Below are positions 1 through 64,000 of a DNA stretch of 64,000 bases, in pieces. Numbering within the stretch: the first letter of the stretch is position 1; the number at the start of each line of letters is the position of its first letter. The DNA comes from Octopus vulgaris (taxonomy: Eukaryota): contig OX597821.1 in assembly GCA_951406725.2 (NCBI GenBank), forward strand, positions 91,264,001-91,328,000, written 5' to 3'. A program made the position numbers and the translations under genes. The notes under the pieces are model-generated. The model had not been told where the DNA came from. It saw only the letters and a program-made list of their open reading frames with translations, and searched no databases.

Positions 1-227
1 TTGAAACCATAAGAGTAAACAAGAGAGACAGAGACAGACAAAAACAAGGAAAATGCCCTTGGCGTTTGAATAATATGCAAATATTCTTTTAAAAATACTT
101 TTCTTTTAATTTTTCCAAAAGTTAATTGTTTTTCATATTTGCAGTTGAAAAAGTCTCAATGACTGAACCCGGTACTGAAATGTTTTTTATAAAATCATTT
201 TAGCATTTTCTACCTTCACTTTTTACC

Positions 228-228
228 A

Positions 229-260
<32 letters not shown>

Positions 261-324
261 GATAGATATAGATATAGATATAGATATATATATGTAAGCA
301 TATAATATGTATATATGATAGGAT

Positions 325-398
<74 letters not shown>
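228..398. repeat. Compound microsatellite (TC)n(TA)n(CA)n(TA)n
   Basis: Dinucleotide runs are directly visible. They explain the spurious YIYI/CVCV ORFs. Confidence 0.95.
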
Positions 399-405
<7 letters not shown>

Positions 406-492
406 TATTAGAGACAAAACCACTATTTTGCAAAACAAACAAGGAAAGACTTAATCAATACATAAAATTTTAATAAATAGTCAAAAAAACCG

Positions 493-535
493 CCACTACA
501 ATTATTTCTTGTCTTGATCGACAATCTTCAGGTGG
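493..535 (-). ncRNA. Mirror copy of the hammerhead motif in the left palindrome arm
   Basis: Exact reverse complement of 596-638. Confidence 0.75.
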
Positions 536-595
536 ACTTCCAATAAGTCAGTTTCAAATTATGACTTCATAATTTGAAACTGACTTATTGGAAGT

Positions 596-638
596 CCACC
601 TGAAGATTGTCGATCAAGACAAGAAATAATTGTAGTGG
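596..638 (+). ncRNA. Minimal type-I hammerhead ribozyme motif
   Basis: CCAC-CUGAAGA-UUGUC(gaucaa)GACAA-GAAA-uaauug-UA-GUGG. Stem I is CCAC/GUGG, the core is intact, stem II has 5 bp, stem III is short and self-complementary, and the GUA triplet predicts cleavage after 634. Confidence 0.8.
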
Positions 639-815
639 CGGTTTTTTTGACTATTTATTAAAATTTTATGTATTGATTAAGTCTTTCCTTGTTTGTGTTG
701 CAAAATAGTGGTTTTGTCTCTAATAATATTTTATAATATTTTACTATAAAATTGGATTTAATCCTAAATCTGATTTTTTTTCCCTGTAAATTTGGATTTA
801 TTCCCTAATATTTAT

Positions 816-878
<63 letters not shown>

Positions 879-1037
879 CTGTATTTTAATGTGCATAAAG
901 AACCCCTAATTTTGGGGGCTTCAAATTTGGAAAAAGGTTTTGTAAGGGATTATAATACTATCCAAGTATAAGAAGCTCCCATATTTTTTAACCTTATTTT
1001 TGACAAAAAAGCGTTCCTTATACATGTTAAAATATGG
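879..1037. mobile_element. MITE (Tc1/mariner-pogo-like termini)
   Basis: About 20-bp TIRs ctgtattttaatgtgcataa / ttatacatgttaaaatatgg, differing by transitions consistent with CpG decay. TA on the right flank. Confidence 0.65.
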
Positions 1038-1065
1038 TATATATACATATGTGTGTATGTGTGTG

Positions 1066-1109
<44 letters not shown>

Positions 1110-1124
1110 AATCAGATGAGATCA

Positions 1125-1326
1125 GTGGAATTGTCAGCATAAATTCTTAGTAGTGTCTTATCTGGATCTTTTTGTTCTCTGTTCAAATCACACTGAGAGA
1201 ATGTTTGCCCTTCATCCTTTTGGGGCTGGTAAAAAAATGTACCAGTCAAGTAATTGAGTTTACGCAATCACCTTGTCATCCCTTCTCAAAATTTGCTGGC
1301 TGTGAACCCTGCAATGGACTGGTATC
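1125..1326 (+). mobile_element. Old SINE, 5' part, split by the hAT-like insertion (continues at about 8507-8570)
   Basis: Degenerate B box gttcaaatc and cccttcatccttttgggg. gcaatggactggtat joins ctattcaatagg after 8514, resembling gcgatggactagcgtcccatccag at about 23497. Confidence 0.5.
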
Positions 1327-2439
1327 CAAGGGCCCGGGAACAGGGTGTGCAGCAGGTGCACCTGCACCCCTTAGAATTTTCAGGTGGTGCAAGATCAAAA
1401 TTTGCACCCCTACATAATTTTACCAGTTTCAGAAAATAGTGTCTAAAAAATTATCTGTATAAGATGCTTGAAGTTAGATTTCGTTGCGAAGCAAAAGCAA
1501 AGAACAAAAATAAATAAATAAAAGTGATGAAGCTGGGCTTAAAATTCCCAAGGGAATTTATGACTAACCAACTTCTGAAGCAAAGTAGCTTCAAAATAAA
1601 AAGTATGTAACAACAACAACAGTAGCAGCAAACAACAAGAACAACAATATGACCAGCATCTACGGCTACTCTTCAATACATAGCATTACTTGGATTCTTG
1701 AAGACAGCTCTATTCTGACAAAAATAACTCCAAAATCTTGCAATGCTGAAAATGTGTGAAGGTTCTTATCCTCTCTCAGTCTGTCACCTCTCTCAAGTTC
1801 TTTGAAGCTGATGTTGCTAAAAACTGACGACATGGTTGAATGGATTCGACTGTTTGACCTCAGCCTAAAAATAAAAGCCCTTTAAAAATTCTTTCAGTCA
1901 TATCGGTTTTCTCGTTTAGGTTGTTAGGTCTGAAGTTTGCCAAGGGAACAAAATGATTTATTTTTATCTTTGATATTTAATGCTCATTGTTAAATGCTTT
2001 GATACTTATTGCTCATTCGAAATACTAGTCCAGTTTAATAAAAAAAAAGATTTTGAAAGGAAACATTTAATTATAAATGATTGCAGACCAACCCCAAAAT
2101 TACATAATTTGCAAAGATATGTATTCGACAATTTCAGACTAATTTATATAAAAAGGAGATGATATTAAAAGCATTACCTACCGTCATCCTGACGCGGTTA
2201 ACCACGAAGATCACTTCAGAGGTGCTTTTTTTTACTCATAAGTCTAATCTTAGCTGAGGCCAGCACACAGGCTAATATGCTTTTAACAGGAGTCTTTAAT
2301 TTTACTTATCTTAGCTGGTCCGAGGATTATATCCAGCCAGGAACTAAGCAACTGATGTGGAGGGATATGAACCCTTTCCTCGATACAACAAAAACTTTCC
2401 CATACAACAAATTATTACCTGTCCAATTAGGGGAAAATA

Positions 2440-3635
2440 GCATACTCGACTTTGTTTTTATTCACAATGTTCCCACAGCTATTTCCAACCAAAGTCTTAT
2501 ACAGCTATCTGTATATGGTACAAAGAAATATCCGACTCGCAGCAGGGATTTCTACCCTGAAGATCTTGCCTAACAAATCTTCTCCTTCTTGAAGAATGGA
2601 TTACAAGGTCCATGGATGAAAAAGCCTTGGTGGGCGTGGTATTTTTGGACTTCTCTTGCGCAAATTTCGAGCATTCAAAATTCATCCATTGTTGACTTTG
2701 TGGATTTCTTCCTTCCTGAGCTATCGAACCTTTTGGGTGCAGATAAATGGAGATCTCTTCGCGGAGACGAGTGCATGCAACGGCGTTCCCCAGGGGTCGG
2801 TACTGGAGCCAATAATGTTCCTTCTCTGTATCAATGACCTGCCAGATTTTCTTGATGGAAGAGTTCTCCTATTTGTAGACGACGTCAAACTTGTCTCACC
2901 TAGGAATCAATACGACATACTCCAATTGTCGCTGAACCGAGCTTGGAATTGGGCGAAAGAATGGAATCTGAACTTGAACGCCTCAAAATGCAGCCATTTG
3001 CCAATAGATTCACCTCCAAACTCTCCCTTGACTATTGGCCACAAACATCAACATCTAAAGATGGTCACTGAAGAAAAGGATCTCAGCTTAATCATTGATA
3101 CTACTTTCAAACTACCACAGCAGGGTATCGAGGCGGCGAACAAAGCCAGAAGGAATATTTTCCTCATCCACCGATCATTTGGCAACTTTTCAATGGACGT
3201 CTTTTGGCCTGTATATATCACTTTAGTTCGACCCATCCTCGAATATTACATCCAAACCTCAAACCCATATCTCCAGAAAGACATTCATCACCTGGAACGG
3301 GTTCAGCACTTGGCCACCCGAATGGGCGCGGGCTTGTCTAATCTTGCGCAAGAGGAACATCTCCGACGGCTGGCATTGCCTTCACTCAAACGACGGAGGA
3401 TGCAGGGAGATCTCATCCAATTTTCAACATCTTCAACGGAATGTAAACCTACAATTTGCGGAGATTTTCACCCCTGCGTCAGATAGAGGTCTTCGTGGGC
3501 ATGATCGCAAACTCCATCCCCGACACTTTCGTTTCAACAGGCAGAAGGCCGCATTCTCTGTCCGTATCGCAGCCCCGTGCATAATCCAAGCGTATTCTTT
3601 GATCCCACAACTCAAGTGCAGAGACACAACTTAAA
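2440..3635 (+). mobile_element. CR1/L2-group LINE fragment, degenerate RT and C-terminus
   Basis: ORF 2656-3486 has GVPQGSVLEP, LLFVDDVKL, LVRPILEY and LERVQ motifs, followed by frameshifted RGHDRKL. Confidence 0.9.
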
Positions 3636-3769
3636 ATCAATATGATGGAAGTTGATATATTTGCGGCTATTAATGATTTAAGCCCAAACTCAGCATCTGT
3701 ACCAAATAGTATTCCAGTTATATTGCTAAAAACGTGCAAAAACACCTCATGGAATCATTAAAGGTACCG

Positions 3770-4640
3770 CCATATGCCCGAGACTATTGAAAGAGGCTAT
3801 AATAAAACCTATATAGGTACAAAGGAGGTAGCAGTGCTGAAGCTAAAAATTACAGACCTGTTTCCTTCATGTCTTACACGTCTAAAATTATCCAATGCCT
3901 TGTCCGAAGACAAAAAGTAATAATATACCTGGAGGAAAACAACTTAGATGACACTCGGTATAGGTTTCGGACTGAACGAAGTTGCCTGTCACAATTCTTA
4001 CAGTATCATAACATTACCTCTAATAATCTCTTAAGGGGAAAGACCATTGACTGTTAAAACCTTGATATTGTTAAGGCGTTTGACAAGACTGATCATCTGT
4101 CATAATTTAAGAAACCTTAGCATCACAGGAAAAGTCGGAGAATGGTTCTTTAACTCCCTATACGGCATGAGTCAACCTATTACTCCAAATGGATTTCTCT
4201 CTAAGTTACCTGTAATACGTCGTATACATCAGGGAATGAATTACACAAAATTATCGATGGCTAGGAGCTAAATCAGAAAAAATACTAAAATTAGTACATC
4301 AAAATTTCAGCTTCTTCATTACAAACGAATTCACCCAAATCGTAATATTTGACACAACGTAACATAATGATTCAGAGCACTATTGACATACAGGATTTAG
4401 GTGTAATCATATCAAATGATGGATTTTCCGTCAGCCATATTATCAAACTAACCTTTAAATGCAGCAAACTCATAGACTGCATCCTACGAACATTCATGAC
4501 AAGGAAACTGGTAGTTAGTTTTATTTTTAGGGAAAACTCTAGGTCTGAGCAGTTTCTATTGATGCTTACAATTTTAATCGTACACATCCTGTCACATAGA
4601 AGAAATTGAAGGATTGTTCACTGGTAAAATACCTTGAGTT
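3770..4640 (+). mobile_element. Highly decayed LINE RT fragment (same type as 12841-14300)
   Basis: YLEENN..YRFRTERSCLSQFLQY, KAFDK, ITGKVGEW and IQDLGVII..LIDCILRTF appear in broken frames. Confidence 0.8.
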
Positions 4641-4694
4641 AAAAGTCTAACTTACCGCAAATGGAAAACCATTGGGGGATATATGTCGTAGTCT

Positions 4695-6255
4695 AACTTC
4701 CTGGAAGTTTCCTTGGACGTCCAGAGGATTTTCTACCAACCTGGAAAATTCGTTGAAGACTTCCCGGAAAGTTCCAAGAAACTTGGTCAGAAATTTCAGG
4801 GGAAGTTCCGAGTTTTCTGACTTCCGGGAAGTTTCGTCGAAAACTCCAAGGGAAATTTCAAGTATTTTTGACTTCCTGAAAGTTTCGTCCAAAATTTCAT
4901 GGGAAGTTCCGAGATTTTCTAACTTTCTGAAAGTTTCGTCGAAAATTCCATGGGAAGTTCCAAGATTTTCTAACCTTCTGAAAGTTTCGTTGAAAGCTTC
5001 ATGGAAAGTTCCAAGGGTTTTCTGACTTCCTGGAAGTTTCATCGAAAACTTCATGGGAAGTTCCGAGGATTTTCTGATTTCCGGGAGGTTTCGTCGAAAA
5101 CTTCATGGGAAGTTCCGGGGATTTTATGACTTCCGGGAAGTTTCGTCGAAAACTTCATTGGAAGTCCCGATGATTTTCTGACTTCCGGGAAGTTTCGTCG
5201 AAAACTTCATGGAAGTTCCGGGGAATTTATGACTTCCGGGAAGTTTCTTCGAAAACTCCATTGGAAGTCCCGAGGATTTTCTGACTTCCGGGAAGTTTCG
5301 TCGAAAACTTCATTGGAAGTCCCGGGGATTTTATGACTTCCGGGAAGTTTCGTCGAAAACTTCATTGGAAGTCCCGGGTACTTTTTGACTTCCGGGAAGT
5401 TTCGTCGAAAACTTTATGGGAAGTTTCAAAAATTTTGTAATTTCTAAAATCTCGTCAAAAATTTCATTGGAAGTCCCGATGAATTTATGACTTCCGGGAA
5501 GTTTCGTCGAAAACTTCATGGGAAGTTCCGGGAATTTTATGACTTCCGGGAAGTTTCGTCGAAAACTTCATGGGAAGTTCCGGGAATTTTATGACTTCCG
5601 GGAAGTTTCGTCGAAAACTTCATGGGAAGTCTCGGGGATTTTCTGACTTCCTGAAAGTTTCGTCGAAAACTTTATGGGAAGTTCCAAAAATTTTGTAATT
5701 TCTGAAAGCCTCGTCAAAAATTTCATGGTAGGTTCCGAAGATTTTCTGGCTTCCGGAACTTTCGTCGAAAACTTCATGGGAAGTTCCGGGGATTTTATGA
5801 CTTCCGGAAAGTTTCGTCGAAATCTTCATGGGAAGTTCCGGGGATTTTATGACTTCCGGGAAGTTTCGTCGAAAACTTCATTGGAAGTCCCGAGGATTTT
5901 CTGACTTCCGGGAAGTTTCGTCGAAACTTCATGGGAAGTCCCGGGGACTTTTTGACTTCCGGGAAGTTTCGTCGAAAACTTTATGGGAAGTTCCAACAAT
6001 TTTGTAATTTCTAAAAGTATCGTCAAAAATTTCATTGGAAGTCCCGATGATTTTCTGACTTCCGGGAAGTTTCGTCGATAACTTCATGGGAAGTTCCGGG
6101 GATTTTATGACTTCCGGGAAGTTTCGTCAAAACTTCATGGGAAGTTGCGGGGATTTTTTTCTGACTTCCTGGATGTTTCGTCGAAAACTTCATGGGAAGG
6201 CCCGGGGATTTTCTGACTTTCGGGAAGTTTCGTTGAAAACTTCCGGGAAATTTCA
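4695..6255. repeat. 52-bp tandem satellite, about 30 copies
   Basis: Unit gacttccgggaagtttcgtcgaaaacttcatgggaagttccggggattttat. Period is 52 (e.g. 5541 and 5593). Confidence 0.95.
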
Positions 6256-7010
6256 GTGTTGAAATATGCAGATGTTATCAAGCTGTACCTTGAAATAAAA
6301 AGAACAGATCCTATCCTGCAATGGATCTGGATACAATGCAGCAATGTACCTCTGACTGGCAACACAAGTGTTTCACCATGCATTTTGTGAGGAAAAATCC
6401 AGCTTTTACATACTGCCTAAGCAACACCATTCTCAATAAATCTTCTGGTTGAATGTTCTGTGTTTTATTGTAAACAACAATCTGCATTGGACAATCCACA
6501 TTTCTAAGATTGTCAACAAGGCTGAGGTGGTGCTAGCATCACTCAGTAAGACCTTTGTCAGCCACTCTCCAGTTATCTATTTAAAATTGTATACAATAAT
6601 GATATGTCCACACTTGGAATTTGCATCAAGCAGTCTGGAGCCCCTCTCTTTCTCAGCATATAAATCTCCTGGAAACTGTTCAGAAATGTGCAACAAAGCG
6701 AAAATCCGCCGTTAGACATCTACCATACTCTGAACGTCTTGCATTCCTGATTTGATTGACACCCACAAGATTATCAACCATATTTCCAACAACAACCTTG
6801 GGTACCTTTTTGAATTCCATATGACAAACACTCACGGACATGCTTATAAAATCAAAAAACAACACAGCACCCATGACTTTCGGAAACGATTTTTCATGCT
6901 CAGAATTGCAGAAGCATGGAATAAACCACCTGCATCTGTTGTTAGCTGTCAAGACACTACATCCTTCAAAACGTCTGTGTCCTGAAATCCCCCAACAGTA
7001 CACCTGATGG
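6253..7010 (+). mobile_element. CR1-like LINE 3' fragment, degenerate
   Basis: VLKYADVIKLY, LHWTIHISKIVNKA, CPHLEFASS and THGHAYKI..RKRFF..RIAEAWNKPP. Confidence 0.85.
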
Positions 7011-7464
7011 CCATTTTTTCTTTTTAGTTGTAGTGCACCTGAGCACTGTATACAGCAATTTCCTTTATCATTATATATGTGTGTTTGTTGACTTTCTGTT
7101 CAGTATTTTAGGTCTGTTAGTCAATGTAATGTCACACACTCACTTCTGTTCCCACTCAGTGGTACTCTACGCAGTGTTCAATATTTGGTGCAAGACTGTG
7201 TCTCTTTTCTATCTATTTATCTGTCCTTCTCTTCTCCCCTCTATCTACCTCTCTAACATTCTGCTTTTCTCTCTTTACTGCCTTCCATTTCTTTCTCTGT
7301 CCATCTCTGTCAACTACCTACTGTGTATCTTTATTCCCTTATTTCTCCGCACTCTCTCTTTCTTCCTAATTGCTTCTCTACTCTCTTTCTTCACTTTTTG
7401 GTACCAAAAGACAATCCAATTTTTTATCACTCGTCGTTTTTCTACTTGACCATGTGCATAGGTA

Positions 7465-7640
7465 AGACATCATCGTTTAATGTCCATTTTCCATGCTGGA
7501 ATAGGTTGAATGGTTCGACAGGGGCCTAGGAAGCCAGGAGGCTGCACCAGTGTTTCTACAGCCGGATGCTTTTCCTAATGCCAAGCACTCTGAGAGTGTA
7601 GGGGGGGCTGTTTTTACGTGCCACTGGCACAGGGGCCCAT
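7465..7640 (-). mobile_element. RTE LINE 3'-UTR fragment
   Basis: catcatcgtttaatgtccattttccatgctgg resembles the tail of the RTE element at about 14310. Confidence 0.6.
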
Positions 7641-7939
7641 TTCCTGCCTAGTACTCATTTTAGATCCCCAGTTTATCTTTTCACTTTCCATTCTTTTCTT
7701 TCCTCTACCCCATCTCTCTATCCTTCTCCTGAGCCTTCTCATTGTACCTTTGGAACACAAGCACCACTATTTTCTTCCTTTTTTTGTTAGTTTTTGTCAT
7801 GTAGTGTCCCACATTTTGAAATACTTGCAATTTGTATCTTTACTGCTTATTTTAGCTGTGCTTGATACATTTCCAAAATTAAACATTTTAATATGCAAAA
7901 TATACTTCACATTACTATATTGTGTTTATTGGCTATCTT

Positions 7940-8382
7940 CAAAATGATCACACCATCAATGAAAAATCTCAATGCCAACTTCCTAAGGCAGTTATGAAAG
8001 GCTATCAAGACCAAACACCCTGAAAAACTGTTTCATTAGGACAATGCTTCAGCACACAAGTCCTTGGTTTCAATGGCTGCTGTGTGTGACTGGCTTTGAA
8101 CTGTTATGTTAGTTATTTGGTTCCTTCTGGTTATCATCTGTTTCTCAACATAGAAAAGCACTCAGCTGAGCACCAGTATCACTATGATGAGAACATCTTA
8201 TCTGTTGTTGATGACCATTTTGATCAACAAAAAAGCTTCTTCACCAGTGCGACCCACACACTGCAACTACAAATGGAAGTGTGTGGACAGAAAGAGGAAC
8301 TATGTTAGAAAATGAACTTCATTTGGTGACATTCCATTGAGAGTGTCCTGCTCAGATTATGAACATTTCAGCCGACCCTCAT
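7940..8382 (+). mobile_element. Decayed mariner transposase 3' part
   Basis: DNASAHKSLVSMAAV (second catalytic Asp region) and LVPSGYHLFLNIEKH (decayed APSDYHLF). Confidence 0.7.
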
Positions 8383-8605
8383 GATGATAAATTTATTATA
8401 CCTGCATTTGTTTTAATGTTAACATTTGGAAAAATCCACATTTTGCATAAAAAAATTAGGACCTGGGTTTGCACCCCCTTAGCAAATTTTGTTGCTGGGC
8501 CACTGCTGGTATTCTATTCAATAGGAACGTTATGATTTCAGTCATTTATATGTCATTAAAATTGGGTATCTGGACTTAGGAATCCTAGGGCTGAAGAAAA
8601 TAATT

Positions 8606-9172
8606 TTAGGTTGTCCGGAAAGTTCATGCCGATTTTTAAAAGAAAGAAAAAGGTCAATAAATACTTGCCATTATATTTTTAATCAACCAAATATGAAACA
8701 TTTTGTTGCACAATGCGTCTCCATCTTTCCTTTAACTTGAAAATACCCTCTTCCCAGAATTGAGGTTATTTCATGGCAAAGAATTCATCAAGGTATCTTT
8801 TTACGTCATCCAAGGAATTGAAAATTTTACCATTAAGACTATTCTGCAGAGACCTGAATAAGTGGAAATCCGAAGGCGCAATATCAGGTGAATATGGAGG
8901 GTGAGGTAACACATCCCAGCCGAGCTGCAGCAATTTTTGTCTGGTTTCCAAAGCATCAAGTGCCGAAAAATGAACATTCTTGTCTTCCATTTTAAAGGGT
9001 TACAGAATTAACACAGGTTATAGGAACATAATTCTTCTTCCACGAAAAGATAGCTAAAACTGTGCTCTAAATGGATGGGTAGTGAAATCCTATTTTATGG
9101 ACTCAACCATGTTCTAAAATAAGTCGAAAGGCAAGCTACTATAAATTGGCACGAACTTTCAGGACAACCCAA
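8606..9172 (-). mobile_element. Internally deleted mariner element (567 bp)
   Basis: 30-bp TIRs ttaggttgtccggaaagttcatgccgattt / aaattggcacgaactttcaggacaacccaa, TA on the right. ORF 8766-8990 has WDVLPHPPYSPDIAPSDFHLFRSL. Confidence 0.92.
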
Positions 9173-9185
9173 TATATATAAAATA

Positions 9186-9961
9186 CTAGCAGCATAGCCC
9201 GGCGTTGCCCGGGTATGTAAGAAACTTTGTCGATAAGCAATGATCTTTACCTTTTTACCCTTTTTTGTACTCATTGAACCGTTATTTTGTAAAATGAAGC
9301 CTAAAAGGCATTAAGGCATTCAAGGCACCGTTCCCTTGCATGCATGAAGAAGTAGGGAAAATCTATGTGAACTTTCAAAAAATATCGCAGAAAAATCAGT
9401 TTGCTATGTGTGCCACATATGATGTAATTAACCGATTTTTTCCAGTAATAACGTATCCTATTGGAATCAAAATGGCCATATAGCTCCTTGGAGCAGACAT
9501 GATGCTCGCTGTGAATTTCAAAAAAACATCCTGCCAATTTGTTAAAGATATTGTCGAAAATATGTCATCTTGAATTTGAACGCGATTTCCCAAAATGGCA
9601 TGATTTTATAGATTTTTTCTGATGGTAAGGTATTGCATGGAAAACTAACGCCAGAATTAAGTTTCTTAGGGTAACATTAAGCTTCACCATGAGTTTGGTG
9701 AAAATCGATTGCAAGTTGCGAAAACTACAACTGAAAATGTGTTGCATATGAAAAGCTTAGATTCTCGACCCCATGTCGAATTTATCGATTTTTTCAGAAC
9801 TGGGGGAACTTTTCAAAATTTTTGCTGCGTTAGTTTTGAATTATGACATTGGGCTATGTGTGTGTCAAGTTTCATTAGAATCGGTTGAAAGCCGTGGTCA
9901 GGGTGAGGGTACAACCTGACAGACACACAGACAGACAAACTGCCTTTTATATATATAGAGA
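9186..9961 (-). mobile_element. Non-autonomous Helitron
   Basis: On the minus strand: 5' TC(tctatatatataaaagg), 3' hairpin cccgggcaacgccggg then CTAG. Inserted between A and T with no TSD. Confidence 0.85.
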
Positions 9962-9967
9962 TATACA

Positions 9968-10122
9968 TGTGCAGGCATGGCTGCATGGTAAGAAGCTTGA
10001 TTCCCAAGTACATGGTTCCAAGTTCAGACCCACTGTGGGACACCTTAGGCAAATACCTGCTACTATAGATTTGGGCTGACCATAGCCTTATGAGCAGATT
10101 TTGTTGAGGGAAACTTAATATA

Positions 10123-10155
<33 letters not shown>

Positions 10156-10168
10156 TGTGTGTGTATGC

Positions 10169-10203
<35 letters not shown>

Positions 10204-10470
10204 TGCATGCATATTTACACAGATATATGCGTGTGTGTTTCTTTGTGTCAGGCCTTGTCCCTGACTCCCACTTGACAACTAGTCTTGCTATGTCTATGTC
10301 CCTGTAAACTAGCATTTCTGCAAAAAAGATTGATTGAATGAGTACAAGGCAGAACAAAATAAAATAAATATCGAGGTCAATTCATTCAGCCAAAAATTCT
10401 TCAAGGCAGTGAGCCGGAATGCCACTGTCTGAGGACTGAAACAAGTAAAAGATATAACATAAAAGATATA
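9968..10470 (+). mobile_element. SINE family A, diverged copy with internal (TG)n
   Basis: gcaggcatggctg..ggttccaagttcagacccactg head and gactgaaacaagtaaaagat tail. Confidence 0.8.
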
Positions 10471-10688
10471 TGTATCTGTTCATTGAGTTACCATTCATTT
10501 GAGGTAGGAAATTGGATTTTATGCCTAGATGTTCCACCTGTCATCAACCCTTAATTCCTTTCATGCAAAGGATAATGCATTCCAAGACTCTTTAAAAAAC
10601 ACTATGACTAGTCCTGATCTCGACAAGGAATGTCAATATAACCATTGTTTCCTTCTATCAGTGATAAGTGGGGAATATCAACATTCAT

Positions 10689-10689
<1 letters not shown>

Positions 10690-10737
<48 letters not shown>

Positions 10738-11073
10738 TACATGTATGCACACACACACACTCAGATATATGTATACATACACACACATGCATTCATGCAC
10801 ACACATACATGCATGCACACACACACATGTGCAATACACATGCATACAAACACACACTCCCTCTCTCTCTCACACGCACACAAACGAAGGTTCCTGCTTG
10901 CCATTTTCATGTACTAAATTCCCTCACAGCACTTCCATCTGTTCAAAACTACAGTCGAAGACACCCAAGGTGCTGCACAGTAAAACAGAAATGAAGACCA
11001 TGCAGTTAAAGACGTAAAAATTTCACACTTATACCAGCTGATATGTGTACATAATATATATATGTGTGTGTGT

Positions 11074-11120
<47 letters not shown>
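10690..11120. repeat. (CA)n/(TG)n microsatellites flanking a partial minus-strand SINE A head (about 10885-11010)
   Basis: Direct inspection. Confidence 0.8.
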
Positions 11121-11123
<3 letters not shown>

Positions 11124-11393
11124 GCATTTCCTCAAATGTGTACGTATCTGTGTGCACATGTCCATGTCAAAGTTAGTAAATACTTATTTTTTTCCCCCCA
11201 TCTTTATCATGATCATTGTAGACAGCAAGACAAAGTAAATCTGACAAGGAATTAGTGGGGCACTTAACATTCACTCACGGCCCCAGAGTAAGAGACGGAA
11301 CTGAAGTCTGCTATCCTCCACTCAATCATTGGATACCCATTTAGGAATTAAACTTGTCAATTGTTGTTCTGGTAGAGTCATGCAATCTTCTAC

Positions 11394-11835
11394 TTACTTC
11401 TCTTTGTCGTTGTCATCATCATCATCATCATCTTCCTCTTCTTTTTCTTTTCTTCTTCCTCCCCTTGCTTTTACTCCTCTTCATCGTCTTCTTCTCTTCT
11501 TCTCCCTCATCTATCTTCTTTCATACTTACTTCTCTTCGTCGTTGTCATCATCATCATCGTCACCATTATTATCATCATCATCGTCACCATTATCATCAT
11601 CATCATCTTCCTCTTCTTTTTCTTTCTTTCTTCCTCCCCTTGCTTTTACTCCTCATCTTCTTTCATACTTACTTCTCTTTGTCGTTGTCATCATCATCAT
11701 CGTCACCATTATCATCATCATCATCGTCACCATTATCATCATCTTCCTCTTCTTTTTCTTTTCTTCTTCCTCCCCTTGCTTTTACTCCTCTTCATCCTCT
11801 TCTTCTCTTCTTCTCCCTCATCTATCTTCTTTCAC
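11394..11835. repeat. Low-complexity tandem triplication (CAT/CTT-rich unit of about 135-165 bp)
   Basis: tacttacttctct..gtcgttgtcatcatc..cttcctccccttgcttttactcctc recurs three times. Confidence 0.85.
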
Positions 11836-12249
11836 CTTTCCTATACACAACAACGTTATCATTCACCATCTGACAGTAAGTATTATATCAGATTTTAAGT
11901 TAACACTTTCATAACCATATTCTTAATTACATAAATTGCCTAAATTTTTATTTACTTAATTTTTAAAATAATCAAGAATATGGATGGATATAGTAAAATA
12001 ATTCACATATTCGGTAATAAGCTGATGTGTGAACAACTGAACTTTAAAAAGTTTTTACTTAAAAGTTATTATATAACAAAGTTTTATTTCACTGAACGAA
12101 AAGTGGTTTGAGGCAGGCTGACATTTAAAAGTTTAATTCATTTTCCTGTCAACTTAAACTTCTAAATCAAAATAATATTACTCTGCCTTTACCTCTGACT
12201 CTTCTTTCCTTCCTGCACATAAAGTTGCATCTTTTCATCATATATAAGC

Positions 12250-12410
12250 ACATTCGTGGCTGTGTGATAAGAAATTTGCTTCCCAACCACATGGTTCTGG
12301 GTTCAGTCCCACTCCATGGCATCTTCAGCAAGTATCTTCTACGAGCTGTAGTCCAACCAAAGTCTTGTGAATGGGTTTGATTGACAGAAACTGAAAGAAA
12401 CTTATTGTAC
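12250..12410 (+). mobile_element. SINE family A, 5' half
   Basis: gtggctgtgtgataagaaatttgcttcccaaccacatggttctgggttcagtcccac. Confidence 0.8.
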
Positions 12411-12445
12411 ACACACACACATACACACGCACACACACACACACA

Positions 12446-12796
<351 letters not shown>

Positions 12797-12840
12797 TTCA
12801 ACCACGTGCTTTCACACACCAACTTTCTCACCTATATATA

Positions 12841-14300
12841 TGATTTGATTTGATTGATTTTGATTTTTCCAGTTTCAGCTCATGAGTTGTGGCCATGCTG
12901 GGGCACCGCCATTTGGTTTGCTACATGATTTTACCTCACGAATGCTTTTTAGCAACTGCCATTTGGTGCATGAGAGAGTTCGATGCAGCTGCCCTCATCT
13001 GCACCTCCTGCCGTGAAGTTGGTTCATCCGGAACACCTAACAGGAAGAGATCCAGTCCTACTTTAAAGACATCCGCATCTACACCATGCAGGTCCCTCAG
13101 GTTCTTCGGGAGGATATTGAAGAGCTGTGGGCCTCTGAAGCCCAGGCTATCACAGTATCTTGTCCTACATCTTGATGGCAAATTTGGAGTCCTTGGTACC
13201 ACGCAGTGGCGCCCGGTTCTGGCATTTGTGTGACTCTCGATGCCAAAGTTTGGGACAAGTCCTTCCAGGATCTTCCAGATATATATTATGGCATATCTTT
13301 CTCGCCTACGCTCCAAGGAATAGAGTTTTAATCTCTTGAGTCTTTCCCAGTAGCTTATATGCTGCACAGAGGCTATCTTCGTGTAGCTTCGTTGGATCGC
13401 CTCAAGTTCTGTGATCAACTTGACACTGGATGGTGACCATAGCTGAGAGCAATAGTCAAAGTGGCTTAGGACAAGTGTCTTCCAGAGGACCATCATGGTT
13501 TCTTGTTCTCTTGTTCTAAAGGTTCTAAGAATCCATCCGGCCAGCCGTCTACATTTCATTGCCAGTTTAGCAACATGTACATGAAAGGTCGCGTCATCAC
13601 TCATGTGAATACCCAGGTCACGCACTGATTGTGCCTCTGGGATTGCAATCCCTCCGGGTCCAGTATATTCATTGGGTATTGCATTCAGTTTTGCATGTTG
13701 ATAGTATAAAGCTTGAAACTTTTCAGCATTGAACTGCATGCTATTCTTTTCAGCCCACTTGTATATTTTGTCCAGCTCATATTGCAGGTGCTTAGTGTCT
13801 TCAGGGTTCTGTATTGCCTGTGAAACTTTTGTATCATCTGCATAACTTGTGATCGTGGCTCTCTGCGTGGCTGAGGGCATGTCTGAGAGGGCCATTATGA
13901 ACAGTAGTGGTCCCAAAACAGTGCCCTGCGGAACACCGCTCACTATTTGCCCCATTGGCTACTACCACCTGACTTCTATCTTTCAGAAAGTCATGAAGCC
14001 ATTCTCCCAGTTTTCCAACTATGTTGAGATCACGCAGTTTGTGACATATCATTCCATGATCGACTTTATCAAAGGCCTTTGCAAAGTCGAGATATATCAC
14101 TTCCACATTTGAGTGGTTGAGCAGTCGTTTCAGCACCCAGTCATAGTGTTGTAGGAGCTGAGTTAAGCAGCTTCTTCCTGGTCGGAAACCATGTTGGGTG
14201 TCAGGCAGCAAGTCATTTTCTTCAAGGAAGGTGATCAGTTTCCTTCTGACTATTCGTTCCATGACCTTGCTGATGTGTGAGGTCAGAGAGATAGGTCTGA
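12841..14300 (-). mobile_element. 5'-truncated LINE (CR1/L2-group RT) with intact 3' end
   Basis: ORFs 13834-14262 (QHGFRPGRSC, YLDFAKAFDKVDH) and 12936-13955 (SGVPQGTVLGPLLF, SYADDTK, YSLERRRERY) are separated by one frameshift. (AAATC)n-like tail at 12841-12868. Truncated at RPISLTS. Confidence 0.95.
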
Positions 14301-14306
14301 GAGATA

Positions 14307-15334
14307 GATCATCATCATCACCATTTCACAACCGTTGTCCATGCTGGCATGGGCGGATGGTTTGACTGAGATGGCAAGCCAGAAGGCTGCACCTGGTTCC
14401 AGTCTGGTGGTTTTCTATGGTTGGTTGCCCTTACTAACATCAACCACTCCGAGAGTGCAGTGGGTGCCATTTGCATGACAACAGAATGCATTTATGTACC
14501 ACCGGCATAGGTGCCACTATGTGTGATACTGGTATCTGCCATGACTGATTTTGCTTGGCTTGATGGATATTCTTCTCAATCACAACATAATGCCAACTGT
14601 CTTGGTCATTGCCTCTGTGAGGCCCAACACTCGAAAGGAACGCAGCCACTTAGCCACTGTGAGGCCCAACACTCGAAAGGAACACAGTCACTTTGTTTTC
14701 ATGAGGCCCATGACTCAAAAGAAGCTCAACCACTTTGCCTCCGTCAGGCCCAATGCCAGAGAGGAAGTCAGCCACTTTGCCTCCATGAGGCTTAACACTC
14801 AAGAAGGACTCGGCCATTTTGCCTCCATGTAACCTGAAGCCCAACGCCTGAAAGGAACACAGCCACTTTGCTTCTCTGAGGCCCAATGTTCAAAGGATGT
14901 TCATTACGTGCCACCAGCAAGGGTACACTTGGCTTGACTAGTCCTCTCAATCACAGCACATTATCAAAAGTTTCGGTCATCGGTCATTGCCTCTGTGAGG
15001 CTCAAAGTTTGAAGATCATGCTTCACCACTTCATCCCATATCTTCCTAGGTCTACCTCTACCACAGGTTCCCTCCACAGTTAGAGACTGGCACTTCTTTA
15101 CACAGCTGTCCTCACCTATACACATCACATGACCATACCCGCTCAGTTGTCCTTCTTGCACAGCACATCTGATTCCCCTTATGCCTAACTTTTCTCTCAA
15201 GATGCTTACCCTCTGTCAAACAGGCACACTGACATTGTACATCCAGCAAAGCATACTGGCTTCATTTCTTTCAAGCCTATGCATGTCCTCAGCTGTCATA
15301 GCCCATGTTACACTGCCTTGCAGCATAGCTGTTC

Positions 15335-15335
<1 letters not shown>
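14307..15335 (-). mobile_element. RTE LINE 3' fragment with (GAT)n tail
   Basis: MLQGSVTWAM..LERNEASML, GYGHV..VEGTCGRGRPRKIW. catcatcat tail at about 14309. Confidence 0.88.
14605..14900. repeat. About 41-bp minisatellite (about 7 copies) inside the RTE 3' UTR
   Basis: Repeated ccactttgcctccgtgaggcccaacactcgaaaggaacacag-like units. Confidence 0.85.
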
Positions 15336-15427
<92 letters not shown>

Positions 15428-15477
15428 ATATATATAAATATATATATATATAGAGAGAGATACATAAATAACATGCA

Positions 15478-15510
<33 letters not shown>

Positions 15511-16534
15511 GATGGCTGCCCCCTCATTATCGAGTATGGCCCTTGCACGAAGCTTAACTGTTATTGGTGCTGTGATCGAATGTATCTTTTTAGCCCAGCT
15601 AAAGATCTACAATGTCTTGTACAGAATTGGCAGCCAACGTTTCGGCCAGCTCGCCGCCTTGTAGTTAGTTGATTCTGTTGATCCAAGTACTTGGCTGGTA
15701 CTAATATTTTATCAACCCCGAAGGACTGAAAAGCAAGGCTGACCTCAGCAGGATTCGAACCCAGAATAAAAAGAGCCTGAGAAAATACTACAGGTCAAGT
15801 TTTTCCCCAATGTTCTAAATTCTGCTATAAATTTTATAATCAATTAGATACGTTGCACATCTGCCTCTGCACTCAACAGAAATTGATAGAATAATAAGAG
15901 TATTCATAATATAGTGATTTATACACATAGACACGAAACTAAGTATTATATAGCAAACACACACCAGCTTCTTGTTTTCTGTCATGTAAGCATAATGCAT
16001 GTATTTACTGTTTATTTAAAACTCATTTAATTTGCATAATATGAGTAGCACAGGTGACTGAGATTCAGGATTGCTAAGCAAAAGTTGCCAGGACTATTAC
16101 ACACACCAGTAACACAACTATAAGATGGGATACATATTTCTCATTTACTTAATACTATGAAAACGGAACCTGAAGTGCAGCTCTGCAAAAATTCATATTT
16201 TCTAAGTTATTAGCTTTTAGCTATTTTATTTGTGCAAATAATTTTCCTTTGATATTTCATAATTTAATGTGAGTAATCCTTAGTTAAATTATTCAGAATA
16301 TAATAATTCCAAGATGCACTCTTGGATGATATTTCTTGTGTTGATGGTCATTATGTGGTATTGGTCAACAAATGTTTTATCCGGTTCTTGATTTTACAAT
16401 TGTTTTCCTACAGTTTGCAGACCAGAACTTGTCAGCATAAGCCAAATAACGTAAGGCGAAATTCTACAATAACTATTATTGTCTTGTCAATGATACAATT
16501 CACTCACAAGATGAAATACTTCAACAATAGCAGA

Positions 16535-16768
16535 AAGGTGGCGAGCTGGCAGAATCGTTAGCACGCCGGGCGAAATGCCTAGCAGTATTTCGTCTGCCGC
16601 TACGTTCTGAGTTCAAATTCCACCGAGGTCAACTTTGCCTTTCATTCCTTCGGGGTCAATAAATTAAGTACTAGTTACGCACTGGGGTCGATATAATCGA
16701 CTTAATCCGTTTGTCTGTCTTTGATTGTCCTCTCTATGTTTAGCCCCTTGTAGGTAGTAAAGAAATAG
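16535..16768 (+). mobile_element. SINE family C (tRNA-derived)
   Basis: ggcgagctggcagaatcgttagc (A-box-like), gagttcaaattcc (B box), tail gtagtaaagaaata. Confidence 0.9.
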
Positions 16769-17324
16769 TAGAAATAAATAACAATTTACGGAATCAAAGT
16801 AGAGATCTAGAGATGATCTCACTGAGAGTTACAAAGACAAAGGTTGATATTTCTAACCAATCAGTAATGCTGTGTCATATACACGGCAAATATAGTTTAT
16901 TCTTACTTGTCCTATCTACATAGATGTAAAAAAAATAATATTGGAAGATACAGGCTTTAGCTATGAGAAAGGTCAACACTAACAGCTGTTGTGATTAGTT
17001 CAAATTCTCCTAAGGTCAAATCTGACATTTATTCATCCACAGCTGAGTGAATACATTATCAATGAAGTACTTAGGTTGAATCCTACCACGAAATATATGG
17101 TGAATAATATTTGTTTGTTTGACATTCATTGCAAAGGATTATCTCTATAATATTTTTGGTTCCAACATTGTTTTTTCTGTGCTATATCCATTGCAGGATT
17201 TATGTAGCCTGTTCCCCCCATTTTACAGTTGTGTAGGCTGGACAAATAGAAATAAACTATATTTGCCATGTGTAAGGCACATGTGTGTGTTACACATGCA
17301 TATTTATGTGCATAAGTATATGAA

Positions 17325-17503
17325 TAGATCGTTAGCCACTACACACTTTTTTTTCTCTCCTTCTTTTTTCTGTGTCCCTTTCTGTAGAAGAGCGTAGGCT
17401 CGAAACGTAAAACACTTTTTCAATTCCTGTGCGTTATACTAATATATCTGTTTGTTTTGTACACCACCTGTCTTCGTCTTTTGTTTTTTTTCGTAAACTC
17501 TCC
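17325..17503 (+). mobile_element. Dispersed repeat carrying a variant hammerhead motif (17378-17413); probable Penelope-derived pLTR
   Basis: cttt-CTGTAGA-a-GAGC(gtag)GCTC-GAAA-cg-TA-aaac. Six copies in the window. Confidence 0.7.
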
Positions 17504-17517
17504 CTATATATATACAT

Positions 17518-17565
<48 letters not shown>

Positions 17566-18799
17566 CTCATTTTCTTGAGTGACAAAACCATCAATAAATG
17601 GTGGTACCTTTTTGTTTGTCAAGGTTTTTTTCAATTATCCTCAAGAAATTATTCCTGTCTTTAGCATGCATGCAATTACGAAAACTCATTCACAAGCAAT
17701 GAAGATGCTTTTAGGGTTTTTGAAAACAAGTCTTGCTAATCAGAAAGTGTGTTAAAGAACATTTAATATAACCATGCAACGCTAATCAGATGAATGTGCT
17801 TCTGGTCTTCTGCAGCCCAATATTCGTAATTAGATAAGGAGTTCTGTTTTAAGTGTTTTTCAACTCTGTGATGTTCAGAATGAAGCAAAAATATTTCTGC
17901 AGCTTTTATATCTTGAAGGAAATAATCATATTACAGTTCTTTATAGATGTTTTCACATCTAAAGGAGGAATATTAGGCCAGATATTTATTGCCATTTTAT
18001 AGCCAAGTTGAGCTGATTAGAGACATTTTTAGGCATCTTTTGAACCCAATAACATCAATAACATTAGGTATTAACTAAGATCTTTAAAAGCGTGTGAAAC
18101 CTATTTTTATATTGCAACTGTTGATATCAAGCAAGATTTAGCAATTCTTACCTCTTCTTTATTCAGTTATCTGACAGCTGATTGAGTTTTTTTATTTCAT
18201 TTCTTTCCTACATCTGTTTGCTTAAATTTTAAGGCTAAAGTGATTTGAATGACCCACAGATTTACAATATTTTATTTCGTTGTTAATAGGTTAGTGTGAC
18301 ACTCATTTGAATTTGACAGGACAGAACTCAGAAACAGAAGGAAGAAAGCTAATAAATATTGGTTTCAAATTTTTGCACAAAGCCAGCAATTTCAAGGTGA
18401 GGGTAAAGTTGATTACATCAACTCCAGTACCCAGCTGGTTCTTATTTTATTAACCCCTAAAGGAAAATCAAGCAACATAGTCAAACAGTCTGAGCTGGGG
18501 CTCCTTAATCATACCAGTAACAAGATGCATCCCAATTTCTTGGTAGAATCATTGGTGGGATACAAAATCTAAACAATGGCAACCCAAAATTCTACAAAAC
18601 CTCTTGATTCCAAGGGAGTTCAGGTAGCGCCTAAGGGTCCCAGACAGTGTGCAAATCTTAACAAGTATAGAGCAAGACAGGGAGCCCTAAAGACCTAAAG
18701 ATCCAAACCTTTACCTCCTGCACAGATATTGGCAGTTACTAAACACCTTTGTCCAAAGTCTCCACTACTGCACAGCTCATCCAATTATTTTTAATACCT

Positions 18800-19170
18800 C
18801 TATGAATATCAATGCCAAGTTAAGTGAAACAGTCCACACCTTCATTATTCTTTCCTGCAACAGAGACAAATGAGGTGGAATCCTCCAAGAAAGAAGCCAA
18901 CGAAAGACTATATCATTTTCTTGACCCAGGGCACTCTAGGGACAAATGGTACTGCTTTCTCACTCAGTGAAAGAAGGACATTTCTTAAGGCATCCAGAGA
19001 CTCAGCGAGAATAATAGTCATCAGCAAAATCTAGGTCTGCAATCCTAGTTTTACAGCTCAATTGAGCCACCATTCAGCCAAGTATCCAATCCATGCAGGC
19101 ACTGAACCAACACAAAACTCTGGCAGACCCTAAGTCTAACTGAGGAAAAAGTCAAGTATTGACTCAACAT
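18800..19170 (-). mobile_element. Decayed RTE RT-domain fragment
   Basis: The minus strand reads IADLDFADD at about 19015-19043, preceded by a decayed GVRQGCVL..CMDWIL. Confidence 0.7.
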
Positions 19171-19229
19171 CTGAATGTGAATGTGTGTGTGAATGTGTGT
19201 ATGTCTGTGTGTGGTCATATATATATATG

Positions 19230-19365
19230 GGTAAAAATGAAAGGCAAAGACAGGTGGTGTAGACAACAAACAGATGTATTAGTTTAATGTTCAGGAAGTA
19301 AAAAAAGTCTTTAACGTTTCGAGCCTACACTCTTCCACAGAAAGGAACACAGAAACAAACAAGGA
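19230..19365 (-). mobile_element. Hammerhead-motif repeat copy (motif 19309-19344)
   Basis: Reverse complement reads cttt-CTGTGGA-a-GAGT(gtag)GCTC-GAAA-cg-TT-aaag. Confidence 0.7.
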
Positions 19366-20231
19366 TATTTATTTCTATATACATTTCTATATACAAAGTG
19401 AGCATGTTAGAGAGTATTTTTGTCCTAAAATAAGTATGAAGCTATAACCATGGAAAGAGAGACAACATGAATACATCTAACTTCACCAATATTGAATGAT
19501 AACCAACTAGTTGAATCAAGGTTCTTCAGCCATTAAAACTGAGCATTCTCTCTTGATGCTATAATTACTAAATTAATTGAGACAGGGAAAGGCTAGGAAT
19601 GTATTTTTTTTGAAAAATTAGTTATAGCAAGGCTAGAAATATATTTTAATACAGAATTAATTTTCATATGCTTTATTGCTACAGTTCTCATCCTTCTGCA
19701 TCCCTTTCACAAAATGATTTTGTGCAAATTCCCCGACGCATATATTGTAAAGATAAAGATTATTTTAATCAAAGAGAACCTAATTTTGCACAGTGGGTTA
19801 TTATCTAAATTTTCTGTTACTATCCATCCACCATTGGCTTCGTTTTATATAGTTTCATGGATTAATGCTCCCTGTGTCAAATTTTTATGGATATTACAAA
19901 AGAAGGACAAGTATATACATGGAATTACATTGGATCTTGATGCATCATTGGTGATATTTCTACCCACTAATAACACAGTATCCTATTCATATTCTAATCC
20001 CAACAAAAATTATTTTTTTAAATATAATTATTGTACCTGGTTTACATATTTCATTTCTGAATAAAACCTCAATCTCTCTAAATTTTTATAGAAATTACTA
20101 AACGCAAGTAATTATAAAATGAAATTATATTGAACCATTTGTGCTTCATCAGTTATATTTTTACTCCCTTAAAACATAATGCCATACTTGTACTCTAACA
20201 CCAATGCAGATTTTCTTGTAAATGTGCTTAC

Positions 20232-20634
20232 ACAGGAGTGGCTGTGTGGTAAGTAGCTTGTTTACTAACCACATGGTTCTGGGTTCAGTCCCACTGCGTG
20301 GCACCTTGGGCATGTGTCTTCTACTATAGCCTTGGGCCAACCAATGCCTTGTGAGTGGATTTGGTAGACAGAAACTGAAAGAAGCCTGTCATATATGTGT
20401 ATATATATATATATGCGTGTTTGTGTGTCTGTGTTTGTCCCCCTAGCATTGCTTGACAACTGATGCTGGTGTGTTTATGTCCCCGTCACTTAGCGGTTCG
20501 GCAAAAGAGACTGATAGAATAAGTACTGGGCTTACAAAAGAATAAGTCCCAGGGTCGAGTTGCTCGATTAAAGGCGGTGCTCCAGCATGGCCACAGTCAA
20601 ATGACTGAAACAAGTAAAAGAGTAAGAGTAAAAG
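20232..20634 (+). mobile_element. SINE family A, full length
   Basis: caggagtggctgtgtggtaag head, ggttcagtccc B-box-like motif, (agtaaaag)n tail. Confidence 0.92.
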
Positions 20635-22129
20635 GAAAATATTGCTCTTGGTTTAAATGTTTTATTTCTAAAGAAAATCATGACCCCCACTCTCTAAAAC
20701 CCTTGCTGCCCTTTTGTTATCTCACAACATTCCCAGTTACTACCTCCCAGGTTTAAAACCTCTCTTCTATTTTATGATCCTAATTTTCTCATACACTGAT
20801 TTTGAAGTCCACACCAGTGATAAAAGTAAATATGTAAACAACAGGATTGAAATAAATATGTGTTTCTGATTATAACAATTCTATATGATGCTTAATTAAA
20901 TTAAAATTGCTATCCTTTAGTCTTCAGTCAGATTTTAATGATTGGTCATGTGGTTATAACTCCAAATAATTTTATTGTGAGACTAGGACAATATCCTAAT
21001 TCATAATTAATCAAGTTGAGATTTTTACCCCAAACTTCACTAAAATTGCAGAACTTAATTTTTCCATTTATAAAGTTTAATCATTAAGTTATTCTAAGTT
21101 ACTCAATAACTGAAAATTTCATTCTTACTGTTCATCAAGAATTACATGTAATCTGACTGATTCCAAACGACTGTGGGTGAAAAATTCTCATCAATCACAT
21201 TTCTTTAAGACAAGAATCAATTAAAGAACCATCTTGCTAATCTTGTTCACCTCACTATTTATCAAGAACTTTCTTCTGTTCAAAGCTGTCATCAACAACA
21301 TGATATCATATAATTATTGCCACCAATTCAGGAACAATTTAAAATCTAAACATAAAATCAGAAACTGAATCATCATGTCCAATATTTATTTAGTTATTAA
21401 TTACACAGGTGTGTAAATTGCCATATTTTGGTTGAGACTGTGCAATTTGGTGTGAGCATATGTGTCTGATTTTAGTAATACACATTGTGCCTGTGTATGT
21501 ATATGCAAATGTATGTGAGCATTTGATTACATGTGTATGTACATGTATGTTGTTATTAAATGCAAGTCTATATTGTGATAGTTAAGAAGAAAGTCTGAAA
21601 ACCTATGTATGCATATGTGAATTCTTATACATAAATGTGCCTGTGTATATATCTGTGTAAGATTTTATCCATATGCACATAAATAGTGTTATTAAATTCA
21701 AATACACATTGTCATTCATGGATGTATGTACTTGTGCTTGGTGAGAGTGAAATATATATATATATATATGTATATAATGTCTGTCTGTATGTACACACAT
21801 ACACATGTGTGCATACATAAACACATATGTAAACATACACAGACAGATGCATCCATTCATATATGCATACAGACAGACAGACAGACAGGCAATGAGACAT
21901 ACTAGAATGATATTAATAAATAATGGTAGCTTCCACATTATTAGAAGGTAGAAGCATAAGGACAATTCAGATGACCTTTGAGTGCTACATTGTATAACTT
22001 AGACAACATCTGCTGAACAATAAAGAGAGTGGTGCAGATATATCATATATGTATTCAACAGTAAAAGCAACAACATAATGTGATTAAGTGAAGAATTTCT
22101 GAATAAGTAGTCTGAGTGCATGGCGAAAC

Positions 22130-22560
22130 CCTGCTAACTGAGTTTAGATGGACTAACCTGCTTAAACAAATACATGAAGATGAAATAAAGAACAAAATAA
22201 GAATTTTTAATACTAACGTAAAAGCAGTTTTATTGTATGGAGCTGAGACATGGTGAACAACATTTAAGTCAAATAAGCAAATACAATCATTCATCAACAG
22301 ATGCTTGCGTAGTATACTTAAAATTAGATGGCCCGAATACATAAGCAATGTGGAGCTATGGCAAAGAACAAATCAAGTTTCGATTAGGGAGCAAATATTT
22401 AAGAAAAAGTGGAAGTAGATTGGTAGCACAATTAGAAAAGACACACCAAATGTAGCAAAAACTGCTTTACAGGGGAATCCGGATGGATATAGAAAAAAAA
22501 GGTAAGCCTAAGAACTCTTGGCATAGATCAACACAAAAGGAACAAGAGAAAGGACATTCA
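22130..22560 (+). mobile_element. Decayed RTE LINE C-terminal fragment
   Basis: KIRIFNTNVKAVLLYGAETW*..FINRCLRSILKIRWPEYISNVELW. Confidence 0.85.
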
Positions 22561-22614
22561 TGACAGAGTATAAGTACAGAAGCTTATTTATTTGCATTGT
22601 TTTGAATTACTCAT

Positions 22615-22812
22615 GCTTGTGCCATGTAAAAGACACTAAGTCAACTCTTCTGAGTAGTTACTACTAGGAAGGGCAACCAGCTGTAAAAATCCTACCCAAA
22701 CAGTCAGAGTAGTCTGGTGCAGGCTTCTCCCTGGCTGGCTCTTGTCAAATCATCCCACCCATGCCTACATGGAAGGTGGATGTTAAACGATGATGATGAA
22801 TATGATGATGAG
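22615..22812 (+). mobile_element. RTE 3'-UTR fragment
   Basis: ggaagggcaaccagctgtaaaa...gatgttaaacgatgatgatga tail. Confidence 0.6.
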
Positions 22813-23343
22813 GCATTATTTTGGTGGTATAGTTGTATATTTTTAGAATGACATTGTGTGGTAGGTGTGGGAGATGAGATCTCGCTGATTTCAATGCAAA
22901 ACTGGTAGAATATTTAAGCCAGATATGTTTGGTTCAAATACTAAAGGGTTAATGTGGTGAAATATATTTTGGGTAGAAATACATAGGTGAACAACAGTTG
23001 TTTTTGAGAAAAGAAATATTAACAACCAGCTTTAACTGTGTTTATAGGTTTTATAAATACAGCACTTCTGAGATTAAACAATGTTGGTATTGTTTTTTGT
23101 CTGGGGAGAGTCATTCTCTTTTAGTGCTTTATTATTTAACACACTCACTGGTAAAGTTTCCACTCATTTACTTATTTATCTTTCCTAAAATTTTCGTTCT
23201 GAGCTGTGTTCTTTTTGTTTGTTTGTGTGCATGTGCAAGGGGCAGTGTGTGTGCACATACACATGTATGTATGTATGTATGCATGCTTGCATGTAAGTGT
23301 CTGTATGCATGTATGAGTTATTGTTTGTGTAATATAACATGCA

Positions 23344-23595
23344 GTGGAGGCACGTGGCTTAGTGGTTGGGGTGTCAGCACCATGGTCGTAAGATTGTGGT
23401 TTCAATTCCAGGATTGGGCAACACGTTGTGTTCTTGAGCAAAACACTTTATTTCACATTGTTCCAGTCCACTCAGCTGGCAAAAATGAGTAACGCTGCGA
23501 TGGACTAGCGTCCCATCCAGCTGGGGAACATATACACCATAGAAACCGGGCCCCATGAGACTGACTAGGCTTTAAAAGGGCGCATTTATTATTTT
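23344..23595 (+). mobile_element. SINE with B-type tRNA head and alternative body/tail
   Basis: gtggaggcacgtggcttagtggt..gtttcaattcc head, gcgatggactagcgtcccatccagctgggg domain, aaaagggcgcat tail. Confidence 0.85.
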
Positions 23596-24001
23596 TAATA
23601 TACCATACAACAACAAAAATAATAGTTTGATATATACTCTGATGACATCAGATTCAAAACATGCCAAACAATGGGAAGTTGGCTGCTTACAGAGTGTCGT
23701 ACAGATATGAAACATCTTGTAAATATTTTTAGCTAACCTTTATATAAAAGGACAAGTCTGACTTCAGTGGGATTTTATTTCTGAAAGTAAAGAACACGAT
23801 TCCATATTATAAGTATTTTTACTGCCATGCTATCACTTAGGTTCTGTTCACAAACTTTAAGCTTTATATAATGTTAGGTTTTATGTTGATCAACCATGAG
23901 AAGACAAAATGATCAATGGTTTATATGAAGGGTAGATCATCTCTATCCTATCGATTCTGATGACTGTCCTTATCTATAGCATTACTTCAATGGCATTTTC
24001 A

Positions 24002-24043
<42 letters not shown>

Positions 24044-24485
24044 GCACACACACACACACAAAGATACATTCACATACATATATACATACATATATACAAA
24101 CGTGCATACATACATATATATAAAAAGGGAGTTATGTATATAAAGAAATGTCTTTCAGATTTATGGTTTCTTTGGGATCAGCTTCAACTTGCATTCTCTG
24201 AGGGTAAATTATCATCTGTAATGTACTGGGTTTAATATGTTTGTCTTATACAACTTCATCTTACGGACAAATCCTTTTGATGAGTCAATTACAAATTTTA
24301 TTGATGCCTTACTAATTCTATGTAAATAAATGCCATACTAATTCTGTGTCAGATGATTCATATTAAAGCTAATCTTACTTCATCCGCATCTCTCTCCTAT
24401 CATTACCACTTCATCTTCCTTTCTTTCTCCATCTTTTTCTGCCTTCTTTTACTCATACACTTTTTCCCTTCTGCTCTGCTTAGAA

Positions 24486-24527
<42 letters not shown>

Positions 24528-25545
24528 TCTCTCTCTCTCTCACTCACTCTCTCACTCTCACTCTCCCTCACACTCTCTCAATCATTCTCTCTTTAATATA
24601 CTGCCTCCTATTGGCTCTGTTTTTCAGAGATATTTATTCCCTCTCTCACATTTATTCTCTTACTCTCTCTCACTCTCTCAGTCATTCAATTACCTTTTCC
24701 TTTTCTTTTACTCAGTTTTCTCTCTTCTCCGTTACAACTGGGTGAAGTTTCTCATATAACGCTTGGTTTCCCTCCATTGGTATGTAACTAGCGCCATTCT
24801 TCATAAGACAAACAGTTAAATACTAAAACAAAAAAAAAACACAAAAGCCAAAACAAAAAACACAAACACTCAAAAGCCAAAAACAGACAGTTATATTAAA
24901 GAAATCCAATTGATTAATATCTTTTAATCTAAAACATCTATTCCCAGAATATTTTCTTCATCTGACGATATTATGACAAGATGAAATAAATTATACCACC
25001 AGGATTTTATAACAGAGGCTTTTCAAAAAAGAAATATGAAGTCTTCTATATATTCTTCTTATGATTTTTTAGCCGCCTCTTTGTCTGTTCCAACAATAAC
25101 AGCAACCGATTCTAGGTGCCCTTTCTTAACCTTTATGCCACTTTATGAAACCACTGCCAGTAACTACGCACCAACTGCTAAATAAGGATAGTCGCTAGAA
25201 TTGGCACAATGTGTTGGTCTTTATCAGCTTGAAATATATTGGATATAGAAATGAAAGAAGTGTATGCTGTTGTACCAAAAGATGAGGTAGAAATGAAATA
25301 AATTGGTGCAAGCTTTGTGAAGCATTATGAAGAGGTTCCATTTTCTGATGGTGATGAACTTTACCAAAAATTGTTGGTTGCAACTTTAGTTTACAAAACA
25401 TCAACATACTTTTGTTATCTAAAACTATGTTAGGCAAAACGTAGAGTTTTTATGTCTCTATTTTAATTTCTAAAAATAGTGACTGAATATTCCCAAAATT
25501 CCAGGACATCACCAACGAGTGAAAAATACGTAAACACACAACGAG

Positions 25546-26429
25546 GTCGATCGTTTCCGTATGTCCACTCTGGTGTCGTTTGTTCGTTCAAAGCCCTAAC
25601 TCTCCACAAATTTTATATTTTTTTAAATTTCTGGATGCTGCTGTCTTATGACGTTTTCCTGTCTTGTCACAAAATAGGTAGTCATAAACAGTCGACAACT
25701 AAGGAAGAGTTAGACTTCTTTTGGTAGTTTGTCCCGTCCCGTACTTTCTCTCGTTGTCTGTTTATGTATTTTTTGTTCGTTGGTGATGTACTGTACTTAA
25801 TATGTATCATTTCATTTTTATTTAATAGTTGAATGCCACGCAGCCTTTGTCAGCAATAAGTTTTTACATTTATATATAATTTCTGTGATTTTGTTCTCTA
25901 CCTACTTTTTTTCTCTCTCTCTCTATCTCTCTCTTTCTCTCCCTCATAATCCTCTATATTTCTTTTTCTCCCCTCCTTTGCTGTTACTCGTCTGTCTTTT
26001 TTCATTCTCTAACTTTCTTTCCTTCTCCCTTCTCCTCCTTCCCTTTATTTATTTCCCTCATCTTCTTTCTTCTCCCCTTCCCCTTTGCTTGTTGCTCATA
26101 CATCACTACAGGCCATTTTTCTCATCTCTGTCTTTTCTAGATGGAACGTCCAGCAAGCCGGACGTCATTTCCCTCGCCTCTCGATATCTTATCTTTTCTC
26201 TTTTCTATGTTTTCTCTTCTATTTATTCTATATCCTTTCATTCAAACTTTCTCCCAGGCATTACCCATTACAATTCGTCTTGGCCTAACGGCCCTAAACC
26301 TCTGTCTTCGTCGATCATTTCTGTACGACCACTCTGGTGTCGTTTGTTCATTCAGAGCCCTAACTCTCCACAAATTTTATATCGTTTAAATTTCTGGATG
26401 CTGCTGTCTTATGAGGTTTTCCTGTCTTG
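25546..26429. repeat. Pair of about 120-bp direct repeats 764 bp apart
   Basis: 25546-25666 vs 26310-26429 (ccactctggtgtcgtttgttc..ctggatgctgctgtcttatga). Confidence 0.85.
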
Positions 26430-27172
26430 CCGATAGTGGAGTTGAGTCAAACTGTCATTAAATACATATAATTCCAAGTAAACATATTGAGAGTTACTTT
26501 CATACATTCTTTCGTTTGTTTTTTTCACTCACATGCACATATACATACACGCATATACACATGCATACACATACGTATGAGAATATGCGTGTTAGTATGT
26601 GCGTGTATGTTTATGAAGTAACGACCGTATACCGATACACATATAAACTAATTGTGCAAACGCCTATATGCCAACATAATCTCGTGTCTTCATATACGTC
26701 TTAGTTTTATGTCCTAATTATTTAACCCCGTATATACATATACGCACATATGCACTTGGGGCAATACATAATAGTATTTTTTGGGATTATAATTATTCAG
26801 TAACACCTCAACTGATTTCATTGAATAAGATTAAACAAAATGATACGTACGTTTAAATCATCAAAATATTTCGGTATATTTATTTTCATTAGAAATTTTG
26901 TCTCATGATTAAGCTGCTAGCTTGCAAAGGAATCACATGTGCTATTTTGTAGTAGGTAGGACTCCACTTACTTTGTAGCTCAGCCAGAAATAGAAGTGGT
27001 ATTAAAATGTCTAACTTGCCAAAGTAAAAGTGTATGCAAGGATAGGGCATTCTCTTAGGTTCAAACATACTTTTATCGATTTTCCTTCAAGTACACACGG
27101 GCACACTCATACATATATGAATTATGTAAAATACGCACACACATATATATACACACATGCATATATATATAC

Positions 27173-27208
<36 letters not shown>

Positions 27209-27402
27209 CCGCGTCTGTGTGTCTGTGTGCATTTCCGTCAAAAATGGAGACGAGTACAAATACTTCCCTGGTGGAAGACTTGTATAATTGTGAAGACCTC
27301 TGCGCAGGAAACCATTAGTTGCTACAAATAAAGAATGTTTATCCACCAATGCAGTATTCAGCACTCACTCTCATCGTTTGCTATTGGCGTGTATGTATAT
27401 GT

Positions 27403-27788
27403 GTGGAGGCGCAATGGCCCAGTGGTTAGGGCAGTGGACTCGCGGTCATAGGATCGCGGTTTCGATTCCCAGACCGGGTGTTGTGAGTGTTTATTGAGCG
27501 AAAACACCTAAAAGTTCCACGAGGCTCCGGCAGGGGATGGTGGTGATCCCTGCTGTACTCTTTCACCACAACTTTCTCTCACTCTTACTTCCTGTTTCTG
27601 TTGTACCTGTATATCAAGGGGCCGGCCTTGTCACTCTCTGTGTCACGCTGAATATCTCCGAGAACTACGTTAAGGGTGCACGTGTCTCTGGAGTGCTCAG
27701 CCACTTACACGTTAATTTCACGAGCAGGCTGTTCCGTTGATTCGGATCAACCGGAACCCTCATCGTCGTAACCGACGGAGTGCTTCCA
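27403..27788 (+). mobile_element. SINE family B, full length
   Basis: gtggaggcgcaatggcccagtggttaggg..ggtttcgattccc tRNA-like head, ending gacggagtgcttcca. Confidence 0.92.
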
Positions 27789-27826
27789 TGTGTATATGTG
27801 TGTGTATATACATATATGTATGTATA

Positions 27827-27877
<51 letters not shown>

Positions 27878-27878
27878 G

Positions 27879-27922
<44 letters not shown>

Positions 27923-28059
27923 TATACACACACACATACATATATATATATACACACACACACATACACATATATATAGTAGGCAGACAGTCACATCGTA
28001 TGTGACCTCACCTCTATCGGTCTAGGTTGACACGTGTATGTGCAAGCGCGAGCAACATT

Positions 28060-28272
28060 TACTGACACTCTACAGACACATGTACATTTAACGAAGTTCT
28101 CAGGGTGATTCAGCGTGACACATGACAAGGTTGGCCATTTGAAATACAGGTACGACTCATTTTTGCTAACAACAATAAAGCGTCTTGCCCAAGGACACAA
28201 TGCGTCGCCGGGAATTGAACTCGAGACCTTACGATTGTGAGCCGAAAGCCTTAACCATTTAACCACACTCCT
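28060..28272 (-). mobile_element. SINE with a different head and a B-type body, partial
   Basis: Reverse complement has ggtctcgagttcaattcccgg followed by gtacctgtatttcaaa..gtcacgctgaat. Confidence 0.7.
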
Positions 28273-29119
28273 TTACGCCTAACAATTCCGCTAATCTACT
28301 CACTACGAAAAGACGAAAGATAATATTGACTTAACCAGCATTTGAACTCAAAACACAGAGAATTGAAACAAATATCGCGAAATATTGCTTTCAAGGCTCT
28401 AACAACTCTGCCTACTTGTTACATTCTATATCGCATGCATATAAAATCAAGAAGTATATGAAGAGATGAGGTAATGAAATCATGTATAAAAGTTTTAACC
28501 TTATAATCTTATAACCAGATTTAACTATATGCGATTATATTGTACGCTATAACAGCTATACGGTAATGTATTTAAGACGCACACGCGCGCATCTATAAAG
28601 TCTATTTAAAGGCCATTTCAAATCTATAGATTAAAATTTAATTTACTATCACTATCTGACAGCAAGCCAAATTTACTAAACATATCTTACGTAAGTAAAT
28701 CTCCTCAACTTCATACCATTATTGAAATGTTTCTGTATAAATGTCTACAAACTCTGTTTTGATCTGTGTTTGAGTAAGCTTCGGTAGATGAAGATTGAAT
28801 TCATAGTTGACTCGTATGTGGATGTGCATGTGTACGTATGTATGTATGTATGTATGTATGTATGTATGTATGTATGTATGTATGTATGTATGTATGTATG
28901 TATGTATGTATGTACATATGTGTACATAAATGTGTATATAGTACATCTGTATCATTATTTCAGTAAAGAATCCAGGAATTTGGATACGGTGATCTTCAGG
29001 AGATATTCATCTTATTTGTTGAAGCAAATGGCAACAGTTTGTCATATGTTAAGTCAGGTGACTTTTTTGTTTTGTTTTTTTGCCTATTGTCTTGAAAATT
29101 GATAACAAAAAGTCGAGAT

Positions 29120-30230
29120 TAATTCCATTTTCCTGTTTCTGTTCGTTATTGGTTTGTATTATACTATATCATCTTCAATTAAACATATATGGCAAGATTT
29201 TGAGTAGGTTGAAAGCAGTATAAGAAACATCATGTGATATCAGTAGCCTCACTCTTGTGGGTTTTTTTCTTCTAGATGTGTTTAGACGCATTTTCTTTGA
29301 AATTGCGTTTTGAAAAGTCTTGTGTTGTGACATGTACAGCTCTTCAATGAGCTTGCTGCCAAGTCGTTGTAAGATAAAAATATTAATACTATTTTAAGTT
29401 TTAGGGGCCTGATACATTTTGCAGCTACTCATATACTGATTATCCAAGTGATACGACTCAATGTTTCAGCAGCTACTTTTATCTTTACATTTATTTCTTC
29501 GGTTGGTTTGTATTGTGCTGAAGAATTCTGTAGTTATTCAAGGAAATGATTTATCTCATAGACATCATTGCAGTATAACGGACATTTATATTGTTACTAT
29601 TAATTATGAAAGTGTTTGCTGATTAAAGAGAAGAATTAATTTGCTGCGCATCCATCCCATAAGATTCTTGTTGAACATTGGATTGGAACAGATGGCGTTT
29701 TACTCACTGGATCGGTTTTTTGATGTCATTACTGTTTAGCCCAAGCATAACTGCAATTGAACCGGCATAGGATTAAAGGCTTTCCAGTCGTAATTATCCC
29801 GTCCTTTTCAAATTTCAAGAGCTCTAAGGCCCCATACACCAACGTAACTTCTTTTAAAAATAGTATTGATTTGAGGCATATTTAACTGCAATTTCTCATT
29901 AGCCAGACCCCTACACAAAATCTCTTACTTACTGTTGGTAAACTAGTGTACGCTTTTGTATTTTCGATGTAGCTGTGGATGGATACTTGGTTATACTTCT
30001 ACTCAGTCCTCTAAAATGTTGCTAATTAAATGCAGAAGATATTGGGTATATGTTTATTCACTGCTCTAGGCACTTAAGGACACTGGCGTCTCGTAGTAAG
30101 AATTTGGATGTGTATGCAGAAAATGCTTGGTAAGTTTTATATGAGGGTCGCTAAAGTTCTTTTGGCGAGTATGCAAGGTCATGAAAATCCTTAACCCGTC
30201 GTCTTTGTGTTGCCTCGCTCTACTGCTGCT
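29120..30230 (+). pseudogene. Decayed voltage-sensing phosphatase (VSP/TPTE)-like pseudogene
   Basis: Manual translation gives, in the expected order: S2-like CDISSLTLVGFFLLDVFRRIFFE (29233-29301); S3-like LNVSAATFIFTFISSVGLY after a ttttgcag acceptor; S4-position RTFILLLLIMKVF; then FIHC, TG-LVVRIWM, SLKFF-GE and QGHENP. Many stops and frameshifts. Confidence 0.5.
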
Positions 30231-31075
30231 GCTTATTATCTGCTTAACCTGGGAAAATAAGTGAACTGTATATGTGTACACACACATATTGTTGAAGATG
30301 AACAGAATTTAATGAAACATAGAGCGAAAAAGCATAAAGTAAAACATGAAGAACTTGAAGAACTCGAGTTCATTGAGTAGCTGCATTGTAAGGAGCATCT
30401 GCCAGTGTAAGAACTGATAACCAGGAAACAAGCAAACGTTTTTAACATTAAAAGAAATCCCGAATACATTTACTGTATAGTATATGAAATGTATATAAAA
30501 CTACTTTCATGCTATATGCATTAACTGTCATAGATGTAATGGATAAAGAACTTATGCTTGGGTGCCATACTCAAGCTAATCATTTAAAAATCCAGAACAC
30601 TTCAAGTCACAAAGCATTTTGAGTAACTGATTATCAACTAGGCACATTATTCTTTACCTATATTCTTTCTACAAATTTCCATGCACTTATTCTCCATTAC
30701 ACAACAGTACTAATATACGGACATCTCTAACACCTGAACACCCTTATACCGTAAAACTCTTATACCTAGAGCTATCTAGGCTTAACAATATGGAAAGATC
30801 CTTTTGACATTCCTCTAACAGCATTTTTCTTTCACTTTCCTTAGCAACCTACTCTCAACCACTCATACACCAACACCCAAATGTACCAATCTTTCAAGAC
30901 AGTCCAGGGACCAACACCTAGCAACCTTACAACAATTTCTTAGACATTAGGAAGAGCTGAAGCTAATCTTAAACATATACTATCGTAATAATTCTTGAGA
31001 ATCAAAACTGTGTATCATACATTTCTATAAACCTAAGTTGCCACCAGTATCTCAGTCTCATATTTACAAACAGAC

Positions 31076-31487
31076 AGGCGCAGGAGTGGCTGTGTGGTAA
31101 GTAGCTTGCTAACCAACCACATGGTTCTGGGTTCAGTCCCACTGCGTGGCATCTTGGGCAAGTGTCTTCTGCTATAGCCCCGGGCCGACCAATGCCTTGT
31201 GAGTGGATTTGGTAGACGGAAACTGAAAGAAGCCCGTCGTATATATGTATATTTATATATATGTGTGTGTTTGTTTGTCTGTGTTTGTCCCCCTAGCATT
31301 GCTTGACAACCGATGCTGGTGTGTTTACGTTCCCGTCACTTAGCGGTTCGGCAAAAGAGACCGATAGAATAAGTACTCGGCTTACAAAGAATAAGTCCCG
31401 GGGTCGATTTGCTCGACTAAAGGCGGTGCTCCAGCATGACCGCAGTCAAATGACTGAAACAAGTAAAAGAGTAAAAGAGTAAAAGAG
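31076..31487 (+). mobile_element. SINE family A, full length
   Basis: Closely matches the other young A copies; (gtaaaaga)n tail. Confidence 0.92.
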
Positions 31488-32557
31488 ACATCGCAAGTGC
31501 AAGTGAGATGTGGTCCTCCAGTTCACCAAGAAGAGTAATGATTTTTTATAAGAACTAACTCAGATTTGGATGATATTTCCATCCCATACCGGCATGGGTC
31601 AGACGAAACTTACTAAGATGATATTTCTATGCTCGGATCCCTTCCTATTAGCAACCTGAACCGATTAAGTTTGAAATGAATTTCTTAGCTAGACACATAT
31701 GCCACACATATTTTCCTCCCTCCACATCTCTTTCTATATACACACAAACACGCACACATAGATATATGAACCAATTTAAATGTCTCAATGTGAACATAGG
31801 TATAGATGATTGCGTGTAATATACTGAGTGAAAACACCTTTGGGGGAAAAGACCGAAAACTACTTGTGCGAGGTTAATTGGGAGGTTTGTGTCACAATTG
31901 TCTTTATCTCAGTAAAATACTCCACATATTAATATATGGAATGTTGTAAGGGAAAGGCTCACATTTAATGACTATATGATTTTCAGCTTTCCGTTTTTCA
32001 TAACATATTTTTACATTAAAATCGTATTGAGTTCTCCCTGTCTCTGAAGTAGTAGCACATAATATATCTTTCATTACACTTTTATATACATATACACGTA
32101 ATATATCTATTTACATGCATATATATCTGCGTATGTATGTATGTATATCATAAATATATGTGTGTGCGTCTGTTATGTGTATACACACATATATATACGT
32201 ATATTACAACACATGTATACATACACGTATTGGTGTGAATAATTATTCATTCAATCTCTGTGTTTGTGTTTATGTGTGTATTTTCACGGAAATTTATCAA
32301 GTTCCAATTATGAAAACTTGATTTATTAATATCTCTATGCAGACAAATTAATTGACATTTACGTTTATAATTAAAATGACCGTTGAGGAAATAAAGTGTA
32401 CAAAATTTACTCACAGACACATAAATGTACAACACACGTGAAATTAAACAAACGCATATTAGGATGATAGAATGATATATTATGAAATTTTAAGAAATTG
32501 CGAAAGAAGAAACGAATACAAAAGTTAGCATATCACAAATATTATTGCTGTACACAC

Positions 32558-32593
<36 letters not shown>

Positions 32594-33054
32594 TATATAT
32601 ACTACATATGCACACATATTTACATGCATACATACATGCTTACATACATAAATATATGTATGTTTGTATGTAAGTATATATAAGCGTGTGAATATATGTA
32701 TAGACAGAGTCAATAGAGAAGATTAAGATAATTTCAATATGGAAAACACTTAGTAGCGCCCAAATGATTTGAACTTGCATTCCGACATCTTCACCAAAGA
32801 CCAAGTCCGCAGGGTCAAGTGTGGCTATAAGAGGAATCCAGGTGAGCAGATATGGAGACAATGATTCAAGCAAAACAGATAAAACCTTGGGTTTCAATAT
32901 ACAATATATATACATACGTAAAAAGAGAAGGCACACGCAAAATGTTCAGATGATAAACAACCATGTATATATATAATAGAGAAAAACTTACTCAAATTGC
33001 ATAGACCCAAAGAATTAGAGGGGAAAAGGCGTTACAAGTCCGACAGCTGATCGA

Positions 33055-33155
33055 CATGAGGGCATGGAGACCCCTGCATCTCATTCGAGTAATGAAGTCA
33101 TTTGTTTTTTGTAATAAGTGCTCCATATAGAGATCCTTAGGTGGAACTAGGATAA
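33055..33155 (-). mobile_element. Penelope-like element ORF N-terminal fragment
   Basis: ILVPPKDLYMEHLLQKTNDFITRMRCRG resembles the recalled PLE N-terminal motif IPxPxKxxYxxxLIxKTExFIxRMRWKA. Confidence 0.6.
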
Positions 33156-33394
33156 TCGTATTGTATGTGCCCAAGAATTTTTTAATTCATGAATGTGATG
33201 TATAGGCAGCGCTCAGTCGAGCAAAGGGTAAAGAATCAATAGATGAGATGAAGAGAACCTCAATATAGAAAGCACTTAGTAGTGCTCAAATGATTTGAGC
33301 TTACACTCCGATGATCTCAAGTCGAACAGGTGTCGGACTTATAAAGCCTTCTCCCATCTAAGTTTTTGAATCTATGTACTCTGAATATGTTTGC

Positions 33395-33962
33395 TCTACG
33401 TCATTACGTTCTGAGTTCAAATTCTGCCGAGGTCAACTTTGCCTTTCGTCCTTTCGGGTTCGATAAGTACAAGATGAGCACTGGGGTCAATGTAAACAAT
33501 TCATCCCCTTCCCTGAAATTACTGGCATTGTGCCAAAATTTGAAACGTATATTAGTATGAATTGCTAGGCGGCGAGCTGGCAGAAACGTTAGCACGCCGG
33601 GCGAAATGCTTTGCGGTATTTCTTCTGCCGCTAAGTTCTGAGTTCAAATTCCACCGAGGTCGACTTTGCCTTTCATCCTTTCAGGGACGATTAAATAAGT
33701 AGCAGTTACGCACTGGGGTCCATATAATCGACTTAATCCGTTTGTCTGTCCTTGTTTGTCCCCTCTGTGTTTAGCCCCTTGTGAGTAGTAAAGAAATAGG
33801 TATTTTCATCAGTCTTTACATTCATTGTTCAAATTCTGCCGAAGTCGACTGTGCCTTTTATTCTCTCGGGGTCAGTAAAATAAGTACCAGTTGAGTACCG
33901 GGGTCAATGTAATCACTCTCTCAAAATTGTTGGCCTTGTGCCAAAATTTGAAATCTGTATTA
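33395..33962 (+). mobile_element. Cluster of SINE family C copies (partial 33395-33555; young 33567-33798; older body 33799-33962)
   Basis: Repeated gttcaaattc..ctttgcctttc..ggggtc motifs. Confidence 0.85.
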
Positions 33963-34506
33963 ATATGTAACCGCTCTTTTATTACTCGTGACCAGTAAAT
34001 CCCATCACATCGCGAAAGCCTGTGCGCGCATCATGTCATCTGCAAACATACATACCCATAATTATCCCACAGGAGATACCTGGGACAATGAATGCTTTAC
34101 TTCTAAGAGCCAGAGAAAGTACTCTGACAAGTATATGAACAGAACCAACAGACAGAAATCCCAAAACAATCGCCTCTCTCACACAGATGCCAAGATCATT
34201 GAGCAAGGGAAACAACGGTGGCATACATACATCTATATCTATCTACATGTATGTATATAGATACGAAATATTTTATAAGCAGAATATCGATCGATCCCCC
34301 CCCCCCAATCACTCTTTCGAGAAGGATATTACAAATGTAATTAGCAGTGACCCAAAAATTACATCGATGTACTTCTTTCTATTGCGACAGGAAATTGTTA
34401 CAATATACGATACAATATACAATACCATCCGTTAAAAACAAAAAAAACTGCCTGGGACAAACATAATCAGCACTATGGATTATATACATATTACTACATA
34501 TCTATT

Positions 34507-34615
34507 GCCCCGGTGGCACAATCGGTTAGCGCGCCGTACTTATAGACAGTATCTTTGCCGTGCGAGTCACGGATGAGCAATGCGGAGGTTGTGAGTTCGA
34601 ACCTCACCCGGGGCA
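34507..34615 (+). tRNA. tRNA-Ile-TAT: tRNA-Ile(UAU) with 35-nt intron (34545-34579)
   Basis: Acceptor stem GCCCCGG/CCGGGGC+A, D arm GCAC..GCGC, anticodon stem CCGTA/TGCGG, anticodon TAT at 34541-34543, intron at canonical 37/38, T arm GTGAG-TTCGAAC-CTCAC. Confidence 0.95.
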
Positions 34616-34621
34616 CTGATA

Positions 34622-34625
34622 TTTT
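34622..34625 (+). terminator. Pol III T-tract terminator of the tRNA
   Basis: TTTT 7 nt after the discriminator base, with further T runs downstream. Confidence 0.6.
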
Positions 34626-34812
34626 GTCGCATATTTTAATTATTTTAACAATTTCGTCATGAATGCAACTATTTTCAACTTATATTAAAATATCTGCATC
34701 TGCTTTTCCACTCTATTTTCGAGTATTTTGTGCATGAAATCGACATTTTTAAAATTGGAAACCTCTTGTATTTTTGTGATTGCGCCTATCTCCGATTTAA
34801 AAAAAAAATTAT

Positions 34813-35222
34813 AGGTGTAGGAGTAGCTGTGTGATAAGTAGCTTGCTTACCAACCACATGGTTCTGGGTTCAGTTCCATTGCGTGGCACCTTGAGCAAGT
34901 GTCTTCTCCTATAGCCTCGGACCGACCAAAGCCTTGTGAGTGGATTTGGTAGACGGAAACTGAAAGTAACCCGTCGTATATATATATATACGTATGAATG
35001 TATGTTGTGTGTATATGTTTGTGTGTCTTTGTCATCCAACATCGCTTGACAACCGATGCTGGTGTGTTTGCGTCCCAGTAACTTAGCGGTTTGGCAAAAG
35101 AGGCCGATAGAATAAGTACTAGGCTTACAAAGAATAAGTCCTAGGGTCGATTTGCTCGACTAAAGGATGTACTCCAGCATGGCCACAGTCAAATGACTGA
35201 AATAAGTAAAAGAGTAAAAGCG
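34813..35222 (+). mobile_element. SINE family A, full length
   Basis: Same head, body and tail as 31076. Confidence 0.9.
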
Positions 35223-35358
35223 TATAAGAATGCCACCTGCAAAAAAAAAAAAGGAAAAAACTGACCTGGAACAAACATAATCAGCACTATGGATTACATA
35301 CATATTAATACATATCCATGGTTCTTGGTGGAATATTCTCTTTAAAAATTCCGCCAAA

Positions 35359-35760
35359 TCTTTATATATAAAAGAGAAGTTGTGTGCTGTCTGTCTCCTA
35401 CGATTTAGATTCCTAACTACTCCCACATTTTGCGGTGCAGTTTACCCAAAACCGGGTATCTTATAGTCGTGATTCATATCGAGCCCTTCTGGGTATTAGC
35501 GCGCGTCTACGATGAGTCTACGATTTTAAAAAAAATTTACCATCAATTTTTCCCATTTTTAATGCATTTTTGGCATATATAAGGGAAGTAACTCTCTAAA
35601 AATTTATTATTAAATCTCAGAACGTAAAAAGCTACAGTAACACCCCCTTCCCCCCTTTGTGGTTAGCCATATTGAGATGGCTATTATACTTTACATCTCT
35701 AAAAATGCTTATATAGTTATTTCCCTTACAAACCCGAGCAACGCCGGGCAATACTGCTAG
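35359..35760 (+). mobile_element. Non-autonomous Helitron
   Basis: A|TCTTTATATATAAA 5' end and cccgagcaacgccggg hairpin + CTAG|T 3' end. Confidence 0.88.
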
Positions 35761-36244
35761 TGTGTTATACACAGAAAGTTATTTTCGACTCGAAAGCAAC
35801 GCACCATAGCGTATAGCTGCTCTGTACACGTGAACATCTTTTCTGACAAAAGCAAGAAAGAAAGTATCGAAGGCTAACTGTTTGGAAACCTGCAGCACCA
35901 CTACTCCGATTGTAAACTTATAAAAATTCACATTTATGCCAATAATCTTTCGTACACTTGGTTATGTTAGTAACTGTCTAAGCGACAATCAGGAAAATCT
36001 AAGAGTTTCAAGCAAAGAAACCGGCTAACCTGCACTTTGCAGATGCAATCAGTAAGTGAAAGAGTGAAAAACATACAGTATTTTGTTAAAGATCGATACT
36101 TAGGTATTAGCTTTGTTGTTATTCCGATTCATTTCGTGAAGATTTTGTTTATTTCTGTGAAAGCATACACACACGTACGTACATACATACATACATACAT
36201 ACACACACATACATATATATATATACATACATACATATATATAC

Positions 36245-36320
<76 letters not shown>

Positions 36321-36324
<4 letters not shown>

Positions 36325-36625
36325 GGCGGAATGGTTAGGGCATCGGACTCGTGGTCGGAGGATCGTGGTTTCAATTCCCAGGTGTTAATTGGGCGAAAAC
36401 ACCTAAAACTCCACGAGGCTCCGGCATAGGGCGGTGACGACCCCTGTTGTACTCTTTTGCCCCAACTTTCTCTCACTCTCTCATCCTGTTTCTTGAGTAA
36501 CGCCGCGATGGACTGGGGTCTCGTCCAGCTGGGGGGGAGGGGGGTCACATACACCACAGAAACCGGGAAACCGGACCCATGAGGCTGGTTATGCTGGAAA
36601 AGGGCGCATAAATGAAATAAAAAAT
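36321..36625 (+). mobile_element. SINE with B-type head/5' body and the 23344-type tail
   Basis: tggaggcgg..gcgaaaacacctaaaactccacgagg, then gagtaacgccgcgatggact..aaaagggcgcat. Confidence 0.8.
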
Positions 36626-36769
36626 AAATGTATATATATATAAAACATTATTTTACGATATTTTATATAATATATTCATTGAAGAAATATCTCTTCAAAA
36701 TATATTTTAAACCAATGTATCTTTGATAAATATCTCTGTAAGAGGTTTAAATGTCCTATATATATTCTT

Positions 36770-36990
36770 TTAATATTTTATTTGTGTCAGTCATTTGATT
36801 GCAATCATCCTGGAGCACCGCCTTTAGTCGAGCAAATCAACACCGTGACTTATTCTTTGTAAGCCTAGTACTTATTCTTTCGGTGTCTTTTGCCGCACTG
36901 CTAAATTACGGGGACGTGAACACACAAGCATCGGTTGTCAAGCGATGTTGGGGGACAAACACAGATACACACACGCTCATATATAAATAT

Positions 36991-37066
<76 letters not shown>

Positions 37067-37243
37067 ACATATATATATATGAAGTGCTCCTTTCAGTTTC
37101 CGTCTACCAAATCCACTCACAAGGCTTTGGTCGGCCCGAGGCTATAGTAGAAGTCACTTGCCCAAGGTGCAACACAGTGGGACTGAACCCGGAACCATGT
37201 GGTTGGTAAGCAAGCTACTTACCACACAGTCACTCCTGCGCCT
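36770..37243 (-). mobile_element. SINE family A with expanded internal microsatellite
   Basis: Reverse complement of family A. Confidence 0.9.
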
Positions 37244-37484
37244 ATATCCACAATGTGTGTGTGTGTGTGTGTGTATGTGTGTGTGTGTGTGTGTTCGTGT
37301 GTAACGTACACATATATATAATCTACATCGAGAAAATTCTAGATGAACTAGTTTCCTATTTTGGCATAGGGTGTTATACTGGACGCCATTGCATTGTACC
37401 AAGGTTACCGTTCATTCCAGCTAATGTCAGGGCCAAGCACTGCGATAGCTTAAAGTCTAGCATGGTTCCAGCCAAATGGTTAAA

Positions 37485-37533
<49 letters not shown>

Positions 37534-37540
37534 TATATAT

Positions 37541-37691
37541 TTCTCTCCTTGTTTTTTTCTGTGTATCTTTCTGTGGAAGAGCGTAGGCTCGAAACGTAAA
37601 AGACTTTTTCTATTCCTGAGCGCTATACTAATACATTTGTTTGTTTGTACTCCACCTGCCTTCGTCTTTTATTTATTTTCGTAAACTTTAC

Positions 37692-37695
<4 letters not shown>
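37541..37695 (+). mobile_element. Hammerhead-motif repeat copy (motif 37566-37603)
   Basis: tcttt-CTGTGGA-a-GAGC(gtag)GCTC-GAAA-cg-TA-aaaga. Confidence 0.72.
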
Positions 37696-37722
<27 letters not shown>

Positions 37723-38256
37723 ACTTGTTTTTGTAAGCACATATATGTACGTATGTATATATATATTTATGCATCTGTCTATCTATGTATATCTATGCAC
37801 ATACACACACACTTATCTAAAAATATTTAGATATGTAGATATGAATATATATGTGTGTGTATGTAGTTTTCGATGAGCATGTATATGTAATAAATAAATA
37901 AATGATGTTCTTTATGATGGATTTATTATTTGGTGATGGAAAAGGTGATTAATAGCTTGTTAATTAATTACGTTTGGAAATCTATTTTATCTTTTTCGTA
38001 TATATTAAGCTGAGAACATATTATCTGGAAACATTATTGTCTCCAAATTCAATTATTGTACCAGAAAAATAAGTACCATGTAAAAGAGAAATATTTCGTC
38101 ACATAAGGAAAAGTGTGGTTTGTTAATCTACAGGGTGAAATGAAATACCTCCCTTTTTGCAACGTAGTGATCCCTGACGGTCAAACAGGAAAGCGAAACA
38201 AAAAAGGGATCTGACGAGAGTAATCTCCCTCGATCTTCTCGAAAATTCTTGAATAT

Positions 38257-38653
38257 TACTCTTTTACTCTTTTACTTGTTTCAGTCATTTGACTGCGGCC
38301 ATTCTGGAGCACCGCTTTTAGTCGAGCAAATCGACCTCGGGACTTATTCTTTGTAAGCCCAGTACTTATCCTATCGGTCTCTTTTGCCGAACCGCTAAGT
38401 GATGGGGACGTAAACACACCAGCATCGGTTGTCAAGCAATGCTAGGGGGACAAACACAGACACACACATATATATATACATATATATACGACAGGCTTCT
38501 TTCAGTTTCCGTCTACCAAATCCACTCACAAGGCATTGGTCGGCCCGGGGCTATAGCAGAAGACACTTGCCCAAAATGCCACGCAGTGGGACTGAACCCG
38601 GAACCATATGGTTGGTTAGCAAGCTACTTACCACACAGCCACTCCTGCGCCCT
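38257..38653 (-). mobile_element. SINE family A nested in the Gypsy LTR
   Basis: Reverse complement of family A. Confidence 0.92.
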
Positions 38654-38912
38654 AGAAGTTTTCAATTAACTTCTGGGTGACGTGGAAGTCAGTGACTTCC
38701 GGTTCATCCCTTATGTAAAGCGAATGCAATTCTAATTTTGCGCGTCTTTTTGCCTGTCGGTTCCTAGGCGTTCGCATTGAGCCACACCACTCGCACACAC
38801 AACCGCACGCGCGCACATATTCGCCTCATTTGCTTTGAGACATGTGGTTGCAAACACGTAATATGTTACAAGCGTTTTCTTTCAAACCATTCTTATATGT
38901 TAACGCATTACA

Positions 38913-39309
38913 TCTTTATATATAAAAGTGAAGTTGTGTGTCTGTCTCCTACGATTTAGATTCCTAACTACTCCCACATTTTGCGGTGCAGTTTAACCAA
39001 AAACCGGGTATCTTATAGTCGTGATTCATATCGAGCCATTCTGGGTATAGCGCGCGTCTACGATGAGTCTACGATTTAAAAAAAAAATTACCATCATTTT
39101 TTTCTATTTAAATGCATTTTTTCGCTATTATATAAGGGAAGTAACTCTCTAAAAATGTCTACGATGAGTCAACGATTTTTAAAAAAAATTCCATAATTTG
39201 TTTTCCACATTTAATGCATTTTTTTGCTATTTCTTGGCTATAACTCTCTAAAAATGCTTATATAGTTATTTCCCTTACAAACCCGAGCAACGCTGGGCGA
39301 TACTGCTAG
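38913..39309 (+). mobile_element. Non-autonomous Helitron nested in the Gypsy LTR (same family as 35359)
   Basis: A|TC 5' end, hairpin + CTAG|T 3' end, and an internal partial duplication of gtctacgatgagtc. Confidence 0.88.
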
Positions 39310-41312
39310 TCCAGTAATAAATATGTTATGACTTATTAGGAACGTCTCACAAGTTCTTATTTTTCCTGTCGTTTTACGTACAAGATGGTGAACCCTCGTT
39401 CTCGCATGCAATTGTAAAATTGTAGGTTCTCACATACTAACATCACTACAAAATGGTAACCCTGACGTTAGAATACGATAGCCGCTACAAAATAGTGAAC
39501 TCAAATTTTGAATACGCTAGCTACTACATAATGGTGAACTTGACGTTTGAATACGCAACACATGGTAAACCGACGCCGTGCTACACTCTTTAAGGTAATT
39601 TCTACAGTACTCTACCAGCACCTCTGATATTCTAGTTTTGAAATAATTTCGTGTCTTCCGCGTCAAAGAAGAAAGTCCACTTATCAGGCCTGTTCTTTGT
39701 CATAAAATAATGCGTCTCCATTCAACTGAACAAGCATACACGTGAACATCCTGTGCTCCGCTGGAAAAGCGTGTCATAATCATAAGTAACACTTCCGTAT
39801 CAGTTTATCATGGTAATGCTAAGCTACGGTTTGCACAGCTTGATTCATACTTCGCAGCACATGGTATACAAGCCGCTCAACAAAAGCTACACGTGCTTAT
39901 TAGTGGCATTCCCGCCATTTTAGCAGACACCGTTTAAGATATCATCACAGATCGTCCACAAGGCATGACCTATGATTCTTTGAAAACAGAAGTACTACGC
40001 AGAAATTCTAAATCATCAGAAAGCCGATTCCGTGCATTGTTACAGGATGAGAACCTGGGTGAGAGAACTCCTTTGGGATTTCTTAGACAGATGGGAGAAC
40101 TCAGTGACGATCCACCTAAAGGCAGCTTCTTCGTAAAAATATTTTTTCCCCCGCTTACTAACTAATGTACAGACGATATTGGCAACTATGGTTGACACCA
40201 GCTCTATAGACCAAATCACTTCATCTGCAGATAGGATAATGGAATTCTCTCACAGACCCACCGCGGCTGATTCGGTTATTGCTTCATCATCTTCTCAACA
40301 ACATCCTGATACTAAAAATGGAGACGCCATGTTGAAGGCTATCAATGGTTTAACGCGCCAAATAGCTCGATTCTGTCGTGTTAGACGGCGTTCGCGAAGC
40401 CAGTCTTTCTCTTCTCAACTACGCAACAGTTTTTCAACCAACAATTCTTCGGTATGTTCGTACCACGCACGTTTTCACGACAAGGCACGTCATTGTAAGA
40501 AACCTTGTGCTTTTAAAGTGTTGAAAAACTGAACCTAGAGAACCTGGGAACGTCAGATCTCTCTCACAACTTTTCAGCTAATCGTGCTTTTTTCATTAAG
40601 GACCTAGTCTCAAACAGGTTGTCCATGATCGATACAGGATCAAGTTGCAGTATTTTGCCATTACGGTTCAGCTCTAACAAGCCACAGTTATCCAGTATTT
40701 CCCTATACGAGGTGAACCAGTCTCCCATCAAAACCTACGGTCAGATATCTTTAACTCTAGACCTTGACTTGCGTCGAGATTTCAAATGTATTTTTGTCAT
40801 CGCCGACCTGCCTCATCCTATTCTCACCGCGGACTTCTTACACTATTATTCACTCCTGATAGATGTCAGGAAACAGAGACTTGTGGACACTACCACATCT
40901 TTATCTACGCCTGCTACGTGAATCTACCGCTGCTTTCCTCAGTCAATCACTTTTTGTACTTGCTGCCAGTAGCCAGTTCCAGATTTTTTTTTTGCCTCGT
41001 TTCCCGAGTTAACACATCTCTCATTTAAGCCTACCCAGACGGTTCACTCGAGTCAATATTTTATTACAACTAGTTCACTCGTTTTCTTTCGTCCACGTAG
41101 ATTAGCACCAGACAGGCTCAAGAAGGCCCGCGCTGAATTCGAGCACATGTTCCAGCTCAGTCTTATACGTCCTTCTACTAGCCCAGCATAATTAAGGAGT
41201 GAGTCCTTATCTTTTTACCGCTTCGTATACGATATCTCAACTATATCAGTATCATGTTGGTTCAGATTTTTAAATCTAGAGAAAGGTTATTTGTTTGAAA
41301 TATTCTATTCAT

Positions 41313-41720
41313 AGGCGCAGGAGTGGTTGTGTGGTAAGTAGCTTGCTAACCAACCACATGGTTCCGGGTTCAGTCCCACTGCGTGGCATCTTGGGCAAGT
41401 GTCTTCTGCTATAGCCCCGGGCCGACCAATGCCTTGTGAGTGGATTTGGTAGATGGAAACTGAAAGAAGCCTGTTGTATATATGTATATATATATGTGTG
41501 TGTATGTGTTTGTGTCTATGTGTTTGTCCCCCTAGCATTGCTTGACAACCGATGCTGGTGTGTTTACGTCCCCATCACTTAGCGGTTCGGCAAAAGACAC
41601 CGATAGAATAAGTACTAGGCTTACAAAGAATAAGTCCTGAGGTCGATTTGCGCGACTAAAGGCAGTGCTCCAGCATGGCCGCAGTCAAATGACTGAAACA
41701 AGTAAAAGAGTAAAAGAGAG
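41313..41720 (+). mobile_element. SINE family A, full length
   Basis: Closely matches 31076. Confidence 0.92.
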
Positions 41721-41938
41721 TATTTGCTTACTAAGTACTGTACTCAGGAAAGATTTTGTATCTTCTTTTCTTTTGACTTGTTTCGCCTCTTAGACTGCAG
41801 CCATACTGGGACACTGCCTTGAAGAATTATTAATCAAATGAATCGATCCCAGTACTTATTTTGCTAAAGCCTGGTACTTATTCTATCGGTCTCTTTTCAC
41901 AAAACACTTAGTTACGGGGTGCAATATTATACCAGAAC

Positions 41939-42410
41939 AAGGCAACGATCTGGCAGAAACATTGGTACGCCAATGTTACGGCGGCGAGCTGGCAGAAACG
42001 TTAGCACGCCGGACGAAATGCTTAGCGATATTTGGTCTGCCGCTACGCTCTGAGTTCAAATTCCGCCGAGGTCGACTTTGCCTTTCATCCTTTCGGGGTC
42101 AATTAAATAAGTACCAGTTCTGCGCTGGGGTCGATATAATCGATTTAATCCGTTTGTCTGTTCTTGTTTGTCCCCTCTGTGTGTAGACCCCTTGTGAGCA
42201 GTAAAGAAATAAGAAACATTGGTACGCCGGGGAAAATACTTAGCGTCACTTCGTCCGTTTCTACGTTCTGAGTTGAAATTCCGCCGAGGTCGACGTTGCT
42301 TTTTATCCTTTCGAAGTTGATAAAATAAATACCTGTGGAGTACTGTAGTCAATGTAACCAGTAATTTTATCCTTCCCAGACGTTGCTGGTCTTGTGCCAA
42401 AATTTGATAA
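41939..42410 (+). mobile_element. Young SINE C (41980-42211) inserted in an older SINE C
   Basis: 17-bp duplication agaaacattggtacgcc at 41955-41971 and 42212-42228. Confidence 0.88.
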
Positions 42411-43083
42411 CTACGACGAAGATGATGAGGTAACAAACAAAATCTTGGAACATTTTCTGCACAAAATTTTTACCCGTTGCAAAACCCAAATGTCAGAAAA
42501 ATTCACGTTATAATATGAGAACATCGTTTGTATTCTGTTTGTTTTGGAAAACAGTAGGAGAATTACCACCGTTAGCAGAAACTTGTGTTGCCTGATGGTC
42601 AATTGGTATATAAACCAGACTACATAGGATTCGCCGTGGACTAATCCTTATTTTTACGAAACAAATCAAACAGAAAATCAAGACTATTTCTTTGACAAAA
42701 TAAGTCATTGAAAATTACAATTGAAATGATGCCAATATAATTCTTGAATTGTTCTAGAATTATTTGCTCCAACGCACATAAATTTTTCTTATGATCTTAG
42801 TCTAAACGTTCAAACTTGTCTATTTTGGAACAAACTCCGATGTTTAATCTTCAGTCACAAAATTTACTTTTTCCAGGAAATCTTCTAAGTCCAATTTGTT
42901 TACTGATTTTGTTGCGCACACGTTGATCTATAATGTATATGGCTTTCGAGTCGTGTTAGAATCGTCATCAGCAACTGATATTTAAAGATCTACCAGTCAG
43001 TAATTACAATACTGGTGTGTGAAAAGTGTTTCGTTTCATTTTTATAATATCAATACCATATATGTTTTTGTATCTAACAACCT

Positions 43084-43115
<32 letters not shown>

Positions 43116-43551
43116 GCACAGAAATATTTGTGATTTTTTTTTTATCTAACACTCTACATTATGAAAGTTGTAATCAATTTGTTTGGACAATATCCGTGAG
43201 CGTGGGCAGAAAATGAAGATAGAGCTGTTCGTACGATTTTGCACTTACTGTACTATAGAATTGTTTACAGTTGTCGTAACACAGTGTTGGCCATCAAATC
43301 GATAGACATATGGCAATGAAACGAAACACTGTTGACACAAATAATTTAATGTTCCATCTCGCAACCAAAAACAAAAGCGTTAAATATGAAAATAGATCTG
43401 TCTAGTTTACCTCAACCTCTAATATTAGCGGGTTTATAAGCTATGTGCTTGTGGACAGTTAAGGGTAGTACACAGATGCAGAGGTCGACTCCCACAAGAA
43501 TTGAAACGTTTTTCGAGCTACTCTTTCCTTTCTGTCCATGCGGATCTTATG

Positions 43552-43927
43552 TGGAAGCACTCCGTCGGTTACGACGATGAGGGTTCCGGTTGATCCGAAT
43601 CAACTGTACAGCCTGCTCGTGAAATTAACGTGAGCACTCCACAGACACGTGCACCCTTAACGTAGTTCTCTGGGATATTCAGCGTGACGCAGAGAGTGAC
43701 AAGGCCGGCCCCTTGAAATACAGGTACAACAGAAACAGAAAGTAAGAGTGAGAGAAAGTTGTGGCGAAAGAGTACAACAGGGATCACCACCATCCCCTGC
43801 CGGAGCATCGTGGAGCTTGTTGGTGTTTTCGCTCAATAAACACTCAGAACGCCCGGTCTGGGAATCGAAACCGCGATCCTATGACCGCGAGTCCGCTGCC
43901 CTAACCACTGGGCCATTGCGCCTCCAC
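43552..43927 (-). mobile_element. SINE family B
   Basis: Reverse complement of the 27403-type element. Confidence 0.92.
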
Positions 43928-44505
43928 ATGGATATTATACAAGCGAACTGTTTACAATCGTTGTCGTAAAATATCGTGTTGGATAAAAGAAAGTGTAGAT
44001 ATGTTCTATTTGTACATTATTGCAATGAAACGAAACGTTTGTAACACGTCGATAATTTTTATATATGAACAAAACATTAACTTTAATATATATACAAACA
44101 TAAATTATTTTACATCAAGTTTACTTTTAACTTTAAATAAACTGTAAAAATATCAATAAATAAAATTTCCTTGCGTGGTTAAGCCGTTTGTTAGGAGATA
44201 TTTTGTAGCTACATTGAAGAAGTTTAGCGACTAAAAAGAAGCTTCTACAGAGTCGAGTTGGTTCTGAAACAAAGTTCTTGTTCAGCAAGATTAAGTCGCT
44301 ACATTGAGTGGGTTTTCAGTTCAGTAATGGCATAGATTCTTTTCTTACATCTGATTTATTGAATGGGTTATTTAAAGTAGATTTTATGAAATCACATTGA
44401 AATAAAAAATATCATGGTTAAATATCCCGTTTTGTAGGATAGGGTTCCGAGTCAAACACCTAAAAAACAGATACAGGAAACAAAAGATCAAAGGGAAATG
44501 CGAAC

Positions 44506-44583
44506 TGTATCTTTCTGTCGGAGAGCGTAGGCTCGAAACGTAAAAGACTTGTTCTATTCCTGAGCGCTATACTAATACAATTG
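44506..44583 (+). repeat. Exact 78-bp copy of the hammerhead-motif segment at 45363-45440
   Basis: Identical, including the private CTGTCGGA core variant. Confidence 0.9.
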
Positions 44584-45309
44584 ACATGCGTGTAGATTAA
44601 ACAACAGAAAAATTTTGAAATTAAGCTAGGTGTTCGTATTAAAATAAAAGCTTCAAAACACCATAACGATAGCGGCGGCTGCTGACCATTTTTTTCCCCA
44701 TCAATAGGAGGTATTTTTTAAAACAGTTTTCACAGCTCTTCTCCTGCATTTGAGATTTTTTTTAAATATTGTAAGCATATATAAATATACGTGTTTGGTC
44801 GTGCATTTGTGAGTGCTTGTGCGTGCGTGTGTATGTATATAGATAGATAACTACACACACAGGCATGCATATATATATGTATCCCCTCTTTCTCTCTGTT
44901 TCGCTGCTCACACATGACCATCGTTTATCTTTCTTTTCCTACACGTACATTCAAAAGAACAGACATGTTATTTTCTTTCTCTTCTATCTTCACTCTTTTC
45001 CTCTCGTTCTGGTCTAACGACCTTCCATGTTTGTTTTCGTTCGGTTTCCTTGTATGTCTTCACTGTCATGTTTTTGTTATACCTATATACTCAACAATGC
45101 AGCAGTTACTCTATGAAGGAGTCCCTAATTTGCATACCGAAAGTGATTAACACTATAAATACCAGCAGCCTATCAACGGGGGTCTTAGGAAAGGGAAAGA
45201 ACAGAAAAAAGAGAACCGAGCTGTGGAAAACATAAGCAAAAAAATTCCAAAGCTTTCTATAAATTCGCAAAGGAAACAGTCACAATACAATATGAAATAG
45301 GACGCCATG

Positions 45310-45495
45310 ATAGATCGTTAGCTCCTACACGCATTTTTTTTTCTCTCCTTGTTTTTTTTTTGTGTATCTTTCTGTCGGAGAGCGTAGGCTCGAAACGTAA
45401 AAGACTTGTTCTATTCCTGAGCGCTATACTAATACAATTGTTTGTTTGTACTCCACCTGCCTTCATCTTTTGTTTATTTTCGTAAACTTTCCCCT
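45310..45495 (+). mobile_element. Hammerhead-motif repeat copy
   Basis: agatcgttagc..tcttt-CTGTCGGA-GAGC(gtag)GCTC-GAAA-cg-TA-aaaga..cgtaaactttccc. Confidence 0.72.
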
Positions 45496-45896
45496 TACAT
45501 GTACACATACATGCATGCATACATACATACATACATACATACATACATACATACATACATACATACATACATACATACATACATACATACATGCAGATAC
45601 TTACATGCAGATACTTACATATGTATGTGTATTTCAGTCTTTTGAACTCATACCAAGTATCATAATATATTTCCAATATGCTTGCATCTTAGGAATATAC
45701 GTCTCACAAATTGAGTCTATGTTGTGCTCAGAGTAACAAACTTTGTCTACCTGAAATCTATATAGCAGAATTTAAACACACAAAAATATTTACACATAAC
45801 ACACTACATAGATAAATACGTTGAAAATATCTATATTTCAATTTGTGTGTTTGTGCGTGCGTGCGTGTGTGTGTGTGTGTATAAGTAAGTTTATAT

Positions 45897-46313
45897 ACTC
45901 TTTTACTCTTTTACTTGTTTCAGTCATTTGACTGCGGCCATGCTGGAGCACCGCCTTTAATCGAGCAAATCGACCCCGGGACTTATTCTTTTTTTTTTTG
46001 TAAGCCCAGTACTTATTCTATCGGTCTCTTTTGCCGAACCGCTAGGTAACGGAGACATAGACACACCAGCATCGGTTGTCAAGCAATGCTAGGGGGACAA
46101 ACACAGACACACAAACAAACACACATACATATATAAATATACATATATACGACAGGCTTCTTTCAGTTTCCGTCTACCAAATCCAGTCACAAGGCATTGG
46201 TCGGCCCGGGGCTATAGCAGAAGACACTTGCCCAAGATGCCACGTAGTGGGACTGAACCCGGAACCATGTGGTTGGTTAGCAAGCTACTTACCACACAGC
46301 CACTCCTGCGCCT
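45897..46313 (-). mobile_element. SINE family A, full length
   Basis: Reverse complement of family A. Confidence 0.92.
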
Positions 46314-46627
46314 GTGTGTTTGTGTATGTATCTAGAAATTCTCTATAAGTCTTTCGAGGTCTTGTGACTAATGAAAAACTGCTATTATTTAAGGCTTCGC
46401 ACAGTATCCAAAACCGTGAAGTTGTTGAGTGAAGATATTGTGTCTACCTGGGCTTTGTACTGTTTGTCAAGTCACAACAAGGACCTCAGACAGACAGTAC
46501 TTAACGCAATATGCATGCAATTTCAACCAAGTAAAGCCGATTTTTTGCAATACACCTAGATTGTAGGGTATTTCTAAAGTTTCCAGATGTTTCTTCAGGG
46601 TGGGTGGTATTGAATCCAATGCTCACT

Positions 46628-46834
46628 GTGAGCTGGCAGAATCGTTAGGACTCTGGATGAAACGCTTAGCAGCATTTCGTCCGTTGCTACGTTCTGAGTT
46701 CAAATTACGCTGAGGTCGACTTTGCCTTCCATTCTCTTGGGGTCGATAAAATAAGTACCAGTTGAGTAATGGAATCGATGTAATCGATTATCCCCTCTCC
46801 CAAATTTCAGGCCTGGTGCCTATAGTAGAAAGGA

Positions 46835-46907
<73 letters not shown>

Positions 46908-47135
46908 GGTGACAGGCTGGCAAAATCGTTAGGACGGTGGACGAAATGCTTAGCGGTATTTCGCCAGTCGCTACTCTCCGACTTTAAATTCGGCCGAGGT
47001 CGATTTTGCCTTTCATTCTTCCGGGGTCGATAAAATAAGTACCAATTGAGTACTGGGGTCGATGCAATCGATTAGTCTATACCGCGCGCAAATTTCAGGC
47101 CTTGTGCCCTATAGTAGAAAGAATTATTATTATTA

Positions 47136-47202
<67 letters not shown>

Positions 47203-49188
47203 TATTATTATTATTATCATCATTATTATTATTACATTCCAGATTTTTACGTCCTGTGTTGAAATCTCGCCGAGGTTAACTTTCATCCTTATCATGGTAG
47301 TGTCGTTAAAAATAAAGACATCAGTGAAATACTGGGATCAGTTTAATCTACTAGCTCATTCTCCACACAAGATTTTCTTGTTCCTTATGCCTATGTAAGA
47401 AACCTATTTATTTAGTGCTGCTTTTAAAAGACATCTTGCTAAACCTTTACATGTTTTTTTTTCTTCTTTCTATTGACTATGCGGCCTGAACAGCAGCTGG
47501 CTGACAGCAGAATAAAGAAGGATTGGTAGAATAAAGATATTGCAAGGAGCGGAGCAGAGCAGTATAAGAAATGTGTATGATATAAAGGTTAGTGAGATGG
47601 GAGGATAAACACCGGTTTGAAAATTGGCCAATCTATCAAGATAATAGTGCAGTTTTGGAACGATGCAAAAGAAAGAGTTCACTTATAACAGTTTCAAAGT
47701 CATCATCAATCACACGAGCTTGTGGTGGCAGTAGTTACGGTAGTTGTGGTGGCTGTGGTGGTCGTAGTGGTTGCGGGGTAGGTATCAGTGTTGGTAGTGA
47801 TGGTGGTGGTGGTTGTGGTTGTGGTGGTGGAGGTGGTGGTGGTGACAGTAGTGTAGCAGGTAGTAGTGATGGTAGTCATGTTGTGGTGGTAATAAAGGCA
47901 GCAAGCTTGCAGAATCGTTAGTACGCCAGGCAAAATGCTTAGCGACATTTCGTCCGTCTTTACGTTCGGGGTTCAAATGCCACGGAGCTCGACTTTGCCT
48001 TTCATCCTTTCGGGGTCGATAAAATAAGTACCAATTGAGTACTGGGGTAGATTTAATCAACTAGCCCCGCTCCTTGATTATTAGGAGTAATGGGAAGGCA
48101 GCGAACTGGCAGAATTGTTAGTATGCCGGACAAAATGCTCAGCGAGCGACATTTCGTCCGTCTTCACATTCTAAGTTCAAATTCCGTCGAGTTCGACTTT
48201 GCTTTTCATCCTTTCAGAGTCGATAACATAAGTACCAGTGGAGCGCTGATAGCGATGTAAACGATTCTGGTGGTGATGGTCGTGGTCGTCGTCGTGGTAA
48301 TGGAATTAATGACTGTAATGGTGTTTTAGTGGCAATATTAGAGTTAGTATATTAGAGTAGGCAGCGAGCTGGCAGAAACGTTAGCACGCCGGGCGAAATG
48401 CGTAGCCGTATTTCGTCTGCCGTTACGTTCTGAGTTCAAACTCCGCCGAGGTCGACTTTGCCTTTCATCCTTTCGGAGTCGAATAAATAAGTACCAGTTA
48501 CGCACTGGGGTCGATATAATCAACTTAATCCGTTTGTCTGTCCTTGTCCTCTCTGTGTTTAGACCCTTGTGGGTAGTAAAGAAATAAATATTAGAGTCAG
48601 TAGTGGTAGCGGTGGTAGTAGAGGTTGTAGTGAAAATAGAGGTGCTTGTAGTGGTCGGAATGATTATGACAGATACTCTCGTTGGTAATAAGTATGGAAG
48701 TAAAAACAGCAGAGATGCTGATGGGGCATTAGTAGTGATACAATCAATACTGTTAAGGCGGCGAGCTGGCAGAAACGTTAGCATGCCGGGCGAAATGCGT
48801 AGCCGTATTTCGTCTGTCGTTAGGTTCTGAGTTCAAATTCCGCCGAGGTCGACTTTGCCTTTCATCCTTTCGAGGTCGATAAATTAAGTACCAGTTACGC
48901 ACTGGGGTCGATATAATCGACTTAATCCGTTTGTCTGTCCTTGTTTGTCTCCTCTGTGTGTAGACCCTTGTGGGCAGTAAAGAAATAAGAAACATTAGCA
49001 CACCAGACGAAATGCTAATCGGTATTTCGTTTGCGCTACGTTCTGAGTTCAAATTCCACCAGGGGTCGACTTTGCCTTTCGTCCTTTCGGGGTCAATTAA
49101 ATAAGTACCAGCTACACACTGGGATCAATGTAATCAACTTAACCCCTACCCCCAAATTTGAAGCCTTGAGCTTCCAGTAGAAAGGATT
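46628..49188 (+). mobile_element. Co-oriented cluster of at least 7 SINE C copies separated by (ATT)n and (TGG/TAG)n tracts
   Basis: Copies at about 46628, 46906, 47896, 48096, 48359, 48756 and 48991, plus a fragment near 47255. Confidence 0.88.
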
Positions 49189-49674
49189 CTAGCAATACTG
49201 ATGACAGTTGGTGACTTTAGTTGTATTAGTAGTGTCAATGATAGTAGTAGTAGTAGGAGAAGGAGGAGTAGTGGTGGTGGTGGTGGTGGTGGTGTTGGTG
49301 GTGGTGGTGGTGGTGGTGGTGGTAGTGGTAGTAGTAGTTGTAGTAGTAGTATATGCGATTGTGTTACTGTGAACCAGTGGCATGACTAGACTGTCAGCCG
49401 TCGCTTCTAGCAAGAAATGGAAGGAATAAAAATATGCACAACAACAGCAAGCTATGATCTCCTATAATCATTAGTATTCGATGTATAATCCAACCGTTTG
49501 GATTCGTCATACTTTATCAAATGACCGGAAAAAAAATGTTGTCCATGTGAGTATGCGAAGGTGACGGAGTTAAATCATGGGATAAGTCATAAATGGTATC
49601 TGTATTTTAGATACAAGAACACTCCCTCTCCCTCTCTCCCATCTCCCCTTTCTCTCCCCTCCTCCCTCTCTCTC

Positions 49675-49716
<42 letters not shown>

Positions 49717-50401
49717 TGCATTTAAAACTGTGTCATTAAAATAACTGTTTTGCTACGCAAAGAGATTCCAAGTATGTTAACATTGCCACCAAAAGTATTA
49801 AATTTTACATATGACTTCTGGCATCGACTAAACTGGATTTTGTATTTTCCACCTGCTACGTGGCGTCAACGGTGTTGGTTGCGGTGGTGACGACAGCGGC
49901 GTCGGTGGTGATGTCTATGGTGCTGCTGGCCATGATGGTTGCAGCCGTGGTGGTAGTGGAACCATTTGTGGTCGTCGTTGTCATCGTGGTAGCTATCAAT
50001 CTTCTGGGCGAATCAAAATATGTTTCCAATAATTTTTTTCTCAAAATGGCAGATACTGTTCGTTAGTTGCAGCTCCTGACACCTGTGTCACTGTTTTCTT
50101 TTATGAAGTGCTGGGATTTGAACTCAGAGTGCACAGAGCCAGTGTAACAGATACACAAAGGCACCCCCATTCAAATTTCTAATAATTTCACCAATCCATC
50201 ATCCTGGATTGATATTTCTTTGCTGTTTATTTTTTCCTTTTTCTTTTCTTTTATATTAACCCCCGAAAGAACCACTGGCAGGATTTGAACTCAATGTGCA
50301 GAGAATTCAGAACAAATACCATGAAACTTCTATCCAACACTTTAACAATTCTGCCAACTCACTTCCAAAACCACTGCTATATGAATGCTTATTTAACTAC
50401 A

Positions 50402-50691
50402 GTGGAGGCGCAATGGCCCAGTGGTTAGGGCAGCGGACTCGCGGTCGTAGGATCGCGGATTCCCAGACCGGCGGGGTTTATTGAGATTCCCAGACCGGGC
50501 GTTGTGAGTGTTGTACTCTTTGGGCCGGCCTTGTCACTCTCTGTGTCACGCTGAATATCCTCGAGAACTACGTTAAGGGTGCACGTGTCTGTGGAGTGCT
50601 CAGCCACTTACACGTTAATTTCACGAGCAGGCTGTTCCGTTGATCGGATCAACCGGAACCCTCGTTGTCGTAACCGACGGAGTGCTTCCAC
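50402..50691 (+). mobile_element. SINE family B, internally rearranged
   Basis: 12-bp TSD tatttaactaca (50390-50401 / 50692-50703). gattcccagaccgg is duplicated and the body is deleted. Confidence 0.9.
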
Positions 50692-50922
50692 TATTTAACT
50701 ACATTGTAACACAATATTTCTTCTTACATATCACAATTAAAGAATGATAACGTCAGTAGATATAAGTTCCTATAAGCTAATCATTGGTTCACTGTATTTC
50801 TATGGTGATTTAGAAGTGTTTGTACTTCAATGTGGAACAAATATCGCAAGGGATTCATTTATAAAGCACTGTTCTTTTTGCTTTTATTTCTCTTGACAGT
50901 GTTTATATACTTCTATTAATAT

Positions 50923-51239
50923 CACCATCACCGATTCACCGTGACCGACCAGGCTATCAGATGTTGCTACACATCGCTGGTCACAATGCGCTTCGCATTG
51001 TTTTTAGCCTTCAGATGACGTCACCCCGCTGGCTAAGCGAGCGGGCCAACAGAAGAAAGAGTGAGAGAAAGTTGTGGCAAAAGAGTACAGCAGGGACTGT
51101 CACCAACCCCTGCCGGAGCCTCGTGGAGATTTAGGTGTTTTCGCTCAATAAACACTCACAGCGCCCGGTCTGAGAATCGAAACCGCGATCCTACGACCGC
51201 GAGTCCGCTGCCCTAACCACTGGGCCATTGCGCCTCCGC
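50923..51239 (-). mobile_element. SINE with B head and a third type of 3' tail
   Basis: 14-bp TSD acttctattaatat (50909-50922 / 51240-51253). Confidence 0.9.
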
Positions 51240-51457
51240 ACTTCTATTAATATATTATGCATTATCTATGTGTATAACTCTTGCTGATATATGCAAAAGA
51301 TGCACTCTTACAAACATATAGTAGGAACAAAGCCAAACAGCGATGGAATTAAACATGCAGCAAGTGTTTTCGAAGTGAATCTGTTAACCACACAGGCATG
51401 TCTCTGACCATATAATGTCCACCGACAATACTATCATATACTTCCTTATTCACAAGT

Positions 51458-51826
51458 GTGGAGGCGCAATGGCCCAGTGGTTAGGGCAGCGGACTCGCGG
51501 TCATAGGATCGCGGTTTCGATTCCCAGACCGGGCGTTGTGGGTGTTTATTGAGCGAAAACACCTAAAAAAGCTCCACGAGGTTTCGGCAGGGATGCTGCT
51601 GTACTCTTTCTCTCACTCTTACTTCCTGTTTCTGTTGTACCTGTATTTCAAAGGGCCGGCCTTGTCACTCTCTGTGTCACGTTGAATATCCCCGAGAACT
51701 ACGTTAAGGGTACACGTATCTGTGGAGTGCTCAGCCACTTACACGTTAATTTCACGAGCAGGCTGTTCCGTTGGTTCGGATCAACCGGAACCCTCATCGT
51801 CGTAACCGACGGAGTGCTTCCATCCC
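51458..51826 (+). mobile_element. SINE family B
   Basis: B head and tail; imperfect TSD tattcaca(a/t)gtg. Confidence 0.9.
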
Positions 51827-52254
51827 ATATTCACATGTGATTAACATTTTCCTTCCAAGATACGACAATAATACCCTTATGACAATGAGCCAACGAGGAA
51901 AATCTCAACGTGGATGATTGACCTTCTAGAAATAGCAACCAAATCACTCCAGATTCATATTCTACTATTTTTTGAATAGAAAAATAATAAAAGGTTTGTT
52001 GAATAATGTAGTTGGAAATGTATCAACATTATCCGTTATTTAGGAAAAGTCAGCATGGTCCTGGTTGAAATGCCTTTAATTACACGTCTACTAAATAGGG
52101 TGTTACAGAACAATAACAGCAATAACAAGAATTCCGAAAAATATAATTCATATATCTTTTCCATTCACTGAACAACACAATAAATCATTTGAAATTATTT
52201 CCTTGACATATAACACATACATCCCCCTACACACACACACACACACACACACAC

Positions 52255-52640
52255 AAATGGGTTGTACCAAAAATAATGCAAAAGTGGGAATCATTTATTC
52301 ATTAACTAAAATAAGTTGTTAAAACAACATATATTTGTAGAGTAACTTTTCCTCTGCGGTAGCTTTTTCTGTCTGTTCTTTTTCATTGCAGGCATCTTGC
52401 ACGAATCGCTGGACAAGGGGTCAAACTGATTCGCACGGGCAGACGACTAACAATCCGTGAGCTTACTGCACAACTGGAGTGTAATCACAATGTATTACTG
52501 AAGATGGTGAAAGAGAAAATATATACAAACGGAGTAGACCGGCAGTTAACACTGAATTTGAAGGAGTGAAGGGTAGAAGTCAGCTCAAATATATCGGAAG
52601 CGTTTAAAACCAATGACGACAGTTAACTATCTTCTAAGTT
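52255..52640 (+). mobile_element. Decayed mariner 5' fragment
   Basis: LIRTGRRLTIRELTAQLEC..RQLTLNLKE*RVEVS matches the mariner second HTH and WVPRxLT linker region. Confidence 0.65.
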
Positions 52641-52655
52641 GGTTCTAAGTGTATA

Positions 52656-53045
52656 GTGGAGGCGCAATGGCCCAGTGGTTAGGGCAGTAGACTCGCGGTC
52701 ATAGGATCGCGGTTTCGATTCCGGGCGTTGTGAGTGTTTATTGAGCGAAAATACCTAAAAGCTCCACGAGGCTCCGGCAGGGGATGGTGGTAATCCCTGC
52801 TGTACTCTTTCACCACAACTTTCTCTCACTCTTACTTCCTGTTTCTGTTGTACCTGTATTTCAAGGGGCCGGCCTTGGCACTCTCTGTGTCACGCTCAAT
52901 ATCCCCGAGAACTACGTTAAGGGTGCACGTGTCTGTGGAGTGCTCAGCCACTTACACGTTAATTTCACGATCAGGCTGTTCCGTTGATTCGGATCAACCG
53001 GAACCCTCATCGTCGTAACCGACGGAGTGCTTCCATCATCCATCA
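52656..53045 (+). mobile_element. SINE family B
   Basis: 12-bp TSD tctaagtgtata on both sides; (catc) tail. Confidence 0.92.
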
Positions 53046-53171
53046 TCTAAGTGTATACATATCTGTAAACACACTGAAATGTATGAATACAAACGTACAT
53101 ATATACATGCATACATGCTCATACCTACACCCACATGTACTCACTCACAAACTCACAAATACTTACACAAA

Positions 53172-53380
53172 TATTAGCTTCAAATTTTGGCACAAGGCCA
53201 AGCGGAGGAGATAAGTAGATTACATCGACCCCAGTGTTCAACTGGTACTTATTTTATCAACCCAGAATGTATGAAAGGCAAAGTCGACCCTGGCGGAATT
53301 TGAACTCTGAACGTAAGGACGGACGAAAAACGACATTGCATTTTTCCTGGTGTACTGACGATTCTGTTAGTTCAACACCT
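53172..53380 (-). mobile_element. Diverged SINE C
   Basis: gaaaggcaaagtcgacc..ggaatttgaactc. Confidence 0.75.
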
Positions 53381-53989
53381 TTGCATACACAAATATTAAT
53401 ATCAATAATGAAATTACTTATTCCGTCGCAAATCTCCAGAAATCTTTTATCACTTCTTCCTACAAATACCCAATGATAATTGAATAAAGTTTAATTAGCA
53501 ATATTTTTGATAACCCCCAATTATACTGTGAACTAGAAGTATTTTAAGCAATTCTCTTGTAAGCTTTGATAGATATTATATAAATGCTAATATCGTTGTA
53601 AGATTTCTAAATACCATAAATATCATTTTCCTCATGTGCATTGTAATCCGATTTCATTGTGAGATTTTGTTATTGATATTAACAAGAATCAACAATTTAG
53701 CTGTGAATTCCTTTTCAACGTTGTTTTACAAAATATGCAACTTGTTTTATATTAAGTCTGGAAGAAGTGTTTGGTCGCTTGGCTTTTGCAAAGCCTTTGA
53801 GACAAGAAAGACTGAAAAAGTTGTTGTTGGTGTCATTTTTTGTTTATCCTAGGCCAACTCATATCAGCCAACACATATCAGGCAGACCTTACCTTCTTGG
53901 TTAAAACCCATAAAGTATTTGAAATAGATTTGGTGGCTATTTCTAGCTGGTCAAACGCCTGTTTAGAGTTTTCTTAATTATATTATAAT

Positions 53990-54187
53990 ATTGGCTTAAA
54001 AATTTTGACACAAAGCCAGCAGCTTAAGGGGAGAGGGTAAGTCGATTAAATCAACCCAAGTTGAGCACTGGTACTTATTTTATCGATCTTGAAAGGTAAA
54101 GTCGACCTCGACAGAATTTCAACTCGGAATGTAAAAACAGACAAAATGCGGCTAAGCATTTTGCCCGGTGGGCAGCTCGCCACCTTA
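53990..54187 (-). mobile_element. Diverged SINE C
   Basis: ggtacttattttatcga..cagctcgccacctt. Confidence 0.75.
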
Positions 54188-55144
54188 GTTATATTGTAGT
54201 ATTAAATAGTATAGAAAATGTAGCATATACCGAAAGAAGGTAGAACTACATTAGATGTCCAGATAAAATGTATTTACCACTGTAGTTGTTGAAATGACTA
54301 CAGAGCAAATGACAAATGTACTAAATATGCTCGTGGTTATATCATTGCACTGGTAGACCAAGCATACAGTGAGTTTACTGAGCTGAACATTATAATGTGC
54401 TAGTATCTTCAGAAGTATTTTATACGATATAAGATTTATATCTCTATCACAGTACCTTACATTTATAAATAGGAGAGAAAAGGTGAGAAAGACGAAAATA
54501 TTATTAAAGCATGCATACCTGTCAATGATTGCAATGATAAAGTGTTGAAGTCAGTGACAAAATATCAAAACAAATTACTGAACTGAATTTCTTCGCCCAC
54601 CTAAACTAAAGATATTTCGTTGAATCTATAATCTTTTATCAAGTAATCTTTTAACAGCTACTTCATCAACATCTGTTCAACGTCATCCACCACGCATATT
54701 GACGTACACTTACATTGATACATAGATACTTACATACTGAATACATTTATGCATGTAGGTATCTGAGTGTAATATGTACGAAGTAAGGAGTTCTATTTCT
54801 CAAGTCTGGTTGACCAAATTCACTTAGGTTCTCACTGCTCCAACATACCAACCACGCATATAAGCATATTTTCATGTATGTACACATTTATATATAAAAT
54901 GTGCGTGCAGGAATTAGTGACAGGATGTATACATGTAGGTGTGTATATGCAAACACAGACACACACATATATACACATATATACACACTTATATGCTTAC
55001 ATATATACAACATATATTTATACATTTATACATACATGTGATTTTATATAACACATATTTTATGTATATACAAAAATATATATATATATACAAATATATA
55101 TATATATATATGTTGTCGGCAAAGCATAAATCTGAAAAATAAGC

Positions 55145-55635
55145 ACACACTAAGTTATGGAGCAGTATATAATTTAAATAAAGTTAGATAAAGTCGGTTT
55201 ATGGGATTACCCTGGGTTTCACGTCCATTAAGCGTTTAGCTTTACAGCATATCATCAGATCCCAAAACCTGTTGGCTTAAAGCCTCTCTAGCGAGTTGCT
55301 TCTCTAGAATATGGAGGAGGAAAGGACCACGCTACTCAATGTCAGCAACAGATGATTGTCTCCCTTTGGCTGTCGATCGCCAGTGACCCGTTATCCTGTG
55401 GGTTCCAATAGGCCAGCAGGAATTTCTTGAAATGCAAGCACGGACCGAAGACCTTCGTTCTGGAGTTAAGGGTGTTCCCCGGGTCGAGGGAGTCCTTTAG
55501 AATCCTCGCCCGTTCCGCTGTGCATAATTTACAGCGCTTGGATTCGTTTATGTAGGTGCCTGAATTTTCTAGGATTCTTCATGACATTGTGTATGGAATC
55601 CCGTCGTCTTTCAGCTGCCATACATAAGATGAGTC
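55145..55635 (-). mobile_element. Penelope-like element 3' end: GIY-YIG endonuclease C-terminus plus pLTR
   Basis: SSYVWQLKDDGIPYTMS*RILENSGTYINESKRCKLCTAERARIL..LNSRTKVFGPCLHFKKFLL matches the recalled PLE motif W.LK..W.IL...Y...KRC.LC..E..LN.R.E....C.H..K. Confidence 0.85.
55202..55264 (-). ncRNA. Type-I hammerhead ribozyme motif in the PLE pLTR
   Basis: UGGGAU-CUGAUGA-(long imperfect stem II with inner AAGC/GCUU hairpin)-GAAA-CCC a GGG-UA-AUCCCA. 6-bp stem I, canonical core, GUA triplet. Confidence 0.8.
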
Positions 55636-55684
55636 TGCTATAATGAATCCATACATACAAAATATCCAAGGTGTATATTTTTTC

Positions 55685-55750
55685 CCCTCTGCTGGGGAAT
55701 TTAATATTTACTCAATATTTATTGAGTAGTAATTGAAACAGCTGTAAGGG
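55685..55750 (+). ncRNA. Degenerate hammerhead motif (another PLE family)
   Basis: CCCU-CUGCUGG (decayed CUGAUGA)-stem II with tactcaat/attgagta-GAAA-CAGCUG-UA-AGGG. Confidence 0.5.
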
Positions 55751-55964
55751 ATGATGATTAATTTGCTGTTAGTAGCAAAAAATTAGTAACTCTCCAATCT
55801 CCATTTTCTTTTACTTTTATATGAATAGAAACTATATGTTTTTATATATATACCTATTATTTTAAGGAAATTAATTTCCCCAAAATTCTAGGTATTGAAT
55901 CAGTATTTCCTTGGACGAAACCATCCCTTCATGAGGTTAACACAATCGAGTACTTATTTACATT

Positions 55965-56120
55965 TTTTATTTTCTCTCCCTGTTTATTTCTGTGTTACTT
56001 TCTGTCTAAGAGCGTAGGCTCGAAACGTAAAAGACTTTCTCACTTCCCGTGCGTTAAACTAATACATCTATTTGTTGTTTACACACCCGTCTTCGTCTTT
56101 TGTTTTTTGTAAATTCTCAC
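55965..56120 (+). mobile_element. Hammerhead-motif repeat copy (motif 55998-56033)
   Basis: cttt-CTGTCTA-a-GAGC(gtag)GCTC-GAAA-cg-TA-aaag. Confidence 0.7.
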
Positions 56121-56454
56121 TATATATATATATATAAGATTTTCTGTCACAACTCGTAGGAGGAAAAGGGTTGGGTATAAAATGATGAAATGGTGTACAA
56201 TACAATTTAAATGAGATTATATTCCAAAGAAGAAGTCGTACCCACAAGCAAGCTTTCACGCATACTAAATTTTATTTACTGCAGACCATGTCTAATGCTT
56301 ATTCTATGACCCTGGTTGTGCTGTCATGTAAAGTAAATTTCAGTATGATGTGAACCTCAGATCAGATTGCAATGAAAGGAAATGTTTTGGAGTGTTTTCT
56401 CTGTGGTGCTACTGCCCTGCCAGTCATCACAACCACCGAACGTAGTTAATAATG

Positions 56455-56536
<82 letters not shown>

Positions 56537-57026
56537 CAACTAGCAGGACCATTTATTATGATGCCGTTCTGCTGTGATTCTACAAGAGGGATTTAAAAGG
56601 TGGAGATAAATCTCAAAGCGGAGAATGCCCATGATAAAGATGAAATGGTTTAAGCAATAACAGATGGATGTACTTAATGTCAGACTGAGCAGAGATGAGG
56701 TTGATTTTGACCATGGTGAAGAGGAGAAGAAGTAACGATAACAGAGAAGAAAAAAAAGTAAATAAGAAAGAAAAAGAAGACTGGAATGAAAAGAAGAGAA
56801 ACGAGAGAAGATGGAGAAAAAATGTGTTGCAGAGAATAGACATGGCTTGAAAATGGTAAAGAGAGAGAGAGAGGGAGAGAGAGAGAGAGACAAACAGACA
56901 GACAGGTAGAGAAAGTGTGATTGCCAAGAAAGAAAGGAAAAGATGTAAGTAGAAAACAAAAGAAAAGAATAAAACGGTAGGAGAAACACAAAAATAAGAC
57001 GGAGAAGGATGTGGCTGAATATTTAG

Positions 57027-57027
<1 letters not shown>

Positions 57028-57094
<67 letters not shown>

Positions 57095-57159
57095 TAATAA
57101 TAATAATTATAATAATAATAATAATGGTAATAATATTAATGATAATAATAATAATGATG

Positions 57160-57216
<57 letters not shown>

Positions 57217-57231
57217 GTAATAATAATAATG

Positions 57232-57325
<94 letters not shown>
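57028..57325. repeat. (AAT)n microsatellite of about 300 bp
   Basis: Direct inspection. Confidence 0.95.
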
Positions 57326-57327
<2 letters not shown>

Positions 57328-57922
57328 GCAACAGCGACAACAAAAACAACATGTACTCCAACAACAATAACAAGAAAAAAATACTAATAAAGAAAGCAGT
57401 CGACACGTTTTTTTTTCGTTTCGGAAACTGATTAAATTTGACAGAAGTCTAAGGAGAACATGATGAAAATTAATAAGTAACTAAAGAGGGATTTCTTCAC
57501 GGAGAAGTAAGGGGTGGAGCAAAGAAAGATGAGAGAGAGAGAGAGAGAGAGAGAGAGGTTGGGGGTCAAATTCTTTATACCTACCCCCCAAACCTTTCAG
57601 GAATAAAGGGGCTATTCTTGGACACATAAATATTGAGGTAAAGAGAAAAGCAAATACAAAAAAATTGAAGAAAAAATATTAACAAGGAAATGGTAAGGAA
57701 TGGATGAGAGAGAGAAAGCTGGGAAGGAGGAAGTATAAAATAACAGTCATGATTTCTGGGAAAATGTAAATATTTTGATTGAAAATGACACCTTCTTCGT
57801 TTATTACTCTTCTCTGTGTGTGTATGTGTGTGTGTGTATGTGTGTGTGTGTGTGTGTTTATAATGCTTTATCATTTTTTTCATCTTTTCTTTTTGGTTTC
57901 GTTTTGTGCTCTTTTAAGGTGG

Positions 57923-57923
<1 letters not shown>

Positions 57924-57995
<72 letters not shown>

Positions 57996-58073
57996 CATAA
58001 TCACCATCATCACCATCATCAATATTATTATTATTATTATTAGTATCATCATCACCATCATCACCATCATCAA

Positions 58074-58139
<66 letters not shown>

Positions 58140-58234
58140 CATAATCACCATCATCACCATCATCAATATTATTATTATTATTATTAGTATCATCATCACC
58201 ATCATCACCATCATCAATATTATTATTATTATTG

Positions 58235-58294
<60 letters not shown>

Positions 58295-58295
58295 T
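57924..58295. repeat. (ATT)n/(ATC)n compound repeat with internal duplication, switching to (AAT)n
   Basis: Direct inspection. Confidence 0.95.
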
Positions 58296-58609
58296 TGACC
58301 TTAAATTTTAGCATAGGTTTTAGTTGTTGGTTTGCATCTTAGAATAAGGTAGTAGAGTTGTGAGAGAGTGACTAGGGAGTTGTGGTGTGAACTAGTTTGG
58401 TTGTTTTCTCTCTTCCCCAACCTGGTGTTTCTCTTGATTGTTTTGTATTCCTTAACATAAAACTTCCTCATGGACAAATATACATATACAATACATATAT
58501 AAACACACGAACGCACATACACACATATGTATGTATTTATATATATATGTATATATGAATATGTACAATATACGTACACATATGTACATACACGCATACA
58601 CACACACAT

Positions 58610-58671
<62 letters not shown>

Positions 58672-59354
58672 GTATATATAAAAAGAAGAAATAAGCTAGG
58701 AGTCAGGTAAGTTCTCTAGACTGAAAAAATATATAGTTTGCTGATGTCTGAAGGAAAAATATGTAGACACAGAGACATACACATTTACATACAAACCTAC
58801 TGTATACTCACAAGCAACATAACTATACACATAACGAGAATAAATGTTCTTCAAATGACGTGTTAGAGCCTCAGAAATAGATAAATAAAAGCATACATAA
58901 CTACGCACTCATATGAAAACACCAACACGTACACACACATAATAGGTGTATGTACTTGGGCATATGTTTATGCATGTGTAAGTATGTCTGTACATGTATG
59001 TGCATACATGTTTGTATGTATATATGTATGTGTGTGTGTATGTATGTATGTTTGTTTGTATGTATGTATGTATGTATGTATGTATGTATGTATGTATGTA
59101 TGTATGTATGTATGTATGTATGTATGTATGTATGTGTGTATGTACGTGGTGAACTATTTGTTGGTGAGTCTTACAAACTGAAGTACTCAATATATTTGTG
59201 AGCTAATAATTTTTTATATTCATTATATTCTTTTCGCCAAACTACATACGTTCCATATTGTGCGAATGATATCTGCTTCAACTTCTCTCATGTTCTATAT
59301 TAGATCACGTTCTATATTGTGAGAATGATATCTAGCTTAACTTAGAACACCCCC

Positions 59355-60591
59355 TTACTATCTAACCTGGCACCCTTAATGTTTTTACAAAAATGATAAC
59401 TTGTAATTTAAAAAAAAATTGAAGGTACAATAAATTAGCGTTTTACAACAAAATTTGTGCACTTTCTGCCGTCAGCAAATTATTTCATTTTAAAACCTAA
59501 CATATTATTTTTTTTATTTAACAGGGAAAATGTGTTTTGTAGACATATTGTGTTGTGCAGGAATTTATGTATTTATTCATGGTGCGTGTGTTCTCATCGA
59601 ATGTTGGGATGTATAAGTATTTTGGCATACAGTAGTGATGTTTTATGTCTAAAACTGGAAGTATATCAAAAGGAAGAAATGTTTTATGCTCAGTGTACAG
59701 TGTAGATTTATGGCGTCTGTTTTGGGCGCAACATGGGTGCACGTCTGCGTAACTGTTATACTGTCATTCCAGTGAAGGAGTGATTATCCATTTGGATGTG
59801 ACAATCTTGTGTTGATGGATACACTAAGGGAATTAGCTAAATTCGAAGTTAAATAGTTTGCGTAACTCTGAATTTGGCAGGATGTTTTCTACATTTCAGA
59901 ACCTGCAGTTTTCCTCCATTCACATATGGTTTTCATTTCTCCGGGGTTTTCCATTTGATGCAGTAAATGATAATTTTATCCACCTGAGTCATGAGATCGT
60001 TTGTTAATTTCTTGCTATATCTTGCTATTTCTTTTATCGATCCTTTTATTTTGTGTCTTGAGATGACTTCAGATTCGTATAATACTGAGTTACGTTGCGT
60101 GTCTGATCTTGTGAGCAGGGTTTTGTATTTACGAATGTATAATCTGGAATTATCAGTCTGGTGGTTCTACTTGAGATTATTTTCTTGTTGTTGGGAGTAA
60201 AAATATCTCTGACCTTTAAAGATGGTTTGTTAAAAGTTTTACTTTAGTACCTCCAGGATAATGTTAATCTATTAAGACCAGGAATTTTTTCTTACATTAT
60301 TCTAAAGAAAAATGTGTTTCGAAATCCAATATTTTTCTAGACCTTTTCTTCGCTTGTGAACATTTGTGGAAAAAAAGTATATGAGATCTTATGCGAATCC
60401 CCTAATTGCTCGAGCTCCAATTTATTTTGGTGTCGGTTTATCAAATATTTCTTTAGAAGACGCAATTTCCGTTTCAAAATACTAGGTCGCCACTTTTACC
60501 AAGGGAGACAAATATTCACTCTCAAATACCGTTCTTTCTCAAAAATGACCCTTTCGTGAACAAATACGGTAATTGCCGGGTAACATGGTGA
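59355..60591 (-). mobile_element. Possible very decayed Tc1/mariner-superfamily DNA transposon
   Basis: Degenerate TIR pair ttactatctaacctggca / tgccgggtaacatggtga (13/18 match). Minus-strand MFTSEEKV start at about 60363. Confidence 0.35.
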
Positions 60592-60709
60592 CAGCTTGAG
60601 GTAAACCACGCTAGATATCTTCCTCACAGCATGTAGTTACATGCCTAGGTGCAAAATATGTGAAAGCGTTTTAGAGGGATAAGCATAATTAACATAGCTT
60701 ATAGTAAAT

Positions 60710-61080
60710 GTGGAGGCGCAATGGGCCAGTGGTTAGGGCAGCAGACTCGCGGTCGTGGGATCGCGGTTTCGATTCCCAGACCGGGCGTTGTGAGTGTTTA
60801 TTGAGCGAAAGCGCCTAAAGCTCCACGAGTCTCCGACAGGGGGTGGTGGTGAACCCTGCTATACTCTTTCGTCACAACTTTCTCTCACTCTTTCTTCCTG
60901 TTACTGTTGAACCTGTATTTCAAAGGGCCAGGCTTATCACACTCTGCGTCACGCTGAATCTCTCCGAGAACTACGTTAAGAGTACACGTGTCTGTGGAGT
61001 GCTCAGCCATTTGCACGAGCAAGCTGTTCCGTTGATCGGATCAACTGGAACCCTCGTCGTCATAACCGACGGAGTGCCAC
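60710..61080 (+). mobile_element. SINE family B
   Basis: B head and body; TSD tatagtaaat. Confidence 0.9.
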
Positions 61081-61447
61081 GTATATAGTAAATATATGTA
61101 CATATATTTTTCTTCATTTTAATGAAGATAAGTTGAATGTTTTTAAAAGCTTACATGATATGTAATGATTTTAATGCTGAATTTATCGTTAATAATGTTA
61201 TTTTATTTTCTCTACTTTATTGTGATTATAAATTGATATCCAACAATGATCAAGTTTGGTGTAAGTTGGAAGATAAGTAATTGCCCAAGAGATAAATATA
61301 AATTTAGAAGAATGTTGAAGACAGACTTGCACCTAATTAGAAAATGTTTTCTTTTTCTCTTCTCTATATAGCGTTCTGCGATGCTAAAAATATTCATCTC
61401 TGACGTCCAAAATATAGGAATCGAAAACTATTTCTCACTCGTTCTCT

Positions 61448-61494
<47 letters not shown>

Positions 61495-61741
61495 TACATA
61501 TATATACATATATATACATATATATGTATATATATACATGTATACATATATATGTGTGTGTCTGTATTTATAGTTCGATATATATATATATGCACATTTA
61601 GATCGGTATATATACATACATACATACATATTTATATATATATATATATATATAAGATTAAGATAAGGTAGCAATATTTAAAATTTTACTACCAGTGGCC
61701 TAGTATGTATAAAATGTCAAAAGACAACATATTTTCTTTAT

Positions 61742-61795
61742 AAGAATTAGTGTACATTTAAACACTCTTACGTGTTTAAATGTACACTAATTCTT
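61742..61795. repeat. Perfect 24-bp hairpin with 6-nt loop
   Basis: aagaattagtgtacatttaaacac / gtgtttaaatgtacactaattctt. Confidence 0.9.
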
Positions 61796-61807
61796 TTGTG
61801 TATATAT

Positions 61808-62468
61808 ACTGTTGAGTCTGGGGAGAGTCATTTTCTTTTTGTGCCTTATAATGTAACACACCCACCGGTGAAAATTTCCACTTATTTCTTATTTTTATTT
61901 TCCTAAAATTTTCGTTGCGTCTTGCAACCTTTTCAATAGTTTTGACTCTGCCCATTATTTACACTGCATTCCTTTTTGTTTGTTTGCGCGCATGTGTGTG
62001 GGTCAGTGTGTGTGCCTATGCATGCATGCATGTATGTACGTATGTATGTGTGTATGCATGTGTATGTATGTATGTATATATGTGTATGTATGTATATATG
62101 TATGCATGTGTGTGTATCTGTATGTATGTATCCTGCATATTCATGTGTTTGCTTATCCGTGTTTGTGTATTTTCTATGTATGTGTATGTGTGAGCGTGTG
62201 TTTGTATATGTATGCACTTCTGTCTCCTTGTGTGTGCATGTTTGTCTCTGTATGTGAGTGTGTGTGTGTGCGTGTGTTATGCAACTAATGTACCATGTTT
62301 GTATGTATGGATGTGCATCTCTATATGTGTGCTGTGTAAATAATTAAAAAGGTTGCAAGACACAACGAAAGTTTCAGGAAAATAAAAAAAATATATAACT
62401 GGAAAAATTACCGGTGAGTGCAATTATAAGGTAGAGAAAGAAAATGACTCTCCCTGGACACAACAGAA
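61808..62468. repeat. Two diverged copies of a dispersed repeat in inverted orientation (61808-61940 and 62345-62468); third copy at about 23090-23200
   Basis: ctggggagagtcatttt..ccggt..ttttcgttgcgtcttgcaacctttt and its reverse complement. Confidence 0.75.
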
Positions 62469-62602
62469 TATGTTTCAACACACGAACTCATATAAAGAAT
62501 TTTGCAAACCAAATCCCAAAACGAAATATATATATATATATATGTATGTATGTATATGTATATTATTTTCTTTGTAGTTTGATCGCAGCTGATCTACTTC
62601 TA

Positions 62603-62666
<64 letters not shown>

Positions 62667-62946
62667 ATGTATATTATTTTCTATGTAGTTTGATCGCAGG
62701 TGATCTACTTCTAGCATATGGCTGACCACATAGTGGTCTTTTAGCCCTTTAAATATATATATATGTATATATGTATATATATATATATGTATATATATAT
62801 ATGTGTGTGTGTGTGTATGTATATATATATATATGTATATATATATGTATACGTGTATGTATGTATGCATGTACATATGTATGTATGCATATACATATGT
62901 ATGTACATACATATATATGTGTATATATATGTGTGTTTCATATATT

Positions 62947-63022
<76 letters not shown>

Positions 63023-63462
63023 CACACACACAGAACGATTTATATACCCATTAAGCATTTCTGTAAGCAGACTAATAACCGTGGTCAGTTGAATCTCGAA
63101 ATATGTACTTCATCTCTCTGTCTCATCTTCTCTTCTCCTTCCACGCAACTTACTTAACCCGCTCTGCACAGAGATGCTATCCTCCAGTCCCCGCGTGAGC
63201 GGCATCGACTAAGGTACCCTAGGATAGCTTGTCTAGTACCAGGCTGTTCCTCCTGCTAGCCACTAAAGCACGTGAAATAAGCACGATCGGCCAGTAAATA
63301 AGCACTACCATTATATTGCATCATTTTTAGAACTATGAATATTCTGTCATAATGACAATTTCTCGAGACATAAAAGCAGTATATACATATATAATATTCG
63401 TAAGATATAAATAGAGTAGTGACCTTTTTATCTTTTTCTTTTGGAAATTTTACTACTAGTGG

Positions 63463-63826
63463 CCTCTCTCTCTCTCTCTATCCGCTCAGTCGAAGTCGAC
63501 TCTCCTTCACTCGTTGGATCAGCGTCCTCCAGTCAGTTCTATCCTGTGCCGCTTCCTTCAGATTGGCCATGTCCATTCCGGTATCACTCCTGATGGTGTC
63601 AAGCAAGCGGGTTCTTGATCGACCTCTTCTTCTCTTGCCACTGACCATTCCGAGCATGATGTCCTTCTCCAGGGATTCTCTCCGCATAATATGACCGAAA
63701 TATGCCAATCTACGCTTGGTGATCTCAGCTTCTAGCGACATTTTCGGCCTTATCTGCTTAAGAACTTCTCCATTGGTGAGCCTCGCTGTCCATGGAATCC
63801 GCAAAAGTCTTCTCCAACACCAAAGC
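63463..63826 (-). mobile_element. RTE (BovB-like) LINE 3' end with (AG)n tail
   Basis: WCWRRLLRIPWTARLTN..LAYFGHIMRR.SLEKDIMLG...GKRRRGR. Confidence 0.92.
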
Positions 63827-64000
63827 TGTGTGGCCTAGCGTGTATAAAAAGTCAATAGACAACATATTCTCAATACAGAATAGTGTACATACACACACAC
63901 ACACATATAGTTAGAAGTTGTGTTGACCTGATGAAAGGATGGTTTCATCCAAAGAAATACTGTAAGTGAAAACGGCCAATTTACTGTTAATAATAAACAA

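Follow-up and report, generated by a model that had tools for sequence, protein, structure and literature searches.

Known PLE hammerheads and the octopus motifs

Minimal hammerheads have been described in the PLEs of metazoans (Cervera and de la Pena 2014, PMC4209133), and they cleave weakly as dimers. The octopus motifs share with them a U-rich leader, a short stem I, an extra nucleotide after A9, the G10.1-C11.1 pair, GAAA-C-G-U-H with a palindromic stem III, one motif per pseudo-LTR (pLTR), and thousands of truncated solo copies. The motif of an Acropora Neptune element in the same paper has nearly the same 4-bp stem II. The difference is at position 6. All 56 representatives in Fig. S3 of PMC4209133 have A6, which the descriptor used there required, whereas U6 is the source state in the octopus; the sole core variant among those representatives is U3-A8.

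A natural substitution at position 6 is likewise present in the hammerhead of phage Bcep176, an A6C variant that cleaves slowly in Mg2+ (PMC3088659; PMC7151607). That variant has C rather than U, is a single phage sequence and favours Mn2+, whereas the octopus U6 belongs to a high-copy retroelement. The Poseidon PLE of the anole (Frangieh et al. 2024, PMC11167929) resembles the octopus element in that its pLTR hammerhead precedes an internal RT start, and uncut RNA is its main template, as also appears to hold in the octopus. Its core is canonical as described, it belongs to another clade, and its ORF overlaps the motif, whereas the octopus ORF starts ~720-780 nt downstream. Animal non-LTR retrozymes (bioRxiv 10.64898/2026.07.22.740005; PMC7229834) likewise have type I hammerheads and are related to PLEs, but they are non-coding tandem monomers, and the octopus family is coding with dispersed truncated copies. 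Elements of the Neptune clade (Craig et al. 2021, PMC8557442) have the organization seen here: a single ORF with RT followed by a C-terminal GIY-YIG, a CX2-5CxxC linker, (TA)n targets, partial tandems, and inverted copies.

Six motifs in the window

The window is the whole 64-kb stretch of Octopus vulgaris DNA that was analyzed. The core pattern matches it six times, versus 0 matches in 100 shuffles, and the matches are the six motifs named in the preliminary description. The loci are as follows.

c1, 17320..17504, + strand: 5'-truncated Neptune PLE, 3' end, N7=A subfamily; 5' hot spot start, (TA)n end
c1 hammerhead motif, 17378-17413, + strand: core C3 at 17382, predicted cut after 17409 (GUA)
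c2, 19228..19365, - strand: 3' end of the same Neptune PLE, N7=G subfamily, GUU
c2 hammerhead motif, 19309-19344, - strand: core C3 at 19340, predicted cut after 19313
c3, 37536..37694, + strand: Neptune PLE 3' end, (TA)n flanking both sides
c3 hammerhead motif, 37567-37602, + strand: core C3 at 37571, predicted cut after 37598
c4, 44506..44583, + strand: 78-nt piece identical to c5, both ends cut
c4 hammerhead motif, 44511-44546, + strand: core C3 at 44515, private A9G
c5, 45303..45495, + strand: Neptune PLE 3' end, start at the 5' hot spot (CGCCATG), then (ACAT)n
c5 hammerhead motif, 45368-45403, + strand: core C3 at 45372, private A9G
c6, 55964..56120, + strand: Neptune PLE 3' end, N7=C subfamily, (TA)n end
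c6 hammerhead motif, 55998-56033, + strand: core C3 at 56002, private G8U

Every motif sits inside a repeat of 78-190 nt, and in five of the six copies the repeat end is at or adjoins a TA-rich microsatellite. Copies c4 and c5 are 100% identical over 78 nt and have the private G9 in common; judged from sequence, c4 is likely a local duplicate of c5 and no separate insertion, so the window holds about five independent insertions. The local density is 6 copies in the 64-kb window versus 6 in the flanking 400 kb. An Rfam scan of the window gave no hammerhead among the 150 of 211 matches listed (E<=5).

In the alignment position 6 is T in 6/6 motifs, as originally reported, and U6 is also the genome-wide family consensus. 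The single-base stem exceptions noted for two copies are real (stem I AAAC for AAAG in c1, stem II GAGT in c2), and the architecture is that of a minimal type I hammerhead, with stems I and II, G10.1-C11.1, palindromic stem III, and NUH site. The variation described at positions 7-9 applies to the family only in part: N7 is subfamily-specific, but G9 (c4/c5) and U8 (c6) are private and not source states. Likewise, the cut site described as GUA does occur, but c2 has GUU, as do the youngest intact elements.

An autonomous Neptune-type element

Each window motif belongs to the 3' end of a 5'-truncated copy, and the parent is an autonomous PLE assigned to the Neptune clade. This element of ~4.5 kb, with a single RT + GIY-YIG ORF of 1,064-1,080 aa, is the autonomous PLE of the same terminus for which the preliminary description had proposed a search. 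The suspected link to PLEs is thereby borne out. The suggestion of a non-autonomous or retrozyme-like family is not, as the full-length elements are autonomous, their RT-EN ORF being intact and each of their two pLTRs carrying the U6 motif. The 19 long loci examined comprise 12 two-pLTR elements, one tandem (L123), and six with one motif. The 12 elements are 4,444-4,580 bp long, their two motifs are 4.4-4.6 kb apart and both read CTGTTGAA in 12/12, and their pLTR pairs have 0-4 mismatches over 370 nt. Six intact ORFs differ by 0.45%, which indicates young copies.

The 1,080-aa ORF matches RVT_1 at residues 454-643 (E=1.4e-7) and GIY-YIG at residues 874-907 (E=0.0066, below the Pfam cut-off); the EN piece alone matches GIY-YIG with E=4e-4. 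The protein has the YIDD (RT) and YIGQT (EN) motifs, and GIY-YIG with a CX4CxxC linker and the YIDD RT are found upstream of long copies. The zinc finger of the RT-EN linker, CSRPRCRTC, fits the Neptune CX2-5CxxC when compared by eye with the rows of Fig. S2 in PMC8557442, and the regions of the RT N terminus and of the EN are closer by eye to Neptune1_Ap and Neptune1_Nv than to Nematis or Poseidon; these named references were compared by eye alone, outside the tree. A quick tree of 45 of 75 homologue rows places this lineage and a sister lineage in one clade (SH-aLRT 100). A protein search gave 115 scored matches at 92-100%, and the closest public proteins are ~52% identical. The element was not found by motif search in the supplement of PMC8557442. 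The 3' ends adjoin (TA)n in most loci read.

Conservation of the core

The high copy number reported for the family is confirmed by 17,638 exact core matches genome-wide. Only 209 of these have A6, scattered as expected of random decay and spread over all N7 subfamilies. An A6 master subfamily was considered and rejected, given this spread and the U6 of every intact copy read. Among 139 copies chosen without regard to that base, 132 have U6, and so do 27 of the 27 tail-selected copies that reach position 6 (30 examined) and all intact copies examined; U6 is also the source state of all six subfamilies. The base counts leave out the six-N insertion variants of the core (16 found), loci selected on A6, and loci with altered stems. 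In contigs of four organisms no other letter is listed at position 6 of the young element, a weak result because the same table missed known N7 variation. U6 as a genome-wide host trait was likewise rejected, as the genome has 14,465 canonical-A6 motifs and only 133 with U6 and other stems. A natural A6U hammerhead was not found in the literature searched; the paper of Lunse et al. 2016, which lies outside that scope, reportedly describes PLE hammerhead variants and may already list U6.

The U6 family lacks the CUGANGA core with its A6 and retains a NUH site (GUA, GUU, or GUC). Among the six subfamily consensuses, 2 of 35 motif columns vary, versus 50 of 124 in the flanks (p=6e-5). The two columns are N7, which takes all four bases, and H17, where A or U occurs (the sister has C) and no consensus has G. 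This pattern was noticed after the fact; N7 and H17 are the positions described as free in hammerheads (PMC4075628). The genome-wide consensus, named beforehand as the place to look for a loss of pairing, retains the stems, with 98% of 104 cells paired. Stem I of the U6 lineage differs from that of its sister by one compensatory change (C-G/G-C), and the covariation support is this single event. Loop II (GUAG) is invariant, as are other blocks in the flanks and tail. Part of the conservation may therefore reflect sequence-specific binding.

Folding and copy ends

The minimum-energy fold is a closed rod, predicted at -10.8 kcal/mol; the hammerhead stems on their own reach -8.4 kcal/mol. The z-scores of folding are modest, at -2.2 for the young copy and at -0.3 and -1.4 for two copies from the window. 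Cofolding of a dimer produced a mixed-pairing duplex without a clean double hammerhead. Pairing of a downstream YGAGCG with stem II is strong in the sister (probability 0.4-0.98 in mid-length folds); it was not adopted here, being weak in five of the six U6 consensuses.

Most copies are ~200 nt long and many share a 5' start. Seventeen of 55 begin within 10 nt of a hot spot (CGCCATG) 70-90 nt upstream of the core, and 11/55 continue into the 3' UTR or ORF. A peak of starts at the cut site was not found: there are 139 candidates genome-wide, and the 30 read comprise 9-10 at -2..0, 7 at -7..-3, and 13 indels. This test has little power because a canonical-core control family, with only 170 candidates, is also without a clear peak. 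No tandem monomer arrays were seen among the loci read. Short transcripts of solo ends could be re-copied in trans.

Function of the motif

The best reading is an ordinary PLE minimal hammerhead that is under selection but attenuated: the motifs are the pLTR hammerheads of the autonomous Neptune PLE, whose sources all have U6, and each is probably still a slowed self-cleaving ribozyme (probability about 0.6). Slow self-cleavage is likely, on sequence grounds, because the other critical letters are kept. Within the core, changes are comparatively well tolerated at A6 and U4, with 10-100-fold effects at A6 and a natural U4C (PMC4075628, citing earlier work), and a PLE hammerhead is assisted by protein in vitro (PMC11167929). 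Against this reading, A6 mutants are weak in vitro, and in a saturation mutagenesis all mutants of the CUGA region had low activity except the C3-G8 swap (PMC9901934). The RT would begin copying at a fixed site in the RNA, ~95-110 nt beyond the motif, and would usually stop early, often at the hot spot. Nearly all templates were presumably uncut, because the copies run through the cut site. In the predicted rod U6 pairs with A15.1 (U4-G5-U6-N7 with A14-A15.1-C-G), which would disfavour the active fold; cleavage would then require help from a second copy, by way of the palindromic stem III (ACGU), or from the protein of the element, as reported for other PLE hammerheads.

The preliminary description had posed an attenuated ribozyme and a retained structure as alternatives, and the choice stands as posed. 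A catalytically dead motif of the same element, kept as a fold or sequence bound by RT/EN for template selection or the positioning of internal initiation, is clearly less probable, at roughly half the weight of the attenuated hammerhead. It fits the absent cut-site peak, the invariance of loop II and of further tail blocks, the success of both sister lineages with altered U-turns, a U-U mismatch in stem I of the youngest sister subfamily, the greater predicted stability of the rod, and the unimpaired in vitro insertion of the anole PLE with hammerhead mutants (PMC11167929), by which catalysis is dispensable there. Against this, C3, G5, G8, G12, A14, and A15.1 would not have to be preserved in a dead motif whose N7 has changed at least four times and whose H17 is never G in a consensus, and the only positions that changed are those reported as tolerant. 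Conservation does not act on the rod as such, because N7=A, C, or G removes a rod pair.

Conservation of the block as DNA, in an internal pLTR promoter with the hammerhead as a relic, is improbable. The Penelope promoter is internal and TATA-less (PMC2377424), and the position of the motif downstream of the hot spot, a possible transcription start, would suit such a role; the compensatory stem I change, the N7/H17 pattern, and an unrelated family of this genome that combines the same core with other stems all point instead to RNA structure. Least probable is a non-autonomous retrozyme- or SINE-like family. The short copies with a common 5' start resemble one, but some extend into the 3' UTR or ORF, tandem arrays are absent among the loci read, and the terminus is the pLTR of full-length coding elements; as the main explanation it is refuted by the two-pLTR elements.

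The sister lineage and natural controls

The sister lineage is also autonomous (68% amino-acid identity), with U4 largely replaced by C and A6 kept. One young full-length sister copy, L344, carries U4 in each pLTR, while its near-identical relatives have C4. A more speculative and rather doubtful extension of the attenuated-hammerhead reading is that the two lineages independently detuned their hammerheads at the two CUGA-turn positions that tolerate change (A6U and U4C), since both need uncut leader RNA as template. The U6 pair would lock a closed off-state, to be opened by the element's protein or a second copy, and the abundant ~200-nt copies would represent strong-stop-like cDNAs, begun at the internal RT start and extended as far as the transcription start.

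The octopus U6 element bears on the question of the role of hammerheads in PLEs, since the core of this young, intact, and very successful element is altered in a way that escapes CUGANGA descriptors; this suggests that published genomic hammerhead counts miss large families. One genome offers natural controls in the U6 subfamilies with all four N7 bases, the U4/C4 sister, and the unrelated canonical family.

Hammerhead motifs in the window

Six hammerhead-like motifs (c1-c6) with U at position 6, where A is normal, had been proposed in a preliminary description of the window, and all six are borne out, with 6 matches against 0 in 100 shuffles. Alignment of the window copies places each motif inside a repeat of 78-190 nt whose 3' tail the copies share, and a TA-rich microsatellite lies at the end of the repeat in five of the six; c5 and c4 are exact duplicates over 78 nt. 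Because longer copies lead into a reverse transcriptase (RT) and GIY-YIG protein with Neptune features, the window copies are 5'-truncated 3' ends of an autonomous Penelope-like element (PLE). Other features of the window are listed below.

Other features of the window
2620-3486, + strand: LINE-type reverse transcriptase remnant, read from translation
4791-6243: 52-bp tandem satellite, 28 copies, 82% matches
12936-14325, - strand: LINE-type reverse transcriptase remnant, read from translation
34507-34615, + strand: tRNA-like Rfam match (50.8 bits, 109 nt); it may be the head of a tRNA-derived SINE or a tRNA with an intron
40137-40921, + strand: remnant whose translation we take to resemble an LTR-retrotransposon gag-protease region
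63478-63834, - strand: LINE-type reverse transcriptase remnant, read from translation

The autonomous element

Upstream of the motif, the longer copies contain a 3' UTR rich in pyrimidines, a GIY-YIG domain whose linker is of the CX4CxxC type, and an RT carrying the YIDD motif. The RT-EN protein query gave 115 scored matches at 92-100% identity, 112 of them stop-free, and the motif lies downstream of the protein in 27 of 30 loci read, with T6 in 27/27. Among 19 long loci are 12 elements that have the motif in each of their two pseudo-LTRs (pLTRs), spaced 4,444-4,580 bp apart; all 12 carry CTGTTGAA with the cut-site triplet GUU. Six complete ORFs (1,064-1,080 aa) differ mutually by 0.28-0.73%, and the stop position shifts within this range by slippage in the 3' UTR. 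The order of its domains, the linker, the (TA)n targets, the partial tandems and a by-eye likeness to the Neptune rows of the PMC8557442 supplement point to the Neptune clade; the element's identity is put at a probability of about 0.97. The best public homologues of the protein are 52% identical.

In four upstream pLTRs (L113, L114, L116, L117), the tail is followed at the tandem junction by a short TATATAT and a 600-nt pyrimidine-rich 5' UTR, which makes the RT start a mimic of the (TA)n target. PLE ends also occur in head-to-head or tail-to-tail inverted pairs (loci L002, L025/L026, L042, L241/L242), some halting ~40 nt beyond the cut site and not at the main 3' end. The 5' UTR of the young U6 element is ~99% identical in four coded organisms (runs X1, X6, X15, X18); that of the young sister element described below is covered in two of the four runs, whose contigs are evidence of presence, not absence.

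Abundance and constraint

In the 2.8-Gb assembly (227 contigs), a core pattern that leaves five bases free has 17,638 matches (reversed control, 0), with T6 in 96 of the 100 listed; requiring A6 leaves 209. Thirty A6 copies read are spread over all N7 subfamilies, the pattern expected from decay after insertion. The tail alone gives 20,437 matches; 27 of the first 30 such loci extend to position 6, with T in 27/27, and 12 of the 30 have the exact core. This exact-core share implies roughly 44,000 copies in total, a rough figure from two mutually dependent patterns. Copies chosen without regard to base 6 have T6 in 132 of 139 cases. Genome-wide there are 14,465 canonical-A6 motifs (control, 16) and only 133 U6 motifs with a different stem II, so U6 is lineage-specific.

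The U6 lineage comprises six subfamilies in which median divergence runs from 0.017 to 0.15; distances in the flanks reach 0.32. Given the octopus calibration quoted in PMC13282606 (0.09 for 25 My), the oldest would be some 35-40 My old. The six consensuses vary within the motif only at N7 (U, C, G, A) and H17 (A, U), or 2 of 35 columns versus 50 of 124 in the flanks (Fisher p=6e-5), in a comparison where altered-stem subfamilies would escape the pattern searches; none appeared in the tail-selected and contiguous samples. Loop II is likewise invariant, and the flanks contain blocks as long as 15 nt that do not vary.

The sister lineage

One A6 family, with 12,917 exact copies, has stem II and tail blocks in common with the U6 family. 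It is also autonomous, with a unit of about 6 kb and a 949-aa ORF whose protein is 68% identical to that of the U6 lineage. By-eye counts of the listed copies give C4 in 74/100 and U4 in 24/100. Young intact elements among loci L343-L362 have a CCGACGA core (U4C) and GUC (for example L346:2422-2462, +; L344:1421-1461, -); young element L344 has U4 in both pLTRs. The two lineages form one clade (SH-aLRT 100; quick tree, 45/75 rows), and U4 together with A6 is the state of both the coral Neptune motif and the older sister subfamilies, so from these sequences A6U and U4C are each likely derived. Stem I differs between the lineages by one compensatory C-G/G-C change. A lone distant copy (L094:1505, +) with A6, a GUAG loop, GAAACGGU and another tail is possibly an outgroup to the U6 lineage.

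Predicted function

All 56 representative PLE motifs of PMC4209133 carry A6, whereas the octopus family carries U6. The literature searched contains a natural A6C; a natural A6U and any account of the U6 family were sought there and not found. The U6 hammerhead is well supported as a genuine variant, and natural A6U as new within the literature covered.

Minimal hammerheads in PLE pLTRs cleave weakly as dimers (PMC4209133). For the anole PLE hammerhead, cleavage requires the element's protein; insertion in vitro can proceed without the hammerhead, and RT starts internally, downstream of it (PMC11167929). According to PMC4075628, changes at C3, G5, G8, G12, A14 and A15.1 cost >100-fold and those at A6, A9 and A13 10-100-fold, U4C is natural, N7 serves as a spacer, and H17 can be any base except G. 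The fixed changes in the octopus motifs are confined to tolerant positions, as expected if the chemistry is selected yet slowed. The alternative, that the U6 motif is inactive as a ribozyme, draws on the low activity of CUGA-region mutants in a saturation screen (PMC9901934) and on a U-U mismatch in stem I of the youngest sister subfamily. In predicted folds, U6 forms a pair with A15.1 within a closed rod, but closed rods in other registers are also predicted for canonical-core families, and the U6 rod is not unique. On the substitution pattern we lean towards an attenuated but active ribozyme.

Nearly all U6 copies extend across the cut site. Genome-wide, 139 candidates start <=8 nt from it; reading 30 of these showed 9-10 with starts at -2..0, 7 with starts at -7..-3, and 13 indels. 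The canonical family behaves alike (170 candidates), so the rarity of cut-site starts neither supports nor rules out cleavage. When copy ends are set by locally aligning each copy to the longest ones, a possible source of bias, 17 of 55 U6 copies begin <=10 nt from a site, CGCCATG, that precedes the core by 70-90 nt. In a set of 30 sister copies chosen by their 5' segment, almost every one is cut short a few bases from TTCAAAATG. These sharp 5' truncation hot spots are candidate transcription starts in both lineages.

A canonical-core family (L134-L161, L283-L312) has stem II GGCUG/CAGCC with a long loop, a fixed 5' start adjoining (TAA)n, and two 3' ends. In several of its copies a fold-back inversion has its junction at the predicted cut site or close to it, which may be a mark left by cleaved templates.
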